Part shown: piece after piece, positions 1 through 64,000 of the stretch
Position numbering within the stretch: the first letter of the stretch is position 1
How the letters are laid out: every line of letters begins with the position of its first letter
DNA from: a virus
Length of the DNA: 64,000 nt
IMG/VR virus record: IMGVR_UViG_3300050505_000464
Direction: 5' to 3' (one strand)
Notes under the pieces: generated by a model
Seen by the model: the letters and a program-made list of their open reading frames with translations, nothing else
Databases searched by the model: none
What the model was told of the DNA's origin: nothing
Made by a program: the position numbers and the translations under genes

Positions 1-1200
1 AAAAATGGCTTGACAGGTGAACATAACATGAGGGTGCATTTCGACTGGGCACCCGATGGCGAGCTCCTCGGCGCAGATGTCGAGCAGCGGCCGGCGCCGC
101 CTGGGTCGACCGGGCAGCCGCCGCTGTACAGGCTGGAAACAAACGCCCAACGCATCATGCGTGAGACCCCGCAGAGCATCAAAGATCACGTTGCGCGAAC
201 GCTTGCTGAAGCGGCTGCAGGCGCCGGCGGCGAGATCGCTACGGGTTCCAAATAATAGTCGAAGGAGTGGATTCAATGGTGGTCTTGGTGTTTCACATTC
301 CCAATAATTACCCGTTCTACTACGGGAAGTTTGCAACAGCTGAAGCGGCTCAGTCCCAAGCTCAAGGCTTGTCTGACTTGGCAAGGCTGAAAACAGGCCA
401 CGCCACTTCCGCGCTCGAATGGGTCACGCTGGCTCCGACTGACGCGCTGTTCGACGAGATCCACGGAGATCGTCCGACGAAGATCTGGCGGGCGCCGTTC
501 GATGGCGGTTGGCACATGATTTTGGGGTACGGAGATCTGTTGCGTAGTGCAGTGGGAAACTGATGACTGGAATTTTTCGCCAACGCTTCGGATTCCCGCG
601 CCCCGCTGGACACCCGCGCAGGCAAGGCGCTTGGCGCTGTCCGAATTGCGCCGGTGACTGCTTCGGATCGTCGGCAGTGCCTCCGCCGTTCCGGTATTAT
701 TGCCACGGCAAGAGCGGCGCACATACAGAGCAAACTACGGGGTGCGGGTACTGGGAGACGAGTGACGAGCCACGCCAGAATGGTATTCGAAAGTGAAGAT
801 CTACTCCGTGACAGAGTTCCGGTCGAAGCCCGATGGCTGCGTCGACTACATCATTCGCGTGACCCACGACGCTCCGGATGAGCACGATCGCATCTACTCA
901 GTGCGCTGCGAGGCGTGGCTCGTAGCAGACTGGGGTGACGAGTCTGGCGCTTCGGAAGAGTGCTGGCGTGTCAGCGACAGCCCGCTTCAGGGTTACCGTC
1001 GCACCTCGGCTGGCCTCCCACCATCCGAACCCTCCACCAACCTCGACGCCCACGAGTGCAGCTGGGAGCTGCAACTCAAGTGGGACGGCTGCAGTAACTG
1101 GACGTACAACACCGACCACTACTGCAACGGGCTAGAGGGCCTCCTCGCGCAGCAAGCCGTCGAGCGCGAGTGCTTTCGCCAGGCGATCGAGGTGATGCGG

Positions 1201-1228
1201 GGAAGCTACGACGGGGACTGAGCGTAGG
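1201..1228 (+). promoter_or_regulatory. Putative ECF-sigma-type promoter, copy 1
   Basis: GGAAG(1201)-N17-CGTAG(1223-1227); ATG at 1236, 8 nt downstream. Confidence 0.5.
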
Positions 1229-1848
1229 AGTGGGCATGGCAAGAAATCTCGAGATCGAGCGCGCAGCGCGCATGGTGGCGAAACTGGGAGATTCTCTGCA
1301 GGTCGGGGGCCGTGTGCAGGGGAGCTACGATCGGAAACTCGCCCACCTCATCGCGCTCTGCGCCGAAGAGAGCTACATCGTGAAGGCCGCGCGCGTGCTA
1401 GTCCGTAGGATTGAGCATGTTGACGCTTTCCCCGATGCGATCGACGACGAAGACCTCGACTTATTGCATGATGAGATAGCTCGCGCCGGCGCACCGCCCT
1501 ACGAAGTTGGCACAGGCACCGAAACCGAAGACGATTGGGTCGCTCCGCTCCGAGCGGAGCTGACTCAGAGAAATCGATGATCCCCGCTCCTCTCGCCGCT
1601 GCCCTCGACGCGAAAGTGAAGGGCATGATCCGCCAGATCGAATGGGACTGGTCGCAGCTCCAGATGACGCTCGCTCGCGCCTTTGAAGAGCACATCGACG
1701 GCAACCACCCAGAAGCGCGCGTGCTGCTCAACCAAGCACTCGACATTGAGTGCGACGTGACGGGCGACTGCGCGCTGCTCGGTGACTTGGCTGAGGAGTG
1801 GGGCGTCGACTACGAGCGGGACAGGCCCTCGAGCCCGGAGGGCGGGAT

Positions 1849-1896
1849 AGCGTAACAGGTCGCCGTAACAGTGTCACCGGAACGCCCCCTGTTACG
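1849..1896 (+). repeat. CGTAAC-N7-CGTAAC direct repeat plus one inverted copy (putative operator)
   Basis: AGCGTAACAGGTCGCCGTAACAG at 1849-1871; CTGTTACG (reverse complement of CGTAACAG) at 1889-1896; intergenic. Confidence 0.55.
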
Positions 1897-1971
1897 GTAG
1901 AGGAAACCCCGAGAAATCAGCAGATTTCAGCCTGGCACGCGGGGTGCAGTAAAGCCTCCCATACGCCGCAG

Positions 1972-1998
1972 GGAAGGTCCCCGCGGCCCAAGCGTAGG
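1972..1998 (+). promoter_or_regulatory. Putative ECF-sigma-type promoter, copy 2
   Basis: GGAAG(1972)-N16-CGTAG(1993-1997); ATG at 2009. Confidence 0.55.
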
Positions 1999-2941
1999 AC
2001 AAGACACCATGACCCAACTCAGCCAAAGCGAGACTCAGGCGATCGAGACCACTCACCCGCTTCGCGCTGCTGTCGAAGCGGCTGAGACGACGTTGCGGTT
2101 CGCGCAGGACGCCTTCGCGGAGCTAAACGACGAGCTCTCTGGCGAAGACACCTATCTCGAGGTGGAGGCGGCGGCCGAAGCCGTGCGCAAGGCCGAGGCG
2201 GATCTCGAGCACGCCCAGAGCGAGCTCACCGATTCCGACTGCCCGCGCAAGTGGGCGCTCCGCGAAGAAGGTTTCGAGTACGATACGATCACGGCGGCGA
2301 GCGCCGAAGAGGCCCTCGGCATCGCTCGCGACAATTGCGACCGCGCCAACTACCCCGAGTCCACGGGCACGCTCTACATCGACGTGCGCGTGTCGTGCGA
2401 AGAGACCGGAGAGGACGCCTCCGAGACTGTCACGCTCGAGGCACCCGAGCCCGACTGCGCACGCGGCGAAACGCACGACTGGCAGTCGCCCCACTGCCTC
2501 GTCGGCGGCCTCGAAGAAAACCCGGGCGTACACGGGCACGGTGGCGGGGTCATCGTCACGGAGGTGTGCCGCCACTGCGGCTGCAAGCGCGTTCGCGACA
2601 CCTATGCCCAGAACCCCACGAACGGCCAGCAAGGGCTCGAGTCGGTCGAGTACGAGGAAGATGCCTACACGGCGGAAGAGCTCGCAGAAGCGTTTGGGGA
2701 AGAGGCGTGAGCTACTGCAGGCGCGGGCTCGACGGTTCGGACGTGTACCTGTACCCGTCAGGCATCGGAGAGGTGAGCCCAGACTGCCCGATCGTCTGCC
2801 AGGAATGCAAGCTGCAGCCGAGCGGCGATTACCTCGCTCACTCCCGCATGGCGGCCTTCGATCACCTGGGAGAGCACCAACACGCGGGGCACTCCGTGCC
2901 AGAGGCTGCGCTCCAGCGGCTGGAGCGGGAGATCGCCGCTG

Positions 2942-2962
2942 AGCGTAACAGGGACTCGTAAC
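2942..2962 (+). repeat. CGTAAC-N7-CGTAAC direct repeat (putative operator)
   Basis: AGCGTAACAGGGACTCGTAAC just before the ATG at 2967. Confidence 0.55.
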
Positions 2963-2966
2963 CCCC

Positions 2967-3500
2967 ATGAACATCTTCATTCTCGATGAAGACCCAGCGC
3001 GTGCCGCGCGCGATCTCTGTGACAAGCACGTCGTCAAGATGATTGTTGAGTCAGCCCAGATCTTGTCCACCGTCTATCGACAGGCGATGGAGCAAAGGTG
3101 GGGGCTCTCAGCCAAAGACCCGGCGCTGTTTCCTCGGCTGTACAAATCCACTCACCAGAATCATCCCGTGGTCAATTGGGTGAGGGAGTCGAGCCACAAC
3201 ACCGATTGGTTGTGGCAACATTTGCTGGGGATCGAGAAAGAGTACGCGCGGCGTTACCAGCGACTCCACAAAACCCAGGCTGTCATCCGCGAACTGAATG
3301 GGACTCGGTGGGCTATCTGGGAGGAGCTCGGCGATTGGCGTATGCACACCCCTTTTGCTCAATGTGTGCCGGAGAGGTACCGAGATCAGGGGGATGCGGT
3401 CCGAGCCTATCGAGCTTTTTACCGGGGCGAGAAGGCAAGGTTTGCGAAGTGGGCGCATCAAGCCGAGCCCACTTGGTGGGGGCCGCGCCTGGCCGCCTGA
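2967..3500 (+). CDS. Pyrimidine-dimer DNA glycosylase / endonuclease V-like protein
   Basis: N-terminus MNIFILDEDP..AA..LCDKHVVKMIVESAQILST and YKSTH.NHP motif typical of the phage T4 DenV-related family. Confidence 0.8.
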   Translation: MNIFILDEDPARAARDLCDKHVVKMIVESAQILSTVYRQAMEQRWGLSAKDPALFPRLYKSTHQNHPVVNWVRESSHNTDWLWQHLLGIEKEYARRYQRLHKTQAVIRELNGTRWAIWEELGDWRMHTPFAQCVPERYRDQGDAVRAYRAFYRGEKARFAKWAHQAEPTWWGPRLAA

Positions 3501-3527
3501 GGAAGATCTCTCAACCGTTTACGTAGG
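3501..3527 (+). promoter_or_regulatory. Putative ECF-sigma-type promoter, copy 3
   Basis: GGAAGATCT(3501)...CGTAG(3522-3526), spacer 16; ATG at 3535, 8 nt downstream. Confidence 0.65.
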
Positions 3528-3966
3528 ACTGATCATGGCACGCAAGAGCACCGGCTGGGGCTACAAGATCGACTACGCGAAGGCAATCGCCGAAGACCTG
3601 GCGGAGATCGCCCAGGTCGAGCGCCACGTTGCGCTCGCGGCGGTCTTGACGGACGACGAGCGCGCTCGTGGCCCGTACCATGTCCCCCTCTTCGTGTTCC
3701 TGATGACCGACCCGGTATCCCGCGCGCCGCTGCTCGGCCTGACCCTGGAGGCCGCTCAGGAACTCGCGTGGCACTGGGATTACGGGCAGGTCCCTGGGCT
3801 GACCGAGCCCCCTCCAGGGTGGTTCGCGCGCGCCTCAGCAAACGAGCAGCGGCTCGAAGAGACGTTCGGGTCGGACGTGATCTCGAGCCCACAAAAGCTC
3901 CTCGCCAAACTGCGGGCTCGGCTCGCCCGGCATCGTCGCAACGCGCAGAAAAACGGCTTCCCAGAG

Positions 3967-3987
3967 AGCGTAACAGGGCCCCGTAAC
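3967..3987 (+). repeat. CGTAAC-N7-CGTAAC direct repeat (putative operator)
   Basis: AGCGTAACAGGGCCCCGTAAC; same 13-nt periodicity as the other two copies. Confidence 0.55.
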
Positions 3988-4608
3988 ACCCCTGCCGTGT
4001 GACGGTCTCCCCGGGCCGTCACACCCTAAAAACCAGCCACATCCTCAGGTCTGACCCCTGGCACGACCCCTGCAGTACCCATCCCCATGACCCTCTCCAG
4101 CACCACCCGAAAGTCCGCCCTCCCCACCCATCAGATCCTCTGCCAGGGCTGCCAGAAGACCGGCCGCTACGACGCGACCCAAGGCGAGCGAGCCCCCTGG
4201 TGCACCTGCTCCACCTGCACCTACGGCCCCTACGTGGCCGCTCCGGGCGTCATCATCGCGCTCCGCTATGAGTCGCAAGAAGACGCCGCCTTCCGTGAGG
4301 AAGCGCGCCTGGTGAGCAATGCGGAGCGCGCCGCGCGTGACGCCCTGTCGGGCCGCTACGTGAAGGCGGGTAAGGGCTGGCGCGAGCTCCCGAAGACGAG
4401 CCCCAAGCGCCGCGTGCTCGAGTCGGCGTACCGCAAGGCCTGCCGCACCCAAGAGGCCGTGCAGGCCCGCTGCTCGCACCCGGAGCGGAGCCTGTTCAGC
4501 AAGGCTCACTGCGGGGTCTGCCACGCCTACGTTGAGTGCGACGTGGAGCAGCACCGTCACCTCGCGCGCGAGCTCGGCGCGCGCCAAGCGAACCGCTTGG
4601 CCGTCTGA

Positions 4609-4636
4609 GGAAGATCTCTCACCCCGATCACGTAGG
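4609..4636 (+). promoter_or_regulatory. Putative ECF-sigma-type promoter, copy 4
   Basis: GGAAGATCT(4609)...CGTAG(4631-4635), spacer 17; ATG at 4645. Confidence 0.65.
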
Positions 4637-5570
4637 ATAAGCCGATGGCAACGCACAACGACCCCGACCACCACGACGTGTTCCCCGGCGGCAGAGCTGG
4701 CCGGGAGGTAAACCCGGTGCCGCGCGTGCTTCCCGTGACCCAAGCCGACATCGACGACGTGCTCCGCCGTGCTGGGCTCCCGACCTCGCTCGAAGAGCCG
4801 ACCATCCCCGCTCCGCCCAAGACCTTCTGCGACCACGCAATCGGCCTCGAGATCTACGTGCCAGTCATCGACCCCCGCGGCTACCTGCGCGCCCCGATCG
4901 CCGTCCACGCTTCTCTCCTCACTCACCCCCTGTACTGAGCCTCACCATGAGCCTTGCCCGAGACATTCAGCAGACCTTGACCGAAGCGATCCTCGCCGAC
5001 TCAGCGAGCGCCCCCGCGCATCAGCAGCGGATCCCGACCGGTATCGACTTTGCCGATCCGGAAGGCCTCGACGCTTACGCAGCTCGCATTGAGGCGCTCC
5101 GCATGCAGGCGCTCCTCGACAGCGACGGCGGCCGTGCGCCCCTCGCTGACGAGCACTTCCTCATCGCACTCGACCTTTTGAGCCAAGCCATGCGCCACGT
5201 ACGCCTGGCGAGTCTCCATCAGGCAGCGGGGCTCGCCGCCCCGCGTCTCCGTTACTGACTCCCAACCATTCACCAGAGACCATTCCCATGAGAATTGCCG
5301 CCCACTTCCTGAAAGAGCTCATCGAACACTCCGGTCGTCTAAAAGATGGCCCCATCGGACAGATGGCCGTGCTCCGCATGGCGCTCGACCTCCGCGAAGC
5401 GCACGAAAAGATCGCCCAGCTCGAGAGCACGCTGGCGCTCCGCGAAGCCACGCAGAAGCCGCGCCCGAAGAAGGGCGCACTCGCGCTCGTGACCGAAGAG
5501 GTGGTCACGGGGCGCTTCGGGGATCCGCGCAGCGACGGCTACGAGGAAACCGCGGCAGTGCGTGAAGTGG

Positions 5571-5597
5571 GGAAGAAAGTCGACTACCGGGCGTAGG
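5571..5597 (+). promoter_or_regulatory. Putative ECF-sigma-type promoter, copy 5
   Basis: GGAAG(5571)-N16-CGTAG(5592-5596); ATG at 5605, 8 nt downstream. Confidence 0.5.
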
Positions 5598-6389
5598 ACC
5601 AGATATGGACCCGTTGACTCGAGACCGTATCATCGCGCTAGCAAAGCTCTTGGCGGACGCCGCCGCGAGCAAGCGCGCGGCGCCTGATGAGGAAAAGCCT
5701 CTCCACGACTTGGCCTGTGATGCGATCATTCATGAGTTGGTGAGAGTAAGCTTGTCTGATCACCCAATCGTGCAAGCCGCGCGCAAGCTCGTGGCCGTGA
5801 CGTTCGAGAACTCGTTCAACCGCATCGAGTTTCCTCTGGTGGACTACAAGCTCTTCGAGCGAGCGGTGAAAAACTACCCTTAACCACTACTCACGCTAGG
5901 AGCGGCCCCACGAGCTGATGTCGTGTCCTCCCCCGCTCCGATTCGTTCGCGGGGCCACTCCTGGCGTGAGATACACACTGGTGACCAATGGCCAGTCGCA
6001 AATCTCGAACCAAACAACACCGACGAGATCGTCGCAAGGCTAAGCAGTCGGGCTGGCGCCGCGAGCCCAAGCAGATGGGCGGTCACATTGGCCATGGTAC
6101 CTCAGGGGCGAAAACCACTGTGCCTACGACAAAAAGAAAACTGTCTCCTCACGCTGCTGCGCCGGCTCCCGGCGCGCCGCTCACCTTCACTCTGGAAGGC
6201 GCGCTGAAAAAGCCATGACTCCGCGCGCCCACAAGAGCAGCGTCGCCGGCACGAACTACGTGATCTTCGTGTGGTGCGGCAGGACACGCGGCGCGGTCAA
6301 CTCTTACCCGGACGGCTACGTGTCCCCTGATGCGCCCGAAGCAGAAGAGCAGACCTGCCAGGCCTGCATCACGGCGCGGGACTTCGCAG

Positions 6390-6416
6390 GGAAGATCTCC
6401 CGCATGCGTGCGTAAC
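6390..6416 (+). promoter_or_regulatory. Putative ECF-sigma-type promoter, copy 6
   Basis: GGAAGATCT(6390)...CGTAA(6411-6415), spacer 16; ATG at 6424, 8 nt downstream; no Shine-Dalgarno in between. Confidence 0.6.
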
Positions 6417-6423
6417 ACCTAGC

Positions 6424-7602
6424 ATGACCTTCTCGCTCCTCGTTCCCCAAGAAGCCCTCCCAAAGGTGCTCAAGCGCCTGGACAAGCTCGCCTGCTCGGC
6501 GGGCGTCCTGATCGAGGAGGTCCCCGGCACGACCACCCTGATCCGGGAAAAGAGCGTGCTCACCTGCGCGCGCCTCACCATCGGCGATCTGCCGAGCGTC
6601 GGCGGCTACGAATTCGTGGCGCGCATCGAGCACGGCAAGGAGGGCAACATCATCGCCCGCGGCCCGAAGGAGACGGAAACGCTCGATACCTCCTGGCGCA
6701 CCGCCGCTCCGCTCTGCGAGCACTGTGGCAAGCAGCGCTCGCGAAAGGAGACGTTTCTCCTGCGTCAGTACGGCATGCGCATCATGCAGATCGGTCGCAA
6801 TTGCCTGGCTGACTTCCTGATGGTCAACCCGGCGCAGCTCGTCGCCATCGCTGAGCTCGTGAAGAAGGTCTCGGACGAGATGGGCGACGAGTACTGGGGC
6901 GGCTATGGCGGCTTCTGGGAGGTCGCGCCGATCGCTTACCTGGCGTGCGCCGTTGCGACAACGGAGCGCGACGGATTCGTGAAGAGCAAGGATCCCTCCG
7001 ATCGCATGCCGACGCACGCCGTCGCGACTTGGCTGAGCCAAAGCTCACCGGGCAGCGCCGAAGCGCACGCTCGCTGGCTCGCCGGGCAACCGAACGAAGA
7101 CCACATCGAAACCGCACACGCCGTCCTCGCCTGGGCCGCCAATCCCGGCGAAAACCCCTCCGAGTACCGCTGGAACCTCTCCCTCGCTGTCAAGGCCTCC
7201 GGGGTCGGCAAGCACGCGGGGCTCCTCGCCAGCGCGCCGGCGGCCTACAACTGTGAGCTCGGCAAGCTCGTCCAGAAGAAGCTCCCTGCAAAGCGTCCCG
7301 AAGGCTACGCGGTAGAAAAACACATGGTCTTCAAAGGAGAGGTAACGCTCGTGCGCCACTACCTCATGCAAAACGACTTCGGCTCGAAGGCGATCTGCAC
7401 GTTCCGGACGGACGAGGGCCACGAGCTCGTCTGGTTTGCTTCCGGCATCGCGCCGAAGCCCGACATGCAGGGCATGCGCTTTCAGATCAAGGGACGCTGC
7501 AAGGCCCTCAAGCCGGCGCAGGGCAAGTACGCGCAGCAGGCGGTGCTCGCGCGGGTGACCTGGAAACCGATCGAGCAAAAGGAAGAGAGCCAAGCGCCAT
7601 GA
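6424..7602 (+). CDS. Phage-type hypothetical protein with CxxC...C Zn site and probable C-terminal OB-like domain
   Basis: 392-aa ORF; CEHCGKQRSRKETF...QIGRNCL motif; beta-rich C-terminus. Confidence 0.5.
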   Translation: MTFSLLVPQEALPKVLKRLDKLACSAGVLIEEVPGTTTLIREKSVLTCARLTIGDLPSVGGYEFVARIEHGKEGNIIARGPKETETLDTSWRTAAPLCEHCGKQRSRKETFLLRQYGMRIMQIGRNCLADFLMVNPAQLVAIAELVKKVSDEMGDEYWGGYGGFWEVAPIAYLACAVATTERDGFVKSKDPSDRMPTHAVATWLSQSSPGSAEAHARWLAGQPNEDHIETAHAVLAWAANPGENPSEYRWNLSLAVKASGVGKHAGLLASAPAAYNCELGKLVQKKLPAKRPEGYAVEKHMVFKGEVTLVRHYLMQNDFGSKAICTFRTDEGHELVWFASGIAPKPDMQGMRFQIKGRCKALKPAQGKYAQQAVLARVTWKPIEQKEESQAP

Positions 7603-9781
7603 CTATGCCGGACTCAGAACTGGACCTAGCCAATCAGCGCATAGCGTGGCTCGAGGACGAAGTCGTTCGACTAAAAAGAGACTGGATCTCTCCTCACGAA
7701 AGCCAAGAGCTTCGCGGCAAAGCTTGGGCCGATGGCCACGCGGCGGCTCTTCGTGGTGTCAATGATAATCCGTATCTGCCGGTGCCTTCCCCAAGAAAGA
7801 GCCAGCGATGAGCGATCCCATCTGCGGCACATGCGGAGAGCCCAAGTCCAAGCACGTCAAGACGGCGCTCGGGCCATTCACGCACCCGCGCGAAGCGACC
7901 GGCGAAGGAGCCTACGTGCTCGTCCATCAGGGGCACACCATGGGCAGACTCAGCCCAGCCGACGACGAGATCTACGTCCCGCCGGGATACAAGTTCGTGA
8001 GGCATCATGACCCAGCGGACGCGGAGGATTCCGGATGACGATCGAAGCCCCAAAGCCTCGTCGCGAGCTCTTCATCTGGTGGACAACCGACCAAGAAGCG
8101 CGGGAGCCCGGCCTCGCCCGAAACTTGCCCGAGTACGTGCAAGAGCAGTACCTATTGAGGTGGGCAGCGCGCGGCCGGGCGCAGCTGTTTGCGTCGGAGA
8201 AGTTCGGGAGGCGCGAGATCTCCGAATGGCCTCCGACGATGATCGCGAGCATGCTCAAGGAAGGAACCTCCGACGGCATCGTATTCGTGAGTAGTGACCT
8301 TCCGGATTTCAAGGGCGTGCCGGGTCTCGTGACTGATTTCAAACTCCGAGTGGTGGTGATCTGAATGTACAACTGCTTCGGTAAATGGTCGTGTTGCTGC
8401 GTCATGAGGCACATTTCATTCCACGATGATGCCCCTGAACCCAGCAAGGTTCCGGTCCAACGTCCGTGGTGGAAGTTTTGGTGATGACCGACGACAATCT
8501 CCGCCACATCCGGCCCCTGCTCGCGCTCCTAGTCATCCCTGACGCGCACCACGCGCGCGTGACCGTCCGCGGCGACCGAACCATGACGCCGACCGAGGCA
8601 CGCGCTCACGCGATCGAGGTGCTCTACGCCGCCGACGAAGCCGAAGGTAACGAGGTGCTGGGGGCGTTCGGGTACGATGCGGACGACTCGAAGCACCTGG
8701 GCGAGCTCCGCATGCTGATCGACGAAGAGCTCGGCTGGGAGGACGACGAGCAGGAGTGCGACGGGGACTACGCCACGCGCGTCAAGCAGGTGGGCGAGAT
8801 CTTGCGGCGTAAGCTACGGGTGGTGAAGCCATGACTTGGACCAACAGCAAACTCGGTCGTCAACGTGACTGGAACATCTTGCGCCTGGCCCTCTTCGAGG
8901 ATGCCCCTGGGCAATGGGAGCTATGCTTGTACCTGCGCCCCGGCGTCACGCTGGGCGTGACGAGTGGGAGCGTCATCCCTGGGCACGCGCCGAGCGATCA
9001 GGTGCCGCGTATTGCGAAGATCCCATTCGGTGGGCCGTTCTACTTGGGGCGGCGCGAGGCGGAGGAATGGGCCGTGCAATTAGCCGGCAAGTGGCTTGAT
9101 GAGCACCTGGAAGAACTCATCGCAGGAAAGAGGTTTAGCGTATGACCGTCATTGAAGCGATCGATCAGCTGGATGAGGAGTTCGCAGAGCTCGATCCCAG
9201 CGTTACGCTCACTGTCGAGCAAGGCAGGGAGCTGCTCCTGTGTTGCAAGCGGCTCGCGCTCTGGTGCAGAGCGTTGAGCCGGCAAATCGATCAGGTCGAC
9301 GAGGGCGTTTCTGCGGTTGCTCGAGGCTTGCAGGCGACCGAGCGTTTCGTCGGGGCCCCGCAACCATGATCCCCGCCCCGACTCCCGAGCAAGCCGTCCA
9401 CGTGCTCGAGATCTTGGAGCAGTGGACGCAGCGCGGTTGGCGCTACGAGGTTGACCCGAAGATCAATCGCGCTCCTGGCGAAGCAGAATCGGTCTTCGTT
9501 CATTATACAAATCCCGATAACCCGTACGGATGGGTGATGCGCGCCACGGAGTCGGCAGACTTTGCCCCGGTGCTCCGCGCACGCGGCGTGAACCACTTCG
9601 ATGCTCTCTGCCAGGCCACCACGGCGATGCAAATGCTACTCGAAGAGTACCCGGAGGAGACCTGATGCCCCACAGCTCACGCCAGTGCCGTCCCAGGCAC
9701 GCCTGGAGCCTTCGCCGATCTCTTCTATACCGAGAACGGGTGCCTCGCCCAGCTAGTTGAAAAGCTGTATCCTCCTCCGAA

Positions 9782-10798
9782 GTGAGCGATTTCCTCGGCC
9801 GCCCCGATCCCCTGCATCTCTCCCCGCCCCAGCGGCTGGAAGCAGAGCGCCTCTACGCGCGGGCGCTCCGCTTCGAGCGCGAAGGCACGCCCGCCAACAC
9901 CAAGCGCGCCTACGAGGGGGACTGGAAGCGGTTCGAGGGGTGGTGCGCGGCCTGGGGGCACCGCGCGCTCCCCGCCTCGCCACAGGTCGTGATCCTCTAC
10001 GTGACGTACCTGGCCGATCCGGAGCGTCCAGGAGGCTCGCAGAAGCCGAGCACTATCGAGCGGGCCATGGCAGCGCTCAGCCACTACCACAAGGTGCGGG
10101 GCTACGTGCCGCCCCGGCAATCGATCCACGTGCAGCAGCACATCCGCAAAGTCAAGAACGCGCTCAAGATGGCCCCCGAGCAGGCGCCACCGCTGCTCGT
10201 CCGGCACCTGGAGAAGATCGTCGCGCGGATGCCGGCGACCGATCCCATTGCCATGCGCGACAAGGCGCTGCTCCTCGTTGGATGGGCCGGCGCGCTCCGG
10301 CGGAGCGAGATCGCAGCGCTCGATCGCCCGCACGCGGTGTTTACCCCGGAGGGGATCCAGCTCACCATCGCTTCTTCGAAGACCGACCAAGAGGGGCAAG
10401 GCGAGCTCATCCCGATCGAGCCCGCCAGTAACCCCGATCTCTGCCCCGTCGGAGCCCTGCGCACGTGGCTTGATGCCAGCCCCGACGTGATGGAGATCGT
10501 CCAGGCAGTCTTCCCCCGCACCTACTACGGCGGCCTCGTGCTCGATCGCATGCCGGAATGGGAGGTCAATGACGTGGTGAAGAAGTGGGCGCGCAAGACG
10601 GGCATCACGCCCGACCAGCCAGGGGTCGAGTTTAGCGGGCACTCGCTCCGGGCGGGATTCATCACGGAGGCAGCGCGCGCGGGGCGCCCCGAGTGGCAAA
10701 TCATGACCCACTCGCGACACAAGAGCTACGAGAGCTTCCGCGGCTACATCCGCCGCGCCAACCTCTTCCAAGACAATCCGGGACGAGGCCTCCTTTGA
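9782..10798 (+). CDS. int: Tyrosine recombinase / site-specific integrase
   Basis: LRRSEI (Arg box I), SKTDQ (Lys), SGHSLRAG (HxxR), SRHKS and C-terminal YIR; N-terminal SAM-like domain (TKRAYEGDWKRFEGWC). Confidence 0.92.
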   Translation: MSDFLGRPDPLHLSPPQRLEAERLYARALRFEREGTPANTKRAYEGDWKRFEGWCAAWGHRALPASPQVVILYVTYLADPERPGGSQKPSTIERAMAALSHYHKVRGYVPPRQSIHVQQHIRKVKNALKMAPEQAPPLLVRHLEKIVARMPATDPIAMRDKALLLVGWAGALRRSEIAALDRPHAVFTPEGIQLTIASSKTDQEGQGELIPIEPASNPDLCPVGALRTWLDASPDVMEIVQAVFPRTYYGGLVLDRMPEWEVNDVVKKWARKTGITPDQPGVEFSGHSLRAGFITEAARAGRPEWQIMTHSRHKSYESFRGYIRRANLFQDNPGRGLL

Positions 10799-12293
10799 AC
10801 CCATTCGATCTCCCTGAACAAGGCTCCGGTGAGCCCGTCAAGACTCGGTGCCCGTGCGGCGCCGAGCGCTCCGAGTCGGACATCTTGTGCCCCGTGCTGA
10901 TCGATGTGCGGCCTATTGAAGGCGGCAGGCTCATCGAGCGATGCTACATGCAATCGCGGTGCTGCAGCCAATGCGGGACCCTGTACACGCTCCTCGAGCG
11001 TCACTCCACCCAATAGACCATGAGCTTCGAGGACGAGGACCCCCAAGACTGGGTCACCGAGATCTTTGCCGAAGCGCAGGAGTCGGTGTCGATGTTCAAG
11101 CGGGTGGCGGGCATGCTCGGCCAGGCGGGATCGATGCGCGTCACGGGGCGCGCATTCCGCGAGCGCCTGCGGCGCGCCGGCATCCGGCCCCCGAAGCCCC
11201 GGATGAATGCCGCACCCGGGGAGTTTGCACGGAAAGCCCATCCGTGTCTCTTGTGCCGGAAACTCCCTCAAGAGTATGGTTCTTGTCGGTGCGCCGACTG
11301 CAACCAACAGCGTCGCCTCAAGCGGCGCCATCCCTCTCGACCCGCGCGCACCCAGGACTCCCCATGAACTTCGACAACATGACTCAAAAGGCACTCCGTC
11401 ACTGCTTCGTTCCGGCTGACCAAGCGAGCCTCACGCTCGTGTTCATGGACGGCATGCGGCGATCGTTTGGCTTCGGGGCGGGCAACGTGAAGTCACTCAC
11501 GCAGCCCAATGACACCGAGGGCTGCGTCTTCTCTGGCCAGGTCACGCTCGGCCCTGCCGAGCCCAATCTCCGCTCGATGATCTTCGACACCGATCGCGGC
11601 CCCATCACGCTCACGTACGGCGTCATCGATCCTCAAGTGGTGCCCGTCGAGCTCCCCGAGTGAGTCGCATCGCCGCACGCGAGAAGTTCCTGTGGCGCGG
11701 CTGGGAGTTTCGTCAGTCGCACGCCACAAGCAAAGAGGTGCACTGGGAGATGCGGCTCCCGAAGCTCCGCGTGCGGCTGATCTATCGCGACATCCAAGAT
11801 CCCGAGGTGCCCCCCGAGTGGACTGCGCTGATCCACTTTCAGGGGCTCGAGGAGGGGCGAGGCGAGAGCCACGAGGGGGGTAACGGCGTCGGGGGGAAGC
11901 CCGAGATCGCGCTAGCGCTAGCGGAGCGAGACTTCCTGCAGAAATGCGCGCACGCGGCGAAGCTGTCGGCCGAATTGCGCCGGGGAAAGCCGCCTGATCC
12001 GGAAGGTTGACAGCGACATGCCATCAGCGTAGTGTCAGAGCCGTGCCTGAACACAAGGTCGTGATTCCCAAATTTGTCTGCTGGGCAGAAGGGCCACTCG
12101 GCGCGATGGCCCCGACAGTACTCCGCGCGCTGACCGCAGCTGACGCGATCTCGCAGGCAGAGTTGCTGCTTCGCAGGAGAGACTACTGGAAGCTAGCCCG
12201 GGTAGAGCCCTACGACCCAACTGGCACGCATCAACTGATGAAGTTTTCTATCGAGCCCTGGGGATCCGGGGCCGCAGCAGAGTTCTGAGCCAG

Positions 12294-12320
12294 GGAAGAT
12301 CTCCCGATCACACCACGTAG
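12294..12320 (+). promoter_or_regulatory. Putative ECF-sigma-type promoter, copy 7
   Basis: GGAAGATCT(12294)...CGTAG(12316-12320), spacer 17; ATG at 12329, 8 nt downstream; no Shine-Dalgarno in between. Confidence 0.65.
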
Positions 12321-14915
12321 CACCCACCATGCCCATTGCGCTCGTCTACATGATCATCCCTGCCTACCTGCTCGTCGGCTGCCTCATCATGCTGGCCGCC
12401 AACGAGTGCCTCGACGGCTGCGTGACCCGCATGGAATTCGTGCGCGGCATGTTCCTGTGGCCAATCCTGCTCACCTACGTGACGCAAAACTGCTACCTCG
12501 ATCTCCGCGCGCAGCGCCGCCGCGCGCTCTTGAGGCGCCGTGGCTAAAGCCGCCATCACCACCGATCTGTCGCACGCCATCGAGGCGCTCGCGCACTTTG
12601 CGCCGTACTCGACACACCCCGACCGCCGCCTCTGGAAGAGCATCATGCTCAACCTCCACGAGGTCGAAGCGGTGCTGCTCACCATGGAGGCATTCGCACC
12701 CGGAAAGCTCCGCCTGCTCGAGGCCGCCGCCTGCGACGAGCTCCACGTCGAGCACGCCGACCCGATCCAGGAGGTATCAGACCTGGTGGATCGCTACTGC
12801 TCGAGGCGGGAGAAGCTCCGGTGAGCGTCCACGTTGCCCGCGCCGAGCGCGCCCTGATCATCGCCGCTCGAGAAAAAGCCCCTCTATCTATTTTGCGGAT
12901 CTACGCGGCGGCGTACGGCAACTGCATCAGCCTCAGCAAGCTCCCGGCAGAGGCCACGACCCTGCTGCACACTTGTGAATCCTGCACAGATCCCGCTGTG
13001 CACGGCGAATGGCATTTCGGCAAATCGCGTTTCTGGTGCGTCGAGCACACCCCCATGTCGGGGCACTGGGAGCACTGCGGCACGCCCTGCGAAGCGCTCT
13101 GCTGTGGAGACCTCCCATGAACGCCCGCATCCTGCCCGCGTCGCACAATGCCCTCCTCCGCGCCGAGGATGCCCGGCGCGAGTGCCTCGCCCGCATCGAC
13201 GAGCGCTTCGGATGGCTGAAGCGCCTGGTCGCGCTCCAGGGCGGCGCCGTCGAGTCCCTCGAGCCCCATCAGCGCCTGCTCTGGCATGCGCGCGAAAGCG
13301 TCGTCGGGACGTACAACCGCGTCAGCCAGATCCCGAACCTCGAGCGGCGAGAGCGGGCGTACCGCCGGCTCGCGGCGGAATGTACGAGGCTCCGGTGACC
13401 GACTATACCCGCGCCTTTCCCGTCGAGTCCTACCGCTATCGAGTCATGACCGAAGAGTGCCCGCGCTGCGGAGCCCGTCCTGACCATCACTGCTCCGAAT
13501 ACGTAGAAAACGTGCAGTACCGAGGCGCATTTAGTCGCCAGCCGGTGCACCCGCACCTGATCCGCCAGTCGCCTCCCACGAGCGCTGAGCCATGAGCAGG
13601 CGCGCCATGCTGCTGCTCAACTGCACGCGTTGTGACGACGTGGTGAAGCTCGTCGAGAAGGTGCGGACCTGCGAGTGCGGCGCAGCGCGGGGCAAGCTGA
13701 GCGACAGCGGCGAGGTCGAAGCGCTTGGATCCGCCCGAGTGCTCGCCATCAACTGGAGATCGTACGACGGACTTGGGGGTGGTGGAGAGGGGGCAATCGG
13801 CGTTCTGCCGCAAGCTCAGTACCGAGCGAAAGGCAGCGAATGAGCTTGCCCGCCGATGATGAGATGGTATCCACCATGCCAGATGGAGGGACTATGGTCG
13901 ATTTAGACACGCCGATGCTGTTCTCAGGGGCACTGATGATTCGCGTCAACGGTGGTTGCCTGCGTGTAGCAACACTTCGCGCCGTACAAGAAATTCTCGC
14001 CAAGAATGGCCTGGATCTGTGTCCTAAGGGTACGGTCAACTGGACAGAAAACTACCCCCTGCGAGAAACCCTCGCAAAAAGGGAGGCGGAGTTGCTCCAG
14101 GAGCTGGAGACACTGCGCGAGCGCATAGGAAAGAACTCGCACCGATGACCATTCCCGATGACTTCTCCTGCGTCGCCGATGCTCTCGACTGGAAACCCGG
14201 AGATCCCGCTCCGACTGAAGCACTGGAGCGCATCCGGAAAGAATTCGACGCGCTCCGCGCGCAGCTGCTCCAACTCGAGCTGAGCACTGCATCAGCAACA
14301 TCCGCGCCCATCCCGCCCTACGACCAAGGCTTCCGCGACGCCCTCCTCACCGTGAAGGCACGCCTCACCGCGATCCTCTCCGACCCGACTGAAACGCAGC
14401 CGCTCGCGCACCTAGAAAAAAACCTCAATACCCTCATCGATCGAGCCAACCTCGACCTGTGGAAGCTGTTCGCCGTCGCCGAGGCCGATCTCTCCGTACA
14501 TCCCGAAGCCGAGGCCCTGCGCGCCATGCTGCGCGCTCCGACGGGCGTGCTCATTGACTCCGCCGGACGCATGCTCTTCGTACGCCTGAACGGCACCGAG
14601 TATGACACGGGGGTGCTCGCGCTGCTCGATGAAGTCGCACGGCTCAAGTCCGCTAACCAGGCTTTGCGCGAAGGTGCAGCGATCCTCTCGCGAGCTGCTC
14701 GGCCCATGGATTTTATGACGGTAGTCATCAATGGGGTGCATTGTCGCGTCGAACGCTTCAAACCGATGACCTATGAGAGCTTGGTGTTGCTCTCTGGTCA
14801 GCGCAATGCCGCCATCACCTACCGCGGCGAGGGGATGTGGGGTAAATTCGAGGGCACGCTCACGCCTGGCGGGTCAATCGTCGTGCCACCGGATACAGTG
14901 CTCAGGATCGAGTAG

Positions 14916-15641
14916 CTAGGCCTGATCCCGGTGCTTCGGGCAGTAGGGCCAGCCCTTCGGATCGAACTTCCACCCCGCCGCGAGCGCAGCCTCCTCCGCT
15001 TCATCCAGCGTTTCGCAGCCGGGACTCTCGGCGTAACAGGCGCGCGCATGGCAGCCGAAGTGCTCCCCTTCTGTTTCGGGAGCAGGGATGTGCTCCGGAC
15101 AATAAGTCCCCTCGTCGCCTATCGACCAGCCTGCCGTTCGGGCTGCCTGATCTGCCGCTTCAGCGGTGCGGCGCGCAGGGCTTTCAGCTAGGCACCCCGG
15201 ATGATCGCAGGCGCATAGGTGCTCGTCCTCCTCCTCCTCGTCGTCGTCTTTGTCTTCCTCACCCTCGTCCACATCAGATTCGTCTTCCTCCTCCTCGGGC
15301 TCTTCGTACTCGTTGGCGCTCTTGAGGATACCCTCGAAACTTTCAATCGCTGTATCGAGCGCCAAGTGCACCGACTCGAATGCGGCATCGACGATGAGCG
15401 CGTCGAGATCCAGCTTCGGATCGACCATCACCGGGGCAATCTCGGCGTCCTCATCGAGCTCATGTGAGATCTCGTCCCATTTTTCGAACTCGGCGCTGAT
15501 CGCGTCGTTGCACTCGAATACTGAATCGAGCGCGGATAGTACCGTCTTCTCACGCGCCTTGAGCGTCGTCTGGCAAGCACGGAGACGCTTGAGCAGCGCT
15601 TCGGTTGCCTTGCCGAGCTTCTTCGCGTCGCTTTGCTTCAT
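14916..15641 (-). CDS. Acidic hypothetical protein with two tandem C-x4-C...GW...YCPxH putative Zn modules
   Basis: Helical N-terminus, poly-D/E linker, repeats CDHPGCLAESP..AGW..YCPEH and CHARACYAESP..AGW..YCPKH. Stop codon abuts the stop of the + strand arm. Confidence 0.6.
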   Translation of the reverse strand: MKQSDAKKLGKATEALLKRLRACQTTLKAREKTVLSALDSVFECNDAISAEFEKWDEISHELDEDAEIAPVMVDPKLDLDALIVDAAFESVHLALDTAIESFEGILKSANEYEEPEEEEDESDVDEGEEDKDDDEEEEDEHLCACDHPGCLAESPARRTAEAADQAARTAGWSIGDEGTYCPEHIPAPETEGEHFGCHARACYAESPGCETLDEAEEAALAAGWKFDPKGWPYCPKHRDQA

Positions 15642-16505
15642 CTATTCCTCGACGAAGCCAGGTGGCGGTTCGTCGACTTTCGCAAGCACGCGCTTGATGT
15701 CGACCCACATGCCGCTTCCCTGCTGATCTTGCCAGTACGAGTTCGACGCCTCCATCGCTTCGTGGAAGCAGGCGTAAAGATCTTCGTCCGACACCTCACT
15801 CGCATCCCCCGTAAACTTCGCCTCGAGCCCCTTGCGGAATTCGCTCTCTGCCCAGTTGTTCCAGGCCTCTTCGGATTGCTCTTGTTCGAGCTCGGAGAGG
15901 GACTCATCGTCGATGGACGGGTAGTCGTCGAGCGCTGCCAGCGCTTCCACGATCTCGTCAGGCGTCGTGTAGACGTTAAAAAAGATCGCGTATGTCCCGT
16001 GTCCACCATGGGCCGTCACGTAGAATTGGTTACCGTGCTCCTCTTCGAGCTCTCGGGCCATCTCGCACAACTGATTGTAGTTGTTCAGGTGGACAGTCCC
16101 ACCCGAGTAGTCGCTGCCGACCGAGTAGTCAGAGCCCCACCAATCACCATTTTGATCTCGGTGCACTCGACCATACGAGACTCCCGCGGCGCCTGCGTCC
16201 TCTGCGTCGATGTCGTAAAAATCTCCCTGCTGGAGATCTTCGAAGCGCGCCCGGGCGTCTGGGTCATTGCCTGCGTTACGACGGTGACGAGGGTTCACGA
16301 CGAGATCTCGCGAGCTGCCCCGCCACGTGCCGCGCTTCTCCGGATCGAAGGGCTTCTCGGCGACGCGGTGCTCGCGCGCCAGGCGCCGCACGCGGTCAAG
16401 GGAACTCTCCCGGCTGGCACCCGCGCCAGCTGGCGAGTGCAAGCGGTGGCGGAGCGGGGGAGGAGCGACCGGCAAACGGTTTGCGCGCAGGCGGGAACGG
16501 GGCAT
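15642..16505 (-). CDS. Hypothetical protein (basic N-terminus, acidic C-terminus)
   Basis: 287-aa ORF directly abutting the next gene; start codon uncertain. Confidence 0.55.
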   Translation of the reverse strand: MPRSRLRANRLPVAPPPLRHRLHSPAGAGASRESSLDRVRRLAREHRVAEKPFDPEKRGTWRGSSRDLVVNPRHRRNAGNDPDARARFEDLQQGDFYDIDAEDAGAAGVSYGRVHRDQNGDWWGSDYSVGSDYSGGTVHLNNYNQLCEMARELEEEHGNQFYVTAHGGHGTYAIFFNVYTTPDEIVEALAALDDYPSIDDESLSELEQEQSEEAWNNWAESEFRKGLEAKFTGDASEVSDEDLYACFHEAMEASNSYWQDQQGSGMWVDIKRVLAKVDEPPPGFVEE

Positions 16506-16548
16506 GCCATGAAGGGTACCTGAGCCGAGCCGAGGCGGTCAATTTCTA

Positions 16549-16581
16549 GGGGTGAGAGGGGGCGAGGGGGCGAGGGGGCGA
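16549..16581 (+). repeat. (GGGGGCGA)x3 tandem repeat; G-quadruplex-type motif
   Basis: G-runs at 16549-52, 16558-62, 16566-70 and 16574-78 in an intergenic spacer. Confidence 0.7.
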
Positions 16582-16591
16582 GCTGCAGGAA

Positions 16592-16915
16592 TCAGGACTG
16601 AGCCGGATAGTACCGGGTCGAGCGCGTCTTCCCCTCTTTCCGGACTTCGCCCGCGTCCAGCAGCCGAATCATGGACAAAAATAGCTCCTTCGGGGAGCGG
16701 CGAACGATCTCGCTCAACTCCTCGATCGTGCTGCCGGGAGCGTCGGTGACCCAGCGGAATAGATGCTTCGCTAGTCTGTCGACCTCTTGGGTCGAGCGCT
16801 TACGCCGTCGATTGACTTTGGCCTCATGCCGCATCTTCGCCTGACTTGGATGCTCGATCGCGAACAAGATCTCCTGGCGGATCTGCTCGCGCAAGACCGT
16901 CTCCACGTTGCTCAC
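16592..16915 (-). CDS. Small winged-HTH DNA-binding protein, myxobacterial nucleoid-protein-like
   Basis: Basic linker (RRRKRSTQEV) then PGSTIEELSEIV..SPKEL...L...GEVRKEGKTRSTRYY. Resembles by recall a Polyangiaceae family ending in KG.KRAT.Y. AAGGA RBS before the GTG. Confidence 0.55.
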   Translation of the reverse strand: MSNVETVLREQIRQEILFAIEHPSQAKMRHEAKVNRRRKRSTQEVDRLAKHLFRWVTDAPGSTIEELSEIVRRSPKELFLSMIRLLDAGEVRKEGKTRSTRYYPAQS

Positions 16916-16959
16916 GAATTCCTTGCACAGGTTCCTGAGGGAATTTTTTCATGTTGATG

Positions 16960-16987
16960 CCTACGCTTTCGAGTCCCCAGATCTTCC
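16960..16987 (-). promoter_or_regulatory. Putative ECF-sigma-type promoter, copy 8 (minus strand)
   Basis: Reverse complement reads GGAAGATCT...CGTAGG, spacer 17; an ATG at 16952 lies 8 nt downstream; the wHTH gene starts at 16915. Confidence 0.6.
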
Positions 16988-17017
16988 CCTGTGGCTTGAT
17001 CCGCATCCCGAGCACCA

Positions 17018-18642
17018 TCACCCTTTCTTCCATCGGCCGCGCCCCGCGAACGGCCGCCGCTTGTCGCACAGCACGCAGCGCTCACCGGTGACGAAGTTCG
17101 CCTGGGAGCCTTTCGTTTGCCACTGGTAGCGAAACGTCACCGGGTGCGAGCAGTCGTCGCCGAGCGCCTCTTGGGCTTGCTGAAGGCGCTCGAGGAGGCG
17201 GGATTCGTTCCGCTTGAGGGCGTCGCGGGCGCGGAGGACAGCGCGCTCTTTGCGGGTGGGGACGCGGGGCTTCATTGGGATCTCCGGGCGCGCTCTGCGG
17301 CGAGCCAGGCGTCAAGCCGGGGCCAGTCGCCGGTTTCCACGTCTCCCGATGACTCGAACAACAGCCTGCTCGCCTCCTGGAGATGCGCGCGATCGAGTAG
17401 CGCGACAGTGAGCCGCTCGACGCATTTGTCCATTTCGTCGCGAGACTTTTTGTTGTGATTCGGGTGAGCCGCCGCTAGCGAATGAAGCGCAGCCACATCA
17501 CAAGCTAGGCAGTAGTCGTAGCCCGAATGCACCGACTTACCCCGACTCCACTCGGGACAAGTGTGCGATAGCTCTACCATCGCGGAATCGATCATTCTTC
17601 CTCGTCGCTGTCTTCTGGGTGCGCGTCCACCGCATCGATCACGAACACCGACTCTTTTTCGACCGAGAGCGCGAGCGACGCTTTCTTGATGGTGCCGATG
17701 ATCGGATCTTCGTCGTCGAGCATGTCGAGGTGCACCTCGATCTCGGTATTGTCGGGGACTTTGGCGAGGAGGGTTTTGAGCTGGCCTACGGTCATGAGGG
17801 ATCCTTTGGTTGGGGCGGACTAGGAATCAATCAGTGAATCTGGTTAGCTACCACGACGAGGCTCGATGCTCTTCAGGCGTACCTTTTCGATCTCGTCAGC
17901 GAGAGCCCGAAAGGTTCCGGCGGTCAGGGCCGCATTGTCCGCGGTCACTTCCAGGCGCCACCACTCCTCACGCCGGCTCTCGAGTTGGGTCTGACCGCCC
18001 ATTGAGGTACTGTTCGTATAGCGCGCGCCAGGCAACTCGAACTCGATCACCAGCTTGGATTCAAAAAGCACTTTCATCATGTTTCTCTTTCGTGAGTGGA
18101 TAGAGTCAGTCGGTAAACCCTGGGTGCGCGAGCGCAGCTTCGGCGTCGAGCTCAGCCCGCAGCTGAGCGACGAAGAGCGGCCAGAGTTCTTTTACGAACA
18201 TCTGCACCCATATCGGGACGCGAAACCGAAGGACTTCGCTCGCGCCGTAGTTGACGAGCTTCGTCTCTTCGAAGTACCACTTCGAGCGCGAGTACTCGTC
18301 GCTCCAGTCAACCTCGCAGACAGCTTGCCACTCTTCGCGCGCAGTTTCTTTGTCGATCGAGCGATCTCGGCGATTGCTTAGCACGAGGTTTCGGGCGTTG
18401 CGCTCTGTCGCGCGCGCATCGAACTCCTCTTCCCCCGCCTTGAACTTGCTCATCAGGTAGTCCGGCCCGCACCCCGTCAAGAACCGCCGAAACTCGCAGC
18501 CCGGCGACCCAAACCAGTACCCGAAATCGCCATAGTCGCTCAGGACCGAGATGCACCCGTCGTCGGTGATCCAGATCCGAGCCCACTCGCTACGATTCTG
18601 CACGCGTACCTGGTAAAAGCGGGTCTTCGGTGAAGGATTCAT
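17018..18642 (-). other. Cluster of small hypothetical ORFs (17018-17275, 17272-17595, 17592-17795, 17844-18080, 18106-18642)
   Basis: Co-oriented ORFs with overlapping stop/start codons. Confidence 0.6.
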
Positions 18643-19133
18643 CGGAAAAATCTGTCCAGGTACAAGAGCCCGCTCATCACCCAGCGCGCGTCGTCGAGCG
18701 CGTTGTGCTCGGTGCCTTCCGGCTGCGCTGGCAAGTCCGACGAGCGGAAGTCGTAGTCGTCGAGGCGCTGCTTGAGATCTCGGCAGTACTTTGGCCAATC
18801 CGGCGGCAGGTCGACCATCCTCCCGAACAGCTGGCAGAGCACGACCCAGTCGTAGTCCGCGTAGTACGCCCAGAACTTCGGCACGGTCGTGCCCGAGCGC
18901 ACCAGCGCTACGATGTCAGCCCGGATCTGCGAGCGCGACTTCCAGAGCGGGTCACCCGCTGGCGGGAGCTTGTTGAGGACGTTCGAGCGGACCCAGTCGT
19001 TGCAGTGCAGCGGATCGAATTCTCGGCTCACGGCGTAGTATTCGTGACCTTCGTTCGAGACGAGGCCGATGCTGATGAGCTCGATGGTTTTGCCGTCCTC
19101 ATCGAATTCCGTGTCGAACGCCCAGATCGTCAT
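18639..19133 (-). CDS. DEDD-family 3'-5' exo(ribo)nuclease, Rv2179c-like
   Basis: FDTEF, LISIGLV, WAYYADYDWV and HNALDDA motifs; ATG at 19133 overlaps the upstream stop (ATGA). Confidence 0.85.
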   Translation of the reverse strand: MTIWAFDTEFDEDGKTIELISIGLVSNEGHEYYAVSREFDPLHCNDWVRSNVLNKLPPAGDPLWKSRSQIRADIVALVRSGTTVPKFWAYYADYDWVVLCQLFGRMVDLPPDWPKYCRDLKQRLDDYDFRSSDLPAQPEGTEHNALDDARWVMSGLLYLDRFFR

Positions 19134-19984
19134 AGCGTTTCTCCCTGCGAGATCCTCGTCACCGTCTTCTTCATCTGCCCATGCGCCAGGAACCCCACGA
19201 TGCCCTTGCGGCTCGACACGCTGCACAGCTTGCACGAGGCGCACGTCACGTCCTCCCGCAGTTGAGCGGGGCAGACCACGACGCGCCGACCACCGGGCGT
19301 CCGAATGTCTCCCGTCGCGTCAGCGGGCAGCACGACGACGACAGGCAGCCCAGACGCCCAGCAGGCGTCAGCTGCCTCAAGCGTGTCTGCCGACAGGTTG
19401 ACGGTGAAGCCGGCGGCGCTCGCGCGTCGGAGCGCTTCGTACGCCACTCGCTTGTGGGTGAAGGCAAAGCCGCGCTTGCCGCGGTTGGCGCGGACTAGCT
19501 CAGCGAGCTTCGCTTCATCGATCTCCTCGCCGGCTCCCGGGAGATCGCCCGCTACCGCATAGCGCCAGAGCTGCCCATCAGGAAGCTCGCTCACGCGCGC
19601 AACGAAGTCATCCCATGCAAGCCCCCGGTGCTCGACGTTCCGCCAATGATGGCCAGAGACGCCAAATTCCGCGAAGCAGCCCTTGCCGTAGAAGCCGCAC
19701 GACGGCGGGCACGTCTCGGGACTCACGATCGATGCCGGGATGCCGCCGAGCTTCTTGTTGCCGCTCTTCGGGATCCAGGTGACCCGCACGCCCTCTGGCG
19801 CCAGCACGCGCAGGAGCCGGCGTGGTTCGCTGCCGCGGATGCCGTAGTTGCCCGGCTTGTAGAGCTTCCTGCAGCTCGCGCAGACTCCAACAGGCTGTCC
19901 CTTCTTCCCCACGAACGCACTCGGCGGGTAGCCGCGCCCGCATTGATTGCAGGCGCGTTCTTCGGGCTGGACTTCCATTGCCAT
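19130..19984 (-). CDS. Cys-rich phage protein (Gp88-like family, by recall) with N-terminal Zn finger
   Basis: SGNKKLG...TCPPSCGFYGKGCFA, WRYAVAGDL and CPAQ...TCASCKLC motifs. Confidence 0.5.
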   Translation of the reverse strand: MAMEVQPEERACNQCGRGYPPSAFVGKKGQPVGVCASCRKLYKPGNYGIRGSEPRRLLRVLAPEGVRVTWIPKSGNKKLGGIPASIVSPETCPPSCGFYGKGCFAEFGVSGHHWRNVEHRGLAWDDFVARVSELPDGQLWRYAVAGDLPGAGEEIDEAKLAELVRANRGKRGFAFTHKRVAYEALRRASAAGFTVNLSADTLEAADACWASGLPVVVVLPADATGDIRTPGGRRVVVCPAQLREDVTCASCKLCSVSSRKGIVGFLAHGQMKKTVTRISQGETL

Positions 19985-20002
19985 CAGCTTACTATCACCG
20001 TG

Positions 20003-20428
20003 ATGGCAACACGTCTACCTAGAACTTCCATCAAGCGCAAAACCAAGCTCGCCCCAGGCGGTTACCTCAAGCGTTACACGCCGCTCCGTCCCGCGAGCAA
20101 GAAGACGATCGCAAAGAAGCGCGCGAAGCTCGGGCTTGCCGACGAAGCGTACCTCGCCTGGATTCGTACGCTCCCCTGCTGCGTCTGCCCGCTCGATGAC
20201 CGGACGCAGGCGCATCACCTGAAGCACGGGCGCGGGGATCGAAAGGGCGGCATGGGGATCCGGGTGCACGATCGACTCACGATCCCGAAATGCCCGCGGC
20301 ACCACCGACAGTTCCACGCGGGAACGGGCTTCTTCAAGGGCTGGGACAAGGAGCGGAAGCGGATGTGGCAGGAGGCATGGATTGCGCGGCTGCACAAGCG
20401 CTTCGCGAAGTTGAAAAAGTACGGGTGA
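20003..20428 (+). CDS. DUF968/Ref-like Zn-binding HNH-type protein
   Basis: YLAWIRTLPCCVC...QAHHL...GGMG..VHD..TIPKCPRHHRQFH. Confidence 0.7.
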   Translation: MATRLPRTSIKRKTKLAPGGYLKRYTPLRPASKKTIAKKRAKLGLADEAYLAWIRTLPCCVCPLDDRTQAHHLKHGRGDRKGGMGIRVHDRLTIPKCPRHHRQFHAGTGFFKGWDKERKRMWQEAWIARLHKRFAKLKKYG

Positions 20429-20497
20429 ATCGAGAGATCTTGCTTGACCACTGCTTGCGTGTTCAGATAGATCTTGCCTCCCAACGGGAGGGCAGGC

Positions 20498-20800
20498 ATG
20501 ATCACATCGTTCAAAGATCAGGGAACAGAAGACATCTACCACCGTATACACAGCGACGCGGCTCGCCGAACGCTCCATCCAAAGTTCTGGGAAAAAGCAA
20601 AGGACGCCTTGGATGTCATCCATGCCGCCAAGAACATCAACCACATCCGTGACTACCGCGCCTTTCGCCTGCACAAGTTATCCGGAAAAACTAAGGCCTG
20701 GTACACCGTGTCAATCGGGTACCGCGAACGAATCGTGTTCCGGTTTGAAAACGGCAACGCCGTCGACGTGTTCATCAGCGACAACCACTATGGAGACTAA
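20498..20800 (+). CDS. higB: HigB-like toxin (RelE/ParE superfamily)
   Basis: MITSFKDQGTEDIY N-terminus; RLHKLSG...YTVSIG..ERIVFRFENG pattern; 1 nt before the antitoxin. Confidence 0.85.
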   Translation: MITSFKDQGTEDIYHRIHSDAARRTLHPKFWEKAKDALDVIHAAKNINHIRDYRAFRLHKLSGKTKAWYTVSIGYRERIVFRFENGNAVDVFISDNHYGD

Positions 20801-20801
20801 C

Positions 20802-21092
20802 ATGCGCCTTCCGCTCAATCGCGCCCCCGCTCACCCTGGTGAATTCATCATCCGAGGGTTCATGATCCCGGAAGACATCACAGCTTCTGTCCTCGCTGAC
20901 GACATGGACATCACTGTGGATGAACTTCGACAATTGCTCAGCGCAGAAATTCCTTGCACCGAGCGTCTCGCCGAACGCCTCGCCGTCGCGCTGGGGACAG
21001 AAGCAGAATTCTGGATTTCCTCGCAACGTATCTATGATGCTTGGCTCCAACGCGAAGGCCTCTTCGATGGCTACTATCTCGCGGCGAACTGA
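20802..21092 (+). CDS. higA: HigA-like antitoxin (HTH-XRE)
   Basis: PAHPGEFI ... LAERLAVALGTEAEFWISSQRIYD signature. Confidence 0.88.
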   Translation: MRLPLNRAPAHPGEFIIRGFMIPEDITASVLADDMDITVDELRQLLSAEIPCTERLAERLAVALGTEAEFWISSQRIYDAWLQREGLFDGYYLAAN

Positions 21093-21824
21093 CCTCGACG
21101 CCTCTGCCGAGGATTCGGCTTTCGATGCCCTCGCTGAACAGATCCGGGAACTGGGCGCGCAGGGCGCCGGGCTCTCTGCCTGTGACTCGCGTGTTTATCT
21201 GTCCGTCTACCTGGATCGGCCTTCGCTTGGCGAAGCGTTACTCTATACCCTGCACTACCTACACGATAAGGGCGTGCTCATCAAAGGCGTCTCCGCGCCG
21301 AGAATCGAATAGCCATGGGACTATTTCCTATCCGCACCGAGATGAAAGGCACGACCAGCCGGTGGTGCCACCGCGTCGAGGCTAAATGCTCTGCGCGCAA
21401 GAAGCGTCGTCGTAACGACAAGCAAGCCGTTCGCGATCAGCTCGGGTCGGCGCTCAAGTCGCAGCGTCCGGCGGAGTAGTCGGCGCAGCCTCAGCGCGCT
21501 CGATCGCCCGCTCGATCTTCTCCGCCTGCAACGACAAATCGTCGGGGTGCGGCGTCTCCTTTGTGAGCCACGTCACGACCGTCCTCGCCTCGACGAGCGC
21601 TGCTAGTACCACTCGTACTACGCGCTCGTGCGCGGCATGTCCCACGCGCATCTCACTGAAGTAACCGTCGGCGCGCCCGAGCATCCGCTCAGCCGAATCG
21701 ACCGCCGTCTGGAACTGCTCCGACTCGCGCTCGATCGCTGAGCACAAGCGCGCGCTCCGCGCGATGAGGCGCACCGCCCTCAGGCACGAGCTCCGCGCGT
21801 CGAGATCCATGTCTCAGGTTTGGA

Positions 21825-22205
21825 TCAGAGGCCCGGGACGACTTCGACCGTCGTCGCGTCGAGCTCGTAGTACGTCGCGTTTTGAAGCGTCTTGACGAGC
21901 ACGCACTCTTTGGTGTTGTTGCGGTTGTAGGCGTCGACCACGACCGCGTTGTAGGACGAAGAGCCATCCGTCACGACCACGACCTTGCCCATCAAACCGA
22001 GCGTCGTCGTATTGGCCGCGAACAGCTCATCGAGCACGCCGAGCGGCACCGTCGCTTGCTGGCCGTTTTCCCAGTCGATGACGTAGGGGCCGCCGCCGGC
22101 TGTCTCGCTCACCCCAAACACCGGCGGCTGGGCGGTCACCTGCCCGAGCACGAGGTTATTTCCAGTGACCTTCAGCGCGACACGACTTCCGATTCCAATG
22201 GCCAT
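21825..22205 (-). CDS. Beta-rich hypothetical protein (possible tandem SH3/KOW-like halves)
   Basis: 126 aa, Val/Gly/Thr-rich, two similar halves (IGSRVAL.../MGKVVVV...). Confidence 0.5.
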   Translation of the reverse strand: MAIGIGSRVALKVTGNNLVLGQVTAQPPVFGVSETAGGGPYVIDWENGQQATVPLGVLDELFAANTTTLGLMGKVVVVTDGSSSYNAVVVDAYNRNNTKECVLVKTLQNATYYELDATTVEVVPGL

Positions 22206-22532
22206 CGACGGGAAGGCTACCGGGGATCGTGGGCCGGGGTCAAGTTCTTGGGTCGGGGCGCGTCGGGCGGTCCCAAGTGCCGTCTAATAGGCTCTGCACG
22301 ACGGAGAAGGTCTCGAGCAGGGAAGGCTCGAAGATCCCCTGGGCAATCATGTCCGCCACGTCATGACCGAGGCGGTAGGCGCAGATGCAGTCCTCGTAGC
22401 CTCGATCCCACTCCATGCGAGCGTCCTGGTCGCCCTGATGGCCACGCTCTTTGGCGGTCCTAAAGCTCGCTCTGTTTTCCGAGATCTCTTGGAAGGCCGT
22501 CCGAAAGCCCGACTCATGATACCAGGAGTCCA

Positions 22533-23348
22533 TCACGCCTCCCTCGTGAGCCAGAGCATCCGGTGGTCTCCCGTGTCGGCCTTGGCCGCCTCCTCGAGCG
22601 CGATGGGACGCACCTGGCCGTCGGTGCCGATGGTCTGAATCCGAAGCCCCAGGGCGCGGATGGTTTCGAGCGCCGCCATCGGGCTCTCGTGTTCACTCGG
22701 CGAGAATTCCATGGCGATGGCGATCTTCGGGCTACGCTCGATCATCTCTTTCATGCCGTCGAGCACCTGAAGCTCGTGGCCCTGCACATCGATCTTCACG
22801 AAGTCGATCGTGAGTAAAATGTCGTCGGAAAGACGAGCCGCCGGAACTTGCCCGGCTCCCCTCATGTGATTCGAGCGACTCAGCGCAGCTGACCCGTAGT
22901 TTTGATCGTTCACGAACATCGTGAGGGATCCGAGCGCATTCGACGCAGCTTGGCGCCGGACGCTCGCCAAAAATCCGCTCACCTGTACCGATCGCCTCAG
23001 ATCGTCGACCAGTGCCTCCTGCATCTCGTACGCCGTCACCTCTCCCTGCTCCCCCACCAGATCCGCCAAGAGCAGCGTGTAGTAGCCACAGTTGGCGCCC
23101 ACGTCGATGCAGCGCATCCCGGGCTTCACGTAGTCGACGATCGCTTGCGTCACCCACATCTCCCAAAAGCCATTCATCATCATGTGGGGAGCGAGCGAGA
23201 GATCGCGCGTGTCGACGTACATCAGGTATTTGCCGAGCACGCGGCAGAGCGCGCGGTGGTCGCCGAGGTAGGTCACCTGCGTCTGCGCTCGGCACCATTT
23301 CTCGATGGCGGAGCGGTCGAGGTTACTGAAGAGGTCGCGGATGTTCAT
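22533..23348 (-). CDS. FkbM-family SAM methyltransferase
   Basis: CIDVGANCGYYT (motif I) and FVKIDVQGHE; MYVDTRD...PHMMMNGFWE N-terminus. Confidence 0.88.
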   Translation of the reverse strand: MNIRDLFSNLDRSAIEKWCRAQTQVTYLGDHRALCRVLGKYLMYVDTRDLSLAPHMMMNGFWEMWVTQAIVDYVKPGMRCIDVGANCGYYTLLLADLVGEQGEVTAYEMQEALVDDLRRSVQVSGFLASVRRQAASNALGSLTMFVNDQNYGSAALSRSNHMRGAGQVPAARLSDDILLTIDFVKIDVQGHELQVLDGMKEMIERSPKIAIAMEFSPSEHESPMAALETIRALGLRIQTIGTDGQVRPIALEEAAKADTGDHRMLWLTREA

Positions 23349-23989
23349 GGGTGGAATTTCTCCGGGTGAAGGTAGCGATCGGGATCGCCCCATAGCTCAG
23401 CAAAGTTGACGATCTTCAGCTTTTTCGTGCGGCCTTCGAGAAAATCGGTGATGAGGCCGCGCACGATCCCGGACGCAGTGACCCGCCAGTTATCGGCGTG
23501 CGTGTCGAGCGCGATCTGCGCGCCGCGCGTGATGCGCGTGCGCGCGGTCGGGCACTGCTTCGCTCGGCTCACCCGGAGAATGACTCCCCGGTAGCACCAC
23601 GTCTTGGCCGTGAGCTGGGGCCGCACCGGATTCATCAGGAACTGATGCACGAGGCTCCGGAGCACCGTGCTCGGTTCGAGGCGCAGCGCCTCGCACATGG
23701 TGATCCAGTCGACCCGCACCGCGGGCGGGATCCGCACGTCGATCGAGCTGTAGTCGCTCCCGATGTAGCGCCGCTTGCCGCGGCTGATGCCGCCGTTGCC
23801 GCGGCGCTTGAGCTCCGCGTCGCGCACTCGTTGAGCTTCGCGGAGCACGTCGAGCTGCACGCCGAGGCGCTGGGCCTGCTCCTCGACTCCGAGATCGAGC
23901 GGGAGCGACCAACGGGTCAGCGTGAGCTGCTTCACGAGCCAGTCCCGAAACCTCAGCTGGTCAGCGTGGGGGTTTCGGATCTCGGTCAT
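23345..23989 (-). CDS. DNA-binding protein with two tandem ribbon-helix-helix-like repeats
   Basis: IDVRIPPAVRVDW..MCEAL.LEPSTVLRSLVHQFL and TRITRGAQIALD..AD.W.VTASGIVRGLITDFL. Confidence 0.55.
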   Translation of the reverse strand: MTEIRNPHADQLRFRDWLVKQLTLTRWSLPLDLGVEEQAQRLGVQLDVLREAQRVRDAELKRRGNGGISRGKRRYIGSDYSSIDVRIPPAVRVDWITMCEALRLEPSTVLRSLVHQFLMNPVRPQLTAKTWCYRGVILRVSRAKQCPTARTRITRGAQIALDTHADNWRVTASGIVRGLITDFLEGRTKKLKIVNFAELWGDPDRYLHPEKFHP

Positions 23990-24381
23990 CGTGCCGAAAG
24001 AATCAACGTCGAAGGCTCGGGCACGCTCACGATGCGCGTCACGGCCACGATGTCTCGCGCGTCGAGCAACGTCGCGAGCGTCGCCACCGGTCCAATGATC
24101 GCTCCCGAGCCCTCTGCCGGCACGTCCGGCACCGAAGACCACACCACCTCGAGCAGCGCCGACCCTTCCACCGGGTGAAGCACCGCGAACGCCAAGAGCT
24201 GCGTGCCCGATGGAGATCCACCCTCCATGAGCGCCGTCGGGATCCAATACGATTTGTCGGGCTCCGCAGCGTACGGGATCTTTCCCTTGTCTCTCCCACC
24301 AACCTTGATGGCAGCGAGCGGGAAGCGAAGCTGAATAACAACGGGCACTCCGTAGAACGATTCTAGTTGGGCTATTTCCAT
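23986..24381 (-). CDS. Hypothetical protein
   Basis: 131-aa ORF coupled to both neighbours. Confidence 0.55.
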   Translation of the reverse strand: MEIAQLESFYGVPVVIQLRFPLAAIKVGGRDKGKIPYAAEPDKSYWIPTALMEGGSPSGTQLLAFAVLHPVEGSALLEVVWSSVPDVPAEGSGAIIGPVATLATLLDARDIVAVTRIVSVPEPSTLILSAR

Positions 24382-24384
24382 GGG

Positions 24385-25266
24385 TTACTTTCGAATGAGT
24401 GACTCGACGAGGAGTTCGCCGACCGCGCCGCGCTTGGCGCCGTCGGAGTTGACGCTGCGCCGCGCCTGCAGGATCTGATGATCGTAGTCGGCGTATAGTT
24501 TGCGCGTCTCGGGGACGGAAGAGTTCGAGAGGAGGGCAGGGACTTTGTACTGCCTCAGGAGGCGAAAGCTTTGCTCCAATCCCTCTTGATCCAGGGCTCC
24601 GAAATCAGCCGAGGTGTAAGAGGTGAAGCTCGCTGTCGGTCGCGTGGGCCAGTAGGGCGGATCGAAGTACACGAACGCCTTCTTCCCCAGATCCAGCACT
24701 TCCGGAAGGATCTCCGAGTATCCAGCGCACCGAAATTCGGCCAGGGAAAACGCATGGTGCGCCGACCAGATCGCCTCCTCGTTGCAGATCTCGGGCGGCG
24801 CTTTCCGATGCCCGTAGGGCACGTTGCAGACATTTTTCTTGTTGACGCGCCAGAGCCCATTGTAGCCGCAGGCGTTGATGTACTTGAAGCGCGCGGCGCG
24901 CCCAGCGTCCGAGCGCGGCTTGGACGCGCGCACCTCGTAGTATCGCTTCTCGCTGAAACCCTGCTTCTTCAGTTTCTGCAACGCGAGGATTAGCGCCTGG
25001 GGCTCGTTTTGGATCTGGAGGTAGAAGTTGACGAGCTCTTCATTGGTGTCGGAGAGCACGGCTCGATGAATCTTGAAGCGGCGGCGAAGCGCGAAGAAGA
25101 TCGCTAAGCCACCAGCAAACGGCTCGTAGTAGTCCTCGATGGGCTTCGGGTAGAGTCGTTCGATCGCATGCAGGATCGGCTCTTCGAGCTGGGCCTTGCC
25201 GCCCACCCACTTGAGCACGGGCTTGGCCATCGTGATGTAGTCCACCGAATCGATGCGTGCGTTCAT
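24385..25266 (-). CDS. dam: DNA adenine methyltransferase (Dam/D12 class)
   Basis: KPVLKWVGGK, YYEPFAGG, SDTNEELVNFY, FVYFDPPY and LLSNS motifs; target sequence not determinable. Confidence 0.92.
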   Translation of the reverse strand: MNARIDSVDYITMAKPVLKWVGGKAQLEEPILHAIERLYPKPIEDYYEPFAGGLAIFFALRRRFKIHRAVLSDTNEELVNFYLQIQNEPQALILALQKLKKQGFSEKRYYEVRASKPRSDAGRAARFKYINACGYNGLWRVNKKNVCNVPYGHRKAPPEICNEEAIWSAHHAFSLAEFRCAGYSEILPEVLDLGKKAFVYFDPPYWPTRPTASFTSYTSADFGALDQEGLEQSFRLLRQYKVPALLSNSSVPETRKLYADYDHQILQARRSVNSDGAKRGAVGELLVESLIRK

Positions 25267-26357
25267 GTGATCCTGAGCATGAATACGAGTGGACCGAGGG
25301 AAGCTTCCCAGGACCAGAGCGATTGCCAGCGCGGCGCTTCTTTCTGGGCGAGCGCATGGAGCGCGGGCCAATCTTCTCGGGCCTTCTTCAGCGCCAGCGC
25401 GATGCTCGCCGGCGTCACGAAGGGCGCCTGGCTCCCTGGCAGATCATCGATCGGCGCATCGAGCCCCGGAGTGATGAGCACGGCGCCGCCCGGTGGCCGA
25501 TCGAGGCTCAGGTACTCCGAGTGCCCCGTCGCGGTCGTCGCGACGATGGGCGTGCCCACGCAGAGCGACTCGAGCGGGATGAGCCCGAAGCCTTCCCCGC
25601 GAGACGGCTGGCAGACCACGTGCGCGAGCGCGAGCGTGCGCGCCATGGCAGTCGGCGTCAGATCGCCGCGATCGGTGATGGTTACCGTTTGCCGGCACGA
25701 TGACCAGTCCTCGACGGCTCCCTCGGACAGCGCCTCGTCCAGCGCGAGCTTGGCCGCGTAGTCCAGCACGCAAAGCAGTCGCGCGCCCCGCAGCGCGCCG
25801 GCGCGCTGCAAGATCTGCCACGCCTGGAGCAGCTCGATCGTGCCCTTGCGCTGGCGATCGCTCGTCGAGAAGTGCAGCGCGCGGAAGGTGCCCGCCTGGT
25901 AGAGCATGCGGACCTCAGCGGCTGCCTCTGCGTCCGTCTGAAACTCCGGCGTCACGCCGTGCGGGACCGCCATGCAATCACCGAGAAAGCTCCGCACAAC
26001 GCCTGCCGCCCATTTGCTCGGCGCAAGGAAGCGGAGCGAGTATTTCTCCTGGTAGCGCTTGAGCTCGGCGACCAGCGCGCGCGGGAGCTGGTCGGAGTTC
26101 GGGGCGATCATCACCCAGTGGTGCTCGTGTCGCCCTGCCTCGAACATTTTCCCAACACCCCCGAGCGGCCCCGTGTAGACCGCGTGACGGGCGTTCGAGC
26201 CGTCGGATGGGGGATCGTCGCCGTAGCTGTCGGCGGTGTCGATGCCGTAGAACCCGGCAAAGATCTCCGCTTGCTTGAAGGCGCGCTCGAAGCCGCGCGT
26301 GACGACCGCCAAAGATCCGTTCCCGGTCTCGCGACCGTAAAGGCGCACGAGGGTCAT
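25263..26357 (-). CDS. GT-B glycosyltransferase, family 4
   Basis: PSRGEGFGLIPLESLCVGTPIVAT (Ex7E), VPHGV and RQRKG motifs. Confidence 0.88.
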   Translation of the reverse strand: MTLVRLYGRETGNGSLAVVTRGFERAFKQAEIFAGFYGIDTADSYGDDPPSDGSNARHAVYTGPLGGVGKMFEAGRHEHHWVMIAPNSDQLPRALVAELKRYQEKYSLRFLAPSKWAAGVVRSFLGDCMAVPHGVTPEFQTDAEAAAEVRMLYQAGTFRALHFSTSDRQRKGTIELLQAWQILQRAGALRGARLLCVLDYAAKLALDEALSEGAVEDWSSCRQTVTITDRGDLTPTAMARTLALAHVVCQPSRGEGFGLIPLESLCVGTPIVATTATGHSEYLSLDRPPGGAVLITPGLDAPIDDLPGSQAPFVTPASIALALKKAREDWPALHALAQKEAPRWQSLWSWEASLGPLVFMLRIT

Positions 26358-27751
26358 TTTCCGATCTCCACCGGTACATACGCCGACGCATCCACGCCGC
26401 TCTTGGCAGCCACCTCGAGCACGCGTCGGCGCATCAGCTGACCGACCGCTTCCATCGTGAAACGTCCGGAGTAAATCTTCTCCTCGGCCGCATGCGACTC
26501 AGGAGGCCAGGATCGCTGGAGCGCACTTTCGAGCGACGCGAGCGGATACCACACCCACCGCGCATCCGACTCCCAGCCGTAGGACCAGGGCACGGGCTCA
26601 TCGCCTTCGACAGCGACCGCGACGTGCCCGCACTTCAAGTAATCCTCGACGCCACCCGACGGCACGTAGCACACAGTGTTGCCCGCGAGCGCGGCTTCGA
26701 AGGCGGGGAGGTTCCAGGCCTCGCCGTGGGAGGAAGAAACATAGATATTGTTTCTGTAGTGGAGCTCGAGAATGGCTTGCCGCGGGAAGCGGCCCTCGAT
26801 GAGCTTCACGCGCTCCTTGATCCTCGCGAACGTCCAGCCCTTTGCAGCGAGGAGCGCGTCTTCGTAGCACTCGACGACAACCTGCTCAGGGGTCGGGTAA
26901 CCGGGCCAGTTGCCGCCCGTGTACTTGATGGTGAGGATCGCGTTGTCGGTCGGCGCAAACGCATGCAGGAACGCCCGCACGAGCTCAGCGTAGCCTTTCC
27001 TCGGCTCCCAGCGCCCGATCGAATAGAACTTCCGCCACGTCGTGTCGGCGCGACGGCGGCGGAGGTTCAGGATGGGATCTCCCGGATCGTAGGGGTGCGG
27101 TACGATGACGACCTTCTCCGTCCGCACGCCCGAGTTGATCAGCATGCGAGCGTTCGCGGAGGAGGGGACCCAGCACTGAGCCACGCGGTTGAGCGTCTTG
27201 ACGATCGCGGGATCAACGCGGTCGCGCTCCCAGACGGAGTAAACGATCGTCGAGTCGCAGATCGTTTGGCGGAGTTTGGCTTGCTCTTCGATGTCGCCCG
27301 CCACCACGCCGTGCGGGATGACCGCACGCTTCAGGTGCTCGGCGTCCCGCACCACCAGGTGCTTGATCGTTGGGAAGTAGGCGCGCGCGCGGGTGAGCTC
27401 GAGGTGCCCGATTTCGCGCTCGACTTGCGGAGAGAGGCCGGCGGCGTAGCGCGGTTGAATCCCGCCGTGCTCGTCGGTGACCTGTCCGGTGAAGGACTTC
27501 AGGAATACCGGGATGCCGGCTTCATGGAGCGCTCGGGCGTGCGCGCGGACAGCGACCGCCGTGCCGTCCCAGAGCGTCTCGTACTCGCCCTGATAGAGCA
27601 CGGCTGCCTTGTAGTGGCGCTCGGACGCCTCGACGGTCGGCGGAGCGCAGTAGGCGTCTCGCGCCAGGGGAGGGGAGAATGGCAGTGGATCGAGGTGGTC
27701 GGGAAGCTTTTCGCCTGCCACTACTTGCCCCCGCCGCACTCGAACGCGCAA
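26354..27751 (-). CDS. GT-B glycosyltransferase, family 4 (start uncertain, possibly GTG at 27721)
   Basis: SIGRWEPRKG, SSSHGEAWNLPAFEAALAG (Ex7E), WVPS and IVPHP motifs. Confidence 0.88.
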   Translation of the reverse strand: MRVRVRRGQVVAGEKLPDHLDPLPFSPPLARDAYCAPPTVEASERHYKAAVLYQGEYETLWDGTAVAVRAHARALHEAGIPVFLKSFTGQVTDEHGGIQPRYAAGLSPQVEREIGHLELTRARAYFPTIKHLVVRDAEHLKRAVIPHGVVAGDIEEQAKLRQTICDSTIVYSVWERDRVDPAIVKTLNRVAQCWVPSSANARMLINSGVRTEKVVIVPHPYDPGDPILNLRRRRADTTWRKFYSIGRWEPRKGYAELVRAFLHAFAPTDNAILTIKYTGGNWPGYPTPEQVVVECYEDALLAAKGWTFARIKERVKLIEGRFPRQAILELHYRNNIYVSSSHGEAWNLPAFEAALAGNTVCYVPSGGVEDYLKCGHVAVAVEGDEPVPWSYGWESDARWVWYPLASLESALQRSWPPESHAAEEKIYSGRFTMEAVGQLMRRRVLEVAAKSGVDASAYVPVEIGK

Positions 27752-28527
27752 TGCGTGCTGTCGCAGTTGTAGCGCACCGGACGGCTTTCCCCTTCATTGA
27801 TGATGACGCCGGAGCAGCGCTGCAGATCGTGGCCCGCGCAGTCGAGCCGCTGGATCGATGCGTTATGCTCGAAGCTCGAGGCGTTCACGAGGGTGAGCGA
27901 GAACTCGTATCTATCGATCTCACGGCGCAACGTGTCCGCATAAATCACGAGCCCAGCGATGATGAGGATCAGGAGCACGAACACCACAAACCATCCACCG
28001 CTGATCGTGTCGAAAAGCGGATGCATGGGCAGCGGGTGCGCGACCGGACTGTCGGGAGGATGCGAGAAGTCGGGTTCGTGCGCAGGAAAATCTCCAAACC
28101 CTGCCGCGCGCTCGGCTTTTCCGAGCTCCGCATCGAGATCGAGTGGCGAGTTCGAGACTTTGTTGAGTGGCTCTACCGCCGCAATGTGGCCGCCACTGTG
28201 CTTCGGGCAGTAATTTTTGTCATCCGCTTCGCTCCAGCCAAGCAGCGACAGATCGCTCAGGATCGAGGCCGAATCTTGATGTCCTACCGAGAACAGCTGC
28301 TCTTTGCAGCCCTCTTCATCGCAGGTGATGGTCACTCGGCGCTCATTGGTCTCCGGACCCGGCACGGACTCACCAACACTCTGCACATCGAAGATCCCGT
28401 TCTCTCCTTCCTTGAAGATCCCCGCGGGCTTCATGTTGACTGGAGGATCTGACAGATACTTTTTCACAGCCACCTCAACACCGAGTTGTCGATCACGAAA
28501 CGCTTGCCGCAGCCGAGCCCCGGACAC
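27721..28527 (-). CDS. Membrane protein with one C-x4-C...GW...YCPxH module and a Cys-rich C-terminal domain (start uncertain)
   Basis: CDEEGC...LGW...YCPKH; TM segment WFVVFVLLILIIAGLVIY. Confidence 0.55.
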   Translation of the reverse strand: MSGARLRQAFRDRQLGVEVAVKKYLSDPPVNMKPAGIFKEGENGIFDVQSVGESVPGPETNERRVTITCDEEGCKEQLFSVGHQDSASILSDLSLLGWSEADDKNYCPKHSGGHIAAVEPLNKVSNSPLDLDAELGKAERAAGFGDFPAHEPDFSHPPDSPVAHPLPMHPLFDTISGGWFVVFVLLILIIAGLVIYADTLRREIDRYEFSLTLVNASSFEHNASIQRLDCAGHDLQRCSGVIINEGESRPVRYNCDSTHCAFECGGGK

Positions 28528-29057
28528 GTCACGGGCTCGGTCAAATGAATCGTCCCCGCCAGGTGCACGAACTCGTCCGGCTTGTTCGGGTTGACCCAGA
28601 TCTCACCCTGGCGCCGCGTGTCGAGCTCGAATTTGCGATGCTTCGATCGGATCGTCATCTGCGCCTCGTCCGACCCGTGCCTCACCGCGCAAAACGGGCA
28701 GCACACGATCAGCATCAAGCCGTCCGCGTGGTCGCGGTCTACCGTCAGCTCGCAGATAATGAACTCCTCCGCTTTGCCGTCGGAGTTTCGGCTCTCGAGC
28801 ACGATGGAGGCGTGGGAGCCCGCGCCGCCGAGCTTGGTGGTCGAGAGGTTCGCCATGGGGTCGAGGCGCGCGACGCGCTGCCGCTCGGCCTCCTCCTTCC
28901 GCCGCTGCTCGGCGTTGGCGCGTTTGCGCTGTTGCTCCTGCTCGTACGCGGCGGTCACCGAGCCGCCCCGCACAAACGAGGTCATCGGGACTGAGACGCT
29001 CCGTTCTGGAGCAGGGGCTGTGGGCGGAGGCGAGGCGGGTTTGGGGGCGTCACTCAT
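28464..29057 (-). CDS. Hypothetical Zn-binding protein
   Basis: CCPFC and CPGLGC pairs; start assigned at MSDAPKP. Confidence 0.55.
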   Translation of the reverse strand: MSDAPKPASPPPTAPAPERSVSVPMTSFVRGGSVTAAYEQEQQRKRANAEQRRKEEAERQRVARLDPMANLSTTKLGGAGSHASIVLESRNSDGKAEEFIICELTVDRDHADGLMLIVCCPFCAVRHGSDEAQMTIRSKHRKFELDTRRQGEIWVNPNKPDEFVHLAGTIHLTEPVTCPGLGCGKRFVIDNSVLRWL

Positions 29058-29118
29058 GCAAGCAGCGTGATAGCACGCTGCTGTCAGGATTCGCAATGCC
29101 GATCCGCTTCGGGCGCGG

Positions 29119-29373
29119 TTACGCGGCTTTCTTCAGCAGTTTCGTTGAAAGCCAGGCGACCGCGAGCGTCGTCACGACGCCGGCGACGATGGGGAAGAGC
29201 AAGCTCTGCTCCGCCGCCGAGATGATCGTCTGACGGCTGCCATTGACGCAGCCCGCGCACTCAGGAAAATCCGCGCTCACGCCGTCCGGGCAGATCTCGC
29301 AGTCCCCGCCGGACGAGATCATGCACGGATCGCACTCGGCGCCGAGTCCTCGGATGCTGCGTGCGTAGCTCAT
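29119..29373 (-). CDS. Small Cys-rich C-terminally anchored membrane protein (putative virion protein)
   Basis: IRGLG near N-terminus; C-terminal TM helix followed by KLLKK. Confidence 0.7.
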   Translation of the reverse strand: MSYARSIRGLGAECDPCMISSGGDCEICPDGVSADFPECAGCVNGSRQTIISAAEQSLLFPIVAGVVTTLAVAWLSTKLLKKAA

Positions 29374-29376
29374 CGA

Positions 29377-29838
29377 TCACTTCTTCAGCGAGACCCAAAC
29401 CGCGAGCCCCGTGATCGCACCGATGACCGCCACCGGCACGACCACATCCCAGCGCAGCGCTCCCGAGAAGGTCGTGACGGGCTCCCCTTCGGTGAGCGCG
29501 CCTTGCGCATTGCATCCGCAGCCGAGTCCCGCGATCGGTTTCTCGTACACCGGCTTGAAGTAGGCACCGATGCCCGTGCGAGAGTACTCGCCGACGCCGT
29601 CGACCGGACGGTAGGTGCTCTTCTGCGGAAACATCCCGAGACCTGCGATCGGCTTCTCGTACACCGGCTTGAAGTACGCCCCGAGCCCCTCTACCGCGAG
29701 CCGCGGCGGACCGACGAGGTTGGGGTTCGGCATGAAGGAGGGCCAGGGCGCCGTCGACCAGCCCGGCGAGCCCGCGTGCCACGGCGAATCCGGCTGGTGC
29801 ATCCGGTAGTACTGCGGCTTGATTTCGGCGTAGCTCAT
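29377..29838 (-). CDS. C-anchored membrane protein with repeated G-h-G motifs (putative virion protein)
   Basis: VEGLG, IAGLG x2, VDGVG, RTGIG; duplicated AYFKPVYEKPIAGLG; C-terminal TM followed by KK. Confidence 0.7.
   Translation of the reverse strand: MSYAEIKPQYYRMHQPDSPWHAGSPGWSTAPWPSFMPNPNLVGPPRLAVEGLGAYFKPVYEKPIAGLGMFPQKSTYRPVDGVGEYSRTGIGAYFKPVYEKPIAGLGCGCNAQGALTEGEPVTTFSGALRWDVVVPVAVIGAITGLAVWVSLKK
29531..29676. repeat. 32-bp intragenic direct repeat (31/32 identical)
   Basis: GCGATCGGyTTCTCGTACACCGGCTTGAAGTA at 29531-29562 and 29645-29676. Confidence 0.9.
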
Positions 29839-30506
29839 TGGTCGTAGGCCTTCTTCAGGAGATCGTAGGCGGCTGTTGCCGCGATGAATCGTGCTTTCGC
29901 ATCCGGGTTGCCCCCGTTGCGATCGGGGTGCCACTTGAGGGCTTCGCGCTTGTAGGCGGCTTGCACCTCAGCGAAGGTCGCGCTCCGTTTGACTCGAAGT
30001 GTTTTCCGAGCAGCAGCGATGCGCACGTCCACCGGATTCGGCGGAGGAGGCGCGCCGGGCGGCGGCTCTTTTGGCGGAGCCCCGGCCGCACTCGCTTGTC
30101 CGCTGGGTGCCGCTCGCGGATCGGTCGGATTACCACGCGTGCCCGCGGGCCACGGGATCTTGGGGGCGTGATCGGTGATGCCTTGCTGGATGCAGCCGAA
30201 GCACGCGGCCTGCCCCATGCGCGAGACGAAGCTGTGGTCGAGGCAGACGGGCTTCCGGCACACGCAGCACGCAGCGATAGCCGGACTCGAGCAGGGGACG
30301 CCGATCTGCGTCTGCGCGTCGCGGTAGACGACCTCGCACGGGATGCCGAGGATGAGCTGGGGGAGCCATAGCTGGGTTGCATGACGAGTGAGATCGTTGA
30401 TCCAGGGACCGATGGCGAACAGGACATTCCGGGGACCTTCGGGAGCGCCATCCGCGAATTGACTCGCGATGCGCCCGAGGGCGCCGAGAAAGCCTTCTTT
30501 CGCCAT
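29835..30506 (-). CDS. Zn-finger plus C-terminal J-domain (DnaJ-like co-chaperone)
   Basis: EVQAAYKREALKWHPDRN...AKARFIAATAAYDLL with intact HPD; Cys/His cluster PCSS..AACCVCRKPVCLDH...ACFGC. Confidence 0.85.
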   Translation of the reverse strand: MAKEGFLGALGRIASQFADGAPEGPRNVLFAIGPWINDLTRHATQLWLPQLILGIPCEVVYRDAQTQIGVPCSSPAIAACCVCRKPVCLDHSFVSRMGQAACFGCIQQGITDHAPKIPWPAGTRGNPTDPRAAPSGQASAAGAPPKEPPPGAPPPPNPVDVRIAAARKTLRVKRSATFAEVQAAYKREALKWHPDRNGGNPDAKARFIAATAAYDLLKKAYDQ

Positions 30507-30557
30507 TCAGCGGAGGGTAACACCAGGGGCATGGGGATCCAACGACAGCGCAGGCGC

Positions 30558-30962
30558 TCAGAGTTTCAGCACGTAAAAGAGCAGGGCACCCGCCATCACG
30601 CCAATGCCTGCGCTCGCGAGATCGGGCTTCCATGCGGGAGCCGGTTGTGGACCGATCTGGATCGTGGCGCTCCCATCGGCGCCGAGCACGCCGTCCTGGT
30701 ACGCGTACCCGAGCCCCTGCATCGCCTGCGGACTGAAGGCGGGCAGGAAGGTGCGACCGAGCGTGCCGTCTTGGTACGAGTGGCCCGGACCCGAGACGGC
30801 GCGGAAGTTCGCGCGGGTGCGGCGCGGGCCTGAGACGAGGCGCGCGACTGCGCCGAGCGCGCCGTCGCCGAATTGGCTCACGCTCGCTTGGTAATCCTGG
30901 AAGGGCGCTGCTTGCGAGAACAACCCGTCGTTGTAAGCCGCTTCTCCGATGCCTTTGTACAT
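30558..30962 (-). CDS. C-anchored membrane protein with DGxLG repeats (putative virion protein)
   Basis: YKGIG, MQGLG, DGALG/DGTLG/DGVLG; C-terminal TM. Confidence 0.7.
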   Translation of the reverse strand: MYKGIGEAAYNDGLFSQAAPFQDYQASVSQFGDGALGAVARLVSGPRRTRANFRAVSGPGHSYQDGTLGRTFLPAFSPQAMQGLGYAYQDGVLGADGSATIQIGPQPAPAWKPDLASAGIGVMAGALLFYVLKL

Positions 30963-30983
30963 GATGATCCCTTTTGTCTTTCT

Positions 30984-32048
30984 TTACCGACGACCGCTGA
31001 GCACGAAGCGCCCAATCAACAGCCCGATGGCTCCGCCGACAAGGAGACCAAAGATCTCCGCCTGCGCGCTCTCTGTGCGGAGCTGAGTGCAGGCGCTCGC
31101 TTCCGTCTCATCCGGGTAGAGCGCGGAGCAATTCGCTTGAAGCGAGGCTTGACTCCGGAATACGTCGAGCGGGTGCGTCATCGGTGACCAGGGTCAATGG
31201 TACCGGAGGGGGGCTTATTGGCGCAAACTTCTGAGGCGAGAGCTCACTTCAGCATGCCCGCCACATACGCCTGAGCGATGAGGCCGGAGTTGGGCGTGGT
31301 GCCCTGCTGCACGATGCCCGCCGAGGTGCCGTTGCCGAAGACGACCACGAAGTCATTCTGGGGGTTGGCAGCATTTTGCACGAGCGCCCAGAGGCCCGCT
31401 TGCTTGCCCGAGGCGTCCGCCTGCTGCTGCCACTGAGTGAGCGTCAGCGTGAGGGTCGTGGGGTTTTTCGGGCCGGGTGGCACCGTCATGGATGCCGCGC
31501 CGGGACCGGGGACGGGCGGTCCGGCGTTCGCGGCGGGGGAGGACGCGGACGAGGCCTTCGCGTGCTTCACGAAGAGCACAACCGCGCCCACGCCAACGCC
31601 GCCAATCAGTAACGCTTTTCCAAGACCCATGACTCTCTCCTTCAGAAATGCTTCGACACGTGGTGTCCGTATTTGATCCCGAGCACCGCGCCCGCGCCGA
31701 GCGCGAGACCGATCCAGGCCCACGTGGGGACGCCTGCGCGCATCTCGGCGTCGCCGAGACCGACGGCACGCCCGGCAAGCTTCAGGGGGTTGGCGTCGAT
31801 CTTCATGGCGGCGGAGGCGATCTTCTCGAGATCGGCCGGCGACATCACAAAGTCCATCAGCTCACGAGCCTCCGCTTGGGAGGCTGGAGCGTGGCCCAGA
31901 AGATGGCCCCGACGGTGCCGATCGCGAGCGCCCAGAAGATCTTCGTCGAGGTCGGCATCGGCGCGACGATCGGCGCCGGCAGCGCGTCAGCGCCCATGCC
32001 ACATCCGCAGCCACCGTCCGTGCCGCGCAGCGCAATGATGCCCGCCAT
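30984..32048 (-). other. Four small membrane-protein ORFs (30984-31181, 31244-31630, 31642-31857, 31857-32048)
   Basis: Each has one hydrophobic helix (three C-terminal, one N-terminal) flanked by basic residues. Confidence 0.65.
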
Positions 32049-32866
32049 CAGGAAGCCCTCCGGTAACGCTCGATGAGCTTGTAACCGCCAATGGCCGCGA
32101 CGGTGCCGAGACCCACCCAGAGGAGCGCCTTCATGTTGGCTCGCGCGGGCGACGCCATGGAGGCTTGCTGCGCCTGCGTCGCAGGCATCGTCGGCACGCT
32201 CGGTAGCGCCGTCACGGGCGCGGTGGGCGACACGCTAGGGGAAGCGGGGATCGTGGTCTGCACCGCGGGCGTTTGCGGGACCGTGAGCGGCGCACGCGCG
32301 GCTTGCGCGCTGAAGGCGCTCGAGAAAGATCCCGAGGGAGGCGCTGCGCGGTCAGAGCCCGCGCGCGGGATCGGCAGGATGTACGCGAGCACGCCGCCGA
32401 CGACGGTCGCGGCGTAGTTGAGCGAGGTCGGACCCGTCTTCGGATCGGTCTGATCGCGTAGGCGAAGCCAGTACAAGAAATAAATCTGCGGCGTCGCTTG
32501 CGTGTCGAGCTGCGCGTAGACGGCTTCGGTGTGATCGTAGGCGAAGGGCGTGCCTTCGAAGGTGCTGGCCACAGCGCTCGCGCGCGTGAGCACGGGCGAG
32601 ATGACCGCGAGCGCTTGTACTTCGGAGCTCGTGGTGTTCGCGACGGCAACGAGCTGGAAATCGGAGACGGCGAAGGCTTGGTAGTCCTTCGAGGGTGTGG
32701 CCTCTTGCCAGGACGAGTCGCTCGTCTGGCGCGCCCACTCGGTGTACACGAGCGATCCCTGCGGGCTCACGATGCTGATGAGCGCCTGGTCCGCAAATGG
32801 CAGCGCCGCATCGTCGGCGCCGAGGCCGGACACGTCATTGCGATAAAAAGAGGGACCGAATTTCAT
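32048..32866 (-). CDS. C-anchored membrane protein with Pro/Ser/Thr linker (putative virion protein)
   Basis: N-terminal FYRNDVSGLG; beta domain; PST linker; TM followed by RYRR. Confidence 0.7.
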   Translation of the reverse strand: MKFGPSFYRNDVSGLGADDAALPFADQALISIVSPQGSLVYTEWARQTSDSSWQEATPSKDYQAFAVSDFQLVAVANTTSSEVQALAVISPVLTRASAVASTFEGTPFAYDHTEAVYAQLDTQATPQIYFLYWLRLRDQTDPKTGPTSLNYAATVVGGVLAYILPIPRAGSDRAAPPSGSFSSAFSAQAARAPLTVPQTPAVQTTIPASPSVSPTAPVTALPSVPTMPATQAQQASMASPARANMKALLWVGLGTVAAIGGYKLIERYRRAS

Positions 32867-32890
32867 GGGGTGCTCAGCGAGAAAGAATCA

Positions 32891-32997
32891 CGAGGAAGCA
32901 ACCGTGCCCACCTGTCAGGACAACCCACTGCCGCATGAGGTTGTTTGGTCCTCGGTTGGAGTGAGAAGGTTCGGGGGTTGGCACGGTTGCTCCTTCG
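32891..32997. promoter_or_regulatory. Intergenic long-range inverted repeat (structured RNA element)
   Basis: 18-bp arms 32891-32908 and 32980-32997 (16/18 complementary, 12-bp perfect core) enclosing a CAACC/GGTTG inner stem. Confidence 0.6.
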
Positions 32998-33023
32998 AGA
33001 AGGGATTGCGGGGGACTGACGGA

Positions 33024-33860
33024 TCAGTAGCCTCCCGGCTTTTCGATGCAGGGCGCGAGAGCTCGCTGCATCGCATCGAGCTGCCCCTCGGGCAGCATGA
33101 AGCCGAAGATCTCGGCCTCGAAGAACGCGATCGGGATCGTGACCGCGCGGAAGATGTGGCAGCTCGGGATGAGCGTCTGGGTCGAGCGCAGGATCCAGGG
33201 AGCGGGCACGTGGAGCAGGCCCTGCCGGTGGTGGCGCTGGGGCATCAGTGACAAGTCGCCCGTGCCCGACTGCGCGTTGGTGAAGCGCGCCTGCGTGAAC
33301 TGATCGTCGCTCGCCGAGACCGCGACCGGCGTGCCCGGGATGTAGCCGGGGTTCGGCTGGGTTTGGTAGGCGGGGTTCGATTTCTCGAAGGGCGGGACGG
33401 GGTTCAGCTCGTAGCGAAAGTTGCCCTGGCGTGTGTTATCGGCTTCGAGGTTCCAGCCCACTTGCGTGGGCAGGCGGTTCTGTTCGAGCTCGATGAACTC
33501 GCCCGCGACGATCCCGCTTGGGCGGTAGATCGCAAAGCGGTAGTCGAGCACGACGAAGCCCATCAGCTGCGGCACGCGGATGCTGCCCATCTCGAACTGA
33601 CACGGCGCCCCGGGCGTTGCCTGGAAGATGCCGTCGATGGGCAGGCGTCGAAAGACGTACTCGAGCGGGATGATCGAGTCGGGCTTCAGGTAGCTCGCGA
33701 GCTGTCCACCAGCGAGGAGCACCCGATCGGCCGTGCAGGCCGTCATGCTGCCGCCCTCTTGCGAGGGGCCAAATCCTTGCCCGAACGCGATGCTCGGATT
33801 GGCCTGTTGGATCTGGCCGAAGGCCGAGCGCTGCGCGGGGCTGAACAGAGGCTGGTTCAT
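33024..33860 (-). CDS. Putative single-jelly-roll capsid-type protein 3
   Basis: Soluble, beta-strand pattern: SIRVPQLMGFVVLDY early; PAPWILRSTQTL and EAEIFGFML late, parallel to the two neighbouring genes. Confidence 0.4.
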   Translation of the reverse strand: MNQPLFSPAQRSAFGQIQQANPSIAFGQGFGPSQEGGSMTACTADRVLLAGGQLASYLKPDSIIPLEYVFRRLPIDGIFQATPGAPCQFEMGSIRVPQLMGFVVLDYRFAIYRPSGIVAGEFIELEQNRLPTQVGWNLEADNTRQGNFRYELNPVPPFEKSNPAYQTQPNPGYIPGTPVAVSASDDQFTQARFTNAQSGTGDLSLMPQRHHRQGLLHVPAPWILRSTQTLIPSCHIFRAVTIPIAFFEAEIFGFMLPEGQLDAMQRALAPCIEKPGGY

Positions 33861-33874
33861 GGGCCTCTAGTGTA

Positions 33875-34795
33875 TCAGTAGGGGCCGCTGCCTGGGGGCT
33901 GCACGATGCGATAACCGTGGAAACCGATCGTCAGGATGCCGTCCGGGAGGCGCGTGATGGGATCGGTCGCGCCCGCTGCGGCGTCGGCCTCGTCGTTGAT
34001 GCCTTCGACGTAATCCCAGCCGGACGCAATGAAGGGGAAGGACCCGGCTCCGCCACCGGCGAAGGACTGGATGTTGCCGTACGAGGGATTGTTGATGTGC
34101 TGGGGTAGCACATTGAACGTCATCGTCTCGCCTCGCTCGAACACGTCCAAGGCGCCGAGCGCGAAGGGCGCGTTGATCTGCGGCGTCCAGAAGGAGCTCG
34201 GGACGGGGATGTTGGAGCGAGGGAAGGAGGATCCGGCGTTCAGGAACTGAATCGAGTAGTCCGCTTCCATCGATCGGAAGGGAGAGCCGTTGGACGGCGA
34301 AAGGATGTGGGGAGCGCCTGTCCCGGGGAAGGCTTGTTGCTGCTCGGCTTGTCCACGCGGCATGCCATCCATCAGATCCCAGGCGGAATGAATCGGGCGG
34401 TAGCGACCGAAGGAGCGGCCGAAGAAGTTCGCTTTCGCACCGGAGGTGGGGTCGATGCGCTGAAGCTGCAGCTGGCTGATGAAGGTCGCCACGCGGGCGA
34501 CGGCGACGAAAGGTCCCTCTTGGGAGACCAAGATCGTGCCCTGCTTCACGCCGTTGTCGTTGGCGCCGATGAGGATGTTGACGAGCATATCGAAGGGCAC
34601 GCGGCGCCCGGGGATATTCTCGATGTACATCAAGTTCGGGGTGCGCTCGCGGTTGCCCTGCTGCACCTTGAAGTTCGCTTGGATGTCGTCCAGGCGCTTC
34701 TGGATGGCTTGCGTTTGTGTCAGCGCTTCGCGGGCGGAAGCGGCGGCATAGTTGACCGACTGCATGAGTCGGTTCGGGTCGAACGAGTTGCTCAT
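33875..34795 (-). CDS. Putative single-jelly-roll major capsid protein 2
   Basis: TILVSQEGPFVAVA, QFLNAGSSFPRSNIPVP, PFALGALDVFERGETMTFNV and LTIGFHGYRI; pattern recalled from two-MCP tailless prokaryotic viruses. Confidence 0.5.
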   Translation of the reverse strand: MSNSFDPNRLMQSVNYAAASAREALTQTQAIQKRLDDIQANFKVQQGNRERTPNLMYIENIPGRRVPFDMLVNILIGANDNGVKQGTILVSQEGPFVAVARVATFISQLQLQRIDPTSGAKANFFGRSFGRYRPIHSAWDLMDGMPRGQAEQQQAFPGTGAPHILSPSNGSPFRSMEADYSIQFLNAGSSFPRSNIPVPSSFWTPQINAPFALGALDVFERGETMTFNVLPQHINNPSYGNIQSFAGGGAGSFPFIASGWDYVEGINDEADAAAGATDPITRLPDGILTIGFHGYRIVQPPGSGPY

Positions 34796-34858
34796 GATGT
34801 TCTGAGTGCCTTCTCCGCTCGGCGGATGAAGTACCCCGCGAAGGGCGGGTGCCTACAG

Positions 34859-34905
34859 AAAAACCAGGTGAGCGGCTCAGCCCCGAAGAGCGAGCCGCTG
34901 ACCTG
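34859..34905 (-). terminator. Intrinsic terminator / attenuator after putative MCP 1
   Basis: 14-bp stem (13/14; arms 34865-34878 and 34892-34905) followed on the minus strand by TTTTT (34863-34859). Confidence 0.75.
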
Positions 34906-34947
34906 TTGGTTCAATCCGCTCAGGAACGCCCCGAGCGGACCGAATCG

Positions 34948-35703
34948 TTACTGCACGTCTCGGCTGAACAGCCCGTCGAACGTGAACGTCACGACCTTGT
35001 TGATCGCGTCGATGGCGTTCAGGTTGTCGCGGAGGCTCAACATGTTTCGCTGACCTTGGCTGGTCGCCGCGATCTGCGAGTTGGCGTCCGTCGGCAGCGC
35101 GTAGATGTTCGCGGTGCACTTGATGTTCTGGCGCGGTGGGATCAGGATCGCGCGGGCGAGCCGCAAGATGCCCGAGTGGCCATCCGTGCCGGAGTTCTGC
35201 ATGTGGATGAGGTCCGTCGCGCCGCCGAGCTGCGCCGAGAGACCGCCGCCCGTGGGGAAGTACCAGGTCGGCATGTTGGTGATCGAGAACTTCTCGCCGG
35301 TGCCGAAGCTCCAGTGAAGTTGCTCTTCCGTCTGCCAGTGCAGACGAAACACGTCTTCGATCTGGCCGGGGGCCTGACCGACGCCGGCGCCGGCGCCCGT
35401 CCACAGGTCGAGGTTGCCGTAATCGCCGTTCAGGGCGAGCTCGCCCGTCACGCCGCCCGCGACGCGGAGGATGCTGTTTCGGTACCAGCTGAACACGCGC
35501 AACGCCAAGACGACGTGCGACTGATCGGACGGCAGGGTCGATCCGTTCAGGAGGTTGGTCGTCGCCGGGGTACGGACGGCGCCGTTGCCACCGAAGAGGT
35601 CGGTCCCGTCCTGCACGTTGCCCGCGGTGTAGCCGCCGGTACGGATCAGGGTGTCGAAGAAGGGCTGGTGCACGCGCTCACGAATGGAAACTACTTTGGC
35701 CAT
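34948..35703 (-). CDS. Putative single-jelly-roll major capsid protein 1 (251 aa)
   Basis: QPFFDTL...DLF...TNLLNGSTLPSDQSHVVLALRV and RLARAILIPPRQNIKC...VTFTFDGLFSR; strong AAGGAAG RBS; terminator downstream. Confidence 0.55.
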   Translation of the reverse strand: MAKVVSIRERVHQPFFDTLIRTGGYTAGNVQDGTDLFGGNGAVRTPATTNLLNGSTLPSDQSHVVLALRVFSWYRNSILRVAGGVTGELALNGDYGNLDLWTGAGAGVGQAPGQIEDVFRLHWQTEEQLHWSFGTGEKFSITNMPTWYFPTGGGLSAQLGGATDLIHMQNSGTDGHSGILRLARAILIPPRQNIKCTANIYALPTDANSQIAATSQGQRNMLSLRDNLNAIDAINKVVTFTFDGLFSRDVQ

Positions 35704-35776
35704 GATGGTCTTCCTTTTTGTGCGGGCTTCCATTTTTATCGAGGCTGGTTCCTCAGCGGCCCGTACAACGGCCCAA

Positions 35777-35837
35777 GCCCGGGTCTCTGGTTTTCCAGAG
35801 ATACCGGGCCGGAGCCTTTCATCACCCGATCGGGTGA
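35777..35837. promoter_or_regulatory. Intergenic hairpin and perfect 16-bp palindrome between core and MCP 1 genes
   Basis: Hairpin gcccgg.tctctgg-tttt-ccagaga..ccgggc (35777-35809); TCACCCGATCGGGTGA at 35822-35837. Confidence 0.65.
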
Positions 35838-35847
35838 CTGTCTTCAC

Positions 35848-37890
35848 TCAGCCGAATACGCCCTGACCGCCGTCGGTCTGCAGGATGCCGGCCGGCACCA
35901 TCTCGGTCGCGCTTTGCGGCTGCGAGATGGAGCGCGTGCCTGCCCAGATTTGCCCGTCGCTCGTCCCGGGGATCCAGGTCGATGACGTGGGCAAGGTCTG
36001 CACGTTGCCGAAGCCAGCGGCGGCTTCGTAGCTCGGGAGCGAGCCCACACCGGCCGCTGCTTCCGTGATCGTCAGTTCACGATCGAGGTCGCCGTGCGGA
36101 TCGACGTGGTTGGTGTTTTGCAGTTCGCGGGCGCCCATGCCGGCCGCCGCTTCCGCAAAGTCGGGGTTCGCGCCGTAGCCGGCAGCGGCTTCGTACGCGG
36201 GGAGACCCAAGCCCGAGACGCCGCTCGAGAAGTACTCGCCCAGGCCAGAGACGCCTGAGGAGAAGTACTCACCGAGACCGTTCACGCCGGAGCTGAAGTA
36301 CTCGCCCATCGGTCGCCCGATCGACTGGTACCGCGGCTGCAGACTCGCCCCGGCACCGAGACCGTACATCGCGCTCAGGCGCGCTGCGGTCCCGTCACCG
36401 TTCAGCATGTCGGCATGACTCGGCATGAATTTGGCCAAGGCGGCCGTGAGCAGGGTGTGGGTGAAGCCGACCGCGATGCCGGTCATCACGGTGTTGCGGG
36501 TGCCCGCATCCTTGATGAGCTTTGTCGAGGCGAAGATGCCGAGGCCCGCGACGAGAGCGGCGCCCGCGAGCTTCTGGTACTGCGGATCGAGCGAGAAGCC
36601 GCCGAGACCCGAAGTCGCCGGAGCGACGGTGGCCGTGGTGGAGGGCGAAGTCGCGACGACCACCGCTGGCGATCCGAAGATCTTGTTGAACACGTTGTTC
36701 ACCAAGAGGTTCGTGAAGACCTTCTGGCCGACGAGACCGGCGAGGGCGAGCCCGCCCGTCACCGCCATGAACTTCACCGTGTCGCCGATGCCGTTCTTCT
36801 TGAAGAGACGGCGACCGTTGCGGCGATGCCGGCGGCGGTTCGAGGACATGCGGCGACGCGAGTGCCGGCGCCGACGATTCGGGCTGAGCGCCCGACGGCG
36901 ACTCGACCGGTGACGGCGGCGATTCGAGCTCATCTTGCGACGAGACCGTCGATGCCGACGACGATTGGGCTTCAGGCCCTTGGCTGCGGCCCGGCGACGA
37001 CGCCGTGCTGCAACGGCAGACTTCTTCATGCTCAGCTTGCGTTTGCCGCGGCGAGCCGTCTTCCGCTTGGCGGACCGGCGGCGCTTTCGCTTCGGGGCAA
37101 CGGCCGAGGCCTTGCGACGAGACTTGCGACGCTTCGAAGTGCTCTTGCGGTACGAAGTCGGCGCGTACTTCTTCTTGCGCGCGCGCCAGCCCTTGCGAGC
37201 TCCGGCACTCGTGCCCTTGTTGCGCTTCAGCCGACGACGCGAGCGTGTCCGCTTGGCTTTCAGCGTGGTCTTGGCCTTACGGCGCTTCCGGCGTTTCGGA
37301 GCAGCGACCGTCTTCTTCGCCGCCTTGCGACGACGCTTGACCGTGCGGCGCTTGGCCACCCGGCGCTTCGGGGCAGAGCGCGCGGCGCTCTTCTTACGGC
37401 GACGAACTTTACGAGCCATGGGTTTCTTCCTTGTTGCTTTCGAGACCGCCTTGCGGCGGCGTGATTTTGGAGCGGCAGTCTTCTTTTTGGCGCGACGCTT
37501 TTTCTTCGGCGTGCCCCAGGGATCGGAGTGACGAGCAGCAGCGCGCTCCCAGATCCGCACTTGCGCGGGGGAGGCGTCGTTTCTTCGAAAGCGCGATCGC
37601 TTGACTCCGCCCTTGCCCTTGGCGAGTCGCATCTTCTTCGCGAACGCCGCCTTCTTCGCAGCCGAGAGACTCGAGCGCGCGGCGGCGGGACGGCGATTGG
37701 CGCTGAGGCCGCTCATCGTGCGGCGCGCAGTGCGGTAGGAGCCCCGGCCATTGATGGCGGCGATGTGCGTGACCGAGCCGTTGGCGGCGAAGCGCGGGCC
37801 GTTGCGCTTGATCCGCTTTTTCGGCGGGCGCGTGTAGCCGTAGCCTTTTACAGCGGACTTTTTGATGCGGTATACGCGACCAGTAGCCAT
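35848..37890 (-). CDS. Protamine/histone-H1-like Arg/Lys core protein with membrane segment and G-h-G repeat tail (680 aa)
   Basis: Residues 1-366 dominated by R/K/S/A; then three hydrophobic segments; C-terminal GEYFSSGV(N/S)GL repeats and EAAAG(Y/M/V/F)G x4. Confidence 0.8.
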   Translation of the reverse strand: MATGRVYRIKKSAVKGYGYTRPPKKRIKRNGPRFAANGSVTHIAAINGRGSYRTARRTMSGLSANRRPAAARSSLSAAKKAAFAKKMRLAKGKGGVKRSRFRRNDASPAQVRIWERAAARHSDPWGTPKKKRRAKKKTAAPKSRRRKAVSKATRKKPMARKVRRRKKSAARSAPKRRVAKRRTVKRRRKAAKKTVAAPKRRKRRKAKTTLKAKRTRSRRRLKRNKGTSAGARKGWRARKKKYAPTSYRKSTSKRRKSRRKASAVAPKRKRRRSAKRKTARRGKRKLSMKKSAVAARRRRRAAAKGLKPNRRRHRRSRRKMSSNRRRHRSSRRRALSPNRRRRHSRRRMSSNRRRHRRNGRRLFKKNGIGDTVKFMAVTGGLALAGLVGQKVFTNLLVNNVFNKIFGSPAVVVATSPSTTATVAPATSGLGGFSLDPQYQKLAGAALVAGLGIFASTKLIKDAGTRNTVMTGIAVGFTHTLLTAALAKFMPSHADMLNGDGTAARLSAMYGLGAGASLQPRYQSIGRPMGEYFSSGVNGLGEYFSSGVSGLGEYFSSGVSGLGLPAYEAAAGYGANPDFAEAAAGMGARELQNTNHVDPHGDLDRELTITEAAAGVGSLPSYEAAAGFGNVQTLPTSSTWIPGTSDGQIWAGTRSISQPQSATEMVPAGILQTDGGQGVFG

Positions 37891-37941
37891 CGTCAGGACA
37901 GACCTCTGCGCTCCCTTCAGAGCGCTCTAGCGGTCCTGACG
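37891..37941 (-). promoter_or_regulatory. Stem-loop abutting the core-protein start codon
   Basis: CGTCAGGAC/GTCCTGACG 9-bp arms (37891-37899, 37933-37941) with inner GCGCTC/GAGCGC stem; one arm is directly adjacent to the ATG. Confidence 0.55.
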
Positions 37942-38063
37942 AACCCGGCTAAACCGTTGCGGTGAGTGGAAGCCTAAAAGACCGGGCGATCTTCGTCAAC
38001 TTTTTGAGGTGAGTCGGAACGGTTTTTCTTCGATCGCTGCGATCGGCCTAAAAACAGCCTCGA

Positions 38064-38393
38064 TCAGCGGAGCACGAAGTACGCGGTCAAGCAGGCGGCG
38101 CCGACGAGGAAGTACGCGTTGAGCTTCGGGCGGCGCGCGAGCGCTTCTTGATTGAGCGCGAGGGTGACTTTTCCGGGCTCGGCGAGCTGAGCGGCCGTGA
38201 TGGCCGATTGGCGCACGATGAGCTCGGGGCTGCCCGTGCGCGGGAAATCCGTCGTATCGCTGCTCGGTGGGTAGGGCGCGGTCGGGAGCGTGGACCAGAC
38301 GGGGGAGAGGCGCGCGAGCGCGGCCTTGTATGCCCGCACGCGTGCCGCTTGTGCGGCCTGCAGCTCTTGGGGAGTCGGGGCGGCGGCGCTCAT
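38064..38393 (-). CDS. Small C-anchored membrane protein
   Basis: C-terminal AYFLVGAACLTAYFVLR. Confidence 0.65.
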   Translation of the reverse strand: MSAAAPTPQELQAAQAARVRAYKAALARLSPVWSTLPTAPYPPSSDTTDFPRTGSPELIVRQSAITAAQLAEPGKVTLALNQEALARRPKLNAYFLVGAACLTAYFVLR

Positions 38394-39961
38394 CGGTTTT
38401 TCTTCCAGGCCAGGGCGCCCAGGGCTCCAATGCCGAGCGCCAGCATGCCGTAGTTGAGGAGGTTAGAGAGGTTTTCGCCGGTGCGCTGGGCAGTCTGGAG
38501 CGCTTGGCCGCGAGCGAGCGCTGCGCGATTGAGATCGTACTGAGAGGCCTTCAGCAGATCGTTCATTTTCTTTTCGGCGGCGACGACCGCCGTCGTCTTC
38601 ACCAGATCGCCCACGACCGTGACCGACAGGATCTGCAGCGCCTTGATCGCGGCCTGCTCGTACATCAGATCGAGCTTCATCGCGTCGACCCATGCGTACT
38701 TCGCCAGATTAAACTCCTGGTCGAGCGTCGCCGGCGGGTAGCTGCATTGCACGTGGCGCACGCCGATCGGCTGCCAGAGCGCGCCGCGTGCGAGGAAGGC
38801 TTGCCCCACGCGCGCCGCGTTGCCCTCGGGCATCGGTAGCCCGCTCACGACCGGGTAGGGGCAGCCGTAATCGTACGGGCAGTGGTAGGTGTAGATGGTC
38901 GAGCGCACCGGCTTGTCCGATCCGCTCGCGTACGTCTCCATGGGCTTGCCCGGGCCGAGTTGGGCTGCTCGGTAGGCGCTCGTCAATGGCCCCGTAAATG
39001 CCCGCTTCGTCGGATCCCAGGCGTGGGAGAAGGCTTGCCCGCGCGGAGACCAGGTTTCGATTCCAAACCAGCGAAGCCCAAAGCGCCAGCCGATCTGCGC
39101 TTCGGCCGCTTCCCATTGTAGCTCAGTCGCCAGGATCAGGTTGTCGAAGGTTTCCCAGTACACCGAGCGCGACTGCGAGCAGGCGGCGTTTGCCTGAGCG
39201 AGGGTTGCATCCGTCCAGGCTTTGGCGGCCTTCAGGCGCTCGTTGATTTCTTCGGTGCCCGAGGGGCCGGCGCCGAAGATCTGACCGAGCGTGCCGCCGA
39301 TGTCTTGTCCGATGAGACCGCCAATGAAGGCGCCGATGGGCGCGGGGATGCCAACGGCTTGCCCGATGACCGCGCCAGCGATGGCGCCGGCGGTCGCGCC
39401 GATCGCTTCGCATTCATCGGGGCTGAGTTTGCCGTCCATGAGCGCGTCGACGGTGACGGTCATGATCTTGGGATCGACGCCCGTGTACATCACGACCGCC
39501 GTGCACGCGAGATCGACCGCGACGGATTTGAGCTCTTTGACGTTCGAGGGCCAGCTCGATGGGATCGGGACTCCGAGCTCGGAGGCCGCGACGGAGGCCA
39601 CGTACGCCTCAAACTCTTTCGTGTTGGTGGGGACGCCATTATCCTTGGCGTAGGCGATGAGCGCTTGCTTCATCAGCCCGACTACCTTGGTCGGATCTTG
39701 GAGATCGGCCGGATTGAATCCGGGGATCGATTTCAGGTAGCTCGAGTACGTGTTGTACTCCATCAGCACCTGAGCGGCGGACGGGTAGTTGTCGAGCTGT
39801 TGCTGAGCGAAGGCGATGGCTCCCGCCTTCGACTGATCGGCGACGCCGCTCGCGACAGCTGTCGCCTGCGTGCGGTAATCGGTGACGATCCGGGACGCGG
39901 GCGCGCCGGGCAAATCGTTGTAGCCCGCGTAGCCGCGCCGCGGTGCGGACGCGTAGGCCAT
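38390..39961 (-). CDS. Large membrane-associated protein with glycine-zipper segment (candidate entry/DNA-delivery protein)
   Basis: IGATAGAIAGAVIGQAVGIPAPIGAFIGGLIGQDIGGTLGQIFG; C-terminal TM followed by WKKNR. Confidence 0.6.
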   Translation of the reverse strand: MAYASAPRRGYAGYNDLPGAPASRIVTDYRTQATAVASGVADQSKAGAIAFAQQQLDNYPSAAQVLMEYNTYSSYLKSIPGFNPADLQDPTKVVGLMKQALIAYAKDNGVPTNTKEFEAYVASVAASELGVPIPSSWPSNVKELKSVAVDLACTAVVMYTGVDPKIMTVTVDALMDGKLSPDECEAIGATAGAIAGAVIGQAVGIPAPIGAFIGGLIGQDIGGTLGQIFGAGPSGTEEINERLKAAKAWTDATLAQANAACSQSRSVYWETFDNLILATELQWEAAEAQIGWRFGLRWFGIETWSPRGQAFSHAWDPTKRAFTGPLTSAYRAAQLGPGKPMETYASGSDKPVRSTIYTYHCPYDYGCPYPVVSGLPMPEGNAARVGQAFLARGALWQPIGVRHVQCSYPPATLDQEFNLAKYAWVDAMKLDLMYEQAAIKALQILSVTVVGDLVKTTAVVAAEKKMNDLLKASQYDLNRAALARGQALQTAQRTGENLSNLLNYGMLALGIGALGALAWKKNR

Positions 39962-39963
39962 GA

Positions 39964-40530
39964 TTAGCCGACGATCCCGTCTTTTTCGACGCCCAGAATG
40001 TCGCCCGTGATGATCGCGCAGAGCTCGCTCCGCGTGTAGACGATCAGAAACGTTTGGTGAGTCTCCGGGTGCACCGCGGCACCCACGTACGCGCGCGTGA
40101 TGTCGATGGCGCGATACGTGTCCGAGAGCACGAGCTCGGAGTCGTCATCCTCGGGCTCGGCGTACGGCTGAAACTCCAGCCCCAAGATCGGGGCGAGCTC
40201 GGCGATGACCGTCGGCATGCGCGCGGGGAGCGTCACTTCTTCACAGGGGAAATCGAGGCGTTTGCGCGACGTGTAGTCGACGAGGAAGCCGTCTCGCACA
40301 AAGAGCTGCTGCGGGCCTTCGGCGACGTGCTTGTAGTCCTGGTAGTCGCCGCGCTTCTTCCACTTGTCGCTCGTGTATTTCACCGCCTCCGACTGCCCCA
40401 CGCAGTAGAGCTTCTTCGGCCACGACCAATGGATGGGGATCTTTTTGTCCACCTTGCGATCGACGAAGGTCTCCCGGATCCGCTGGGCAGACTCGAGATC
40501 GGATCGGTTGATGAGGAGGCGACGGCCCAT
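39964..40530 (-). CDS. Soluble hypothetical protein within the structural operon
   Basis: 188 aa; VKYTSDKW...YKHVAE motif; ends GIVG. Confidence 0.6.
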   Translation of the reverse strand: MGRRLLINRSDLESAQRIRETFVDRKVDKKIPIHWSWPKKLYCVGQSEAVKYTSDKWKKRGDYQDYKHVAEGPQQLFVRDGFLVDYTSRKRLDFPCEEVTLPARMPTVIAELAPILGLEFQPYAEPEDDDSELVLSDTYRAIDITRAYVGAAVHPETHQTFLIVYTRSELCAIITGDILGVEKDGIVG

Positions 40531-40551
40531 GAGACTCCAGCTGGAGATCGA

Positions 40552-40881
40552 TTAGCGGCGAGATTTACCTAGCAGAAACCCTAAGCCCAGGGCGACCAAG
40601 ATCGCTGCCCCGAGCTTCACCCCGTCGGATGACAAATCCAAGCCGAGCCCCTTGAGCCCAGCGGTGCTCATGGGCGCGATCATCCCGCGAGCGATGGGTC
40701 CGGATCCGATCAGCACCCTATCGCTCGGAATGGCGCGGCCGATGTCCGTCGAGGCCACGCCGAGCTCAGTGGTGTTCGTGAGGGAAGGGACGGGCAGATC
40801 ATCTCCGAGCCCGTAGCGCGTGCTCGGGCTGTCGAAGTAATCGTACCCGCCCGTGTCCGGGCGCCAGCGGGAGTAGATCAT
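40552..40881 (-). CDS. C-anchored membrane protein
   Basis: RYGLG, LKGLG; TM followed by KSRR; start assigned at MIYSRW. Confidence 0.65.
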   Translation of the reverse strand: MIYSRWRPDTGGYDYFDSPSTRYGLGDDLPVPSLTNTTELGVASTDIGRAIPSDRVLIGSGPIARGMIAPMSTAGLKGLGLDLSSDGVKLGAAILVALGLGFLLGKSRR

Positions 40882-40892
40882 GACCGAGGGGC

Positions 40893-41405
40893 TTACTCTC
40901 CGCCCGGCGTCTGGTAGTACGTCACGAAGACCGAGCCCGTGTCCGTCGTGCTCTTGGAGGTGACGCGCACGGTCGTCTCGCTGATCGCTTCGGCCATCAG
41001 CGCGCCCTCGGTGCCCCCGAATGCCGTGTACGACACGTGGAACCACCCGCCGGGATTCACGTCGAATCCCGCGATGTCAACGAAGCTCCCGCTCTCGTTG
41101 GCGACCAGATCGCCCGTGCCCATCTGCACGAGCGCGACGAAGCGCCCAGCGACGGCGCTCGATCCGAGGCCGTTGATGACGTTCGCCATGCCGGAGATGT
41201 CTTCCGAGATGGCGACGGCCATGTTCTTTTTGAGGCGGTACATGCGGTTCGAGTCGCGCACGTAGAAGAGCGTCGCGGCCGGGAAGGCGTTGACGTTCTG
41301 GCCGCGGAGCGATTGGCCGTCGGACTTGTCGTCCTGCACGCCGACCGTGTTGAGGATCGTGACGCGTTTTCCGACGCCGATGTCTGAGGGTGCGTTGTCT
41401 GCCAT
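40893..41405 (-). CDS. Beta-rich protein, paralog A (spike/vertex candidate)
   Basis: Shares DG.SL.GQNVN.FPA..LFYV..SNR.Y.L.KN and V..G(L/I)GSSA.AGRFVA with 41449-41928. Confidence 0.65.
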   Translation of the reverse strand: MADNAPSDIGVGKRVTILNTVGVQDDKSDGQSLRGQNVNAFPAATLFYVRDSNRMYRLKKNMAVAISEDISGMANVINGLGSSAVAGRFVALVQMGTGDLVANESGSFVDIAGFDVNPGGWFHVSYTAFGGTEGALMAEAISETTVRVTSKSTTDTGSVFVTYYQTPGGE

Positions 41406-41448
41406 GTGAATACTCTCTTCTCTTGCTTGGGTGATGGTGGGGTTGGGA

Positions 41449-41928
41449 TCAGAGCGCGGCCGGTGACTCCACGAAGACCGCGAGCACCTGCGAGTTGTCC
41501 GAGTTGGAAGAGCTCGTGACGGTCGCCACGTTGTCGGCGGTCTTGGCCGCGTGGATGATGCCCGGCGTGCCCGAGGCGGTCACGTAGCTCACCAGGAATA
41601 CTCCCCCCGCCGACAGATCGAGCCCGGTGATGACGCCGGTGCCGTTTGAGAGCTGGGCAACGCCGTATTGTTGCACAGCGACGAAGCGTCCTGCCTCGGC
41701 CGAAGACCCGATCCCATCGACGACGTTCAGGCCGTTTTGGGAGCCGACCGCATCGGGCAGGTTTTTGCGCAGGGTGTAGAAGCGGTTGGACTCGGCGACG
41801 TAGAACAGCACGCCCGCCGGAAAGTTGTTGACGTTCTGGCCGGCGAGCGAATCGCCGTCGGTCTCATCACCGATGTGGGTAACGACGACGAAGCGCTTGG
41901 ATGGCGGGAGAAGAGCGAGATCCGACAT
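41449..41928 (-). CDS. Beta-rich protein, paralog B (spike/vertex candidate)
   Basis: Clear tandem paralog of 40893-41405. Confidence 0.65.
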   Translation of the reverse strand: MSDLALLPPSKRFVVVTHIGDETDGDSLAGQNVNNFPAGVLFYVAESNRFYTLRKNLPDAVGSQNGLNVVDGIGSSAEAGRFVAVQQYGVAQLSNGTGVITGLDLSAGGVFLVSYVTASGTPGIIHAAKTADNVATVTSSSNSDNSQVLAVFVESPAAL

Positions 41929-41938
41929 GACTTGTCCT

Positions 41939-42832
41939 TCAGGCCGAAGCCTTTTTGGTGAGCAGGTTCTTGATGACGTAGGGCGCGGCGAGATACATCG
42001 CGTAAATCGCTACCCCTCCGATCGCGTACGGCACGAAGGCCAGCAGCGTGTCTTTGACCGCCTTTGGGATCGTGGTTGCGGCGTTCTTGTTGGGATCCGT
42101 CAACGTCGCGACGCACTGCTGCGTCGTCGCGGCGTCTCCCGCGGTCTGAGCGTTTTCGCAGACCTTGGCGACGATGGCGTTCTTCTTGTTCAGATCGATC
42201 GCGCTCACGACCACCCAGGCCAGGAGGCACAAGGCGGCAATCGCCACGACGACGAGACCCCCGACGATCGCCGGCGCGATGCCGAGGCCCTTTTGGGAGT
42301 TCTGGGACTGATCGATGCCGAGCGCCTTGTAGAGGCCGAGGTTCCGCATCATGACAAGCGCATTCATGGTGCCGACCGCCGTGTTGGCGTGGGAGGCGAT
42401 CTCGGCGTCCGAAAGCCCCGAGTGGTGAATGGTCTCGTCGGAGTGCAGCAAAAACGCATAGAGCGACGACTGGTAGGCGTGACTCACGAGGTAACGGATT
42501 GATTCGCGAGCGAGCCCGACCTGCACCTCTTTGAGCGCGGGATTCGGGCCGGTAACGAGCCCGAGGATGGACGAGGCGATCGATCGCAGCGTGTCTTCGC
42601 TCGTCGCGTAGCTCTTCTGAATCGCCACCGGATCGCCACCCACATCGAAGATCATGCCGCCGACCGCCGCCACCATCGCCGCCTGCGCGGGGGCCATGTA
42701 GCCCGTGATGTAGTCCCGATCCCATACGCTCGCCCGTCCGCGCTGCGTGAGTGCGGCCCAGTCGATGCCGCGGAGACCGAATTCGGTCACCGCCAGCCCC
42801 GCGAGATCGTAGATCGTGGCTGTGTTAAACAT
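41939..42832 (-). CDS. Membrane protein with two TM helices
   Basis: QKGLG immediately before TM1; VCENA...QQCV Cys pair between the TMs; basic C-terminus. Confidence 0.65.
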   Translation of the reverse strand: MFNTATIYDLAGLAVTEFGLRGIDWAALTQRGRASVWDRDYITGYMAPAQAAMVAAVGGMIFDVGGDPVAIQKSYATSEDTLRSIASSILGLVTGPNPALKEVQVGLARESIRYLVSHAYQSSLYAFLLHSDETIHHSGLSDAEIASHANTAVGTMNALVMMRNLGLYKALGIDQSQNSQKGLGIAPAIVGGLVVVAIAALCLLAWVVVSAIDLNKKNAIVAKVCENAQTAGDAATTQQCVATLTDPNKNAATTIPKAVKDTLLAFVPYAIGGVAIYAMYLAAPYVIKNLLTKKASA

Positions 42833-42837
42833 CCGCC

Positions 42838-43317
42838 TCAGGTCCCGTGAGTTTTCTTCCAGCGCTTGTAGCTGACGTAGCTCGTGGCCGCCGCGGCCAC
42901 CGCGAGCGCTCCGTACACGTACGGATGGATCTGATTGAAGGGGAGCGTCACGTCAGCGCGGAGCGATGAGACCGGATCGCCCGCGAGCAGGAAGCGCTTG
43001 ACCGCGCCCGGTGCGCGATTGTCGATCGCGAGCATTTCGTTCGGGGCGACGGCGCCCATCGGTACGTACGATCCCTTCATGCCACCGACTCCCTGCAATG
43101 ATCCGTCTTGGAAATAGCCGAAGTCATCGTACGGCGCGCGGAAATGCGCGATGCCGATGTAGCTCCGCCCCGCGGGCCAGCCGTCTTTGAGCTGGGTCGC
43201 TTCTCCCATGCCTCGCTGCCCGGGCATGCTGCCCGGTCCGCAGCCCAGCCCCTGCAGCACCGCTTGCGTAAACGGGGCATAGGAGTTGGCGGTTTCCACG
43301 TACGTGCGACGAGTCAT
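42838..43317 (-). CDS. Membrane-associated protein with G-h-G motifs
   Basis: LQGLG, QRGMG, LQGVG; late hydrophobic helix followed by YKRWKK. Confidence 0.65.
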   Translation of the reverse strand: MTRRTYVETANSYAPFTQAVLQGLGCGPGSMPGQRGMGEATQLKDGWPAGRSYIGIAHFRAPYDDFGYFQDGSLQGVGGMKGSYVPMGAVAPNEMLAIDNRAPGAVKRFLLAGDPVSSLRADVTLPFNQIHPYVYGALAVAAAATSYVSYKRWKKTHGT

Positions 43318-43320
43318 GGG

Positions 43321-44382
43321 TCAGACCAGGCCCTTCTTCTTGGCGTAGTAGTAGCCCGCTCCCGCCACCGCGAGCGCGAGTCCCCCGACGAGCATCGAGG
43401 CGCTCGTGAGGGGATGCTTGCTTGGCGGCGTCGGCGCCGGCGGCGCGACGGCCGGAGGCGTCGATCCACCGGGAGCAGTCGAGGGCGACTGAGAGGCGGG
43501 CTTCTTCGACGGCAGCGTGTACGCCTGGCAATTCTGCCCGTTCATGGTGAGCAGGTTGTTGCCGGTGTTGTCACCGATCCACTTCATCGCGCCGCACGTA
43601 GCCGCGTCGAGTTTGTTCGTGAGGGGGATCGGCAAGTAGCCGTAGCTGTCGAGGATGCGGTTGATGTTTGACTGGAGAGCGGCCATCTCGGCGTCTTCGA
43701 CGCCCCATTGATGGGTGATGGCAGCAGCCACTTGCTGGCCCTGCACCACGTTGACCTGAGGGGCCACGTAGGTCGTGATGGGTTTACTCGCGCCGACGAC
43801 CGTGGGGTTCGTGCCGGGGGAGCTGCCGCAGTAGGCGTACAGGTTGTAGTCGGTCCACACCGTCGATTGACGCGGGGTCGTGTTGTAGAGGTAGCTCGCC
43901 GCTCCACACGTGGCAGGACCGAGTTTCCCGTCGACCGTGATGAGCTTGTAGCCGCTCCGCTTGAGATCGGCGTTCAGTTGCGTTTGTGCTTTTTTCACCG
44001 TCGCCGCGTCGAGCGATGCGGTTTGGTTCGAGATGGCGGCGTACTGGTTACAGTACTTCGGCACGCAGATCGATCCGTCGTTGGCAGCCGAGTACGCCGC
44101 CGTGCAATCGTCGACCGACATGCCGTACTGAGCCGCGTTCTTGACGCAGTCGTCGTGCGCCGCTGCCCATTGCGTGGCGTGGCAGTCCTGAAACTCCTTC
44201 ACGCCCCAGCACTGCCAGGGCACTTCGCCCGGCGCTGCGGAGGAGCCGAGGCCGGAGATGGCGCCGTTCGTGAAGTACTCACCCATCTGACTCCGCTGGT
44301 AGCGTTCGATGGGCGTGTAGCGCGGAAGCACCGAGCCATTGAGCGGGAGGGCGTTCTTGCTCTTGGGGTTGAAAATGCTCAT
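43321..44382 (-). CDS. C-anchored protein with two peptidoglycan-binding-like domains
   Basis: VKKAQTQLN...GY..ITVDGKLGPATCGA and MAALQSNIN..L...GY..IPLTNKLDAATCGA; ISGLG; TM followed by KKK. Confidence 0.7.
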   Translation of the reverse strand: MSIFNPKSKNALPLNGSVLPRYTPIERYQRSQMGEYFTNGAISGLGSSAAPGEVPWQCWGVKEFQDCHATQWAAAHDDCVKNAAQYGMSVDDCTAAYSAANDGSICVPKYCNQYAAISNQTASLDAATVKKAQTQLNADLKRSGYKLITVDGKLGPATCGAASYLYNTTPRQSTVWTDYNLYAYCGSSPGTNPTVVGASKPITTYVAPQVNVVQGQQVAAAITHQWGVEDAEMAALQSNINRILDSYGYLPIPLTNKLDAATCGAMKWIGDNTGNNLLTMNGQNCQAYTLPSKKPASQSPSTAPGGSTPPAVAPPAPTPPSKHPLTSASMLVGGLALAVAGAGYYYAKKKGLV

Positions 44383-44385
44383 GAC

Positions 44386-45114
44386 TTAGCCTCTTCGTTT
44401 CTTGATGAAATACACGGCGCCGATGGCCAGGAGCCCGCCGCCCACGAAGCCCAGGACCTTCTTCGTGCCCGAGCTCACCATCGGCATCGAGCTCGTGACG
44501 GGCGTGAGCGACGCGGTCGTCGGGATGGGTTTCGTGTTGGGGGCAGCCGGTCCCGTGCCGCAGCCCTTGCTCGCGTCCTGCACCGTCTTTACGTCCTGGC
44601 ACGTGGACGGCATGGCCTGCAGGCCCGCGGGGCCCGCGATGACCGATCCGCCGCACGTCGCCGGCCCGAGTTTGCCGTCCGCGATGATCGGGCAGAGCCC
44701 GGCGGCGATCAGGTTTTGATTGATCTTGTTTTGGAGAGCGAGCGTCTGCGCGCTGTATTTCCCCCAGGGGTAGTTGACCGCATCGCTCGAGGCATCCCCG
44801 AGCGTCTGCGCGTGACCGAGACTCGGCGCGCCGGCGAGGTTGCCGTCGAAGACGCCGCCGCCGTAGCCGCCCGGTCGAAAGATCCCTTCCCCCGCGTCGA
44901 TGGGGTTGTTCCCGACGTTACCGAGGCCGGAGTAGGGTTTGTCGGGGATCATGTCGATGTCTCGCGGTGGAAGGAAAACGGTCGTGGGTTGCTGGATCTG
45001 CGGCATCCCGAACACGGGCCGCGCCCAGAGTCCCCCATGAAAGCGCGTCGGGTACGGATTGACGTGCGCGACGTAGGGCGTCGGGACGCCAGCGGGGTAT
45101 CCGGGGTTTTTCAT
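44386..45114 (-). CDS. C-anchored protein with one peptidoglycan-binding-like domain
   Basis: TLALQNKINQNLIAAG..PIIADGKLGPATCG; YSGLG; TM followed by KKRRG. Confidence 0.7.
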   Translation of the reverse strand: MKNPGYPAGVPTPYVAHVNPYPTRFHGGLWARPVFGMPQIQQPTTVFLPPRDIDMIPDKPYSGLGNVGNNPIDAGEGIFRPGGYGGGVFDGNLAGAPSLGHAQTLGDASSDAVNYPWGKYSAQTLALQNKINQNLIAAGLCPIIADGKLGPATCGGSVIAGPAGLQAMPSTCQDVKTVQDASKGCGTGPAAPNTKPIPTTASLTPVTSSMPMVSSGTKKVLGFVGGGLLAIGAVYFIKKRRG

Positions 45115-45116
45115 GG

Positions 45117-45674
45117 TTAGCGGCCCTTGTGGTTGAGGGCGATCATCGACTCGATGCCGAGCCCGATGGGGCCGAGCCCGAGGCCCGCGACCACGCCCCA
45201 CCAGCCGTAGGTCGCTTCCTTATCGCGGCTCGGCGCGACGGCCTTGCCGACGTAGTACGAGCCCACGCCCGTGAGCACGAGCCCGACCGCGACCGCGGCG
45301 ACCAGGATGCCGCTCGCGGCTTCTACCGCTTGGCCGGGAAGCGCGCTCGCGGTGTCCTCACCGAGGCCGCTGACCGCGCGAATGCCGCTCACGAGCGGCG
45401 AGCCCGTGAAGAAGCTCCCGAGCACGCCGCTCCGCGATGCGCCGGGCGTCGGCATCTGGTACAGGCGGCTGTACGCGCCGATGCCGTCCGGCGATCCGGC
45501 CATGCCGCGCCCGAGGGGCGCGAGCGGATGGGATGCGGCGTTGTAGGGAGCGTTGCCGTAGCCGGCGTTCGCCTGCACCAGATCGCTGTGGCGCACGGGC
45601 AGCTCCTGACCCTGGGAAGGGCCCGAGGCCATGGTCACGTGTTGCTCGTCTTCGTCGTCTGAATAATCAAACAT
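45117..45674 (-). CDS. Membrane protein with C-terminal TM hairpin
   Basis: PDGIG, VSGLG; two hydrophobic helices; start assigned at MFDYSD. Confidence 0.65.
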   Translation of the reverse strand: MFDYSDDEDEQHVTMASGPSQGQELPVRHSDLVQANAGYGNAPYNAASHPLAPLGRGMAGSPDGIGAYSRLYQMPTPGASRSGVLGSFFTGSPLVSGIRAVSGLGEDTASALPGQAVEAASGILVAAVAVGLVLTGVGSYYVGKAVAPSRDKEATYGWWGVVAGLGLGPIGLGIESMIALNHKGR

Positions 45675-45678
45675 GGGT

Positions 45679-46383
45679 TTATTTCTTCTTCTTGAAGAGC
45701 GCGTACAGCGCCCCCGCTGCGGCGCCCACGAGCAGCACCTTGCCGACCGTCGCCGCCGTGCTCGTCGGCACGGGAGCGGGGCCGTCACCGAGCCCGCCCA
45801 TCCCTCGCATGCCGTGGATCCCTTGCCGAATGCCCTGGGGGTTTTGCATCCAGTCGGCGATGTTGACGCCGGGCATGGGCGCGGCCTCTTGCCAGCGCAC
45901 CACATTTTGGGGCGTGGAGTAGCGGCCCTGCTCGATGAAGGCGATCTGCGCGGCCGAGTCGAGCGACACGGCGCCCGACGGCACGCCGACCACGCGGCGC
46001 CCGGTCGTCGCGTCCACGACTTCGCTCAGGCTGAAGGGCACTTCGCGCGCGTGGTAGCCGGGGAGGGAATAGCGCGCCGCAAACACGCCCGCGTCCGGGT
46101 GCACGTTCGGGTGCGTACCCGGAGGATCGAAGACGCCGTTCGATTGAATGTCATCCATCTCGGCGAGCAGATTGAGCTCGTTGGAGGCCCAGCCGGGATC
46201 GGCAGATTCGTCGGACACGTCCAGGTCCGTGCCGGCGAGGCGTCGTCCGTATCTCCGATCGAAGGGCGCGCTGTATGCTTCGGCCGTGCCAGACGAGTAG
46301 CGCGTGTCGCTCGGTCCGACCGCGACCATGGACGGCAGATCGCCCGTGTACGGTTGCGCAGGGTAGCGGGGGTAATTCGGCAT
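45679..46383 (-). CDS. C-anchored membrane protein
   Basis: MRGMGGLG before the TM; ends LFKKKK; start assigned at MPNYP. Confidence 0.65.
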   Translation of the reverse strand: MPNYPRYPAQPYTGDLPSMVAVGPSDTRYSSGTAEAYSAPFDRRYGRRLAGTDLDVSDESADPGWASNELNLLAEMDDIQSNGVFDPPGTHPNVHPDAGVFAARYSLPGYHAREVPFSLSEVVDATTGRRVVGVPSGAVSLDSAAQIAFIEQGRYSTPQNVVRWQEAAPMPGVNIADWMQNPQGIRQGIHGMRGMGGLGDGPAPVPTSTAATVGKVLLVGAAAGALYALFKKKK

Positions 46384-46403
46384 GGGGATCTTTTTCTTCT
46401 TCT

Positions 46404-46901
46404 TTAGCCGGTCGCGATTTTGTAGACGACGACTGCTGCGATACCGAGGCCGAGGACGAGGCCCCAATTCTTCTTGTACGACTGCGCTGCCACCGCGGGA
46501 CTGAGCGACGAAGCGCAGTAGTGCACCGTCACCGTACCCCAAGTGCCGGTCGTCGGCGATTGACGAGGCACCTTCTCGTCGAGCATCGTTTGACCCGCGG
46601 GGCATGGATCGGGCGGGTACTGCGAGGGCGCGCTCGAGGGCGCCGGGCAGATGTGACCGGGCGTCGTGAGGATTTGATTGGCGAGCGTGCAGGGATCGTT
46701 CGGGTCGGTGGAGATCGATTTGCCGCCTTGCGCGTTGCACGCCTTCTGCGCCGTTGCCCATGCCTTCGGCTCGAGGCAAGGCAAGCACGAGCAGGTATTC
46801 GGATCGGCGCAATCGACCTTGTAACCCTGGGCGCAGAGCGGCCCACTCGCGGGCCCGCGGAGGCTCGCGCTGGATGACTGGAAGGTCGCCGAATAACTCA
46901 T
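46404..46901 (-). CDS. Cys-rich C-anchored membrane protein
   Basis: W..AQKAC...DPNDPC motif; about 10 Cys; C-terminal TM. Confidence 0.65.
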   Translation of the reverse strand: MSYSATFQSSSASLRGPASGPLCAQGYKVDCADPNTCSCLPCLEPKAWATAQKACNAQGGKSISTDPNDPCTLANQILTTPGHICPAPSSAPSQYPPDPCPAGQTMLDEKVPRQSPTTGTWGTVTVHYCASSLSPAVAAQSYKKNWGLVLGLGIAAVVVYKIATG

Positions 46902-46906
46902 CTGGG

Positions 46907-47275
46907 TTAGGACTTTTTCCTCATCACGAGGTACAGCGCGCCGCCGCCCGCGGCGAGCGCCGCGAGCAGTCCCCAGCGACGAAACCCGCCGGCCGCGCTC
47001 GTGCTGGCGGGCGTGGTGCTCGATGAAGGCGTGCTTGAAGCGGGCGGCTGGTACGGCGCAGGGATCGAGAAGGTCGGGCACGGCGTCATGCTCGCGATCG
47101 AGCAGGGATCGTTTGGATCGATGGTGGCGGCGGTGTTGATGTTGAGATCGCCGAGACCGCGGAGCGCGCGCAGGTTGACGCGGCCCATCTCCACGTAGCC
47201 GAAGCCCTTGACGGACAAGCGCGCGCTGCATGCCTGCTTTGCTGCTTGCCAGGTTTTGTAATCGACACAGGACAT
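46907..47275 (-). CDS. Cys-containing C-anchored membrane protein
   Basis: W.AAKQAC..VKGFG..LRGLG..DPNDPC; Ser/Thr linker; TM followed by RKKS. Confidence 0.7.
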   Translation of the reverse strand: MSCVDYKTWQAAKQACSARLSVKGFGYVEMGRVNLRALRGLGDLNINTAATIDPNDPCSIASMTPCPTFSIPAPYQPPASSTPSSSTTPASTSAAGGFRRWGLLAALAAGGGALYLVMRKKS

Positions 47276-47278
47276 GGG

Positions 47279-48055
47279 TCAGGACGCTTTCGGTTTCTTG
47301 AAGGTGCGGTAGAGCGCGTAGCCGCCGCCGGCGATCACGACGAGGATGAGCCCGTTTTTGACGAGCCCCGCGCTGCGCGTGGCCGCAGCGCTCGCAGGCG
47401 GAGTCGATTGCGGGATCGAGCTCGAGACAGGCACGGTCGCCGGCACGGAGCTCGGGCCTCCTCCCGGCATGCCAGGTGTGGCGCTGCTCGCTGGCGGCGG
47501 TGCCGGCGGGCGCGGCTCGGGACGAAGCGCGGGCGGCGGCGTGAGCGCGGCGGGGCGCGCGGGAGCCGGGCCCAGAGGAGGCGGCATCGGCACCGGGGGC
47601 TGGCACACCGGCAGCAGCGCGAGGGCGCAGGAGGATCCGGTGGGATCGGCGCCGAGTCCCTTGACCGTCGCCGAGACACGCGCGCAGTCCGCCTGCCAGG
47701 CGTCGTGCTGCGCCTGCGAGACGCAACCGGGATAGCCCGGAGGAGTCACGACGCCGGCGGCGCGGGCGGCCGTGTTGGCGCGGTCGCGCGCCACTTGATT
47801 GGCGAGCTGCTGGCGCTGGGCGGCGGCGACTGCCGCGGCGCGGGCGGCGTTTTGCGCGTTGTACGCGGCCATCGCCGCGGCGTAGCTCGACGCGGCGCCC
47901 GCGGAGGCCGCTGCGTAAGCCTGCACCGCGCGATCGTAGGCGGCTTTTTCTTTGAGCCAGGCGTCATGGTCGGTCTGGTAGGCCACCATCGCGCTCGCGT
48001 ACGCGCTGGACGCATCGCCCATGCCCGCGAGCTTTCCGGAAAATGCGTAGCTCAT
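47279..48055 (-). CDS. Ala-rich coiled-coil plus Pro-rich C-anchored membrane protein
   Basis: LAGMG at N-terminus; W..DC..VKGLG.DP...C; TM followed by KKPK; ATGA overlap with the upstream enzyme gene. Confidence 0.7.
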   Translation of the reverse strand: MSYAFSGKLAGMGDASSAYASAMVAYQTDHDAWLKEKAAYDRAVQAYAAASAGAASSYAAAMAAYNAQNAARAAAVAAAQRQQLANQVARDRANTAARAAGVVTPPGYPGCVSQAQHDAWQADCARVSATVKGLGADPTGSSCALALLPVCQPPVPMPPPLGPAPARPAALTPPPALRPEPRPPAPPPASSATPGMPGGGPSSVPATVPVSSSIPQSTPPASAAATRSAGLVKNGLILVVIAGGGYALYRTFKKPKAS

Positions 48056-48588
48056 CCGATGCTCCAGATCTTGTAGGTGGTGACGCGCTTGAGCATCGAT
48101 GCCTCGTCGGTGCCCGCCACCGGATCGACGATGATCCACTTGTTGCTCTTCGGCTCCAGGGCGCGCGCAAACACGTGCGCAAACGACCCCGGACGCCCGA
48201 AGCCGACGGTCACGTAGGTCACGTCGCGCCCGAGCTGGCGGCAGAGGGTGCCGATGAGGAGGGCGATTTCGTCGCAGTCTGCGACGGCGCGGCCGCGCTG
48301 CACGATCTCCTCGCACATGCGCTCGGGATCTTGGACTTGCTCGACGGCGCTGGCGTCGTTCGAGTACTTGACTTTTTCGGCGACGAAGTTTCGGACGGCC
48401 AGGATTTCCGAGAAGTAATCCTTGGGCGCGATGTCCCGGATGATGTGGTCTTTCAGGCTCCGGACGAGCGTCGACTGCTCACCGCGCGGGCCGACCGTCA
48501 TCGACACCATCATTTTGATCGTGTCTTCTGGCCCATGAAAGGGCGCGATCTGGGTCGGGTAGGTGGAAGCGATGGCGAGTGCGGGCAT
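48052..48588 (-). CDS. Transglutaminase-like (Cys-His-Asp) enzyme, candidate virion maturation protease
   Basis: VKYSND...VQDP, ADCDE (Cys), FAHVF (His), WIIVDP (Asp); first gene of the membrane-protein run. Confidence 0.8.
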   Translation of the reverse strand: MPALAIASTYPTQIAPFHGPEDTIKMMVSMTVGPRGEQSTLVRSLKDHIIRDIAPKDYFSEILAVRNFVAEKVKYSNDASAVEQVQDPERMCEEIVQRGRAVADCDEIALLIGTLCRQLGRDVTYVTVGFGRPGSFAHVFARALEPKSNKWIIVDPVAGTDEASMLKRVTTYKIWSIG

Positions 48589-49536
48589 GGGTCGGCCTAC
48601 GCAGACCTGCCTGATTCGCACGCACGCCACGAACAGTCTGTGAGGACGAGCCTACCCGGGCGAGGGGATCCTTCGCAACTTTTCGGGGCGAGAGGTGGTG
48701 TCCTAGTTTGGAAAACCCAGGGGAAGAAGGTTCCCCTGGAAACTAGGCGTCCACAAATTCCGGGAACGAATATGCCGGATCGTCGTCTTCAAGGAACCAC
48801 TTGCCACGGATCGCGCGGCCACGCTCGCTGCGCTGCGTGGCCCGTCCGCTATAACGAACCAAGGTCCGTGGACCAAACCGTGAATCCACCCGCTCTAAGT
48901 AGGCTGAAGCGCCATCCTCTGGGGTCGTGCTCGCTAAAAGCGCCACAAATCCATCGATCGCCTCGGACGCCAGCCGCTTCGAATCTCGCGCCGCCGAGAA
49001 CTTGACGGAGCGAGCGATCATCCCATCGTTTCGATGGTAGTTATCCTTTGCCCAGCCGCGATAGGTGGTAGCCACAGGTCTCACCATAACGCTTCCCTAC
49101 CGATTTTTCCAATCTAGGGCATTACGTGCCGCCGCTTCTGGCCCAGCCCGGCCGATGATGCTGGCAGAAGCGGCTGCCTTTCGGCTTGTCGCACGCGCTC
49201 CCCGCTACCGGGCACTCCGCGGCCTGCACCCGAGCCATCCACAGCTCGAGGCCTTCTTTCGTGAGCTCCTGGCCCACGTGCGCCTCGTACTGCTCGAAGA
49301 GCTGAAGCTCCTCCTGCCAGAGGAAGGGCAGGCCGCGCCAGAGGGATGCGGCCAAGTCGGCGAGCTCTGGCTTCGAAAGTAGTCTCTCCATTCGGGTCCT
49401 TTGTTTCATGACGGACCGTTTCCGGCTGGGAAGGCGAAACCCACCGGACGTTACCTTGGACGCGGGATCTCCCAAAGGCGAGGCGCCGAGAATTCCTCGC
49501 CTCGCGCAACATACGGCACCCGAACGGAGAGATCTG

Positions 49537-52080
49537 TCATGCGCCGCTGACTTTCTTCTTCAGCTCATCGAAGAGGGCGCGGAGGTACTTCTTGCCGTCG
49601 CGGCGCAAGAAGGGCGAATCGGGGTGACCCGAGCGGGTGATGGCGAGGACCACGCGCTCGGCGTCCACCTTGCTCACGAGCTCGGTCACGGCTTCGACGC
49701 CAAACTGGGCCAGCATCTGCTCGGCGAGGAGACCGCTCGGCACGGAGGCCGCGTACTGCGGCAGGAGCATTTGCTCGGCCTGCAGGATCTGTTGATCTTC
49801 GGCGAGCACCTGCTGATCGACGGGCGGCGCGGGCGGCGCGATCGATGCCGGAGGCGGTATGCTCGGCGCGGGCGGCGGCGCCGATTGCATCATGGGCTGG
49901 GGCTGCGGCATCACGGAAGCCAGCGGCTGCATCTGTTGCGGCTGATGCGGCTGAGTCGTCGGCATGGGCGGCGCCGAGAAGGCTTCCGGCGAGTGATCGA
50001 TCTGCACGACCGGCACCGGCTGGAAATGCGGCTGGGGCGGGAGCGTGTAGGGATCCATGCCCGGCTGCACGACGGGCGCCGAGCTCACTTCCGACATGTG
50101 GCGCGGGACGTAGCCCGAGCCGAGCTGAGGCGCCGCGCGGCGGCGCGCGTGCGAGGGCGGCAGCGCGCGATCGGCGCTGAATTGTCCCGCCTGCTCGACC
50201 ATCTCGGCGCGGCCCGCTTGACGCGCAGCCTGGAGCTCGTGCGCGCTCCGGGTCTTAAACATCTCGCTCGCGCTCTGCACGATACCGGGCAAGTTTTGCA
50301 CGAGGCCCGCGCCCATCTGCATCAGCATCTGCGGCACGGACTGCGGCTCGGCGCCGGCTTGATCGGCGGGCACCATGCCGAGGGCTTCGGCCTGCTCTTT
50401 GATCTTCTCGATGCGACCGAGCGGGTCTTTGTTTTCCTCGGCTTCTTTCTTGTAGCGCTCGACATCCTGCGCTGTCCGCTTGACCTCCGATTTTTGCGTC
50501 TCGAGCCGCATGTCGTACGTGTTCTTGAGGGAGTCCATGGCCATCTGGTGCTGGGCCTTGAGGCTCTCCACGTCGCGCTGATGATTGCGCGCTTCGGAGG
50601 CCATGGCGTCGGTGTGAATGCGGTGCATGTCGCTCACGCGCCGCTCGCCGTCTTCTTTGGCGCGGGCGACCTCGCGGTCGGTGCGCTCACGCAGATCGCG
50701 CTCGAGGTTCTCGAAGCGCTTTTCGACTTCGCGAATACGCTCGATCGAACGCAGCTGCTCATCCTTGATGCGCTGATCGGCGCGCGCCTCCGCATCGCGG
50801 ATGAGGGCGGCCGCGCGTGCGGCGTCGTCGCGGGCTGCCGACTGCAGGCGCTCGATCTCGCGGGCGTGCTGCTCGCGGAGCGCGTCCGAGTTGTCGGGCT
50901 TACCGATGATGCCGGCGATTTTCGCAACGCGATCGAAGTCGTCCGGGGGCGGCTTCCGATTGGTCTCGAGCGCGCGAATGCGCTCCTCGAACGCCTCCTT
51001 GTCCGCCAAGCGCTGCTCGGCGATCTCGCGCTCGCGCTCCATCATCTGCTGGCGGAGATCGGCCTCGCGCTCCGTGAACTTCACCTGAGCGTCCATGAAC
51101 GCCTTCAGCATCGTGCTTTCGGCTGCGGACTTTTCCTTCAGCGCCTGCTCGGCCTTGCTCCGCTCGCGCTCTTCGCGCGTCTCTTGCCGGATCTCGCGGG
51201 CGGCCTCCACTCCGATGCGCTCTTTTTCGATGTTCGCGTCGGCCATGCTGGCCGGGCCGCGGCGAATGGGCAACGAGCCCTGGGGGAAACCTTGGGGGGC
51301 ACCTTGAGTCATGGCGTCGTCTCCATCGTACACTTCGCTTTCAAAACTGGGAATCCCTGGAAAGGTGACGGTGATGGCTTCAGTGAGCGCCTTGGGCTGC
51401 ACGCGGCCGTCCTGCGCCATGTTAACCGCCGCGCGCTTGCTCGGCCCGTACACGATGAGCTTGTAGGTGCCGCCCCCATACCAGAACTGCCACTCCGGCA
51501 GTGAGATCGGCTGGGTGATCGGGCGCAGCATGCCGTCCACCTTGCGCCCCGCATAGGTCTTCGGCAGCTTTCGCTCGACGTAGATCCACCAGTTCACGCC
51601 GTCGAGCTGCGGGAAGAGGCTGAAGAGATCAAAGACCGTCTGCGGCGCAGATTTGCCGGCGAGGAAATCCGGCGCATCATCGAGCCCGACGATCGGGCTC
51701 ATCGTCATCGTCTCTTCGCGCTTCTCGGCGTCGGGCTCCGGGTGCGGTACGATGGCCGCCCCGTCGCTGAAGAGCTCCATCCGATCGGCGATGGCCTGCG
51801 TGTGGGAGGGCACGCGGGGCTCGCTATCGACCTCTTGAATCGCGCGCAGGAGCTCGGCGTGGTCTTCGATGACCCGCGCCTCTGCCGGATCGAGGTGTTT
51901 GCGCGCGATGTCTTCGAGCGTGAGCTTCCGCTCCTCCGCTGGCTCGCCGGGCACGCGCACCACGCGGGTGAGCCGCTGCCCACTGGCTTCGATCTGATCG
52001 GACAGATCGGGGACGAGCCGCTTTCGAGATTTTTTCTCGGGAGCGGCGGCGTCGGGATTCGAAGCAGTGGGCGGGGGCAT
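49537..52080 (-). CDS. Large coiled-coil protein with globular N-domain and Pro/Gln-rich C-region (847 aa)
   Basis: WYGGGTYKLIVYGP domain; about 300-aa E/R/K heptad region; amphipathic MLMQMGAGLVQNL; PQ-rich linker. Confidence 0.7.
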   Translation of the reverse strand: MPPPTASNPDAAAPEKKSRKRLVPDLSDQIEASGQRLTRVVRVPGEPAEERKLTLEDIARKHLDPAEARVIEDHAELLRAIQEVDSEPRVPSHTQAIADRMELFSDGAAIVPHPEPDAEKREETMTMSPIVGLDDAPDFLAGKSAPQTVFDLFSLFPQLDGVNWWIYVERKLPKTYAGRKVDGMLRPITQPISLPEWQFWYGGGTYKLIVYGPSKRAAVNMAQDGRVQPKALTEAITVTFPGIPSFESEVYDGDDAMTQGAPQGFPQGSLPIRRGPASMADANIEKERIGVEAAREIRQETREERERSKAEQALKEKSAAESTMLKAFMDAQVKFTEREADLRQQMMEREREIAEQRLADKEAFEERIRALETNRKPPPDDFDRVAKIAGIIGKPDNSDALREQHAREIERLQSAARDDAARAAALIRDAEARADQRIKDEQLRSIERIREVEKRFENLERDLRERTDREVARAKEDGERRVSDMHRIHTDAMASEARNHQRDVESLKAQHQMAMDSLKNTYDMRLETQKSEVKRTAQDVERYKKEAEENKDPLGRIEKIKEQAEALGMVPADQAGAEPQSVPQMLMQMGAGLVQNLPGIVQSASEMFKTRSAHELQAARQAGRAEMVEQAGQFSADRALPPSHARRRAAPQLGSGYVPRHMSEVSSAPVVQPGMDPYTLPPQPHFQPVPVVQIDHSPEAFSAPPMPTTQPHQPQQMQPLASVMPQPQPMMQSAPPPAPSIPPPASIAPPAPPVDQQVLAEDQQILQAEQMLLPQYAASVPSGLLAEQMLAQFGVEAVTELVSKVDAERVVLAITRSGHPDSPFLRRDGKKYLRALFDELKKKVSGA

Positions 52081-54205
52081 CAGTTGTTCTCGGTCTCAGC
52101 CTCTTCGTCGGTCTCGTCGTCCTCGTCTTCGCCCGTGTCGGTCGCCTCGTCGATGAAGGCCACCGCTTCGGCCGCGCGCACCTTGAGCGCCGCGAGGGCT
52201 TCGTCATTCGGGTCGGTCGGCTCACGCAGGTTTTGCACGAGCGATAGAATCGTGCTCTTCAGCCGCATCGCGTCCTCGGGCAAAATCGTCGTGGCGCTGA
52301 GGCCCTCTTTCAAGGCGTCGATGTCTTCGTCGACCTCGGCCGCCCATTCGAGGTTTTCGAAGGTTGCCTGGAAGAGCAGGCCAGCGAGATCGGCCTGCAG
52401 GGAGACCATCTCCTTCAGCTCGGCGGCGAGCCCTGCCAGGTCGAGCGTGCCCGCGGCGATCTTCTTCGTGAAGGAGTCGTAGGCGCTCTTCGTGTCGTCT
52501 CTCAGGAGCTGAATGCTCTTCAGCACGTCGTCGTTTTCGGCGGGAGCCGGGACTGCTTTGATTGCGGGCATGGAGATCGCTTTCTTTTTTTGAGGGTTAC
52601 TTGCTACCGAGCACGCCGAGGCCTTCTTCAGCGGCGAGTTCGGCATCGACATCGAAGCTACCGGCCTTCACGCGCTCGAGGGACTGTTGCATGCTGAGCG
52701 CGTCGAAGTCTTCCAAGATCTGCTCGCTCTCGAGATGGCGCGGCGAGCGCAAGCTGCAGGCGTAGATCGCCGCGTCACCGACGGAGACGTACTCGCCCGT
52801 CTCGGAGCGCTGCGCCATGCATGCGCGCGTCAGGTAACGCCGCTCGCGGTCGGCCGAGATGTCAGTCTGCACGCGTAGGTAGTGCTCGCAGATTGGGCGG
52901 ATGGGCTCGACGAGGATCACGTCTCGGAGATAGGGCTTGTAAATCAGTAGCGACGGGGTTGGCGAGGGAAGCTGCGTTTTCGTCAGGCGATCACCAAAGC
53001 TATCCAGCACCGATTTTTCCGTCGCGATGGTCGCCTCTCGCCCCTGCATCAGGGCAATCTCGATGAAATACTGCCCGTTCGGCAGGCGACCCACTTGCTC
53101 CGGCTCGAAGCTCGCCCACACCGATCCGTCGGAATTCCGGAGCACGAAGGAGCGCCGGTCCTCCATGCACACGAGCGTGTCGACCGCGAGCGGCGGGGGC
53201 CGATCCTGATTGTCCGGCACCACCTGCACCGGCAGGCGATCCGTCGGATCGATGCCAAACGTCACCGGCACTTCCGCGCCTTGATGGATCTCGTCGCCCA
53301 TCCTCGGCCGCGTAAATTTCTCGAAGGAGTCGGTCATTTTTGTTCCTGGGCGGACATTGTTTGGCCTTGACTGAGCCGTTGCGCCACCGCCGTGCCGCCG
53401 GTGCGCTCCAACACCGGCTCGATGTGCCTGGAGCGGTATAGTTCTTGCGTCTCTCGAATGATGGGGGGGAGTATCACCGACCTACCCGCCTCTTTGAGTT
53501 TCCGCTCCAGGTGCCCGATAGCATCCATCATCACGGCCTGGGCGTTGCCATGGGCGATCGATTGCTCGTCGTAGAGTCGGTTCCAGGAGTTGCGCTCCTC
53601 GAGCACGCCAGCGATGGTGTCCCGGTATTCATTGGCCCGCCGCTCCCAGTCCTGGGCCTGAAAGCGAGCCTGGGCGATCTCATCGGCCACCGCCTTTTTC
53701 GCCTGACGCTCGAATTCAGCGCGGGAGGCGTTCGAGGTATTGAGCGCGACGGTGAGCTCGGTTACCAGATCCCCCGAGGCCTCGGCCGCCTTGCAAGCGC
53801 GCTCTAGAACACGGAGCAGCGGTCTCCGGCTCAACCAAAAAGTCAGCGGGATCCCCGCAAAAATCAGGATATTCAGCGCCGTCAGCAGGACTACAAGCAT
53901 GATCCGTCTGGCCTTTCCTACGTTTCACATGAAAAAGAAAAGTGTTCAGTATGTTTTGTCGGCTAATCGAGCGGTTTTCCTGCCAGCGCCTTGTTCTCTT
54001 GCCGCAAGATCCCCTGGCAGTGATCCTCGAGACCGTTCCAGTCGGGTGGGATCACAATGGCCACGACGTTCTGACCTTCGAAGCGGGCCACGGTGAAGAC
54101 CGGGATCGAGTCTACATCCTCTGCCGAGACCATCACCACGTCGCAGCCCGTCTCGAGCGCGACGCGGGCGGCTTGCCGGAAGCTGGCCTCCTCCTCGGCG
54201 GTCAT
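52080..54205 (-). other. Hypothetical ORFs 52080-52571 (acidic helical), 52597-53337 (Cys/His), 53334-53900 (N-terminal TM plus coiled coil), 53963-54205
   Basis: Co-oriented ORFs, several with overlapping stop/start codons. Confidence 0.6.
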
Positions 54206-54744
54206 AGCGCCCGCCCCGCTTGCGCGCGGGCGCCGCCGGCCAGGCTGACGGCCACCGCGAGCACGATCTTGCGGTCGTCGGTGTCGAGCCGCTCATCAAT
54301 CGTCCGGTTCGCCACCCGGAACCAACTCTCCCGGGGGCTCGGTTCGAGGATTTCTTGCATCTCGGGCTCGGTCAGATCTTCGGCCGGCGCGCCAAACTGG
54401 CCCGCCAGGGCGCGCAGCATCACCCGCACGGCCATCACATGCTCGGTCGGCTCCTTCGGGTTACAGGCCGGGCCAATGACGAGCAGCCCGCGGGGGCGCG
54501 CGATGCGGTGGCCAACAGGGACCAGGGCGCGCTCCAGCACTACTTCCATGATCAGGTGATGGACATACGCTTTTTTTCCGAGCTCGACTAGACCCTTCAG
54601 AAAGCCGAGCTCATCGTCGCGCCCCGGAAGCTTCGGGCCGAGCAGCACGTCCTTGTCGATGACCGAGGGGCGCTCATTCGGACGGAATTCGGTCACCGAA
54701 TAGGTCAACGCCTTGAGTCCCGGGGCGACGCCGATCACAATCAT
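54202..54744 (-). CDS. RuvC-like fold protein, apparently catalytically degenerate
   Basis: MIVIGVAPGLKALTYSV matches the RuvC start ILGIDPG, but the first catalytic Asp is Ala; late LAVA helix present. Confidence 0.5.
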   Translation of the reverse strand: MIVIGVAPGLKALTYSVTEFRPNERPSVIDKDVLLGPKLPGRDDELGFLKGLVELGKKAYVHHLIMEVVLERALVPVGHRIARPRGLLVIGPACNPKEPTEHVMAVRVMLRALAGQFGAPAEDLTEPEMQEILEPSPRESWFRVANRTIDERLDTDDRKIVLAVAVSLAGGARAQAGRAL

Positions 54745-55287
54745 GGTCGGCGCAGACTCGCCCGGGTCATTCTGGGCGAGAAGCGTAGCCCTGACGCCCC
54801 ACAGGCGTCAACCGTGCAGTGTCGATTCAGCAGCCGGCGCGCGAGATACGGACAAGTGCATCGCTGCCATCTACCAATCCGTCGACCCGATCCTGCAGCC
54901 TTCTCTGAATGCCAGGACGCGGCACCTTTTTCCTCCGCTGATCCTTGTGCGCCTTGCACATCAGGCACCCCGCACGGGTAGACTTAGGACCCTTGCGCTT
55001 ATGGTGGGCCATTCAGTCCCTGGCTAATCATTCCGCTGGTCATCGTCAAGCCGCCCGAGCGGGCTTCGTGCACACCGAGCCCACGAAGCAGAGCCACCTG
55101 GAAAAGCGCGCGTCCCGCAGGCACGCTTCGCAGTAGTCGTGCTCGCAGCCACAGCCCGCTCGGGCGGACCGGAGCGCGCGGGCAGGATGGGGCACGAGGC
55201 AGCGGTAACAGCGAGCGACACCAGCGGGCATGCGTTCAGTGTGGATGGCGTCCGGGGTGCCGGCAAGCCCCGGGCGGCCAAACAATG

Positions 55288-55599
55288 TCACGGCGCTCCC
55301 TCATCCGGGCAAGCGTCTGCCGCTTCGCAGGTCTTCACGTGCGCCTGGCAGACGGGGTTTTCCGTGGCGTAGCCCGACGACTCGGTGTTTTCGCACACGG
55401 CCTCGCAGGAGGCGCCCTTCGGGGTGTCTTCGCCAGCGGGGCAATGAAGCTGGCGGAGGTTTTCGCACATCGCGCGGCAGTCGGCGGGGGTGCCCGCGCT
55501 GATCGCCGAGTCATGCGTGACGGCGGGCGGCGGCCAGGGCGCGGCTGGCGTGCAGCTCATGGCGACCAACAAAAAAACAAAGTGGATTTTCTGGATCAT
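55288..55599 (-). CDS. Cys-rich lipoprotein
   Basis: Signal peptide with lipobox-like VAMSC; eight further Cys (CRAMC, CEAVC). Confidence 0.65.
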   Translation of the reverse strand: MIQKIHFVFLLVAMSCTPAAPWPPPAVTHDSAISAGTPADCRAMCENLRQLHCPAGEDTPKGASCEAVCENTESSGYATENPVCQAHVKTCEAADACPDEGAP

Positions 55600-56372
55600 C
55601 GGGACGGTCCTACATCGAAGGCCAGGAAGGCGAGGCTTGAGCGCGTGTACCGCTCGGTGAAGCGACAGCGGCCGCCGTTGCGCCAGTTCTTGTCGTAGTG
55701 GTTGAGGAGACCGAAGGAGCCATTCGGGGCGAAGTCCTCGATCACCATGGCGTGATTGCCGACGATGTCTCGGTCGGGCTTGTCGATGAGCTCGGGCCCC
55801 GAATCGATCTGGAACATCTTATCCACCGACCAGGCCCCGATGACCGGGATCTTCTTGTCGATGGCGCGGCGCACGCCGTCGAGATCGCCCACGTCGATGC
55901 GGTAGTAGTCGCGCACCCCGCGCCGATCGTAGCCGTCGTGGAGCGCGGTCCCCGAGACGCGGGCGTTGACGCGCATCAGGTTGAAGGGCCATGCCTCCTC
56001 GGACGCAAAGCCGAAGCGCATGACGGCCGTGAGGAGTCCCTCGAAGCTCAGTCCCGCGTCCGTGTCTTCGAGGCCCATGCCCATCGCTGCGCGACCGAGC
56101 TTGTAGGGGTAGAGACCCGACAAGTCGGGGCACGCGATCCCGCGGGCGAGGCAAGCAATCCGAAAAGCCTGCGCGGCCGCCATGCCCACGCACGAATCCG
56201 TCGCGCTCTGCCACTTGGGGCCGACGAGCGCGCTCCGCACCGTGCCCGATGCAGGCAGCGCTGAAGAGGCGCCGATCAGCATCGAGAGCGGTTTCGTCGC
56301 GACGGGGAGTCGCGCGTGGATGAAGCCCGTGCCGCGTTTGTTTTGCGCGGCGTTGATGAGTGCTCGGATCAT
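55596..56372 (-). CDS. Papain-like cysteine peptidase (C1A-like)
   Basis: KWQSATDSCVG (Gln/Cys), GNHAMVI (His), LLNHY (Asn). Confidence 0.75.
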   Translation of the reverse strand: MIRALINAAQNKRGTGFIHARLPVATKPLSMLIGASSALPASGTVRSALVGPKWQSATDSCVGMAAAQAFRIACLARGIACPDLSGLYPYKLGRAAMGMGLEDTDAGLSFEGLLTAVMRFGFASEEAWPFNLMRVNARVSGTALHDGYDRRGVRDYYRIDVGDLDGVRRAIDKKIPVIGAWSVDKMFQIDSGPELIDKPDRDIVGNHAMVIEDFAPNGSFGLLNHYDKNWRNGGRCRFTERYTRSSLAFLAFDVGPSR

Positions 56373-56556
56373 GGGTCCTCGGTTTCGGTTTCTGCCAGGT
56401 ACGCGCGCAGATTCGCTGCTTCTTGTTTCAGCACGCTGAGCAGCGCCGAGACGATCTGCGAGCGTGCGAGATCCACGTGCTCACGTACGTCGCTCCCACG
56501 GTCTGCGATAATCGCGGCCTGGTCGAGCTGCCGCAGCGCCTCATTGAGATGGTCCC

Positions 56557-56973
56557 TCATTGTTCCGGACCCTTCCAGCCGTGAGCGCGCAGGATGCCTT
56601 CGGTGTCCGGAGGCTTCCAACCTTCGGGCTTCAAGATCTTGCCGTCGGGACGACGGATGACCTTGAGCGTGCCGTCGGGCTGTTCGACTGCCTTGGCTCG
56701 ATTGCTCTCCTGCACGGCGATCCACTCGGCCTCTATTGGGATCCCAAACTCGAGGCCAGCGCCGATGAGCACGTAGATGCTATCGACGATGCCGTTAGAT
56801 GTGCCGACCATGTCGCGGCGAGCGATGGCCGAGAGGAGCTCCTTCACGGCCTCTTCAACGATCAGATCGACTCGGAGATCGACGCGCTCATCGGCAGGCC
56901 ACTCGGGCACCGCCTTGATCGGGGTGTCGGTCATTTGGTGGAAGGTCGCGACATCGTTCACGAAGTGATACAT
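56557..56973 (-). CDS. MazG-like (PRA-PH/DR2231 type) nucleoside triphosphate pyrophosphohydrolase
   Basis: V..FH, LIVEEAVKEL, IVDSIYV..G, VQESNRAK and R.DGKILKPEGWKPP. Confidence 0.85.
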   Translation of the reverse strand: MYHFVNDVATFHQMTDTPIKAVPEWPADERVDLRVDLIVEEAVKELLSAIARRDMVGTSNGIVDSIYVLIGAGLEFGIPIEAEWIAVQESNRAKAVEQPDGTLKVIRRPDGKILKPEGWKPPDTEGILRAHGWKGPEQ

Positions 56974-56978
56974 GGTGA

Positions 56979-58244
56979 CTAGATTCCTTTCTGGATAGCG
57001 TGGTGGAGTACGTCGACGGCCAGGAGAAAGTCGTTCAGGTCCATGGCTTCTTGGGGGTTGTGAGATCCGTGCTCGTTGCGGATGAAGATCATGCCGGTCG
57101 GGATGCGGTTCTGCTGGAAGACGGCCGCGTCGTGGCCGGCACCCGACGGCATCACGTGCACGTCGACCCCATCCACTTGGCGGACCGCTTCCATTAGATC
57201 TTGCTGCACCTTCCGGTCGAGCACGACCGGATCCGTGCGCTGGCAGGATCCGAGCTCGATGCCGTACTTGGTCGCGTACACTTGGCACAGGTGCTGGATC
57301 TGATCGAGACCCTCTGAGGTGTTGCTCCTCACCTCGAGCGCAAACAATAGCTCGTCCGCGATGATGCTGACGGCGTTGCGGGAGGCGTTCGTGTGGGCGA
57401 CGCCGACCGTGACGAGCGCATCGTCGGCACGCCGATCATCGATGCACGACAAGAAGTGTGCAAACCGCATCACCGCGTCTTGCCGCGTCTCCATCGGAGT
57501 CGTGCCCGAATGGCCCGCTTCGCCTTGCGCGCGGGCATTGAGGTAGCGGGCGTTGCCGCGAATAGCAGAGACCACCGCGACCGGGATCCCCCGCTCCACG
57601 AGTTCGGGACCTTGCTCGATGTGCACTTCGTAGAAACGACCGATGGGATAGGGGAGCGGTTGTATCAGCTGAGCACGAAGGGCAGAGATATTGCCTCCCC
57701 GGGCTGAGATCTGTTCCGCCAAAGTGGACTGCCGGATCTCCCGAATAGCGCCCGGCGACCGCAGCTCGAGATCCAAGCATTCCGGCGGCAACTGACCAAA
57801 GAGAGCGAGGCTGCCGATGTAACATTTGCCAAACCAGGCGCTCTCCTCGCCGCGCAGCACCATCAGGTGGAGCGGCGGACCAGTATAGGTAGATCCCGCG
57901 AGCGTTTCTCCCAGTATGCGATCGATCGCGCACATCCCAGCCACGACGCCAGCGACGCCGTCGTAGCGTCCACCATTGGGCACCGAGTCGACATGAGACC
58001 CAAACGCAATCGCTTGGCCACGCCCATTCCCGCGCAGGATGCAGTGGAGGTTCCCGGCGTAGTCCCTCAGCACCGGGAGCGATCGGTCATGCGCCCAGAG
58101 GGCGACGATGTCGATGGCATCGCTTTCCTTCTGGCTATAGCTCGGGCGCGTGACGCCGGGAGGTGGATAGCGATCGTACGAGCACTTGCTGATGGTATCA
58201 AACCATCCCTCGGCCTGTGCTTTTTCTGCTTCGCGTGGGTTCAC
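56979..58244 (-). CDS. M20-family Zn amidohydrolase (allantoate amidohydrolase / N-carbamoyl-amino-acid hydrolase-like)
   Basis: GSHVDSVPNGGRYDGVAGV, GEES, EVHIEQGP, GHSGTTPM, SGAGHDA and SHNPQE all intact; start assigned at GTG overlapping the upstream stop. Confidence 0.92.
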   Translation of the reverse strand: MNPREAEKAQAEGWFDTISKCSYDRYPPPGVTRPSYSQKESDAIDIVALWAHDRSLPVLRDYAGNLHCILRGNGRGQAIAFGSHVDSVPNGGRYDGVAGVVAGMCAIDRILGETLAGSTYTGPPLHLMVLRGEESAWFGKCYIGSLALFGQLPPECLDLELRSPGAIREIRQSTLAEQISARGGNISALRAQLIQPLPYPIGRFYEVHIEQGPELVERGIPVAVVSAIRGNARYLNARAQGEAGHSGTTPMETRQDAVMRFAHFLSCIDDRRADDALVTVGVAHTNASRNAVSIIADELLFALEVRSNTSEGLDQIQHLCQVYATKYGIELGSCQRTDPVVLDRKVQQDLMEAVRQVDGVDVHVMPSGAGHDAAVFQQNRIPTGMIFIRNEHGSHNPQEAMDLNDFLLAVDVLHHAIQKGI

Positions 58245-58573
58245 GGCTTCACCATCCAGCCGACCAGAAATGTAAACCACGGAGCCGCCATCGCGGCAAT
58301 GACTGTCGCGACCACTTTCGTCGTTTCGGGCTGCTCCTTGTCAGGGTCAGTTTCCTTAGGGCAACTCGGTCGAATCAATTGAGCAGCTAGAATCGCTGCC
58401 GCAAACACCTTCCAACTGAGAGCCGTCATCCCGAGCGGCACGGCGTTCCATTGCCAAAGCTTGGACAGGATGTAGCCGCCTGAGAACACGTAATACGCGC
58501 CCAGGAGCAGCGCTCCGGAGCCGAGCAACGCGGCAAGCACTACCCCAAATATCGTATACAGAATGGTCTTCAT
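58241..58573 (-). CDS. Small multi-TM membrane protein
   Basis: Three hydrophobic segments. Confidence 0.55.
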   Translation of the reverse strand: MKTILYTIFGVVLAALLGSGALLLGAYYVFSGGYILSKLWQWNAVPLGMTALSWKVFAAAILAAQLIRPSCPKETDPDKEQPETTKVVATVIAAMAAPWFTFLVGWMVKP

Positions 58574-58582
58574 TTTTTCCTC

Positions 58583-60040
58583 TCAGTTGTCGGGTTGCCA
58601 ATGCTCGACGGGGTCAGGCTCGTCGCCGAATTCGTGAAACTCCTCATACCCCCGAGCGAGGGGCCGAAAGCTGATCGTCGGGCCATCGAAGGCGAGGAGC
58701 ACCGTACCGGTTTCTCCGCCGCGCTGCTTGGCGATGATGACCTCGGCCTCGTCGTTCGCGTCCTTGTTGTAATACTTCTCGCGGTAAATAAACCAGACCG
58801 CATCCGCGTCGTTTTCGAGGGCCCCTGACTCACGGAGCGTGGACAGGTTCGGGCGGCGATCGCCGATCTTCTTGTCCGGCTCGCGGTTGACCTGAGCAAG
58901 AGCGAGCACACACACGCGCTCGCTCTTGGCAGTAGCTTTCAGGTTCCGGGACAAGGAAGAGACTTCGAGCTCGCGCGTGCCGCTCTTGTCTCCCGTCATG
59001 AGCTGCAGGTAGTCGACGGCAGCGATCCCGAGCTTCTTTGCCGGAATGCGACCGAGCTCGATCTCGCGCTTGATCTTGCGGATGTTGGACCGAAACTCCG
59101 CCACAGTGAGGCCCGGCTTGTCGCCGATCAAGATCGGTTGGCTCTCGAGCAATCGGGCGGCGGAAAAGAGCTTCTCCCAGTCGCCACGCGTCAGTTGGTT
59201 GTGTCGCATCTTCTGAAACTCCACCCCCGCTTCTTCGCAGACGAGTCGAAGCGCGCATTCTTCCTTCGGCATCTCGAGCGTGTGCAGGTACGCCGCAACC
59301 GGCAAACTGCCATCCTTCGGCACGCGCGTTGCGCGCCGAATGCTAGAAGTCCCGAGCGCACTTTTTCCCATGCCCGTGCGTGCAGCAATGATGACCAAGT
59401 GCCCCTCACTGTAGCCGCCGGTCTTCTTGTCGAGATCATCGAAGCCAGTCGAGACGCCGAGTCCGGTGCCGTTCCGGAGGGCTTCGCTGAGCTCAGTGAG
59501 CGCGCGGCCCGCGATCTGCCCGGCGGGCTCGTAGGTCGACTCGCGATGCTCGTGAGCGAGCTCCCAGATCTGTTGCTCGTGCTGCTCGATCAGCTCCTGG
59601 TACGGCGTCCCCTGCGGCTCGTAGAGCCGCGCCATGGTGACTTGCGTGAAAGAGATGGCCTGGCGCGCTCGCCAAGCGGTGATGACCGTGCGGCAGTGCT
59701 GCTCGAGGCGCGGTCCGACCACGGGAGCATCGCAGAGCTGCACGAGGTACGGCGTGCCGCCCACCTGATCCAGACGCTTGTGGAGACGCAGATCGCCAGC
59801 GACTGCCACGAGATCGATCGCCTCGTGCCCCTCGTCGAGGTTGAGGATAGATTCGTAGATGCGGCGATTGTCATCCGCATAGAAATGGATGGCTTCGAGG
59901 CCGACGGCTCGACAGCGATCCAGATCTCCGGGCACCAGCAGCACCGACGAGAGGATCGCGCCCTCGGCGTCGAGATCTGCCGGCGGAGTGCGGCCCGGCA
60001 TGATCCGCGTCGGATCAGGAATTCGAAGGACTTCGGTCAC
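58583..60040 (-). CDS. dnaB: Replicative DNA helicase DnaB
   Basis: PPADLDAEGAILSS N-domain, IAARTGMGKS Walker A, VDYLQLM, LAQVNR, LRESGALENDAD and IIAKQRGG. Confidence 0.97.
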   Translation of the reverse strand: MTEVLRIPDPTRIMPGRTPPADLDAEGAILSSVLLVPGDLDRCRAVGLEAIHFYADDNRRIYESILNLDEGHEAIDLVAVAGDLRLHKRLDQVGGTPYLVQLCDAPVVGPRLEQHCRTVITAWRARQAISFTQVTMARLYEPQGTPYQELIEQHEQQIWELAHEHRESTYEPAGQIAGRALTELSEALRNGTGLGVSTGFDDLDKKTGGYSEGHLVIIAARTGMGKSALGTSSIRRATRVPKDGSLPVAAYLHTLEMPKEECALRLVCEEAGVEFQKMRHNQLTRGDWEKLFSAARLLESQPILIGDKPGLTVAEFRSNIRKIKREIELGRIPAKKLGIAAVDYLQLMTGDKSGTRELEVSSLSRNLKATAKSERVCVLALAQVNREPDKKIGDRRPNLSTLRESGALENDADAVWFIYREKYYNKDANDEAEVIIAKQRGGETGTVLLAFDGPTISFRPLARGYEEFHEFGDEPDPVEHWQPDN

Positions 60041-60486
60041 GGTTTCTTCTGAAGCTCGCGCTGAAAGTGCTCACACAAGATGCGGTCGACGATGTCTTCT
60101 GCGGACGCTCCGAAGATGCCGAGCTTCACGCGTGCCTCGAGCAGATGCAAGAGCTCGGTGCGGATCCTGACCGGGGCGCCCGAGAAGTGCCCGCGCACAT
60201 CGCGCGAGCGCTGCACCAGCAGATCCACCGCCCTCCCGAACTCCTCATCCTTCACGCTCCGATGCGCCATGCGCTTGCAGGCGTTCATGACGGAGGAGTG
60301 GTCGCGGCCGAAGGCTTGCCCGATCTGCGGGTAAGAGAAGTTACTCACGAGCCTACTCACGTACATGGCCGTATGGCGAGCGATGACCAGCGACTGGTGC
60401 CGGTCGCGCGTCAAGATCGCGACCGGATCGGCGCCGTAGTACTGACCCACGACCTCGATCACGCGCTGGATGAGCCGCTCGGTCAC
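60037..60486 (-). CDS. Stand-alone DnaA domain IV-like HTH protein
   Basis: R...LVIARHTAMY.......SYPQIGQAFGRDHSSVMNA signature; no AAA+ domain. Confidence 0.85.
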   Translation of the reverse strand: MTERLIQRVIEVVGQYYGADPVAILTRDRHQSLVIARHTAMYVSRLVSNFSYPQIGQAFGRDHSSVMNACKRMAHRSVKDEEFGRAVDLLVQRSRDVRGHFSGAPVRIRTELLHLLEARVKLGIFGASAEDIVDRILCEHFQRELQKKP

Positions 60487-61119
60487 TTGATCCGGTACGA
60501 CCCGCCCGCTCTCACGATCTCGCTGTAGAAGTGCTCGCGCATGGGCACCGGACTCGGATCGCCGATGGGCTCCTCGCGCTCCGAGTCCGGTCCCGTCAAG
60601 CGCCCCACCACCTCCTGCACGTAGGCGACGCGGTGCGCCTCGCTCAGGTGGTAGGAAGATCCCGCGTCATAGCGCGTGCCATCGGGCATGGTCACGATCC
60701 ACCGCTGCTTCAGCACCACCGGCAGCTGATCCTTCGACTCCGTCATCAGTATGCCTTTCTCTGAAAGGTTCCACACCCGTACTTGGCCGCGTAGCCACGG
60801 ACGGTCTTGTCGCGTTCGGTCTTCGGATGCCACGTGTACGCGCGGTCCTGGTTGAGCTTCTCCCGGTGTCCCGCGCTCGAGAGCTTCTTCATCTGGAGCT
60901 CCACCGATTTATCGCGCTCGCGGGCGTCCGGCGCATACGCCACCGGACGAAACCATTCGTCGGGCTTTCCCGGCCCCGCGAGCTCTACCTCGCCGCCGCC
61001 GAAGCGCTCTTGCTCCGTGCGTTGACCGATGAAGTACAGAGGCTGGAGCCCGAGCGCGCCGCGCAGGGCATCAACGAAGTAGCGGAGTTCGTACGTCTCG
61101 TCCGGCAGGCGGTCGACCG

Positions 61120-61668
61120 TCACTTGAGCCTCACGAGCTCAGCCGCGTCCCGCTGATAGAGCGGGTGGCAGGGCGTTCCGTTTTCGTTTTGCTTAAAGCA
61201 GTAGAGATCGACGCCCCACGACTCGAGGAGCGCGAGCACCTCAGCGCCTCGCTCGCAGATCTCGCCCTCGTTGCCCCAGCCGCACACGACGCGGTGGGCA
61301 TCCTTCGCCTCGCGACTGATCCACTGATCGTTTTCCGGACCCACCAAATCACGCCGCTTGGAAAGCGAGCGAAGCTTCTTCGAGTCCGTCTCGCGGTACG
61401 CGAAGAGATTGACGACGGCGAGGCGCTCGTAGCCCCAGGCGCGGGCGTACTTCATCAGCTTCTCGATCGTCGGATCGGTCGTCTCGGCCGATGCCTTCGA
61501 CGGATTGAGCATGATGAAGAGCACGGTGCAGCGATCTTCATGCGCCAGATCCCACTCTTCCCCGTCGAGCGAGCGGTAGAGCACGTAGCGGTACTCGCTG
61601 TTCGGATCGGGCGGAATCGCGTGCGCGATCTTTTTCAGAAACGGAAACGCCTGTTGCTGCATCACCAT
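61120..61668 (-). CDS. DUF1643 family protein
   Basis: YRYVL.R, FIMLNPSKA...DPTI, NLFAYRET, GPEND, WGN and HPLY motifs. Confidence 0.88.
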   Translation of the reverse strand: MVMQQQAFPFLKKIAHAIPPDPNSEYRYVLYRSLDGEEWDLAHEDRCTVLFIMLNPSKASAETTDPTIEKLMKYARAWGYERLAVVNLFAYRETDSKKLRSLSKRRDLVGPENDQWISREAKDAHRVVCGWGNEGEICERGAEVLALLESWGVDLYCFKQNENGTPCHPLYQRDAAELVRLK

Positions 61669-62202
61669 GGGTCAGACCTTCGGTAGCGCGCGGGTCATCT
61701 GGGCGAAGAGGCCCGCGCCGGTTTGGATTTGCGACTGCACGCGGAGCGCGTAGTGGGGATCGGACATGGCGGCCTTGCGCGACGCATGCTCCGCGCGTCT
61801 CTTTTCAGCGCGCTCAGCCTCTCGCGCTCGGCGCACGAACGCTTCCAGCTCTTCCCTGGCAGCAATGGCGTCGCGGGCGCGGTCTTTTCTTCGTTGGCGG
61901 CGGATACGACGGGCTCGGGGGTTCATGGGAAGTCCTTTGAATGGGAGTTTAGGTCACTGAGGAGCGGAAGACGTGCGGCAGATCGATGCCTAGACCACCC
62001 GGAGTGCCCGCAGTCGAGGCAGAAGATCTTCACTCGGTACTGAAGAGCACGAGCGTTGCCATTTCCGGTCTGGCTCTTGGTCAGTGGCTTTTCGTCCGAA
62101 AAATGTCGGAGGTTCGTGCCGGTAGTCAGTCCGCGGCGGAACACCTTGCACTTGGAGCAACGCAGCGTGAGCGGATACCCTGTGCCATTTCGTGCGCCCA
62201 TC

Positions 62203-63120
62203 TCACCTCTCGAACGCCTGAATGTCTTCTTCACCATGGATGAGCTTTCGCGCCTGCACCCAGCCATTGAAGTTGCCGAGGAAGTACTCCGTCTCGCCGA
62301 GGCACCAGCCCGTACCCGACCCGAACGGATTGGTGCTCGGACGAGCAAACCAGCGCGACTTCCCGAACATCTGAGCCCTCTCGAACTCCGTCATCGGGCG
62401 CGCGACGTGCTCCCAGGGCGCCATGTGTCCCCCCAGGCAACGCTTGGCGAGCGCGATGTCCGCTGATGGGTCAGACACGCCGGCGTGATTGAGGTAGCTC
62501 ACACGAGCCGAGCGGCCGACGGACAAGTAGATGCGCTCCTCCATCGAATAGTCGACTTCAGCCGCCTCCCCCTCCCTCTCGAACGGCAGGTGCCACTCGC
62601 CCTCTCTCAAGAGCTTCGGCTTGCTCGCTTGCCGCACCTCGAAAATCATCTCGGCCGCCTGCTTGATCTCCGGCTGCGCGTCCTTGTGGATGCGGAGGTG
62701 ATCGAAGTTCGACCACTCGGTGGCGGTGATGATGACCGTGTGCCACATGAATGGCTCCAGCAGCCGATTGGTGATCTGCTTGTGCACGCCGAGGCCCATC
62801 ATTGCCATGGCCGAATTCACGGCGTGGTTTCGAGCGTCTCGCCAGAGCAACTCCGCCTCGGCGATCAGATCCTGGGTCAGCTCCTCATCGGCCTGCATGC
62901 CCTTTTGGTTTTTCCCCCAGTAGACCGGAATGAAAGGATCCGCCTGTAGCCGCTCGATCTGCTTCTGCACCGGAATCGCGCGGCTCGACGCGCTGCTGCG
63001 CGAGAAAACGCGGTGGGTGTTGAGCTCGGCGAGCACGATACGGGGCAGCGTGCAGACGACGGTCGTCAGACGCTCGCCATACTGGGTGATCGAGTCGCGT
63101 TCGATACGGGCTTCGTACAT
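62203..63120 (-). CDS. thyX: FAD-dependent thymidylate synthase ThyX (phage type)
   Basis: ELNTHRVFSRSSASSRAIP, HKQITNRLLEPF, AQPEI, ARVSY and HMAPWEH motifs. Confidence 0.88.
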   Translation of the reverse strand: MYEARIERDSITQYGERLTTVVCTLPRIVLAELNTHRVFSRSSASSRAIPVQKQIERLQADPFIPVYWGKNQKGMQADEELTQDLIAEAELLWRDARNHAVNSAMAMMGLGVHKQITNRLLEPFMWHTVIITATEWSNFDHLRIHKDAQPEIKQAAEMIFEVRQASKPKLLREGEWHLPFEREGEAAEVDYSMEERIYLSVGRSARVSYLNHAGVSDPSADIALAKRCLGGHMAPWEHVARPMTEFERAQMFGKSRWFARPSTNPFGSGTGWCLGETEYFLGNFNGWVQARKLIHGEEDIQAFER

Positions 63121-63145
63121 AAAAATACTGCTTTCTTTTTTTAGT

Positions 63146-64000
63146 TCAGTTGCGAGCAGACGGAGCCGCGAAGTGCTTACCGCTCGCGAGCATCATGTAG
63201 AGCGCAACCCCGCCATAGATCAGCGTCGCCGCCGCTGGCTTCTCTTTCAAGAAGCGCCTCACGGCCATCTCCTGCACGAGGCGATCGAGCTCGAGGACGC
63301 CGTAGCGCTGCTGGAGTCGGAGCTCGACGTTCACGAAGACGCGCATCACGCACTCGGGTGGCTCAGGCGCTGCCGAGAAATTCCGCCACTTGTCCATCGC
63401 CGGGAACGTCGCTCCGTAGAGCAGATTCTCGAGTAATTCTTCCATCGGATCTACCGCGTCAGCAGCCAGGTCACTACGGCTGAGAATGGCACCACGTACC
63501 AGACGATCGTTTGGTTCCGGGTCAACTTCGACTCTTCGCCAAGGCCGCGCTCGATGGACCAGTGGATCGGAATACCGATCCACAGGACGCACGCTACTAT
63601 CCCGAGTAGGGCAAACCCCATCCAGTGATACGCCTCTGCGGCTGTTCGGTCGGAGCACTGCCCAACAGAGCTCGGCGTCGTCACGGAACCGTGACTGGCG
63701 GCAGCTCCAAGGATGGCAACCGGAATCATCGGCGGCGGCGCGGGCGCCATCACCCCGCCTTCGCTGGCGGCGCTGACGGGAGCGGGATGGTCTGCACGCC
63801 TTCGAGGAGATCTTTGGACGCCAGCACGACCTCCTCGGGATCGCCCGTCAGCTCGATCGCGGTCAGATCGAAGTCGATGATGGAGGTGAGGTTCCGGAGG
63901 GTGTCGGCGATGTGATATTGCGCCGGGATGTCCTCGGCGATGCTCCGCACGGCAGGGATGCCGAGCGTACGGGCGACTTCGTAGCTCAGGAGGGCCAGCG
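63146..64000 (-). other. Small hypothetical ORFs; the last is truncated by the window edge
   Basis: ORFs ending at 63146, 63451 (two TM segments) and 63750. Confidence 0.5.

Follow-up and report, generated by a model that had tools for sequence, protein, structure and literature searches.

This locus raises the question of what reads a short two-part element, GGAAG-N16/17-CGTA(G/A), that recurs a few nucleotides ahead of start codons in one arm of a large viral genome, and to what effect. The window analyzed here (64,000 nt) belongs to an uncultured soil virus genome of ~135 kb, of which 83 kb were seen in total. Together with its motif-bearing relatives, uncultured soil or rhizosphere viruses of ~120–136 kb, it makes up a previously undescribed group of large soil viruses without tails. 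The first-pass annotation interpreted the element as ECF-sigma promoters producing leaderless mRNAs; comparison between genomes bore out the promoter-like behavior and the ATG-abutting placement, while the ECF label expresses a resemblance only. Overall, we consider it rather likely that the element is a promoter class specific for this viral clade, which would be read by bacterial RNA polymerase with a non-housekeeping subunit of ECF-type geometry and would yield leaderless or near-leaderless mRNAs.

Exactly eight matches were found in the window, in agreement with the number, positions and strands originally claimed, and the listed gaps from CGTA(G/A) to ATG (8, 11, 8, 9, 8, 8, 8 and 8 nt) were likewise confirmed, as was the extension to GGAAGATCT of five copies (3501, 4609, 6390, 12294 and 16987). 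Copy 1 (1201–1227, plus strand; 21.7 bits in a weight-matrix scan) is composed of GGAAG (1201–1205), a 17-nt spacer and CGTAG (1223–1227), followed after 8 nt by the ATG (1236) of ORF 1236–1580. Copy 2 (1972–1997, plus strand; 25.6 bits), with a 16-nt spacer and CGTAG at 1993–1997, stands 11 nt before the ATG (2009) of ORF 2009–2710 (233 aa) and has an orthologous copy at 4355 in relative L001. Copies 3 (3501–3526) and 4 (4609–4635), both on the plus strand and scoring 27.9 bits, directly follow the TGA of genes 2967–3500 and 4087–4608, respectively. The former precedes the ATG (3535) of ORF 3535–4002; the latter, with a 17-nt spacer and an orthologous copy at L001 6242, precedes by 9 nt the ATG (4645) of ORF 4645–4938. 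Copies 5 (5571–5596) and 6 (6390–6415), also on the plus strand, lie within the 3' ends of genes 5288–5596 and 6215–6415, with the TAG of CGTAG and the TAA of CGTAA serving as the respective stop codons. Copy 5 precedes the ATG (5605) of ORF 5605–5883 and is retained at the ends of orthologous genes in L001, L002 and L004; copy 6 precedes the ATG (6424) of a conserved 392-aa gene (6424–7602), upstream of which a copy is present in every clade member examined. Copy 7 (12294–12320, plus strand, 17-nt spacer) precedes the ATG (12329) of ORF 12329–12547 and is retained before orthologs in L002 and L003, the L001 version being degenerate (TGTAA). The sole minus-strand copy in the window, copy 8 (16961–16987), has an ATG (16952–16950) whose frame extends over just 42 codons; 37 nt further on begins a frame of 107 aa (16592–16915) with a GTG start and weak winged-helix matches, and copy 8 may therefore give a leadered mRNA. 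For five of the seven plus-strand copies, the ATG (itself a search criterion) has no start codon ahead of it in its frame, and the alignments of orthologs of motif-preceded genes begin at residue 1.

This recurrence is far above background frequency: shuffled sequences contained on average 0.35 matches (maximum 3), and none of 100 shuffles reached eight. Weight-matrix scores in the window are bimodal, with the eight sites at 21.7–28.6 bits and the next-best match, carrying CGTG, at 15.4 bits (60654, plus strand), against a null expectation of 0.2 matches of at least 16 bits per window. The reported absence of copies from the structural and replication arms holds inside the window, but two copies, on the minus strand in the window's orientation, are located just past its right end in the same genome (L027, ~64.17 kb and 69.1 kb). 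Across 186 kb from the window's genome and five relatives, 43 copies were counted, of which 40 have the orientation of the local genes. The spacer is 16 nt in 26 copies and 17 nt in 17, and an ATG follows at 8–11 nt in 35 copies (8 nt in 21, 9 nt in 11 and 11 nt in 3). More copies are observed in lineages with the linked protein at 37–39% identity (L067, L082). Controls (21 loci covering 378 kb and ~475 kb of distant loci) yielded stray matches only, leaving ~850 kb of unrelated or distant DNA essentially motif-free. No close relatives of the window were found in the phage record collection or by single-protein scans of viral contigs, and alignment scans of viral and genome contigs returned only motif-free relatives of at most 33% identity.

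The pattern of conservation is informative. Upstream of the 392-aa gene, all relatives retain both boxes at a distance of 16/17 nt from each other and the ATG 8 nt further on, and the spacer sequence differs throughout, a pattern that is the signature of a two-domain protein recognizing DNA; spacers are unalignable between orthologous copies. The consensus is (g)GGAAG(a)(t) for the -35 box and CGTA(G/A)nA for the -10 box, the base after CGTA being G or A, and never C or T, in all 33 examined copies with an ATG at 8–11 nt. Base -1 is C in 18 of the 21 copies with an 8-nt gap, providing a pyrimidine(-1)/purine(+1) start context. Of the 43 copies, eight have no ATG, and in seven of these eight the predicted +1 is nevertheless a purine. 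Among the eight, the copy at L002 3237 runs directly into a palindrome that is also found inside a sigma-70-like promoter of that genome. Therefore, the element exists apart from translation starts. In 15 copies, all with a 16-nt spacer, the preceding gene uses the TAR of the -10 box as its stop codon, and part of the conservation there could be coding-related. Several other readings were rejected: a structured RNA (RNAalifold predicted 0 pairs for 30 copies, and no inverted repeat was found), an attC-like site of integrons (no complementarity between the boxes), a sigma-70 -10 box in the form TAnnnN (the final base is T in only 9 of 33 copies) and a dependence on Dam/GATC (GATC in fewer than half of the copies).

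Two invariant boxes, a rigid spacer of free sequence, strand specificity, deep conservation and the occurrence of ATG-less copies support a promoter-like nature of the element, and, as judged from these sequence features, it is probably a real promoter class giving leaderless mRNAs. We infer a bacterial RNA polymerase whose non-housekeeping specificity subunit would have the recognition geometry of a group-4 (ECF-type) sigma factor, with one domain placed on the -35 box and another on the -10 box. Since the -10 box ends 8–9 nt before the ATG and base -1 is usually C, transcription is predicted to start at the A of the ATG or 1–3 nt upstream of it. In the small-gene arm, every short operon would then have its leading gene expressed from a leaderless or near-leaderless mRNA, leaderless mRNAs being taken as those with a 5' UTR of 0 to ~5 nt. 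Leaderless transcripts from promoters abutting start codons are known for lambda cI (from PRM) and for many genes of Actinobacteria and Deinococcus; these have housekeeping-type -10 boxes 6–9 nt before the AUG that forms the mRNA 5' end. The viral element shares with them this distance and the predicted position of the mRNA 5' end, and differs in that the geometry is displayed here by both a housekeeping-like and the GGAAG/CGTA class. Indeed, the same viruses have conserved sigma-70-like promoters, e.g., TTGACC-N18-TACCCT-N7-ATG, which precedes a 287-aa gene in each of the six genomes, and TTGACC-N18-TAGCCT-N8-ATG at 22243, these two being placed 7–8 nt from the ATG. Thus, the host housekeeping promoter appears to be ordinary, the leaderless -10-to-ATG geometry appears to be general in this system, and GGAAG/CGTA would constitute a second promoter class. 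In the arm at 1–20 kb, sigma-70-like sites are not enriched (3 vs. 2.5), and no plus-strand terminators were found.

How far the resemblance to ECF promoters extends can be judged by a side-by-side comparison with B. subtilis sigma-W (TGAAAC-N16-CGTA), alphaproteobacterial EcfG (GGAAC-N16-CGTT) and M. tuberculosis sigma-H (GGAAYA-N17-GTT). As in these promoters, the viral element has two short stringent boxes, a GGAA-type -35 box, a CGT-type -10 box and a rigid spacer of 16–17 bp of free sequence. The CGTA present in all copies is exactly that of sigma-W, for which it is the selective -10 element among ECF factors (PMC5758882). In the sigma-H open complex, GGAAYA occupies -34 to -29 and GTT occupies -11 to -9, with a spacer of 17 bp between them (bioRxiv 10.1101/534826); the distance from the viral -10 box to the predicted start fits this numbering, which places +1 on the A of the ATG or one base before. 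A substantial difference is in the -35 box, where ECF promoters have a near-invariant AAC triplet (GGAAC or GAAAC; PMC7083833) and every viral copy has GGAAG; this G was fixed in the search pattern, and mismatch-tolerant matrix scans gave no AAC variants among high scorers. Also unlike ECF promoters, the sites are virus-borne and mostly locked 8–9 nt before an ATG, with no cognate sigma/anti-sigma gene in the DNA searched. Genes of ECF sigmas, which encode sigma-2 and sigma-4 domains, are usually autoregulated and accompanied by one for an anti-sigma, and transcription dependent on these factors begins ~6–9 nt past the -10 box. A literature search revealed no sigma factor with a GGAAG/CGTA consensus. 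Thus, the ECF label is unproven, and the same applies to the proposed early timing and the myxobacterial link of the first-pass annotation: the assignment of "early genes" to one ECF sigma did not find support, and the available host hints, weak as they are, point to Gemmatimonadota or Proteobacteria instead of myxobacteria. These hints disagree with each other, as the ThyX homologue is named to one Gemmatimonadaceae MAG and the M20 amidase homologues are named to Proteobacteria.

The specificity factor could be either a host sigma or a virus protein. A virus-encoded sigma beyond the window was not encountered, as the 19 kb past its end contain no sigma domain; nor was any sigma-70-family domain detected in the window (Pfam on 84 proteins) or a sigma by PHROGs (41 window proteins). 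PDB sequence searches with three sigma candidates gave nothing, looking up the 241-aa and 249-aa proteins in the atlas was uninformative, and no sigma domain was found in 51 kb of the genome of relative L002, including 30 kb to its left. Fifteen Gemmatimonadota sigma genes were used to construct a local ECF profile; among 2,559 viral frames, its best match was a marginal one to the N-terminal part of the 241-aa family (E 0.023), which was rejected as an ECF sigma (hhalign probability of 2%, acidic-linker and Cys-His architecture). On the host side, the motif is at background level in a Gemmatimonadaceae MAG (51 vs. 79 in control) and, as motif + N8-ATG, in 151 Gemmatimonadota genomes (~540 Mb; 44 vs. 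32 in control, not at regulon level), and it is absent upstream of 30 Gemmatimonadota sigma genes; this phylum, or any other, may be the host. A more far-reaching reading is that the clade drives a leaderless regulon via a host stress (ECF-type) sigma switched on by viral entry, or via a factor of its own devoid of recognizable sigma-70-family domains. We regard it as speculative and, on balance, unlikely; under this reading, the -10 box doubling as the upstream stop in about one third of the copies would make the transcription start of the next gene coincide exactly with the end of translation of the previous one.

A close phage parallel to such a class is found in Salmonella phage 7-11, whose own sigma factor, gp47, recognizes late promoters of the form GTAAtg-N16-aCTA (PMC8948821): there too, about eight phage-specific bipartite promoters per genome, with a 16-bp spacer, stand beside ordinary sigma-70 promoters, and transcription starts 6–9 bp after the promoter element. 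In phage 7-11, however, the sigma gene is known and late structural genes are served, whereas the present sites serve small non-structural genes and abut start codons, and no phage sigma gene was found in the parts searched.

A different type of explanation, which we consider quite improbable, follows the proposal made for the SAS/ESAS repeats of Cluster K mycobacteriophages and views the element as start-associated, with a role that is separate from transcription initiation or comes later. In that case, CGTA(G)GA would mark translation starts or be bound by an RNA or a protein of the virus, and a virus regulator would have its site at GGAAG(ATCT). The genomic behavior is indeed very similar (PMC3203893), in that a conserved asymmetric word lies a few nucleotides before ATGs of mostly non-structural genes in one orientation, sometimes includes the upstream stop codon, precedes unrelated genes, is conserved across subgroups and is rare or absent in (candidate) host genomes. 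Moreover, AGGA is found 6–7 nt before the ATG in ~40% of copies, a Shine-Dalgarno distance usable on read-through transcripts, which puts the -10 box at a ribosome-site position. In the window, the TAGGA noted earlier as a possible Shine-Dalgarno is present as CGTAGGA in the copies at 1201, 1972, 3501, 4609 and 5571; those at 6390 and 12294 lack one, as had been stated, and the copy at 16987 likewise has no such run. The Shine-Dalgarno core is thus missing from ~60% of copies, which argues against this explanation, although it is only weak evidence for leaderless translation, since just 37% of the other confident genes have a core Shine-Dalgarno. SAS is a contiguous 13-bp word centered on AGGAG, its extension is a 17-bp inverted repeat, and the function proposed for it is unproven (PMC3203893). 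The viral motif has instead a CGTA core and two invariant boxes 16/17 nt apart, an architecture of promoters and not of a 13-bp word centered on a ribosome-binding site and located 3–7 bp before the start. Its -35 consensus GGGAAGATCTCCC is a near-palindrome resembling an operator, but the right half is kept in only 60–70% of copies, and neither the 17-bp imperfect inverted repeat of ESAS nor an RNA fold is observed. In addition, eight copies have no start codon at the proper distance, one of them being followed by the operator-like palindrome.

Given a promoter class, the sites might also be read by an RNA polymerase encoded by the virus, for instance a divergent one, or by a retargeting factor other than a sigma, such as an activator with an appropriator (cf. 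T4 MotA/AsiA); we give this possibility equally little credence. Consistent with it are the lack of a sigma gene in the searched 83 kb of the 135-kb genome and the sub-regulon level of the motif in the Gemmatimonadota genomes and its absence upstream of their sigma genes. On the other hand, no polymerase-like domain was found in these 83 kb or in 51 kb of relative L002, a bipartite 16/17-bp site whose -10 box is of the CGT type is what sigma factors typically recognize, and promoters of single-subunit polymerases are contiguous. The boxes are also unchanged down to 37% protein identity, while specificities of virus-encoded factors tend to drift, as between phiEco32 and 7-11 (PMC8948821). Finally, the notion of non-functional copies due to chance, codon usage or repeated homologous gene ends, in favor of which stand the 3.6-fold window-wide over-representation of AGATCT (probably codon usage) and the 15 overlaps with coding 3' ends, is contradicted by the shuffles, the matrix scores, the essentially motif-free control loci of equal G+C, the occurrence before unrelated genes and in many intergenic positions, and the conservation of boxes amid variable flanks and spacers, making its probability practically negligible.

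A private promoter consensus is a familiar feature among phages, and a clade-specific promoter class is in this sense ordinary in kind, useful and not surprising. Nevertheless, it provides the first (predicted) transcription map for this group of viruses, featuring two promoter classes, housekeeping-like and virus-specific, both often placed for leaderless mRNAs. The motif points to a missing factor, either a host alternative sigma or an unrecognized viral one, fixes the true start codons of ~60 clade genes of no assigned function, and offers a sequence tag by which members of the clade can be recognized.

The window contains exactly eight matches to the bipartite element GGAAG-N16/17-CGTAR (R = G/A; candidate -35 box GGAAG, candidate -10 box CGTAR), all located where the first-pass annotation placed them (1201, 1972, 3501, 4609, 5571, 6390 and 12294 on the plus strand, 16987 on the minus strand), and the gaps to the next ATG that it gave (8, 11, 8, 9, 8, 8, 8 and 8 nt, in this order) were also reproduced. 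The background frequency is far lower, with a mean of 0.35 matches in dinucleotide-preserving shuffles and none of 100 shuffles reaching eight. GGAAGATCT is present in five of the eight copies, as is CGTAGGA. A weight matrix built from copies in the window and related genomes, and scanned on both strands, scored the eight sites at 21.7-28.6 bits vs. 15.4 bits for the next best match (a Markov null gave 0.2 matches of at least 16 bits per window). This best sub-threshold copy (60654-60690, plus strand; GGAAGATCC, 16 nt, CGTGC, 8 nt, ATG) lies antisense within replication genes of the minus strand and could be a chance match or an antisense promoter.

No deposited phage matches the window closely; its DNA occurs in rhizosphere metagenomes, and its ThyX protein is found on a 135,429-bp contig. 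From position 1 to ~14.9 kb the genes run rightward and are mostly small and functionally unassigned, while the leftward genes (64 to 14.9 kb) encode replication, virion and modification functions. Homologues of the 392-aa protein encoded directly after the sixth copy (6424-7602, plus strand) form a graded series from 98% to 50% identity on contigs of 120-136 kb. Comparison of the loci of five such relatives (L001-L005), the window and its genome past the right end (L027), and more of one relative yielded 43 copies of the pattern in 186 kb, of which 40 share the local coding strand. Further clade members came from a metagenome scan, among them lineages with a linked protein only 37-39% identical (L067, in which 4 kb contain six copies, and L082); the consensus is unchanged there despite this divergence. 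Outside the clade, no copy was found at the locus of a tailed phage with a 43%-identical homologue (L006), 20 other control loci (378 kb, some of equal G+C) contained stray matches only, none with a correctly spaced ATG, and ~475 kb of distant metagenome loci contained one match.

Several other features of these genomes were observed. The small-gene arm of L003 carries an inserted TnpB/Cas12f-like gene (IS605 OrfB; 2381-4153) with a copy of the element in its 3' end (4072). A block of DnaJ, glycosyltransferase and methyltransferase genes is located downstream of the small-gene arm on the opposite strand in the window (22-30 kb), and upstream of it on the same strand in L002 (L002/L028-L030). 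In three other relatives the contig breaks off ~9-10 kb before the 392-aa gene, perhaps at a genome terminus or a repeat. Compared with first-order Markov shuffles keeping dinucleotide frequencies, AGATCT and GTAC are over-represented across the window (3.6-fold and 2.6-fold, respectively) and CTAG is 3-fold depleted.

The consensus of the element can be written as (g)GGAAG(a)(t)n(t)(c) ... CGTA(G/A)nA, with a total of 16 or 17 nt between GGAAG and CGTA. Before the 392-aa gene, the boxes, their spacing and the 8-nt gap are kept in every clade member (except for GGGAG replacing GGAAG in one genome), the spacer and flanks differing throughout. In an alignment of 30 copies only GGAAG, CGTA and ATG are invariant, and RNAalifold predicted no base pairs. 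An ATG follows CGTAR in 35 of the 43 copies, at a distance of 8 nt (21 copies), 9 nt (11) or 11 nt (3), and the base preceding it is C in 18 of the 21 copies of the 8-nt class. Seven of the eight copies lacking such an ATG keep a purine at the equivalent position. One of the eight (L002 3237) is directly followed by the palindrome GACAGTTCGGTACTGTC, and a near-identical palindrome lies within a sigma-70-like promoter elsewhere in the same genome; for this reason the copy resembles a promoter that is open to repression and makes a leadered transcript. Two others (L003 6447 and 8637, plus strand) share a similar box-proximal sequence (GGGAAGGTGACGG ... CGTAnCAAG-GG-AGAG), with the next called genes 85-90 nt downstream, and may represent paralogous leaders or small RNAs.

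In 15 copies (window, L001-L005 and L027; e.g., window 5571 and 6390) the preceding gene terminates at the TAG or TAA contained in the -10 box, and thus the entire element lies within coding sequence. The spacer is 16 nt in all 15 vs. 11 of the 28 other copies (Fisher p = 6e-5), and the boxes are read as GGG-AAG ... nCG-TAR, so that the upstream proteins end in Gly/Arg-Lys, six residues (the last from nCG) and the stop.

Among the alternatives to a promoter, the closest is a start-associated element comparable to the SAS/ESAS of Cluster K mycobacteriophages, which behave very similarly in the genome and still lack a proven function (PMC3203893). We consider this reading rather improbable, given that a Shine-Dalgarno core accompanies only ~40% of the GGAAG/CGTA copies, that some copies have no start codon, and that the architecture is bipartite with no inverted repeat.

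A second, sigma-70-like promoter class was identified in the same genomes. In all six genomes, TTGACC-N18-TACCCT-N7-ATG (window 16542-16503, minus strand; L001 19252, L002 19547, L003 17271, L004 19327, L005 19341) precedes a 287-aa gene, with boxes kept and spacers varying; its position 7 nt before the ATG implies that the gene starts at 16505 instead of the GTG at 16391, and that its mRNA would be leaderless. The gene at 14916-15641 (minus strand) would be co-transcribed with the 287-aa gene from this conserved promoter. Its product, conserved in L001, L004 and L005, is helical at the N-terminus and has a long acidic linker; the C-terminal motif CxCDHPGC...GW...CPxH occurs twice in the window's copy. 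Profile comparison ruled the protein out as a sigma factor. Further minus-strand sites include TTGACC-N18-TAGCCT-N8-ATG at 22243-22205, at the ATG of gene 21825-22205, and TTGAC/TAGGCT-type sites with leaders of 30-75 nt before virion or other operons (37999-37971, 48678-48649, 54811-54782), the -10 boxes of these four being TAGCCT, TAGGCT or TACGCT. On the plus strand, TTGACA-N17-TAGTGT (12007-12035) is conserved as TTGACA-N17-TAG(T/C)GT (L001 13838, L002 16271, L003 13404, L004 15309, L005 15407). The spacer in the relatives contains the palindrome GACAG-N7-CTGTC, also found after L002 3237, which looks like a candidate operator. In the window this promoter lies ~290 nt upstream of the seventh GGAAG copy and precedes a 60-aa frame (12106-12288), which may encode a small helix-turn-helix regulator. 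The 1-20 kb arm shows no enrichment of sigma-70-like sites, and no terminators were detected on its plus strand. The conserved sigma-70-like promoters imply a conventional host housekeeping promoter, and GGAAG/CGTA appears to be a distinct class. Placement of the -10 box 7-9 nt from the ATG appears to be a general habit of this virus system, common to both classes.

The best reading is that the element is a promoter class recognised by a specificity factor with two domains, of the ECF (group 4) sigma type. The geometry fits the M. tuberculosis sigma-H open complex (-35 box at -34 to -29, optimum spacer 17 bp, GTT at -11 to -9; bioRxiv 10.1101/534826), the numbering of which would place +1 at the A of the ATG or the preceding base. 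The -10 box equals the CGTA element conferring sigma-W selectivity in B. subtilis (PMC5758882), whereas the -35 box differs: AAC is almost invariant in ECF promoters, as in the EcfG consensus GGAAC-N16-CGTT (PMC7083833), and every virus copy has AAG. Hence, of the ECF-sigma assignment made in the first-pass annotation, the resemblance in layout holds, while AAG for AAC and the lack of a sigma gene in the parts searched count against it; its labels of early genes and a myxobacterial host found no support, homologue names disagreeing between Gemmatimonadaceae and Proteobacteria.

No sigma-70-family domain was detected in the 84 window proteins (Pfam), and the suggestion of a virus-encoded sigma outside the window was not borne out among genes of 19 kb past the window or 51 kb of L002 (for the window's genome, the search covered the 64-kb window and these 19 kb, ~83 kb of 135,429 bp in all). 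Searching 2,559 viral reading frames with a profile of Gemmatimonadota ECF sigma genes gave a single marginal match, rejected by profile-profile comparison. Across 151 Gemmatimonadota genomes the motif occurs at background frequency, and none of 30 of their sigma genes has it upstream. The boxes show no drift down to 37% protein identity, which tips the balance slightly towards a conserved host factor and away from a fast-evolving viral one; the sigma factors of phages phiEco32 and 7-11, for comparison, are 15% identical and their promoters unrelated (PMC8948821). That the sites are promoters used by a viral polymerase or a factor other than sigma is an explanation to which we give little credence. 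Chance or a codon artefact as the source of the copies is excluded by the shuffles and the nearly empty controls.

Overall, GGAAG/CGTA is most likely a real, conserved, virus-specific promoter class, probably yielding leaderless mRNAs. The lack of a Shine-Dalgarno sequence lends little support to the latter, since only 37% of the other confident genes of the window have its core (CCC or ACC being frequent just before the ATG); the argument comes from the fixed -10-to-ATG distance shared by both classes. The element is a known kind of signal of which this virus group provides a new instance, useful for annotating and recognising the group.

Follow-up and report, generated by a model that had tools for sequence, protein, structure and literature searches.

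A hydrophobic-x-Gly-Leu-Gly tag shared by unrelated membrane-anchored proteins in an uncultivated virus of bacteria, and a transglutaminase-fold candidate for its processing

The adenovirus protease (AVP, adenain) acts on pIIIa, pVI, pVII, pVIII, pX, pTP and L1 52/55K at sites of the form (M/I/L)XGG/X and (M/I/L)XGX/G, the last slash marking the cut. In phage T4, internal proteins carry a capsid targeting sequence that is removed by the prohead protease gp21 at (L/I)xE. LapG is a proven site-specific protease that cuts at a small-residue motif (di-alanine). An adenovirus example is pVI, cut by the adenovirus protease at IVGL/G (PMC4246237). Salisaeta phage SSIP-1 lacks a tail and has an internal membrane and two types of capsid protein (PMC6356626); it is the sole cultured relative that we found for the virus considered here, and its gp34 carries the annotation "structural protein".

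The window analysed here, a stretch of 64,000 nucleotides, is part of a large uncultivated bacterial-virus clade whose related contigs measure 110-139 kb. The putative particle-building module of this clade encodes mainly tail-anchored membrane proteins, most without recognisable family in our searches, and we confirmed that about 16-19 mutually unrelated membrane-anchored proteins of the virus have a hydrophobic-x-Gly-Leu-Gly tag in common. One gene at the head of the module encodes an enzyme:

48052..48588, minus strand: transglutaminase-core Cys-His-Asp enzyme, 178 aa, soluble, candidate processing protease; first gene of the packed run

As in adenovirus, a single short consensus of the form hydrophobic-x-Gly-x-Gly recurs in many mutually unrelated precursors of putative particle proteins, the enzyme proposed to act on it is a thiol enzyme of the Cys-His-acid type, and the motif carriers include a very basic, putatively genome-associated protein (35848-37890). 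Unlike in adenovirus, the enzyme has a transglutaminase core and does not belong to clan CE, the host is bacterial, tail-anchored membrane proteins make up most of the carriers, only Leu-like residues occupy the middle position, and cleavage is a prediction. Searches of four related records (110-131 kb) yielded no match to adenain/Ulp1 (C48), ClpP or the S78 prohead protease. The resemblance to T4 lies in an N-terminal leader, short and conserved at its start and in its end motif, present on several unrelated particle proteins, which could be both loaded and trimmed by this means; T4 differs in being tailed, in its serine-type (herpesvirus-assemblin type) protease, in its motif and in having no membrane proteins in this role.

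In SSIP-1, the gp34 gene likewise heads a run of small membrane-protein genes, and the motif occurs in gp34 (VRARGMG/E, between catalytic domain and anchor), ORF36 (...VQAQGMG/D) and gp37 (VNRGLG/A), the slash here and below marking the end of the motif. The alignment of our enzyme with gp34 (hhalign, probability 96.8%, E=2.5e-10) brings the DCD, HV and DP catalytic motifs together. However, gp34 has 304 aa and its own C-terminal anchor, and the SSIP-1 genome is only 43.8 kb long. LapG is, like our enzyme, a small transglutaminase-fold Cys-His-Asp enzyme and a structural neighbour of its model (4u65_E, E=2.4e-4; 4fgq, E=1.6e-3; TM ~0.5), whereas LapG is periplasmic, calcium-dependent and has one substrate, the adhesin LapA; no sequence-level match between the two was found.

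The motif and its carriers

Gene calling gave 27 densely spaced minus-strand genes at 29119-48055, the enzyme gene being extra. In this run the strict motif, [MILVY]xG[LMIVF]G, has 30 matches in 5913 aa (5.07 per 1000), spread over 16 of the 27 proteins, against 2 in the 11589 aa of the other 67 proteins called in the window (0.17 per 1000). Within-protein residue shuffles yielded a mean of 3.6 matches and none of 5000 attained 30; Gly-richness is therefore no explanation of the count. With Q, A or F also permitted at the first position, the carriers number about 19. An earlier note on this DNA had put them at about 18 and proposed testing for an enrichment beyond the rest of the window and beyond a Gly-rich background; these counts agree with it, and all the motif strings that it quoted were located at the genes named.

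The middle residue of the 97 GxG tripeptides of the module is L in 30 cases, where 7.2 are expected. In a logo of 104 G-h-G sites, all non-membrane, position -2 is V/L/I/M at 59 sites (21% background), the middle residue is L at 64 and position +1 is A/D/S/E at 63, the consensus reading V/L/I/M-x-G-L-G and then A/D/S/E. The motif stands outside membrane helices, either close to the N-terminus or within the linker ahead of a C-terminal anchor. This fits the earlier description of a position after a short N-terminal peptide (genes starting at 29119, 30558, 32048, 42838, 46907 and 47279) or before the transmembrane segment (45679, 40552 and 41939). Four or five strict matches do fall inside membrane helices (e.g. 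VLGLG 46443-46457, VAGLG 45177-45191) and are probably a different signal. The data support a motif that is real, strongly enriched and selected for. The proteins concerned are:

47279..48055, minus strand: tail-anchored, 258 aa; leader MSYAFSGKLAGMG/D (nt 48017-48031, aa 9), internal VKGLG (47651-47665)
46907..47275, minus strand: tail-anchored, 122 aa; VKGFG (47198-47212, aa 22) and LRGLG (47150-47164, aa 38), both retained in related locus L002
46404..46901, minus strand: tail-anchored, 165 aa; MSY start; sole strict match within membrane helix
45679..46383, minus strand: conserved soluble domain, then MRGMGGLG/D (45787-45810; aa 192-199 of 234), then C-terminal anchor
45117..45674, minus strand: membrane protein, 185 aa; VSGLG/E (45360-45374)
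44386..45114, minus strand: tail-anchored, 242 aa; YSGLG/N (44920-44934); DGKLGPATCG element
43321..44382, minus strand: tail-anchored, 353 aa; GEYFTNGAISGLG/S (44245-44259); weak PG_binding_1-like repeat
42838..43317, minus strand: tail-anchored, 159 aa; conserved leader ending in YAPFTQAVLQGLG (43243-43257, aa 21); QRGMG (43204-43218); LQGVG (43084-43098)
41939..42832, minus strand: membrane protein, 297 aa; QKGLG (42281-42295; aa 180) abutting membrane helix
40893..41928, minus strand: two soluble paralogues of 170 and 159 aa; mid-domain INGLGSSAVAGRF (41163-41177) and VDGIGSSAEAGRF (41707-41721), conserved in L002
40552..40881, minus strand: tail-anchored, 109 aa; RYGLGDDLPVP; LKGLG/L (40642-40656, aa 76) ahead of anchor
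35848..37890, minus strand: 680 aa; Arg/Lys-rich N-terminal half, hydrophobic segments, repeat tail (36007-36369) with MYGLG, three GEYFSSGV(N/S)GLG units and four EAAAG(h)G units
32048..32866, minus strand: tail-anchored, 272 aa; leader MKFGPSFYRNDVSGLG/A (32819-32833, aa 12)
31642..31857, minus strand: small membrane protein, 71 aa; AVGLG/D (31753-31767), relaxed match
30558..30962, minus strand: tail-anchored, 134 aa; six-residue leader MYKGIG/E (30945-30959, aa 2); MQGLG/Y (30708-30722)
29377..29838, minus strand: tail-anchored, 153 aa; MSY start; four motifs (VEGLG, IAGLG twice, VDGVG) in AYFKPVYEKPIAGLG repeats
29119..29373, minus strand: tail-anchored, Cys-rich, 84 aa; leader MSYARSIRGLG/A (29341-29355, aa 7)

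Peptidoglycan-binding-like DGKLGPATCG elements were seen in two module proteins. A Met-Ser-Tyr start, new in this analysis, is found on 19 of 152 module proteins and on none of 175 others (p=2.5e-7); both classes of Ser codon are used, which points to selection at the protein level. The shortest leaders are MSYHGLG, MSYRGLG and MYKGIG, and in conserved leaders the motif is preceded by aromatic residues (YAPFxxAVLQGLG, EYFxxGxxGLG, YFQDxSLxGLG).

The enzyme and conservation of the module

The gene at 48052-48588 was confirmed to encode a genuine transglutaminase-core protein with an intact Cys-His-Asp triad, as read earlier from the letters alone: it matches Pfam PF01841 above the cut-off (E=9e-6, 26.3 bits; cut-off 23), C105, H138 and D155 show no variation across 31 homologues, and the AF2 model (pLDDT 84.8) has transglutaminase-fold neighbours. 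The best Foldseek matches were the putative Cys proteases 3isr/3kd4, PNGase, LapG and PeiW/PeiP, with TgpA and N-acetyltransferases likewise among the structural matches; the modelled fold would thus be compatible with protease, isopeptidase, amidase, cell-wall hydrolase or cross-linking activity alike. The gene is the first after a gap of ~0.5-0.9 kb, which makes the operon start claimed for it plausible; no promoter and no convincing terminator were found in that gap. A further observation, new here, is that homologues with an N-terminal extension have the motif immediately ahead of the core (LRGLRGLG/GQPIAD, YSFHGLG/AQPIAD, FLQGLG/TLPIAD), which fits self-processing and a tagged particle protein equally well.

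The enzyme and motif enrichment occur together in all ten related metagenomic loci with 10 kb downstream (2.1-5.3 motifs per 1000 aa downstream of the enzyme, 0-1.0 upstream), the co-conservation proposed earlier as a check reaching even a distant clade (L013-L015, ~35-40% enzyme identity). No neighbour with the motif was seen on L010 and L011, two short contigs whose enzyme homologues are distant. Orthologues hold on to the motif as its flanks diverge: 21 of 59 orthologue sites have strict G-h-G at the aligned position, where 28% flank identity predicts 2.2%. In the 47279 family the leader, 9 to 35 aa long, always terminates in the motif, conserved sequence comes next, and the N-terminal site is retained in 5/5 orthologues. 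LQGLG of the 42838 family is invariant in 5/5 orthologues, as far as 54% enzyme identity; the 45679 linker has a G-h-G or LG site in 5/7 (relaxed match), and L004 and L008 have MKGLG or MAGLG at the place equivalent to the 41939 site. Genes for cell-wall enzymes adjoin the module in the relatives L013 (SLT) and L015 (SLT and VanY/M15). The structural matches of a putative capsid protein, to capsid proteins of the vertical jelly-roll type, are weak, and it gave no tblastn match in the phage collection, SSIP-1 included. From these weak matches and from the annotation of SSIP-1 gp34 as structural, we infer that the tagged proteins are virion-type particle components.

Processing of tagged precursors and its alternatives

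Our tentative choice among the explanations is that the motif may be a cleavage site used in particle maturation, with the enzyme at 48052-48588 as candidate protease. The scissile bond could be G-L/G, as in adenovirus, or G-L-G/x, which would place Leu at P2, usually the main determinant for papain-like enzymes. In favour of processing stand the enrichment of the motif, its asymmetric logo, its company with the enzyme, its retention in place among orthologues, the MSY starts, its occurrence on enzyme homologues, a form like that of the adenovirus site, and the enzyme itself, with its Pfam match, invariant triad, confident model and a proven protease, LapG, among its structural neighbours; the ClpP, S78 and C48 families gave no match in the four related records. 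Against it, the 42838-family leader is among those more conserved than the sequence after the motif, suggesting that such leaders have a function of their own. Some copies resemble binding or structural repeats more than they resemble cut sites: those in tandem (GEYFSSGVSGLG three times, AYFKPVYEKPIAGLG twice) and those in mid-domain (40893/41449), the latter, in the two paralogues, perhaps being structural. The motif on enzyme homologues may also mean that the enzyme is merely a tagged cargo.

It is possible, if rather doubtful, that the tag is instead a docking or loading signal that stays uncut, attaching unrelated tail-anchored proteins to one partner in assembly (the capsid shell, a scaffold or a patch of membrane) and bringing them into the particle, the enzyme having a separate job, either as a particle-borne cell-wall endopeptidase/isopeptidase for entry or in cross-linking. 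The conserved aromatic leaders do resemble extended binding peptides, and tandem repeats would provide multivalent binding. Two fixed Gly followed by a small or acidic residue are nevertheless typical of protease sites, the sites lie precisely at leader/domain and domain/anchor junctions, and leader length is unconstrained in the 47279 family. As for a separate job, the fold matches the prophage pseudomurein endoisopeptidases PeiW/PeiP, SLT and VanY/M15 genes adjoin the module, the DGKLGPATCG elements resemble peptidoglycan-binding ones and the homologue gp34 is annotated as structural, but the enzyme has no cell-wall-binding domain.

Cutting by an enzyme of the host or by some viral protein so far unrecognised, with the transglutaminase-like protein as just one tagged particle protein, is unlikely. 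A substrate would carry the leader or motif, as some enzyme homologues do, and another protease could hide among the module proteins of no recognisable family; yet the enzyme is the sole protease-fold protein recognised and the motif's most constant partner across clades, and the ClpP, S78 and C48 searches of the four related records were negative. Very unlikely is a structural role alone, in which the motif would recur as, for example, a flexible hinge or turn in the low-complexity linkers of Gly-rich membrane proteins and these would have neither partner nor enzyme in common. Despite the higher Gly content of module proteins (10.0% vs 6.8%) and a raised mirrored G-h-G-x-h (69 vs 122 forward matches over all loci, partly in membrane helices), this reading is opposed by the composition-preserving shuffles, the Leu preference, the asymmetry at -2 and +1, the retention in orthologues and the coupling to MSY starts.

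The adenovirus-like maturation put forward in the earlier note is thus partly supported as a whole. Under the processing that we favour, the tag would designate proteins for the assembling particle, either terminating a short N-terminal leader, often one with an MSY start, or lying in the linker between domain and C-terminal anchor. The soluble enzyme, whose gene heads the module, would then cut the tag, much as the adenovirus protease acts at (M/I/L)XGX/G or as T4 gp21 trims capsid-targeting sequences, and cutting would remove the leaders and free the domains from their anchors.

Layout of the module and its surroundings

The window (64% G+C) is phage-like along its whole length and encodes a DnaB helicase, a D12 methylase, an integrase, glycosyltransferases and an M20 peptidase; no tRNA genes were found in it. 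Codon-bias gene calling yielded 28 minus-strand genes, tightly packed or overlapping, which run unbroken from 48588 to 29119. The enzyme gene stands at the head of this run and is followed by what we call the module (29119-48055), most of whose products are tail-anchored membrane proteins. In several genes (47279-48055, 46404-46901, 45679-46383, 45117-45674, 44386-45114, 40552-40881 and 29377-29838) the longest-ORF reading was cut back to an internal start abutting the upstream stop. A promoter and terminator scan around the enzyme gene did not define the start of the operon. NCBIfam returned nothing informative on the enzyme or the main module proteins, and PHROGs had no match for the enzyme or most module proteins, its only matches being weak ones between glycine-zipper regions in 38390-39961 and tail and lysis families. 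The features of the region, together with one from a related locus, are:

49537-52080: 847-aa coiled-coil, Pro/Gln-rich protein directly upstream of the enzyme gene, with no family match, which could be scaffold-like; proteins of 806-808 aa occupy the equivalent place in the related loci L007 and L008
48052-48588, minus strand: enzyme with a transglutaminase fold
43321-45114, minus strand: two tail-anchored proteins with repeated DGKLGPATCGA elements, weakly matched by PG_binding_1 (E=0.0085) and kept by the orthologues in L002-L008, which hint at contact with the cell wall
40893-41928, minus strand: two soluble paralogues, each about 165 aa long, with mid-domain copies of the motif (…NGLGSSAVAGRF); L008 has a tandem array of five similarly sized proteins at the corresponding place (16059-19892), and both sets are possibly vertex or spike proteins
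35848-37890, minus strand: 680-aa protein whose N-terminal ~370 residues are nearly all Arg, Lys, Ser or Ala, followed by hydrophobic segments and a tail in which GEYFSSGV(N/S)GLG and EAAAG(h)G units recur; it may be a membrane-anchored protein that condenses the genome
33024-35733, minus strand: three adjacent beta-rich proteins (278, 306 and 261 aa), putative capsid proteins with no family match
29835-30506, minus strand: J-domain protein (Pfam DnaJ, E=1.5e-12), among the few module proteins with neither motif nor membrane anchor
22533-27721, just downstream of the module: two GT4-type glycosyltransferases, for one of which the best description is the 'GT4-conflict' family (E=1.3e-12), clustered with an FkbM methyltransferase and a D12 adenine methylase
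15676-20336 of L007: three large Gly-rich, collagen-like proteins (GSTGSTGATGGTGATG…) replacing part of the module

Two features shared by the module proteins

The earlier note had described an h-x-G-h-G motif common to many of these proteins, and this observation holds: the motif, searched as [MILVY]xG[LMIVF]G, is carried by 16 to 19 module proteins and is both enriched and conserved. It occurs 30 times in 5913 aa downstream of the enzyme gene (in 16 of 27 proteins) versus twice in the 11589 aa of the other 67 window proteins, while shuffling residues within each protein gave a mean of 3.6 matches and reached 30 in none of 5000 trials. Leucine is the middle residue in 30 of the 97 GxG tripeptides of the module, against 7.2 expected. 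A handful of strict matches fall inside membrane helices and are to be set aside; a logo was built from the 104 G-h-G sites outside such helices in the window and five relatives. It is asymmetric, with Val, Leu, Ile or Met at position -2 in 57% of the sites (21% in the background) and Ala, Asp, Ser or Glu directly after the second glycine in 61%. An aromatic residue often precedes the motif by 5-9 residues, as in EYFxxGxxGLG, YAPFxxAVLQGLG and YFQDxSLxGLG.

A Met-Ser-Tyr start is a second shared feature, new beyond the motif. It was found in 19 of 152 module proteins and in none of 175 others (window 29119-48055, L002-L008 and L013-L015; Fisher p=2.5e-7), including four of the window genes with shortened starts. 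The Ser codons AGC, AGT, TCG and TCC are all used, pointing to selection at the protein level; the TCG and TCC codons, together with the conserved Tyr, also speak against an origin of these starts in ATGA start/stop overlaps. The shortest leaders consist of little else (MSYHGLG, MSYRGLG, MYKGIG, MTNGLG), so that the unit can be written MSY-x(n)-h-x-G-L-G.

Three familiar signals were considered for this unit and rejected. A glycine-zipper membrane motif does not suit sites that lie mostly outside helices, and a sortase- or exosortase-type C-terminal sorting signal does not suit the many that are N-terminal or distant from the anchor. The RRxFLQGLG of some enzyme homologues resembles a Tat signal, but no hydrophobic region follows it.

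The enzyme, its relatives and the type of virus

The head gene had been called transglutaminase-like with an intact Cys-His-Asp triad, and both assignments are borne out. Read from the GTG at 48630 (192 aa), it matches PF01841 (Transglut_core) over residues 69-170 with E=9.2e-6 and 26.3 bits, the curated cut-off being 23. None of 31 homologues departs from C105 (in DCD), H138 (HVF) or D155 (DPVAG), and the three are likewise invariant in a 30-sequence alignment of distant homologues with a mean identity of 31%. The AF2 model (pLDDT 84.8, pTM 0.83) has as Foldseek neighbours 3isr, 3kd4, PNGase, LapG, PeiW/PeiP and TgpA (probability 1.00, TM about 0.45-0.56) as well as arylamine N-acetyltransferases, and among AFDB Swiss-Prot models UPF0252, kyphoscoliosis peptidase and PNGase. 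The enzyme is not of the adenain/Ulp1-like clan CE: its Pfam match is to PF01841 only, and no clan CE structure is among its best 50 Foldseek matches. A PDB sequence-profile search with the enzyme alignment gave no match. The fold is settled as transglutaminase-like and is compatible with more than one type of reaction, the activities of its neighbours being mixed (3isr and 3kd4 'putative cysteine proteases', LapG a protease, PeiW/PeiP prophage isopeptidases).

Homologues of the enzyme number at least 185, at 58-100% identity among the matches listed and on contigs of up to 139 kb, and an enzyme profile found 3119 cluster representatives. In homologues with an N-terminal extension the motif stands directly ahead of the conserved core (…SLRGLRGLG/GQPIAD, YSFHGLG/AQPIAD, RRPFLQGLG/TLPIAD, the slash here and below marking the supposed junction), and one distant homologue begins (M)SYH…YHGVG/D. 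A motif on the enzyme itself would fit a tagged cargo as well as a zymogen.

The earlier note had also asked whether motif and enzyme are conserved together. Loci on related metagenomic contigs encode enzymes with 83%, 70% and 66% identity to that of the window (L002, L007 and L008), 54-57% (L003-L006) or, in a far more distant clade, roughly 35-40% (L013-L015). Each of the ten loci has the enzyme gene at the head of a run of genes on the same strand, whose small products have a membrane helix at the C-terminus and a basic tail; such a helix was found in 112 of 152 module proteins and 4 of 175 others. The relatives that keep the enzyme keep the enrichment too, with 2.1-5.3 motifs per 1000 aa downstream of the enzyme versus 0-1.0 upstream. 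Since the motif is dense downstream in all ten, none of them keeps the enzyme with the motif absent; only two short contigs, L010 and L011, depart from this, being uninformative or having no neighbour with the motif. The contigs of four distant enzyme homologues were short and had little sequence downstream, or none, and the broad alignment of distant homologues was too divergent to serve a locus scan.

Alignments of module orthologues reveal that the motif is retained while its surroundings drift. LQGLG is invariant in all five orthologues of the 42838-43317 protein. The family of 47279-48055 keeps its N-terminal site in five of five (…GKLAGMG/D, RSIQGLG/V, ELRGLG/L, RGLRGLG/D, CALRGLG/D), behind a leader of 9-35 aa and ahead of conserved sequence, and most orthologues of 45679-46383 keep the site before the anchor. 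Of 59 orthologue sites, 21 keep strict G-h-G in the aligned columns, versus 2.2% predicted from a flank identity of 28%.

Among 50,697 phage records the sole tblastn match of the enzyme was gp34 of SSIP-1 (Salisaeta icosahedral phage 1; E=1e-3). The two align by hhalign with a probability of 96.8%, all three catalytic motifs included, and the GenBank record labels gp34 a 'structural protein', with no enzymatic annotation. SSIP-1 is described as a phage that contains a membrane, has two types of capsid protein and shows an architecture of the PRD1-adenovirus type (PMC6356626). As in the window virus, the gp34 gene (L017, in the region 13833-16320) heads a run of small tail-anchored genes. Its product has a C-terminal anchor of its own, with VRARGMG/E in the linker that joins this anchor to the catalytic domain; the leader of ORF36 is …VQAQGMG/D, and gp37 has VNRGLG/A.

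The window virus may likewise be tailless, though support for this is weaker. Pfam models for Terminase_6N, TerL_ATPase, portal and HK97 had no match in four related records (L002, L004, L005 and L006; 110-131 kb, estimated 69-85% complete). For FtsK_SpoIIIE the only match was a 13-bit P-loop match to an ORF of 546 aa, which lies upstream of the enzyme gene at a distance of about 15 kb (locus L016, on the record of L006). The middle putative capsid protein (33875-34795, 306 aa) has at least 711 metagenomic homologues, with 53-91% identity among the matches listed and many on contigs of 110-138 kb, and no tblastn match in the 50,697 phage records. Its AF2 model is poor (pLDDT 50.7). The best VIA matches of this model are vertical jelly-roll capsid proteins within noise (Z 5.6-6.3), namely those of EhV-201, PBCV-1, HCIV-1, adenovirus (hexon) and SPV1. 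Foldseek against viral models gave nothing significant, and a PDB sequence-profile search only coiled-coil noise.

Possible functions of the tag

The best reading, which we hold tentatively and at a little under even confidence, is that the shared tag signals both loading and processing and that the enzyme with the transglutaminase fold cuts it. The tag would load proteins into the particle, and the enzyme would then cut at it. The motif has a form equal to that of the adenovirus cleavage site (M/I/L)XGX/G, pVI being cut at IVGL/G (PMC4246237). One consensus site is common to several module proteins, as in the viral maturation-protease systems of AVP, T4 gp21, poxvirus I7 and ASFV pS273R. The scissile bond could instead be G-L-G/x, placing Leu at P2, the usual main specificity position of papain-like enzymes. 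A predicted complex that paired the enzyme with residues 1-80 of the 42838-43317 protein scored 0.02 and weighs neither for nor against binding.

Rather unlikely, and still to be taken seriously, is an uncut tag that serves for docking, with the enzyme in another role. Conserved leaders and tandem repeats suggest binding, the fold would also suit a hydrolase of cell walls or of isopeptide bonds, and the neighbourhood includes cell-wall enzymes as well as elements resembling peptidoglycan-binding ones. We favour cutting by this enzyme on four grounds. The motif looks like a protease site, its two fixed glycines being preceded by a hydrophobic residue and followed by a small or acidic one; its sites lie at the junctions of leader with domain and of domain with anchor; it constantly accompanies the only recognised protease-fold protein of the module; and Pfam models for the ClpP, S78 and C48 (PF02902) proteases had no match in the four related records of 110-131 kb. 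Cleavage by some other protease seems improbable, and a purely structural element is the least probable of these readings.

More broadly, and more tentatively than for the cutting itself, we propose that a transglutaminase-fold cysteine protease and an MSY…h-x-Gly-Leu-Gly leader/linker tag may form a particle targeting-and-maturation code used throughout a very large uncultivated SSIP-1-like clade, probably tailless and membrane-containing, with genomes of up to ~135 kb. The internal membrane would take up the tail-anchored precursors, which would afterwards be trimmed or released, in functional convergence with the adenovirus protease on a different fold.

This kind of system, a consensus-site maturation protease or a capsid-targeting sequence, is already known; new would be the fold of the enzyme, clients that are tail-anchored membrane proteins, and a host that is a bacterium. 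Literature searches turned up no account of the virus clade or the tag, nor of a phage maturation protease with a transglutaminase fold. To our knowledge, no maturation protease has been described for the cultured tailless membrane-containing bacterial viruses (PRD1, PM2, P23-77, SSIP-1); as far as is known, all their eukaryotic counterparts (adenovirus, giant viruses, virophages) rely on a cysteine protease whose consensus cleavage sites contain Gly. The hypothesis is directly testable, requiring only a single enzyme, small and soluble, and short peptides as substrates. The group it concerns is large, judging from the 711 or more putative-capsid homologues, the 3119 enzyme cluster representatives and the related contigs of up to 139 kb. 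If true, the tag would let particle proteins be found by a simple sequence rule in a group whose genes mostly match no family, and a bacterial analogue on a different enzyme fold would bear on the evolution of particle maturation in this lineage.

Follow-up and report, generated by a model that had tools for sequence, protein, structure and literature searches.

What kind of particle would be built from a battery of membrane proteins that are anchored at their C-termini and carry no signal peptides? The question is raised by a run of genes in the window (the whole 64,000-nucleotide stretch analysed here, 64% GC), where 19 of about 29 minus-strand genes at 29119–48055 encode proteins that close with a single uncharged, Gly/Ala-rich helix (15–28 residues) and a K/R tail of 0–11 residues. 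On balance, though with some hesitation, we read these genes as the particle-building module of a large, uncultivated bacterial dsDNA virus of ~110–140 kb, in which tail-anchored proteins of a putative lipid layer would tether the DNA. The battery suggests a particle whose putative lipid layer is fastened straight onto the DNA. The genes are listed below; anchors and hydrophobic segments were called by hydropathy, further evidence is given in brackets, and re-set starts were moved to the first plausible Met.

29119–29373, minus: 84 aa, 6 Cys, C-terminal anchor, tail KLLKKAA (orthologues anchored in 4/4 genomes)
29377–29838, minus: 153 aa (start re-set, MSYAEIK), GLGAYFKPVYEKPIAGLG repeats, C-terminal anchor, tail KK (anchor retained in L001–L003 despite diverged sequence)
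29835–30506, minus: J-domain co-chaperone, Cys-rich N-domain, unanchored, amid anchored genes (J-domain sequence; PF00226 on orthologues)
30558–30962, minus: 134 aa, anchor at extreme C-terminus, tail KL
30984–31181, minus: 65 aa, C-terminal anchor, tail RFVLSGRR (without a homologue in the relatives' loci retrieved)
31244–31633, minus: 129 aa (start re-set), hydrophobic segment at the N-terminus, either a signal-anchor or a signal peptide
31642–31857, minus: 71 aa, C-terminal anchor, tail KYGHHVSKHF (15/18 orthologues anchored)
31857–32048, minus: 63 aa, C-terminal anchor, tail KRRLVS
32048–32866, minus: 272 aa, Pro/Ser/Thr-rich stalk, then anchor, tail KLIERYRRAS (14/18 orthologues anchored)
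33024–35703, minus: three soluble beta-rich proteins (278, 306 and 251 aa) at the module centre, candidate jelly-roll capsid proteins
35848–37890, minus: 680 aa, basic domain, hydrophobic segments, acidic repeat domain (homologues in both clades)
38064–38393, minus: 109 aa, C-terminal anchor, tail R
38390–39961, minus: 523 aa, internal glycine-zipper region and C-terminal anchor, tail KKNR
40552–40881, minus: 109 aa (start re-set, MIYSRW), C-terminal anchor, tail KSRR (16/19 close-clade orthologues anchored; homologues in 4/8 distant loci)
41939–42832, minus: 297 aa, three hydrophobic segments, the last C-terminal, tail KNLLTKKASA
42838–43317, minus: 159 aa, weak C-terminal hydrophobic stretch, tail KRWKKTHGT, borderline (L002 orthologue)
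43321–44382, minus: 353 aa, 10 Cys, PG-binding-like repeats, Pro-rich stalk, anchor, tail KKKGLV
44386–45114, minus: 242 aa, paralogue of the 43321 protein (start re-set, MKNPGY), anchor, tail KKRRG (15/15 orthologues anchored)
45117–45674, minus: 185 aa (start re-set), two adjacent C-terminal hydrophobic segments, possible hairpin
45679–46383, minus: 234 aa (start re-set), anchor, tail KKKK
46404–46901, minus: 165 aa (start re-set), 10 Cys, anchor, tail KIATG
46907–47275, minus: 122 aa, 4 Cys, Ser/Thr/Pro stalk, anchor, tail RKKS
47279–48055, minus: 258 aa (start re-set), 4 Cys, Pro-rich stalk of ~80 residues, anchor, tail RTFKKPKAS
48052–48588, minus: 178 aa, soluble transglutaminase-like (papain-fold) protein heading the gene run (Pfam PF01841, E = 9e-6)

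Transmembrane segments were called with simple hydropathy scales rather than a trained predictor: Kyte–Doolittle (17-residue window, threshold 1.5) and 19-residue sums on the Hessa scale, with values following the 2005 paper. A sequence-only reading had listed 18 C-terminally anchored proteins without signal peptides by their low coordinates. All 18 open reading frames were found there on the minus strand, with a GC3 of 0.74–0.89, as expected for coding frames; seven were taken shorter than the longest ORF. The description was confirmed. On both scales the best hydrophobic stretch falls inside the last 45 residues in 18/18 proteins, with summed apparent free energies of 0.6–5.3 kcal/mol, and the first 40 residues of the anchored proteins hold no hydrophobic stretch (best sum there at least 8.8). 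The two tails quoted in that reading, LYALFKKKK and VYFIKKRRG, are present in 45679 and 44386. C-termini of the non-anchored module genes gave sums of 7.4–16.6 kcal/mol. We added 42838–43317 as a weak nineteenth case (7.0 kcal/mol), since its L002 orthologue has a clear anchor. Among the 18, three depart from a simple single-pass layout (41939, three hydrophobic segments; 45117, two adjacent; 38390, an extra glycine-zipper at 146–218), and the sole N-terminal transmembrane segment of the module belongs to 31244–31633, which was absent from the earlier list. The soluble neighbours 40893 and 41449 have an h-x-G-h-G motif in common with N-domains of anchored proteins.

Elsewhere in the window only 2 of about 70 genes end in this way, against 19/29 inside the module (Fisher p = 3e-11), which rules out chance as the source of the clustering. 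The anchors recur in orthologues of 24 related genomes, all uncultivated (the IMG/VR records span 95–182 kb); orthologues at 25–70% identity keep them, including where the anchor sequence itself differs. In one complete relative (G004; 136,226 bp, 123-bp terminal repeat), 20/36 genes around the capsid genes are anchored versus 8/187 elsewhere. Among single-pass proteins of 21 close-clade loci, 170 have a non-N-terminal helix versus 23 with an N-terminal one. Positive charge is concentrated behind the helices: the tails in the window total 53 K/R and 2 D/E, the 12 residues preceding the helices 30 K/R and 16 D/E, and across the close clade the tails (median 5 residues) have a mean net charge of +2.7, compared with +0.35 before the helix. 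A literature search found no paper describing this virus group.

By gene content the setting looks viral: besides capsid candidates, the module has a J-domain gene and a protamine-like protein with a membrane anchor, and no packaging ATPase was recognised. Two soluble proteins (306 and 251 aa; >600 homologue clusters each) are low-confidence jelly-roll capsid candidates, with AF2 models at pLDDT 63 and 56 and middling Z-scores (6–7). Their best structural matches are viral jelly rolls, among them SPV1 6oj0_T (Portogloboviridae; Z 6.8, rmsd 4.1, 140 residues aligned; and Z 7.1, rmsd 4.3, 127 residues) and HHIV-2, HCIV-1 and P23-77 VP17 (Halopanivirales; Z 5.5–6.1). In each of these viruses, a shell of single jelly rolls encloses an internal membrane. 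They differ from the virus described here in their archaeal or Thermus hosts and genomes of 16–31 kb; moreover, membrane proteins of P23-77 are mostly N-terminally anchored, and a packaging ATPase is encoded by Halopanivirales. The core of SPV1 is a nucleoprotein, and this virus is not known to have a packaging ATPase.

The 680-aa protein starts with a 366-residue domain of 44% K/R with SNRRRH repeats, followed by 2–4 hydrophobic segments and an acidic GLGEYFSSGV repeat domain. As the count of membrane passes is ambiguous, its two ends may or may not lie on opposite sides of a membrane.

In the reading we favour, about nineteen tail-anchored proteins, which typically enter the membrane only with a Gly/Ala-rich helix of moderate hydrophobicity at their very C-terminus, would make up the protein complement of the virion's putative lipid layer. 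As such a helix leaves the ribosome only when translation ends, insertion must presumably be post-translational. The K/R tails would sit on the DNA side of the layer. There they and the protamine-like domain of the 680-aa protein, itself membrane-anchored, would neutralise the genome's charge and hold it to the membrane. The N-domains (Cys-rich, PG-binding-like, often on Pro/Ser/Thr stalks) would lie on the opposite side, towards the capsid or the exterior. In eukaryotes, a moderately hydrophobic helix with a basic tail directs tail-anchored proteins into the non-energised mitochondrial outer membrane, and large DNA viruses such as poxviruses use many tail-anchored virion proteins in the internal membranes that they build in the cytoplasm. 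The likeness is one of analogy only: their hosts belong to another domain of life and they show no homology to the module.

The sequence-only reading had placed the basic tails beside the DNA. This idea gains support from a distant sister clade, in which extreme C-terminal anchors are rare and the equivalent tails are 16–100 residues long. These tails (KKPVTSNRRRRARRRR, RKPVSPNRRRRRRSRR, ASNRRHRRRRRRA; +10 over 16 residues, +28 over 96 residues) carry one copy of an SNRRRR-type unit that is repeated in the large basic protamine-like protein of the same genome, while the exact topology is a prediction. In E. coli, C-tails above a hydrophilicity of ~5–6 kcal/mol fail to translocate and remain cytoplasmic (PMC11589881), and 15 of the 19 tails here exceed this limit; E. 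coli proteins with a translocated C-terminus have short, fairly hydrophobic tails (PMC11589881), unlike the K/R-rich ones of the module. Tails as hydrophilic as these are unlikely to pass through an energised bacterial membrane. If neither they nor the basic domain cross, the DNA side would be the side of synthesis, which favours membrane and condensed genome joining simultaneously. The N-out/C-in arrangement proposed earlier agrees with the E. coli data as far as cytoplasmic tails are concerned, but its 'N-out' confuses cell topology with virion topology. Several points weigh against the reading we favour, among them the low confidence of the capsid models and the ambiguous passes of the 680-aa protein. 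The helices, called from hydropathy only, are marginally hydrophobic, and the large N-domains would need a way across if the tails stay at the side of synthesis. We know of little precedent for the export of 60–500-residue N-domains without a signal peptide; a bilayer closing around the DNA would be an alternative, to our knowledge undocumented in bacteria.

Assembly would then follow a PM2-like or SPV1-like route rather than the filling of an empty vesicle by a motor, as in PRD1. A departure from PRD1 had been suggested from the letters, and the lack of a packaging ATPase match agrees with it, but the route has a proposed precedent: in PM2, a virus-specific membrane area is proposed to bind DNA, with enclosure concurrent with membrane formation (PMC6356626). 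The PM2 (Corticoviridae) assembly model is also similar in that transmembrane proteins set the membrane–capsid register, whereas the PM2 genome is 10 kb and its capsid protein a double jelly roll. We know of no tail-anchored battery or protamine-like membrane protein in PM2, and Pfam and PHROG searches gave no hits linking the module to it.

The conserved J-domain protein, encoded beside the capsid genes in 4/4 complete genomes from both clades, might recruit host DnaK and so prevent the anchors from aggregating ahead of insertion. A connection with tail-anchoring is weakly supported, because the distant clade has the gene too, although such anchors are rare there. E. coli tail-anchored proteins use SRP, FtsY, YidC and DnaK/DnaJ (PMC6794478). 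DjlC, Flk and TssL resemble the module proteins in that they lack a signal peptide, have one helix, at the C-terminus, and are inserted post-translationally by SRP/YidC/DnaK/DnaJ (PMC6794478), but bacterial tail-anchored proteins are scattered single genes rather than a battery of ~20.

A PRD1-like assembly with ordinary tail-anchor topology is unlikely, yet the likeliest of the alternatives. The N-domains would be cytoplasmic and face the capsid, the short tails would enter the lumen of a vesicle pinched from the cell membrane, an unrecognised motor would pump in the DNA, and the basic residues would do no more than hold or halt the helix. For proteins without signal peptides it is simplest to assume cytoplasmic N-domains, YidC passes short tails of bacterial tail-anchored proteins (PMC6794478), the module encodes a DnaK-recruiting J-protein, and the h-x-G-h-G motif suggests a compartment common to the soluble neighbours and the N-domains. 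However, filling a preformed vesicle fits poorly with the 15/19 tails that are too hydrophilic to be expected across an energised membrane; the distant-clade tails could hardly pass one, and the 366–600-residue basic domain must also get to the DNA. No homologue of an FtsK/HerA-, PRD1 P9- or P23-77 ORF13-type packaging ATPase was recognised in three complete relatives, which is negative evidence only. PRD1 (Tectiviridae) itself resembles the module in having many small virus-encoded membrane proteins adjoining the capsid gene, membrane-attached wall-active functions and an internal membrane under a jelly-roll shell. Its membrane proteins are of another kind, mostly with N-terminal helices (P11, P16, P18, P32, P34) or peptides of 27–47 aa (<50 aa), and among those above 60 aa none is anchored solely by a C-terminal helix that a basic tail follows. 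PRD1 also has the P9 ATPase, and its genome is 15 kb versus ~136 kb.

It is improbable that the N-domains are stalked surface ectodomains of an outer envelope, meeting the host wall while the tails touch an inner core, in a particle formed by wrapping or budding. The positive-inside rule would place the tails in the cytoplasm, Pro/Ser/Thr stalks of 25–80 residues precede several anchors, and the 43321/44386 family carries PG-binding-like repeats; the PG-binding assignment made earlier rests on 6/20 family members, and the window copies fall below the Pfam cut-off. Cys counts are even in 10/13 Cys-bearing anchored proteins, but this bias is weak (p = 0.046). Such ectodomains would lack signal peptides, the jelly-roll candidates have no export signal, and their nearest structural matches include the capsids of internal-membrane viruses (SPV1, HHIV-2, HCIV-1, P23-77).

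Still less probable is a non-membrane role, in which the C-termini would be helices for protein–protein assembly, packed for instance into a shell or scaffold, or would simply reflect a high-GC proteome rich in Gly/Ala. Marginal hydrophobicity and a Gly/Ala share of 36% in the helices versus 23% in module proteins overall are consistent with it. Yet the remainder of this high-GC window has only 2/70 such ends, hydrophobicity is kept while the sequence drifts, and in 15/19 anchors an aromatic residue and then K/R flank the uncharged run of 15–28 residues, features typical of a membrane interface. That helix and tail form a cleavable sorting signal like those of sortase, exosortase or rhombosortase systems is very hard to credit: the layout recalls LPXTG and PEP-CTERM signals and one sub-threshold LPXTG_anchor match was obtained (E = 0.85), but the helices are not preceded by a signature motif, NCBIfam CTERM models matched 0/19 proteins even at E <= 1, the N-terminal signal peptides that all such systems require are absent, and no sortase-like gene was seen among the module genes scanned. 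At the head of the gene run, the transglutaminase-like gene shares its position with its counterparts in L004 and L005.

The minus strand carries nearly all genes between ~21.8 and 52 kb of the window, which has a GC content of 64% and in which high GC3 marks the coding frames. Every ORF named in the sequence-only reading was translated, and seven over-long starts were moved to the first plausible Met. The genes discussed below, named by their low coordinate, lie in one module:

29119-48055, minus strand: module of ~29 genes, 19 of them encoding C-terminally anchored proteins
29835-30506, minus strand: J-domain gene
33024-35703, minus strand: three soluble capsid candidates (278, 306 and 251 aa)
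35848-37890, minus strand: 680-aa protein with a protamine-like basic domain and hydrophobic segments

Nineteen module proteins of 63–523 aa end with an uncharged run of 15–28 residues (mean 19.6; delimited by Kyte–Doolittle hydropathy and flanking charge) and a tail of 0–11 residues. They comprise the battery of 18 proposed from the sequence and 42838, a borderline case. A tail anchor was taken as a single hydrophobic segment within about the last 30–45 residues, judged by simple hydropathy scales only. On these scales, 15–16 of the 19 proteins have one segment only, ending 0–11 residues from the C-terminus, while 41939, 45117 and 38390 contain extra hydrophobic segments and are not simple single-pass proteins. 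Gly and Ala make up 36% of the anchor runs vs 23% of the module proteins overall; 12 runs show a small-xxx-small-xxx-small pattern, and in 15 an aromatic residue lies within 4 positions before the first K/R. Charge is distributed unevenly around the helices, with 53 K/R and 2 D/E in the combined tails vs 30 K/R and 16 D/E in the 12 residues preceding each helix. The biological hydrophobicity scale (values after Hessa et al. 2005), summed over 19-residue windows, gave 0.6–7.0 kcal/mol for the anchors (median 2.9) and 7.4–16.6 for the C-termini of ten non-anchored module proteins. An automatic gene call of the whole window yielded 2 such C-termini among the ~70 genes outside the module, compared with 19 of 29 in the curated set inside (Fisher p = 3e-11). 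Base composition is equal across the window, so a Gly/Ala-rich proteome does not account for this clustering. The proposed battery is therefore borne out, and lies far from chance.

The accompanying claim that these proteins have no N-terminal signal peptide also holds by hydropathy, for 19 of 19. No Kyte–Doolittle segment was found in their first 40 residues, and the best 19-residue window there scored at least 8.8 kcal/mol in every case, from which we conclude that a signal peptide is absent from all of them. Among the module proteins, only 31244-31633 has an N-terminal hydrophobic segment. C-terminal sorting signals (LPXTG, PEP-CTERM, GlyGly-CTERM and relatives) were rejected as an explanation of the anchors, as no curated model matched and signal peptides are absent. 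NCBIfam CTERM models gave no match to the anchored proteins at E ≤ 1, the sole sorting-type match (LPXTG_anchor, E = 0.85) fell below its cut-off, and no shared motif was visible by eye immediately before the helices. The missing signal peptides also rule out sortase-type processing.

The anchors recur in relatives. The 306-aa and 251-aa capsid candidates each have >600 metagenome homologue clusters, many on contigs of 110–138 kb. Single-sequence locus searches of viral and genome collections with the 306-aa protein returned nothing, whereas a profile search of IMG/VR recovered 30 loci on contigs of 95–182 kb. Three NCBI MAG contigs (loci L001–L005) share the gene order of the module. One capsid-candidate homologue is labelled as a Gemmatimonadales MAG, a label that is a bin name and not a host assignment. 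No GenBank phage matched the 19.7-kb stretch by megablast, and Pfam and PHROGs recognised almost nothing among the main module proteins. The PHROG tape-measure and lysin matches of 38390 are confined to its glycine-zipper stretch, and its score of 0.81 in an ESM Atlas look-alike search is at chance level. In a complete close relative (G004; 136,226 bp, direct terminal repeat of 123 bp), C-anchored genes make up 20 of the 36 genes in the block surrounding the capsid genes vs 8 of 187 elsewhere. Most orthologues retain the anchor (44386, 15/15; 40552, 16/19; 31642, 15/18), which persists even between unrelated anchor sequences (VVVPVAVIGAITGLAVWVSLKK in the window vs KTLLIVAGALVTVGLIVLLK in L001). 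Across 21 close-clade loci, the helix of single-pass proteins is non-N-terminal in 170 and N-terminal in 23; the median tail is 5 residues, and net charge averages +2.7 for the tail vs +0.35 before the helix. The group is widespread but uncultivated, with genomes of ~110–180 kb; we know of no cultivated member, and a literature search found no description of such a virus group or of such an anchored-protein battery.

A distant clade, whose capsid protein is 31–36% identical, bears on the role of the tails. Extreme C-terminal anchors are rare there, and the module keeps a series of single-pass proteins that lack N-terminal helices. Their C-tails are longer (16–100 residues) and strikingly arginine-rich, drawn from the SNRRRR unit of the same genome's basic protein. 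The proteins with Arg-rich tails lie at:

G006 (distant genome, loci L095–L102), 51331-54652: Arg-rich-tail proteins
G006, 77440-78126: Arg-rich-tail protein
L027 (distant locus), 189-1513: Arg-rich-tail proteins

The G006 tails read KKPVTSNRRRRARRRR, RKPVSPNRRRRRRSRR and QQFSNKKKMASNRRKRRKAAR, in addition to a 96-residue tail with 28 K/R, and those of L027 read ASNRRHRRRRRRA and RRSRLRQNRLRQNRLRRRRTRARSYRR. A 904-aa basic membrane protein of G006 repeats the unit of its tails, for example as ANRRRSRRRRSRP and RPNRRRSRRSRRR. In the window, the 680-aa protein has a domain of 44% K/R that includes four SNRRRH/PNRRRH units; the C-terminus of this protein is a conserved GGQGVFG. Tails that consist of one copy of a protamine-type repeat are unlikely to serve as topogenic signals alone. 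They suggest that tails and large basic domain share a ligand on one face of the membrane, and we infer that this ligand would be DNA. The suggestion that the basic tails lie next to the DNA is thus strengthened, its main support being the match between distant-clade tails and the protamine-like repeat of their own genome.

One G006 protein (L098, 62822-63565, 247 aa) has a reversed layout, with an N-terminal MARRRRTRRSSRHIRMNSRRRRRRS, one helix and a C-domain that bears GIGAYY-type motifs. In this virus group, basic segments can thus sit at either end of a helix, and the domain with the motifs is always on the other side.

Which membrane face the tails occupy bears on how the particle could be assembled. 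In E. coli, tail translocation of C-terminal helices fails beyond ~5–6 kcal/mol of summed hydrophilicity (PMC11589881). This limit is exceeded by 15 of the 19 window tails, which argues against their translocation across an energised membrane. Basic segments this large cannot plausibly be exported, and hence would remain on the side of synthesis. According to the PRD1 model (PMC6356626), a patch of membrane first pinches off into the cytoplasm, and its lumen is afterwards filled with DNA by pumping. Such a lumen is topologically periplasmic, so that cytoplasm-side tails would face the capsid and not the DNA. With tails that would stay on the cytoplasmic side, a membrane closing around already-condensed DNA fits the data better than the PRD1 route. 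The nucleoprotein core of SPV1 implies a membrane that closes around condensed DNA. Closure of this kind has also been proposed for PM2 (PMC6356626).

Closure around DNA poses a real problem, in that N-domains of 40–500 residues must reach the opposite face without a signal peptide. Three routes are possible: export by an unfamiliar mechanism, growth of the membrane as an open sheet so that nothing has to cross, or insertion into a non-energised viral membrane that short basic tails are able to cross. There are hints that the N-domains function outside the cytoplasm, namely peptidoglycan-binding-like repeats, even Cys counts and stalks. Among 20 members of the 43321/44386 family, six match PG_binding_1 (best 4.7e-5) and four PG_binding_3 (best 1.6e-5); the window copies are below the Pfam cut-off, 43321 scoring 16.7 bits (E = 0.0085) where 23 are required. 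Of the 13 anchored proteins that contain Cys, 10 have an even number (p = 0.046). Pro/Ser/Thr-rich stalks, read by eye as the automatic detector was too strict, precede the anchors of 32048, 43321, 44386, 46907 and 47279.

The 306-aa and 251-aa capsid candidates likely have a jelly-roll fold. AlphaFold (AF2) models of the 306-aa and 251-aa proteins are of low confidence (pLDDT 63 and 56). Foldseek with a capsid-candidate model gave no PDB match at E ≤ 0.001, and its weaker matches (all E > 0.001) were mostly viral jelly rolls. The top lists of exhaustive VIA-align comparisons were also rich in viral jelly rolls, with Z-scores of only 5–7, a range that the tool rates as common; we therefore take the fold as likely, and no firmer. 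The SPV1 capsid protein 6oj0_T ranks among the top structural matches of both models (306 aa: Z 6.8, rmsd 4.1, 140 residues aligned; 251 aa: Z 7.1, rmsd 4.3, 127 residues aligned), alongside PBCV-1, HHIV-2, HCIV-1, P23-77 VP17, the STIV turret protein and PRD1/PR772 proteins. The 251-aa model (me13588d01123, 34948-35703) also resembles nucleoplasmin-type pentameric histone-chaperone cores (Z 6.3–6.8 over ~90 residues), a likeness of interest because the next gene upstream encodes the protamine-like protein; it may reflect just a common beta-sandwich.

No packaging motor is recognisable; a divergent ATPase is possible. FtsK/HerA (PF01580) is absent from five records, three of them complete, and tblastn queries with the P9 ATPase of PRD1 and the ORF13 ATPase of P23-77 produced no match below E = 0.7. 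The only three Walker-A proteins of G004 (ComM/ChlI-like, DnaA-like and DnaB) are replication-type or ComM-like. Three features of this genome, the ComM/ChlI-like protein among them, lie at:

G004, 2656-4341: ComM/ChlI-like AAA+ protein
G004, 43027-45597: GDSL lipase/acylhydrolase domain within an 856-aa protein (four hydrophobic segments)
G004, 125204-127012: TnpB/Cas12f-like protein

The GDSL lipase domain could be relevant to lipid handling.

The reading of the module as that of a virus membrane is likely but unproven. Membrane-containing bacterial viruses are few, and what is understood of how they assemble comes mostly from PRD1, in which a motor fills a vesicle once it has been pinched off. 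The membrane proteins of PRD1 are mostly N-terminally anchored or peptides of 27–47 aa, and those of P23-77 are mixed with mostly N-terminal anchors, whereas C-terminal anchors dominate in the module; this is a real difference. Tail-anchored proteins bearing apparently DNA-type basic tails dominate the module, which also encodes a protamine-like protein bound to the membrane and lacks a recognisable packaging motor. If the particles contain lipid, the group would represent by far the largest known non-tailed membrane-containing bacterial virus type. It would also allow direct tests of bilayer closure around DNA inside a bacterium, of tail-anchored sorting between host and viral membranes, and of a possible second role of basic tails in condensing the genome.

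A joint reading, which we consider rather unlikely as a whole, would have a DNA-filled lipid core made without a motor. About 20 tail-anchored proteins, together with the membrane-anchored protamine-like protein, would use their K/R or Arg-repeat tails to zip the bilayer onto the condensed genome. These tails would also bar the proteins from the energised host membrane and direct them instead to the viral one, which is non-energised; in eukaryotes, basic tails sort tail-anchored proteins to mitochondria in a comparable way. The viral J-protein would recruit host DnaK as a pre-insertion chaperone. If true, this would be a new way to make a membrane-containing virion in bacteria.

Tail-anchored proteins of E. 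coli depend on SRP, FtsY, YidC and DnaK/DnaJ (PMC6794478), and this requirement for DnaK/DnaJ makes the J-domain protein an attractive candidate helper of the anchored proteins. A search for a viral YidC found none. One for a viral Erv1-type oxidase also gave no match, but it carries no weight because its control was silent. The notion that the J-domain gene tracks the anchored battery was dropped: an initial count within 10 kb gave 20 of 24 close loci vs 1 of 8 distant loci, but a Pfam search located the gene among the structural genes of the two complete genomes from the distant clade. It is kept in four of four complete genomes, from both clades, and is thus not specific to the clade with extreme anchors.

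Of the 19 anchored proteins, 15 contain an h-x-G-[LIMV]-G motif, as do two soluble paralogues (40893-41405 and 41449-41928); it is absent from the three capsid candidates. In several anchored proteins it lies 7–45 residues from the N-terminus (29119, 7; 47279, 9; 32048, 12; 42838, 21; 46907, 38; 43321, 42). Cleavage at this motif would remove short N-terminal propeptides and retain the anchored part. The soluble paralogues may be part of a spike or fibre; their orthologue on a 135-kb ENA contig has a precomputed PF24146 (K1-lyase_C) match.

The window also encodes an integrase (9782-10798), DnaB, a DnaA-type HTH protein, ThyX, glycosyltransferases and methyltransferases, one of them Dam-like by eye. 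Host inference from DnaB yielded generic matches only, at 30–35% identity. Within the module, 39964-40530 encodes a soluble 188-aa protein with an invariant C-terminal VEKDGIVG, present in 19 of 24 close and 5 of 8 distant loci. In a 137-kb relative, an IS1595-family transposase (L005, 2937-3953) is inserted just upstream of a transglutaminase-like gene.
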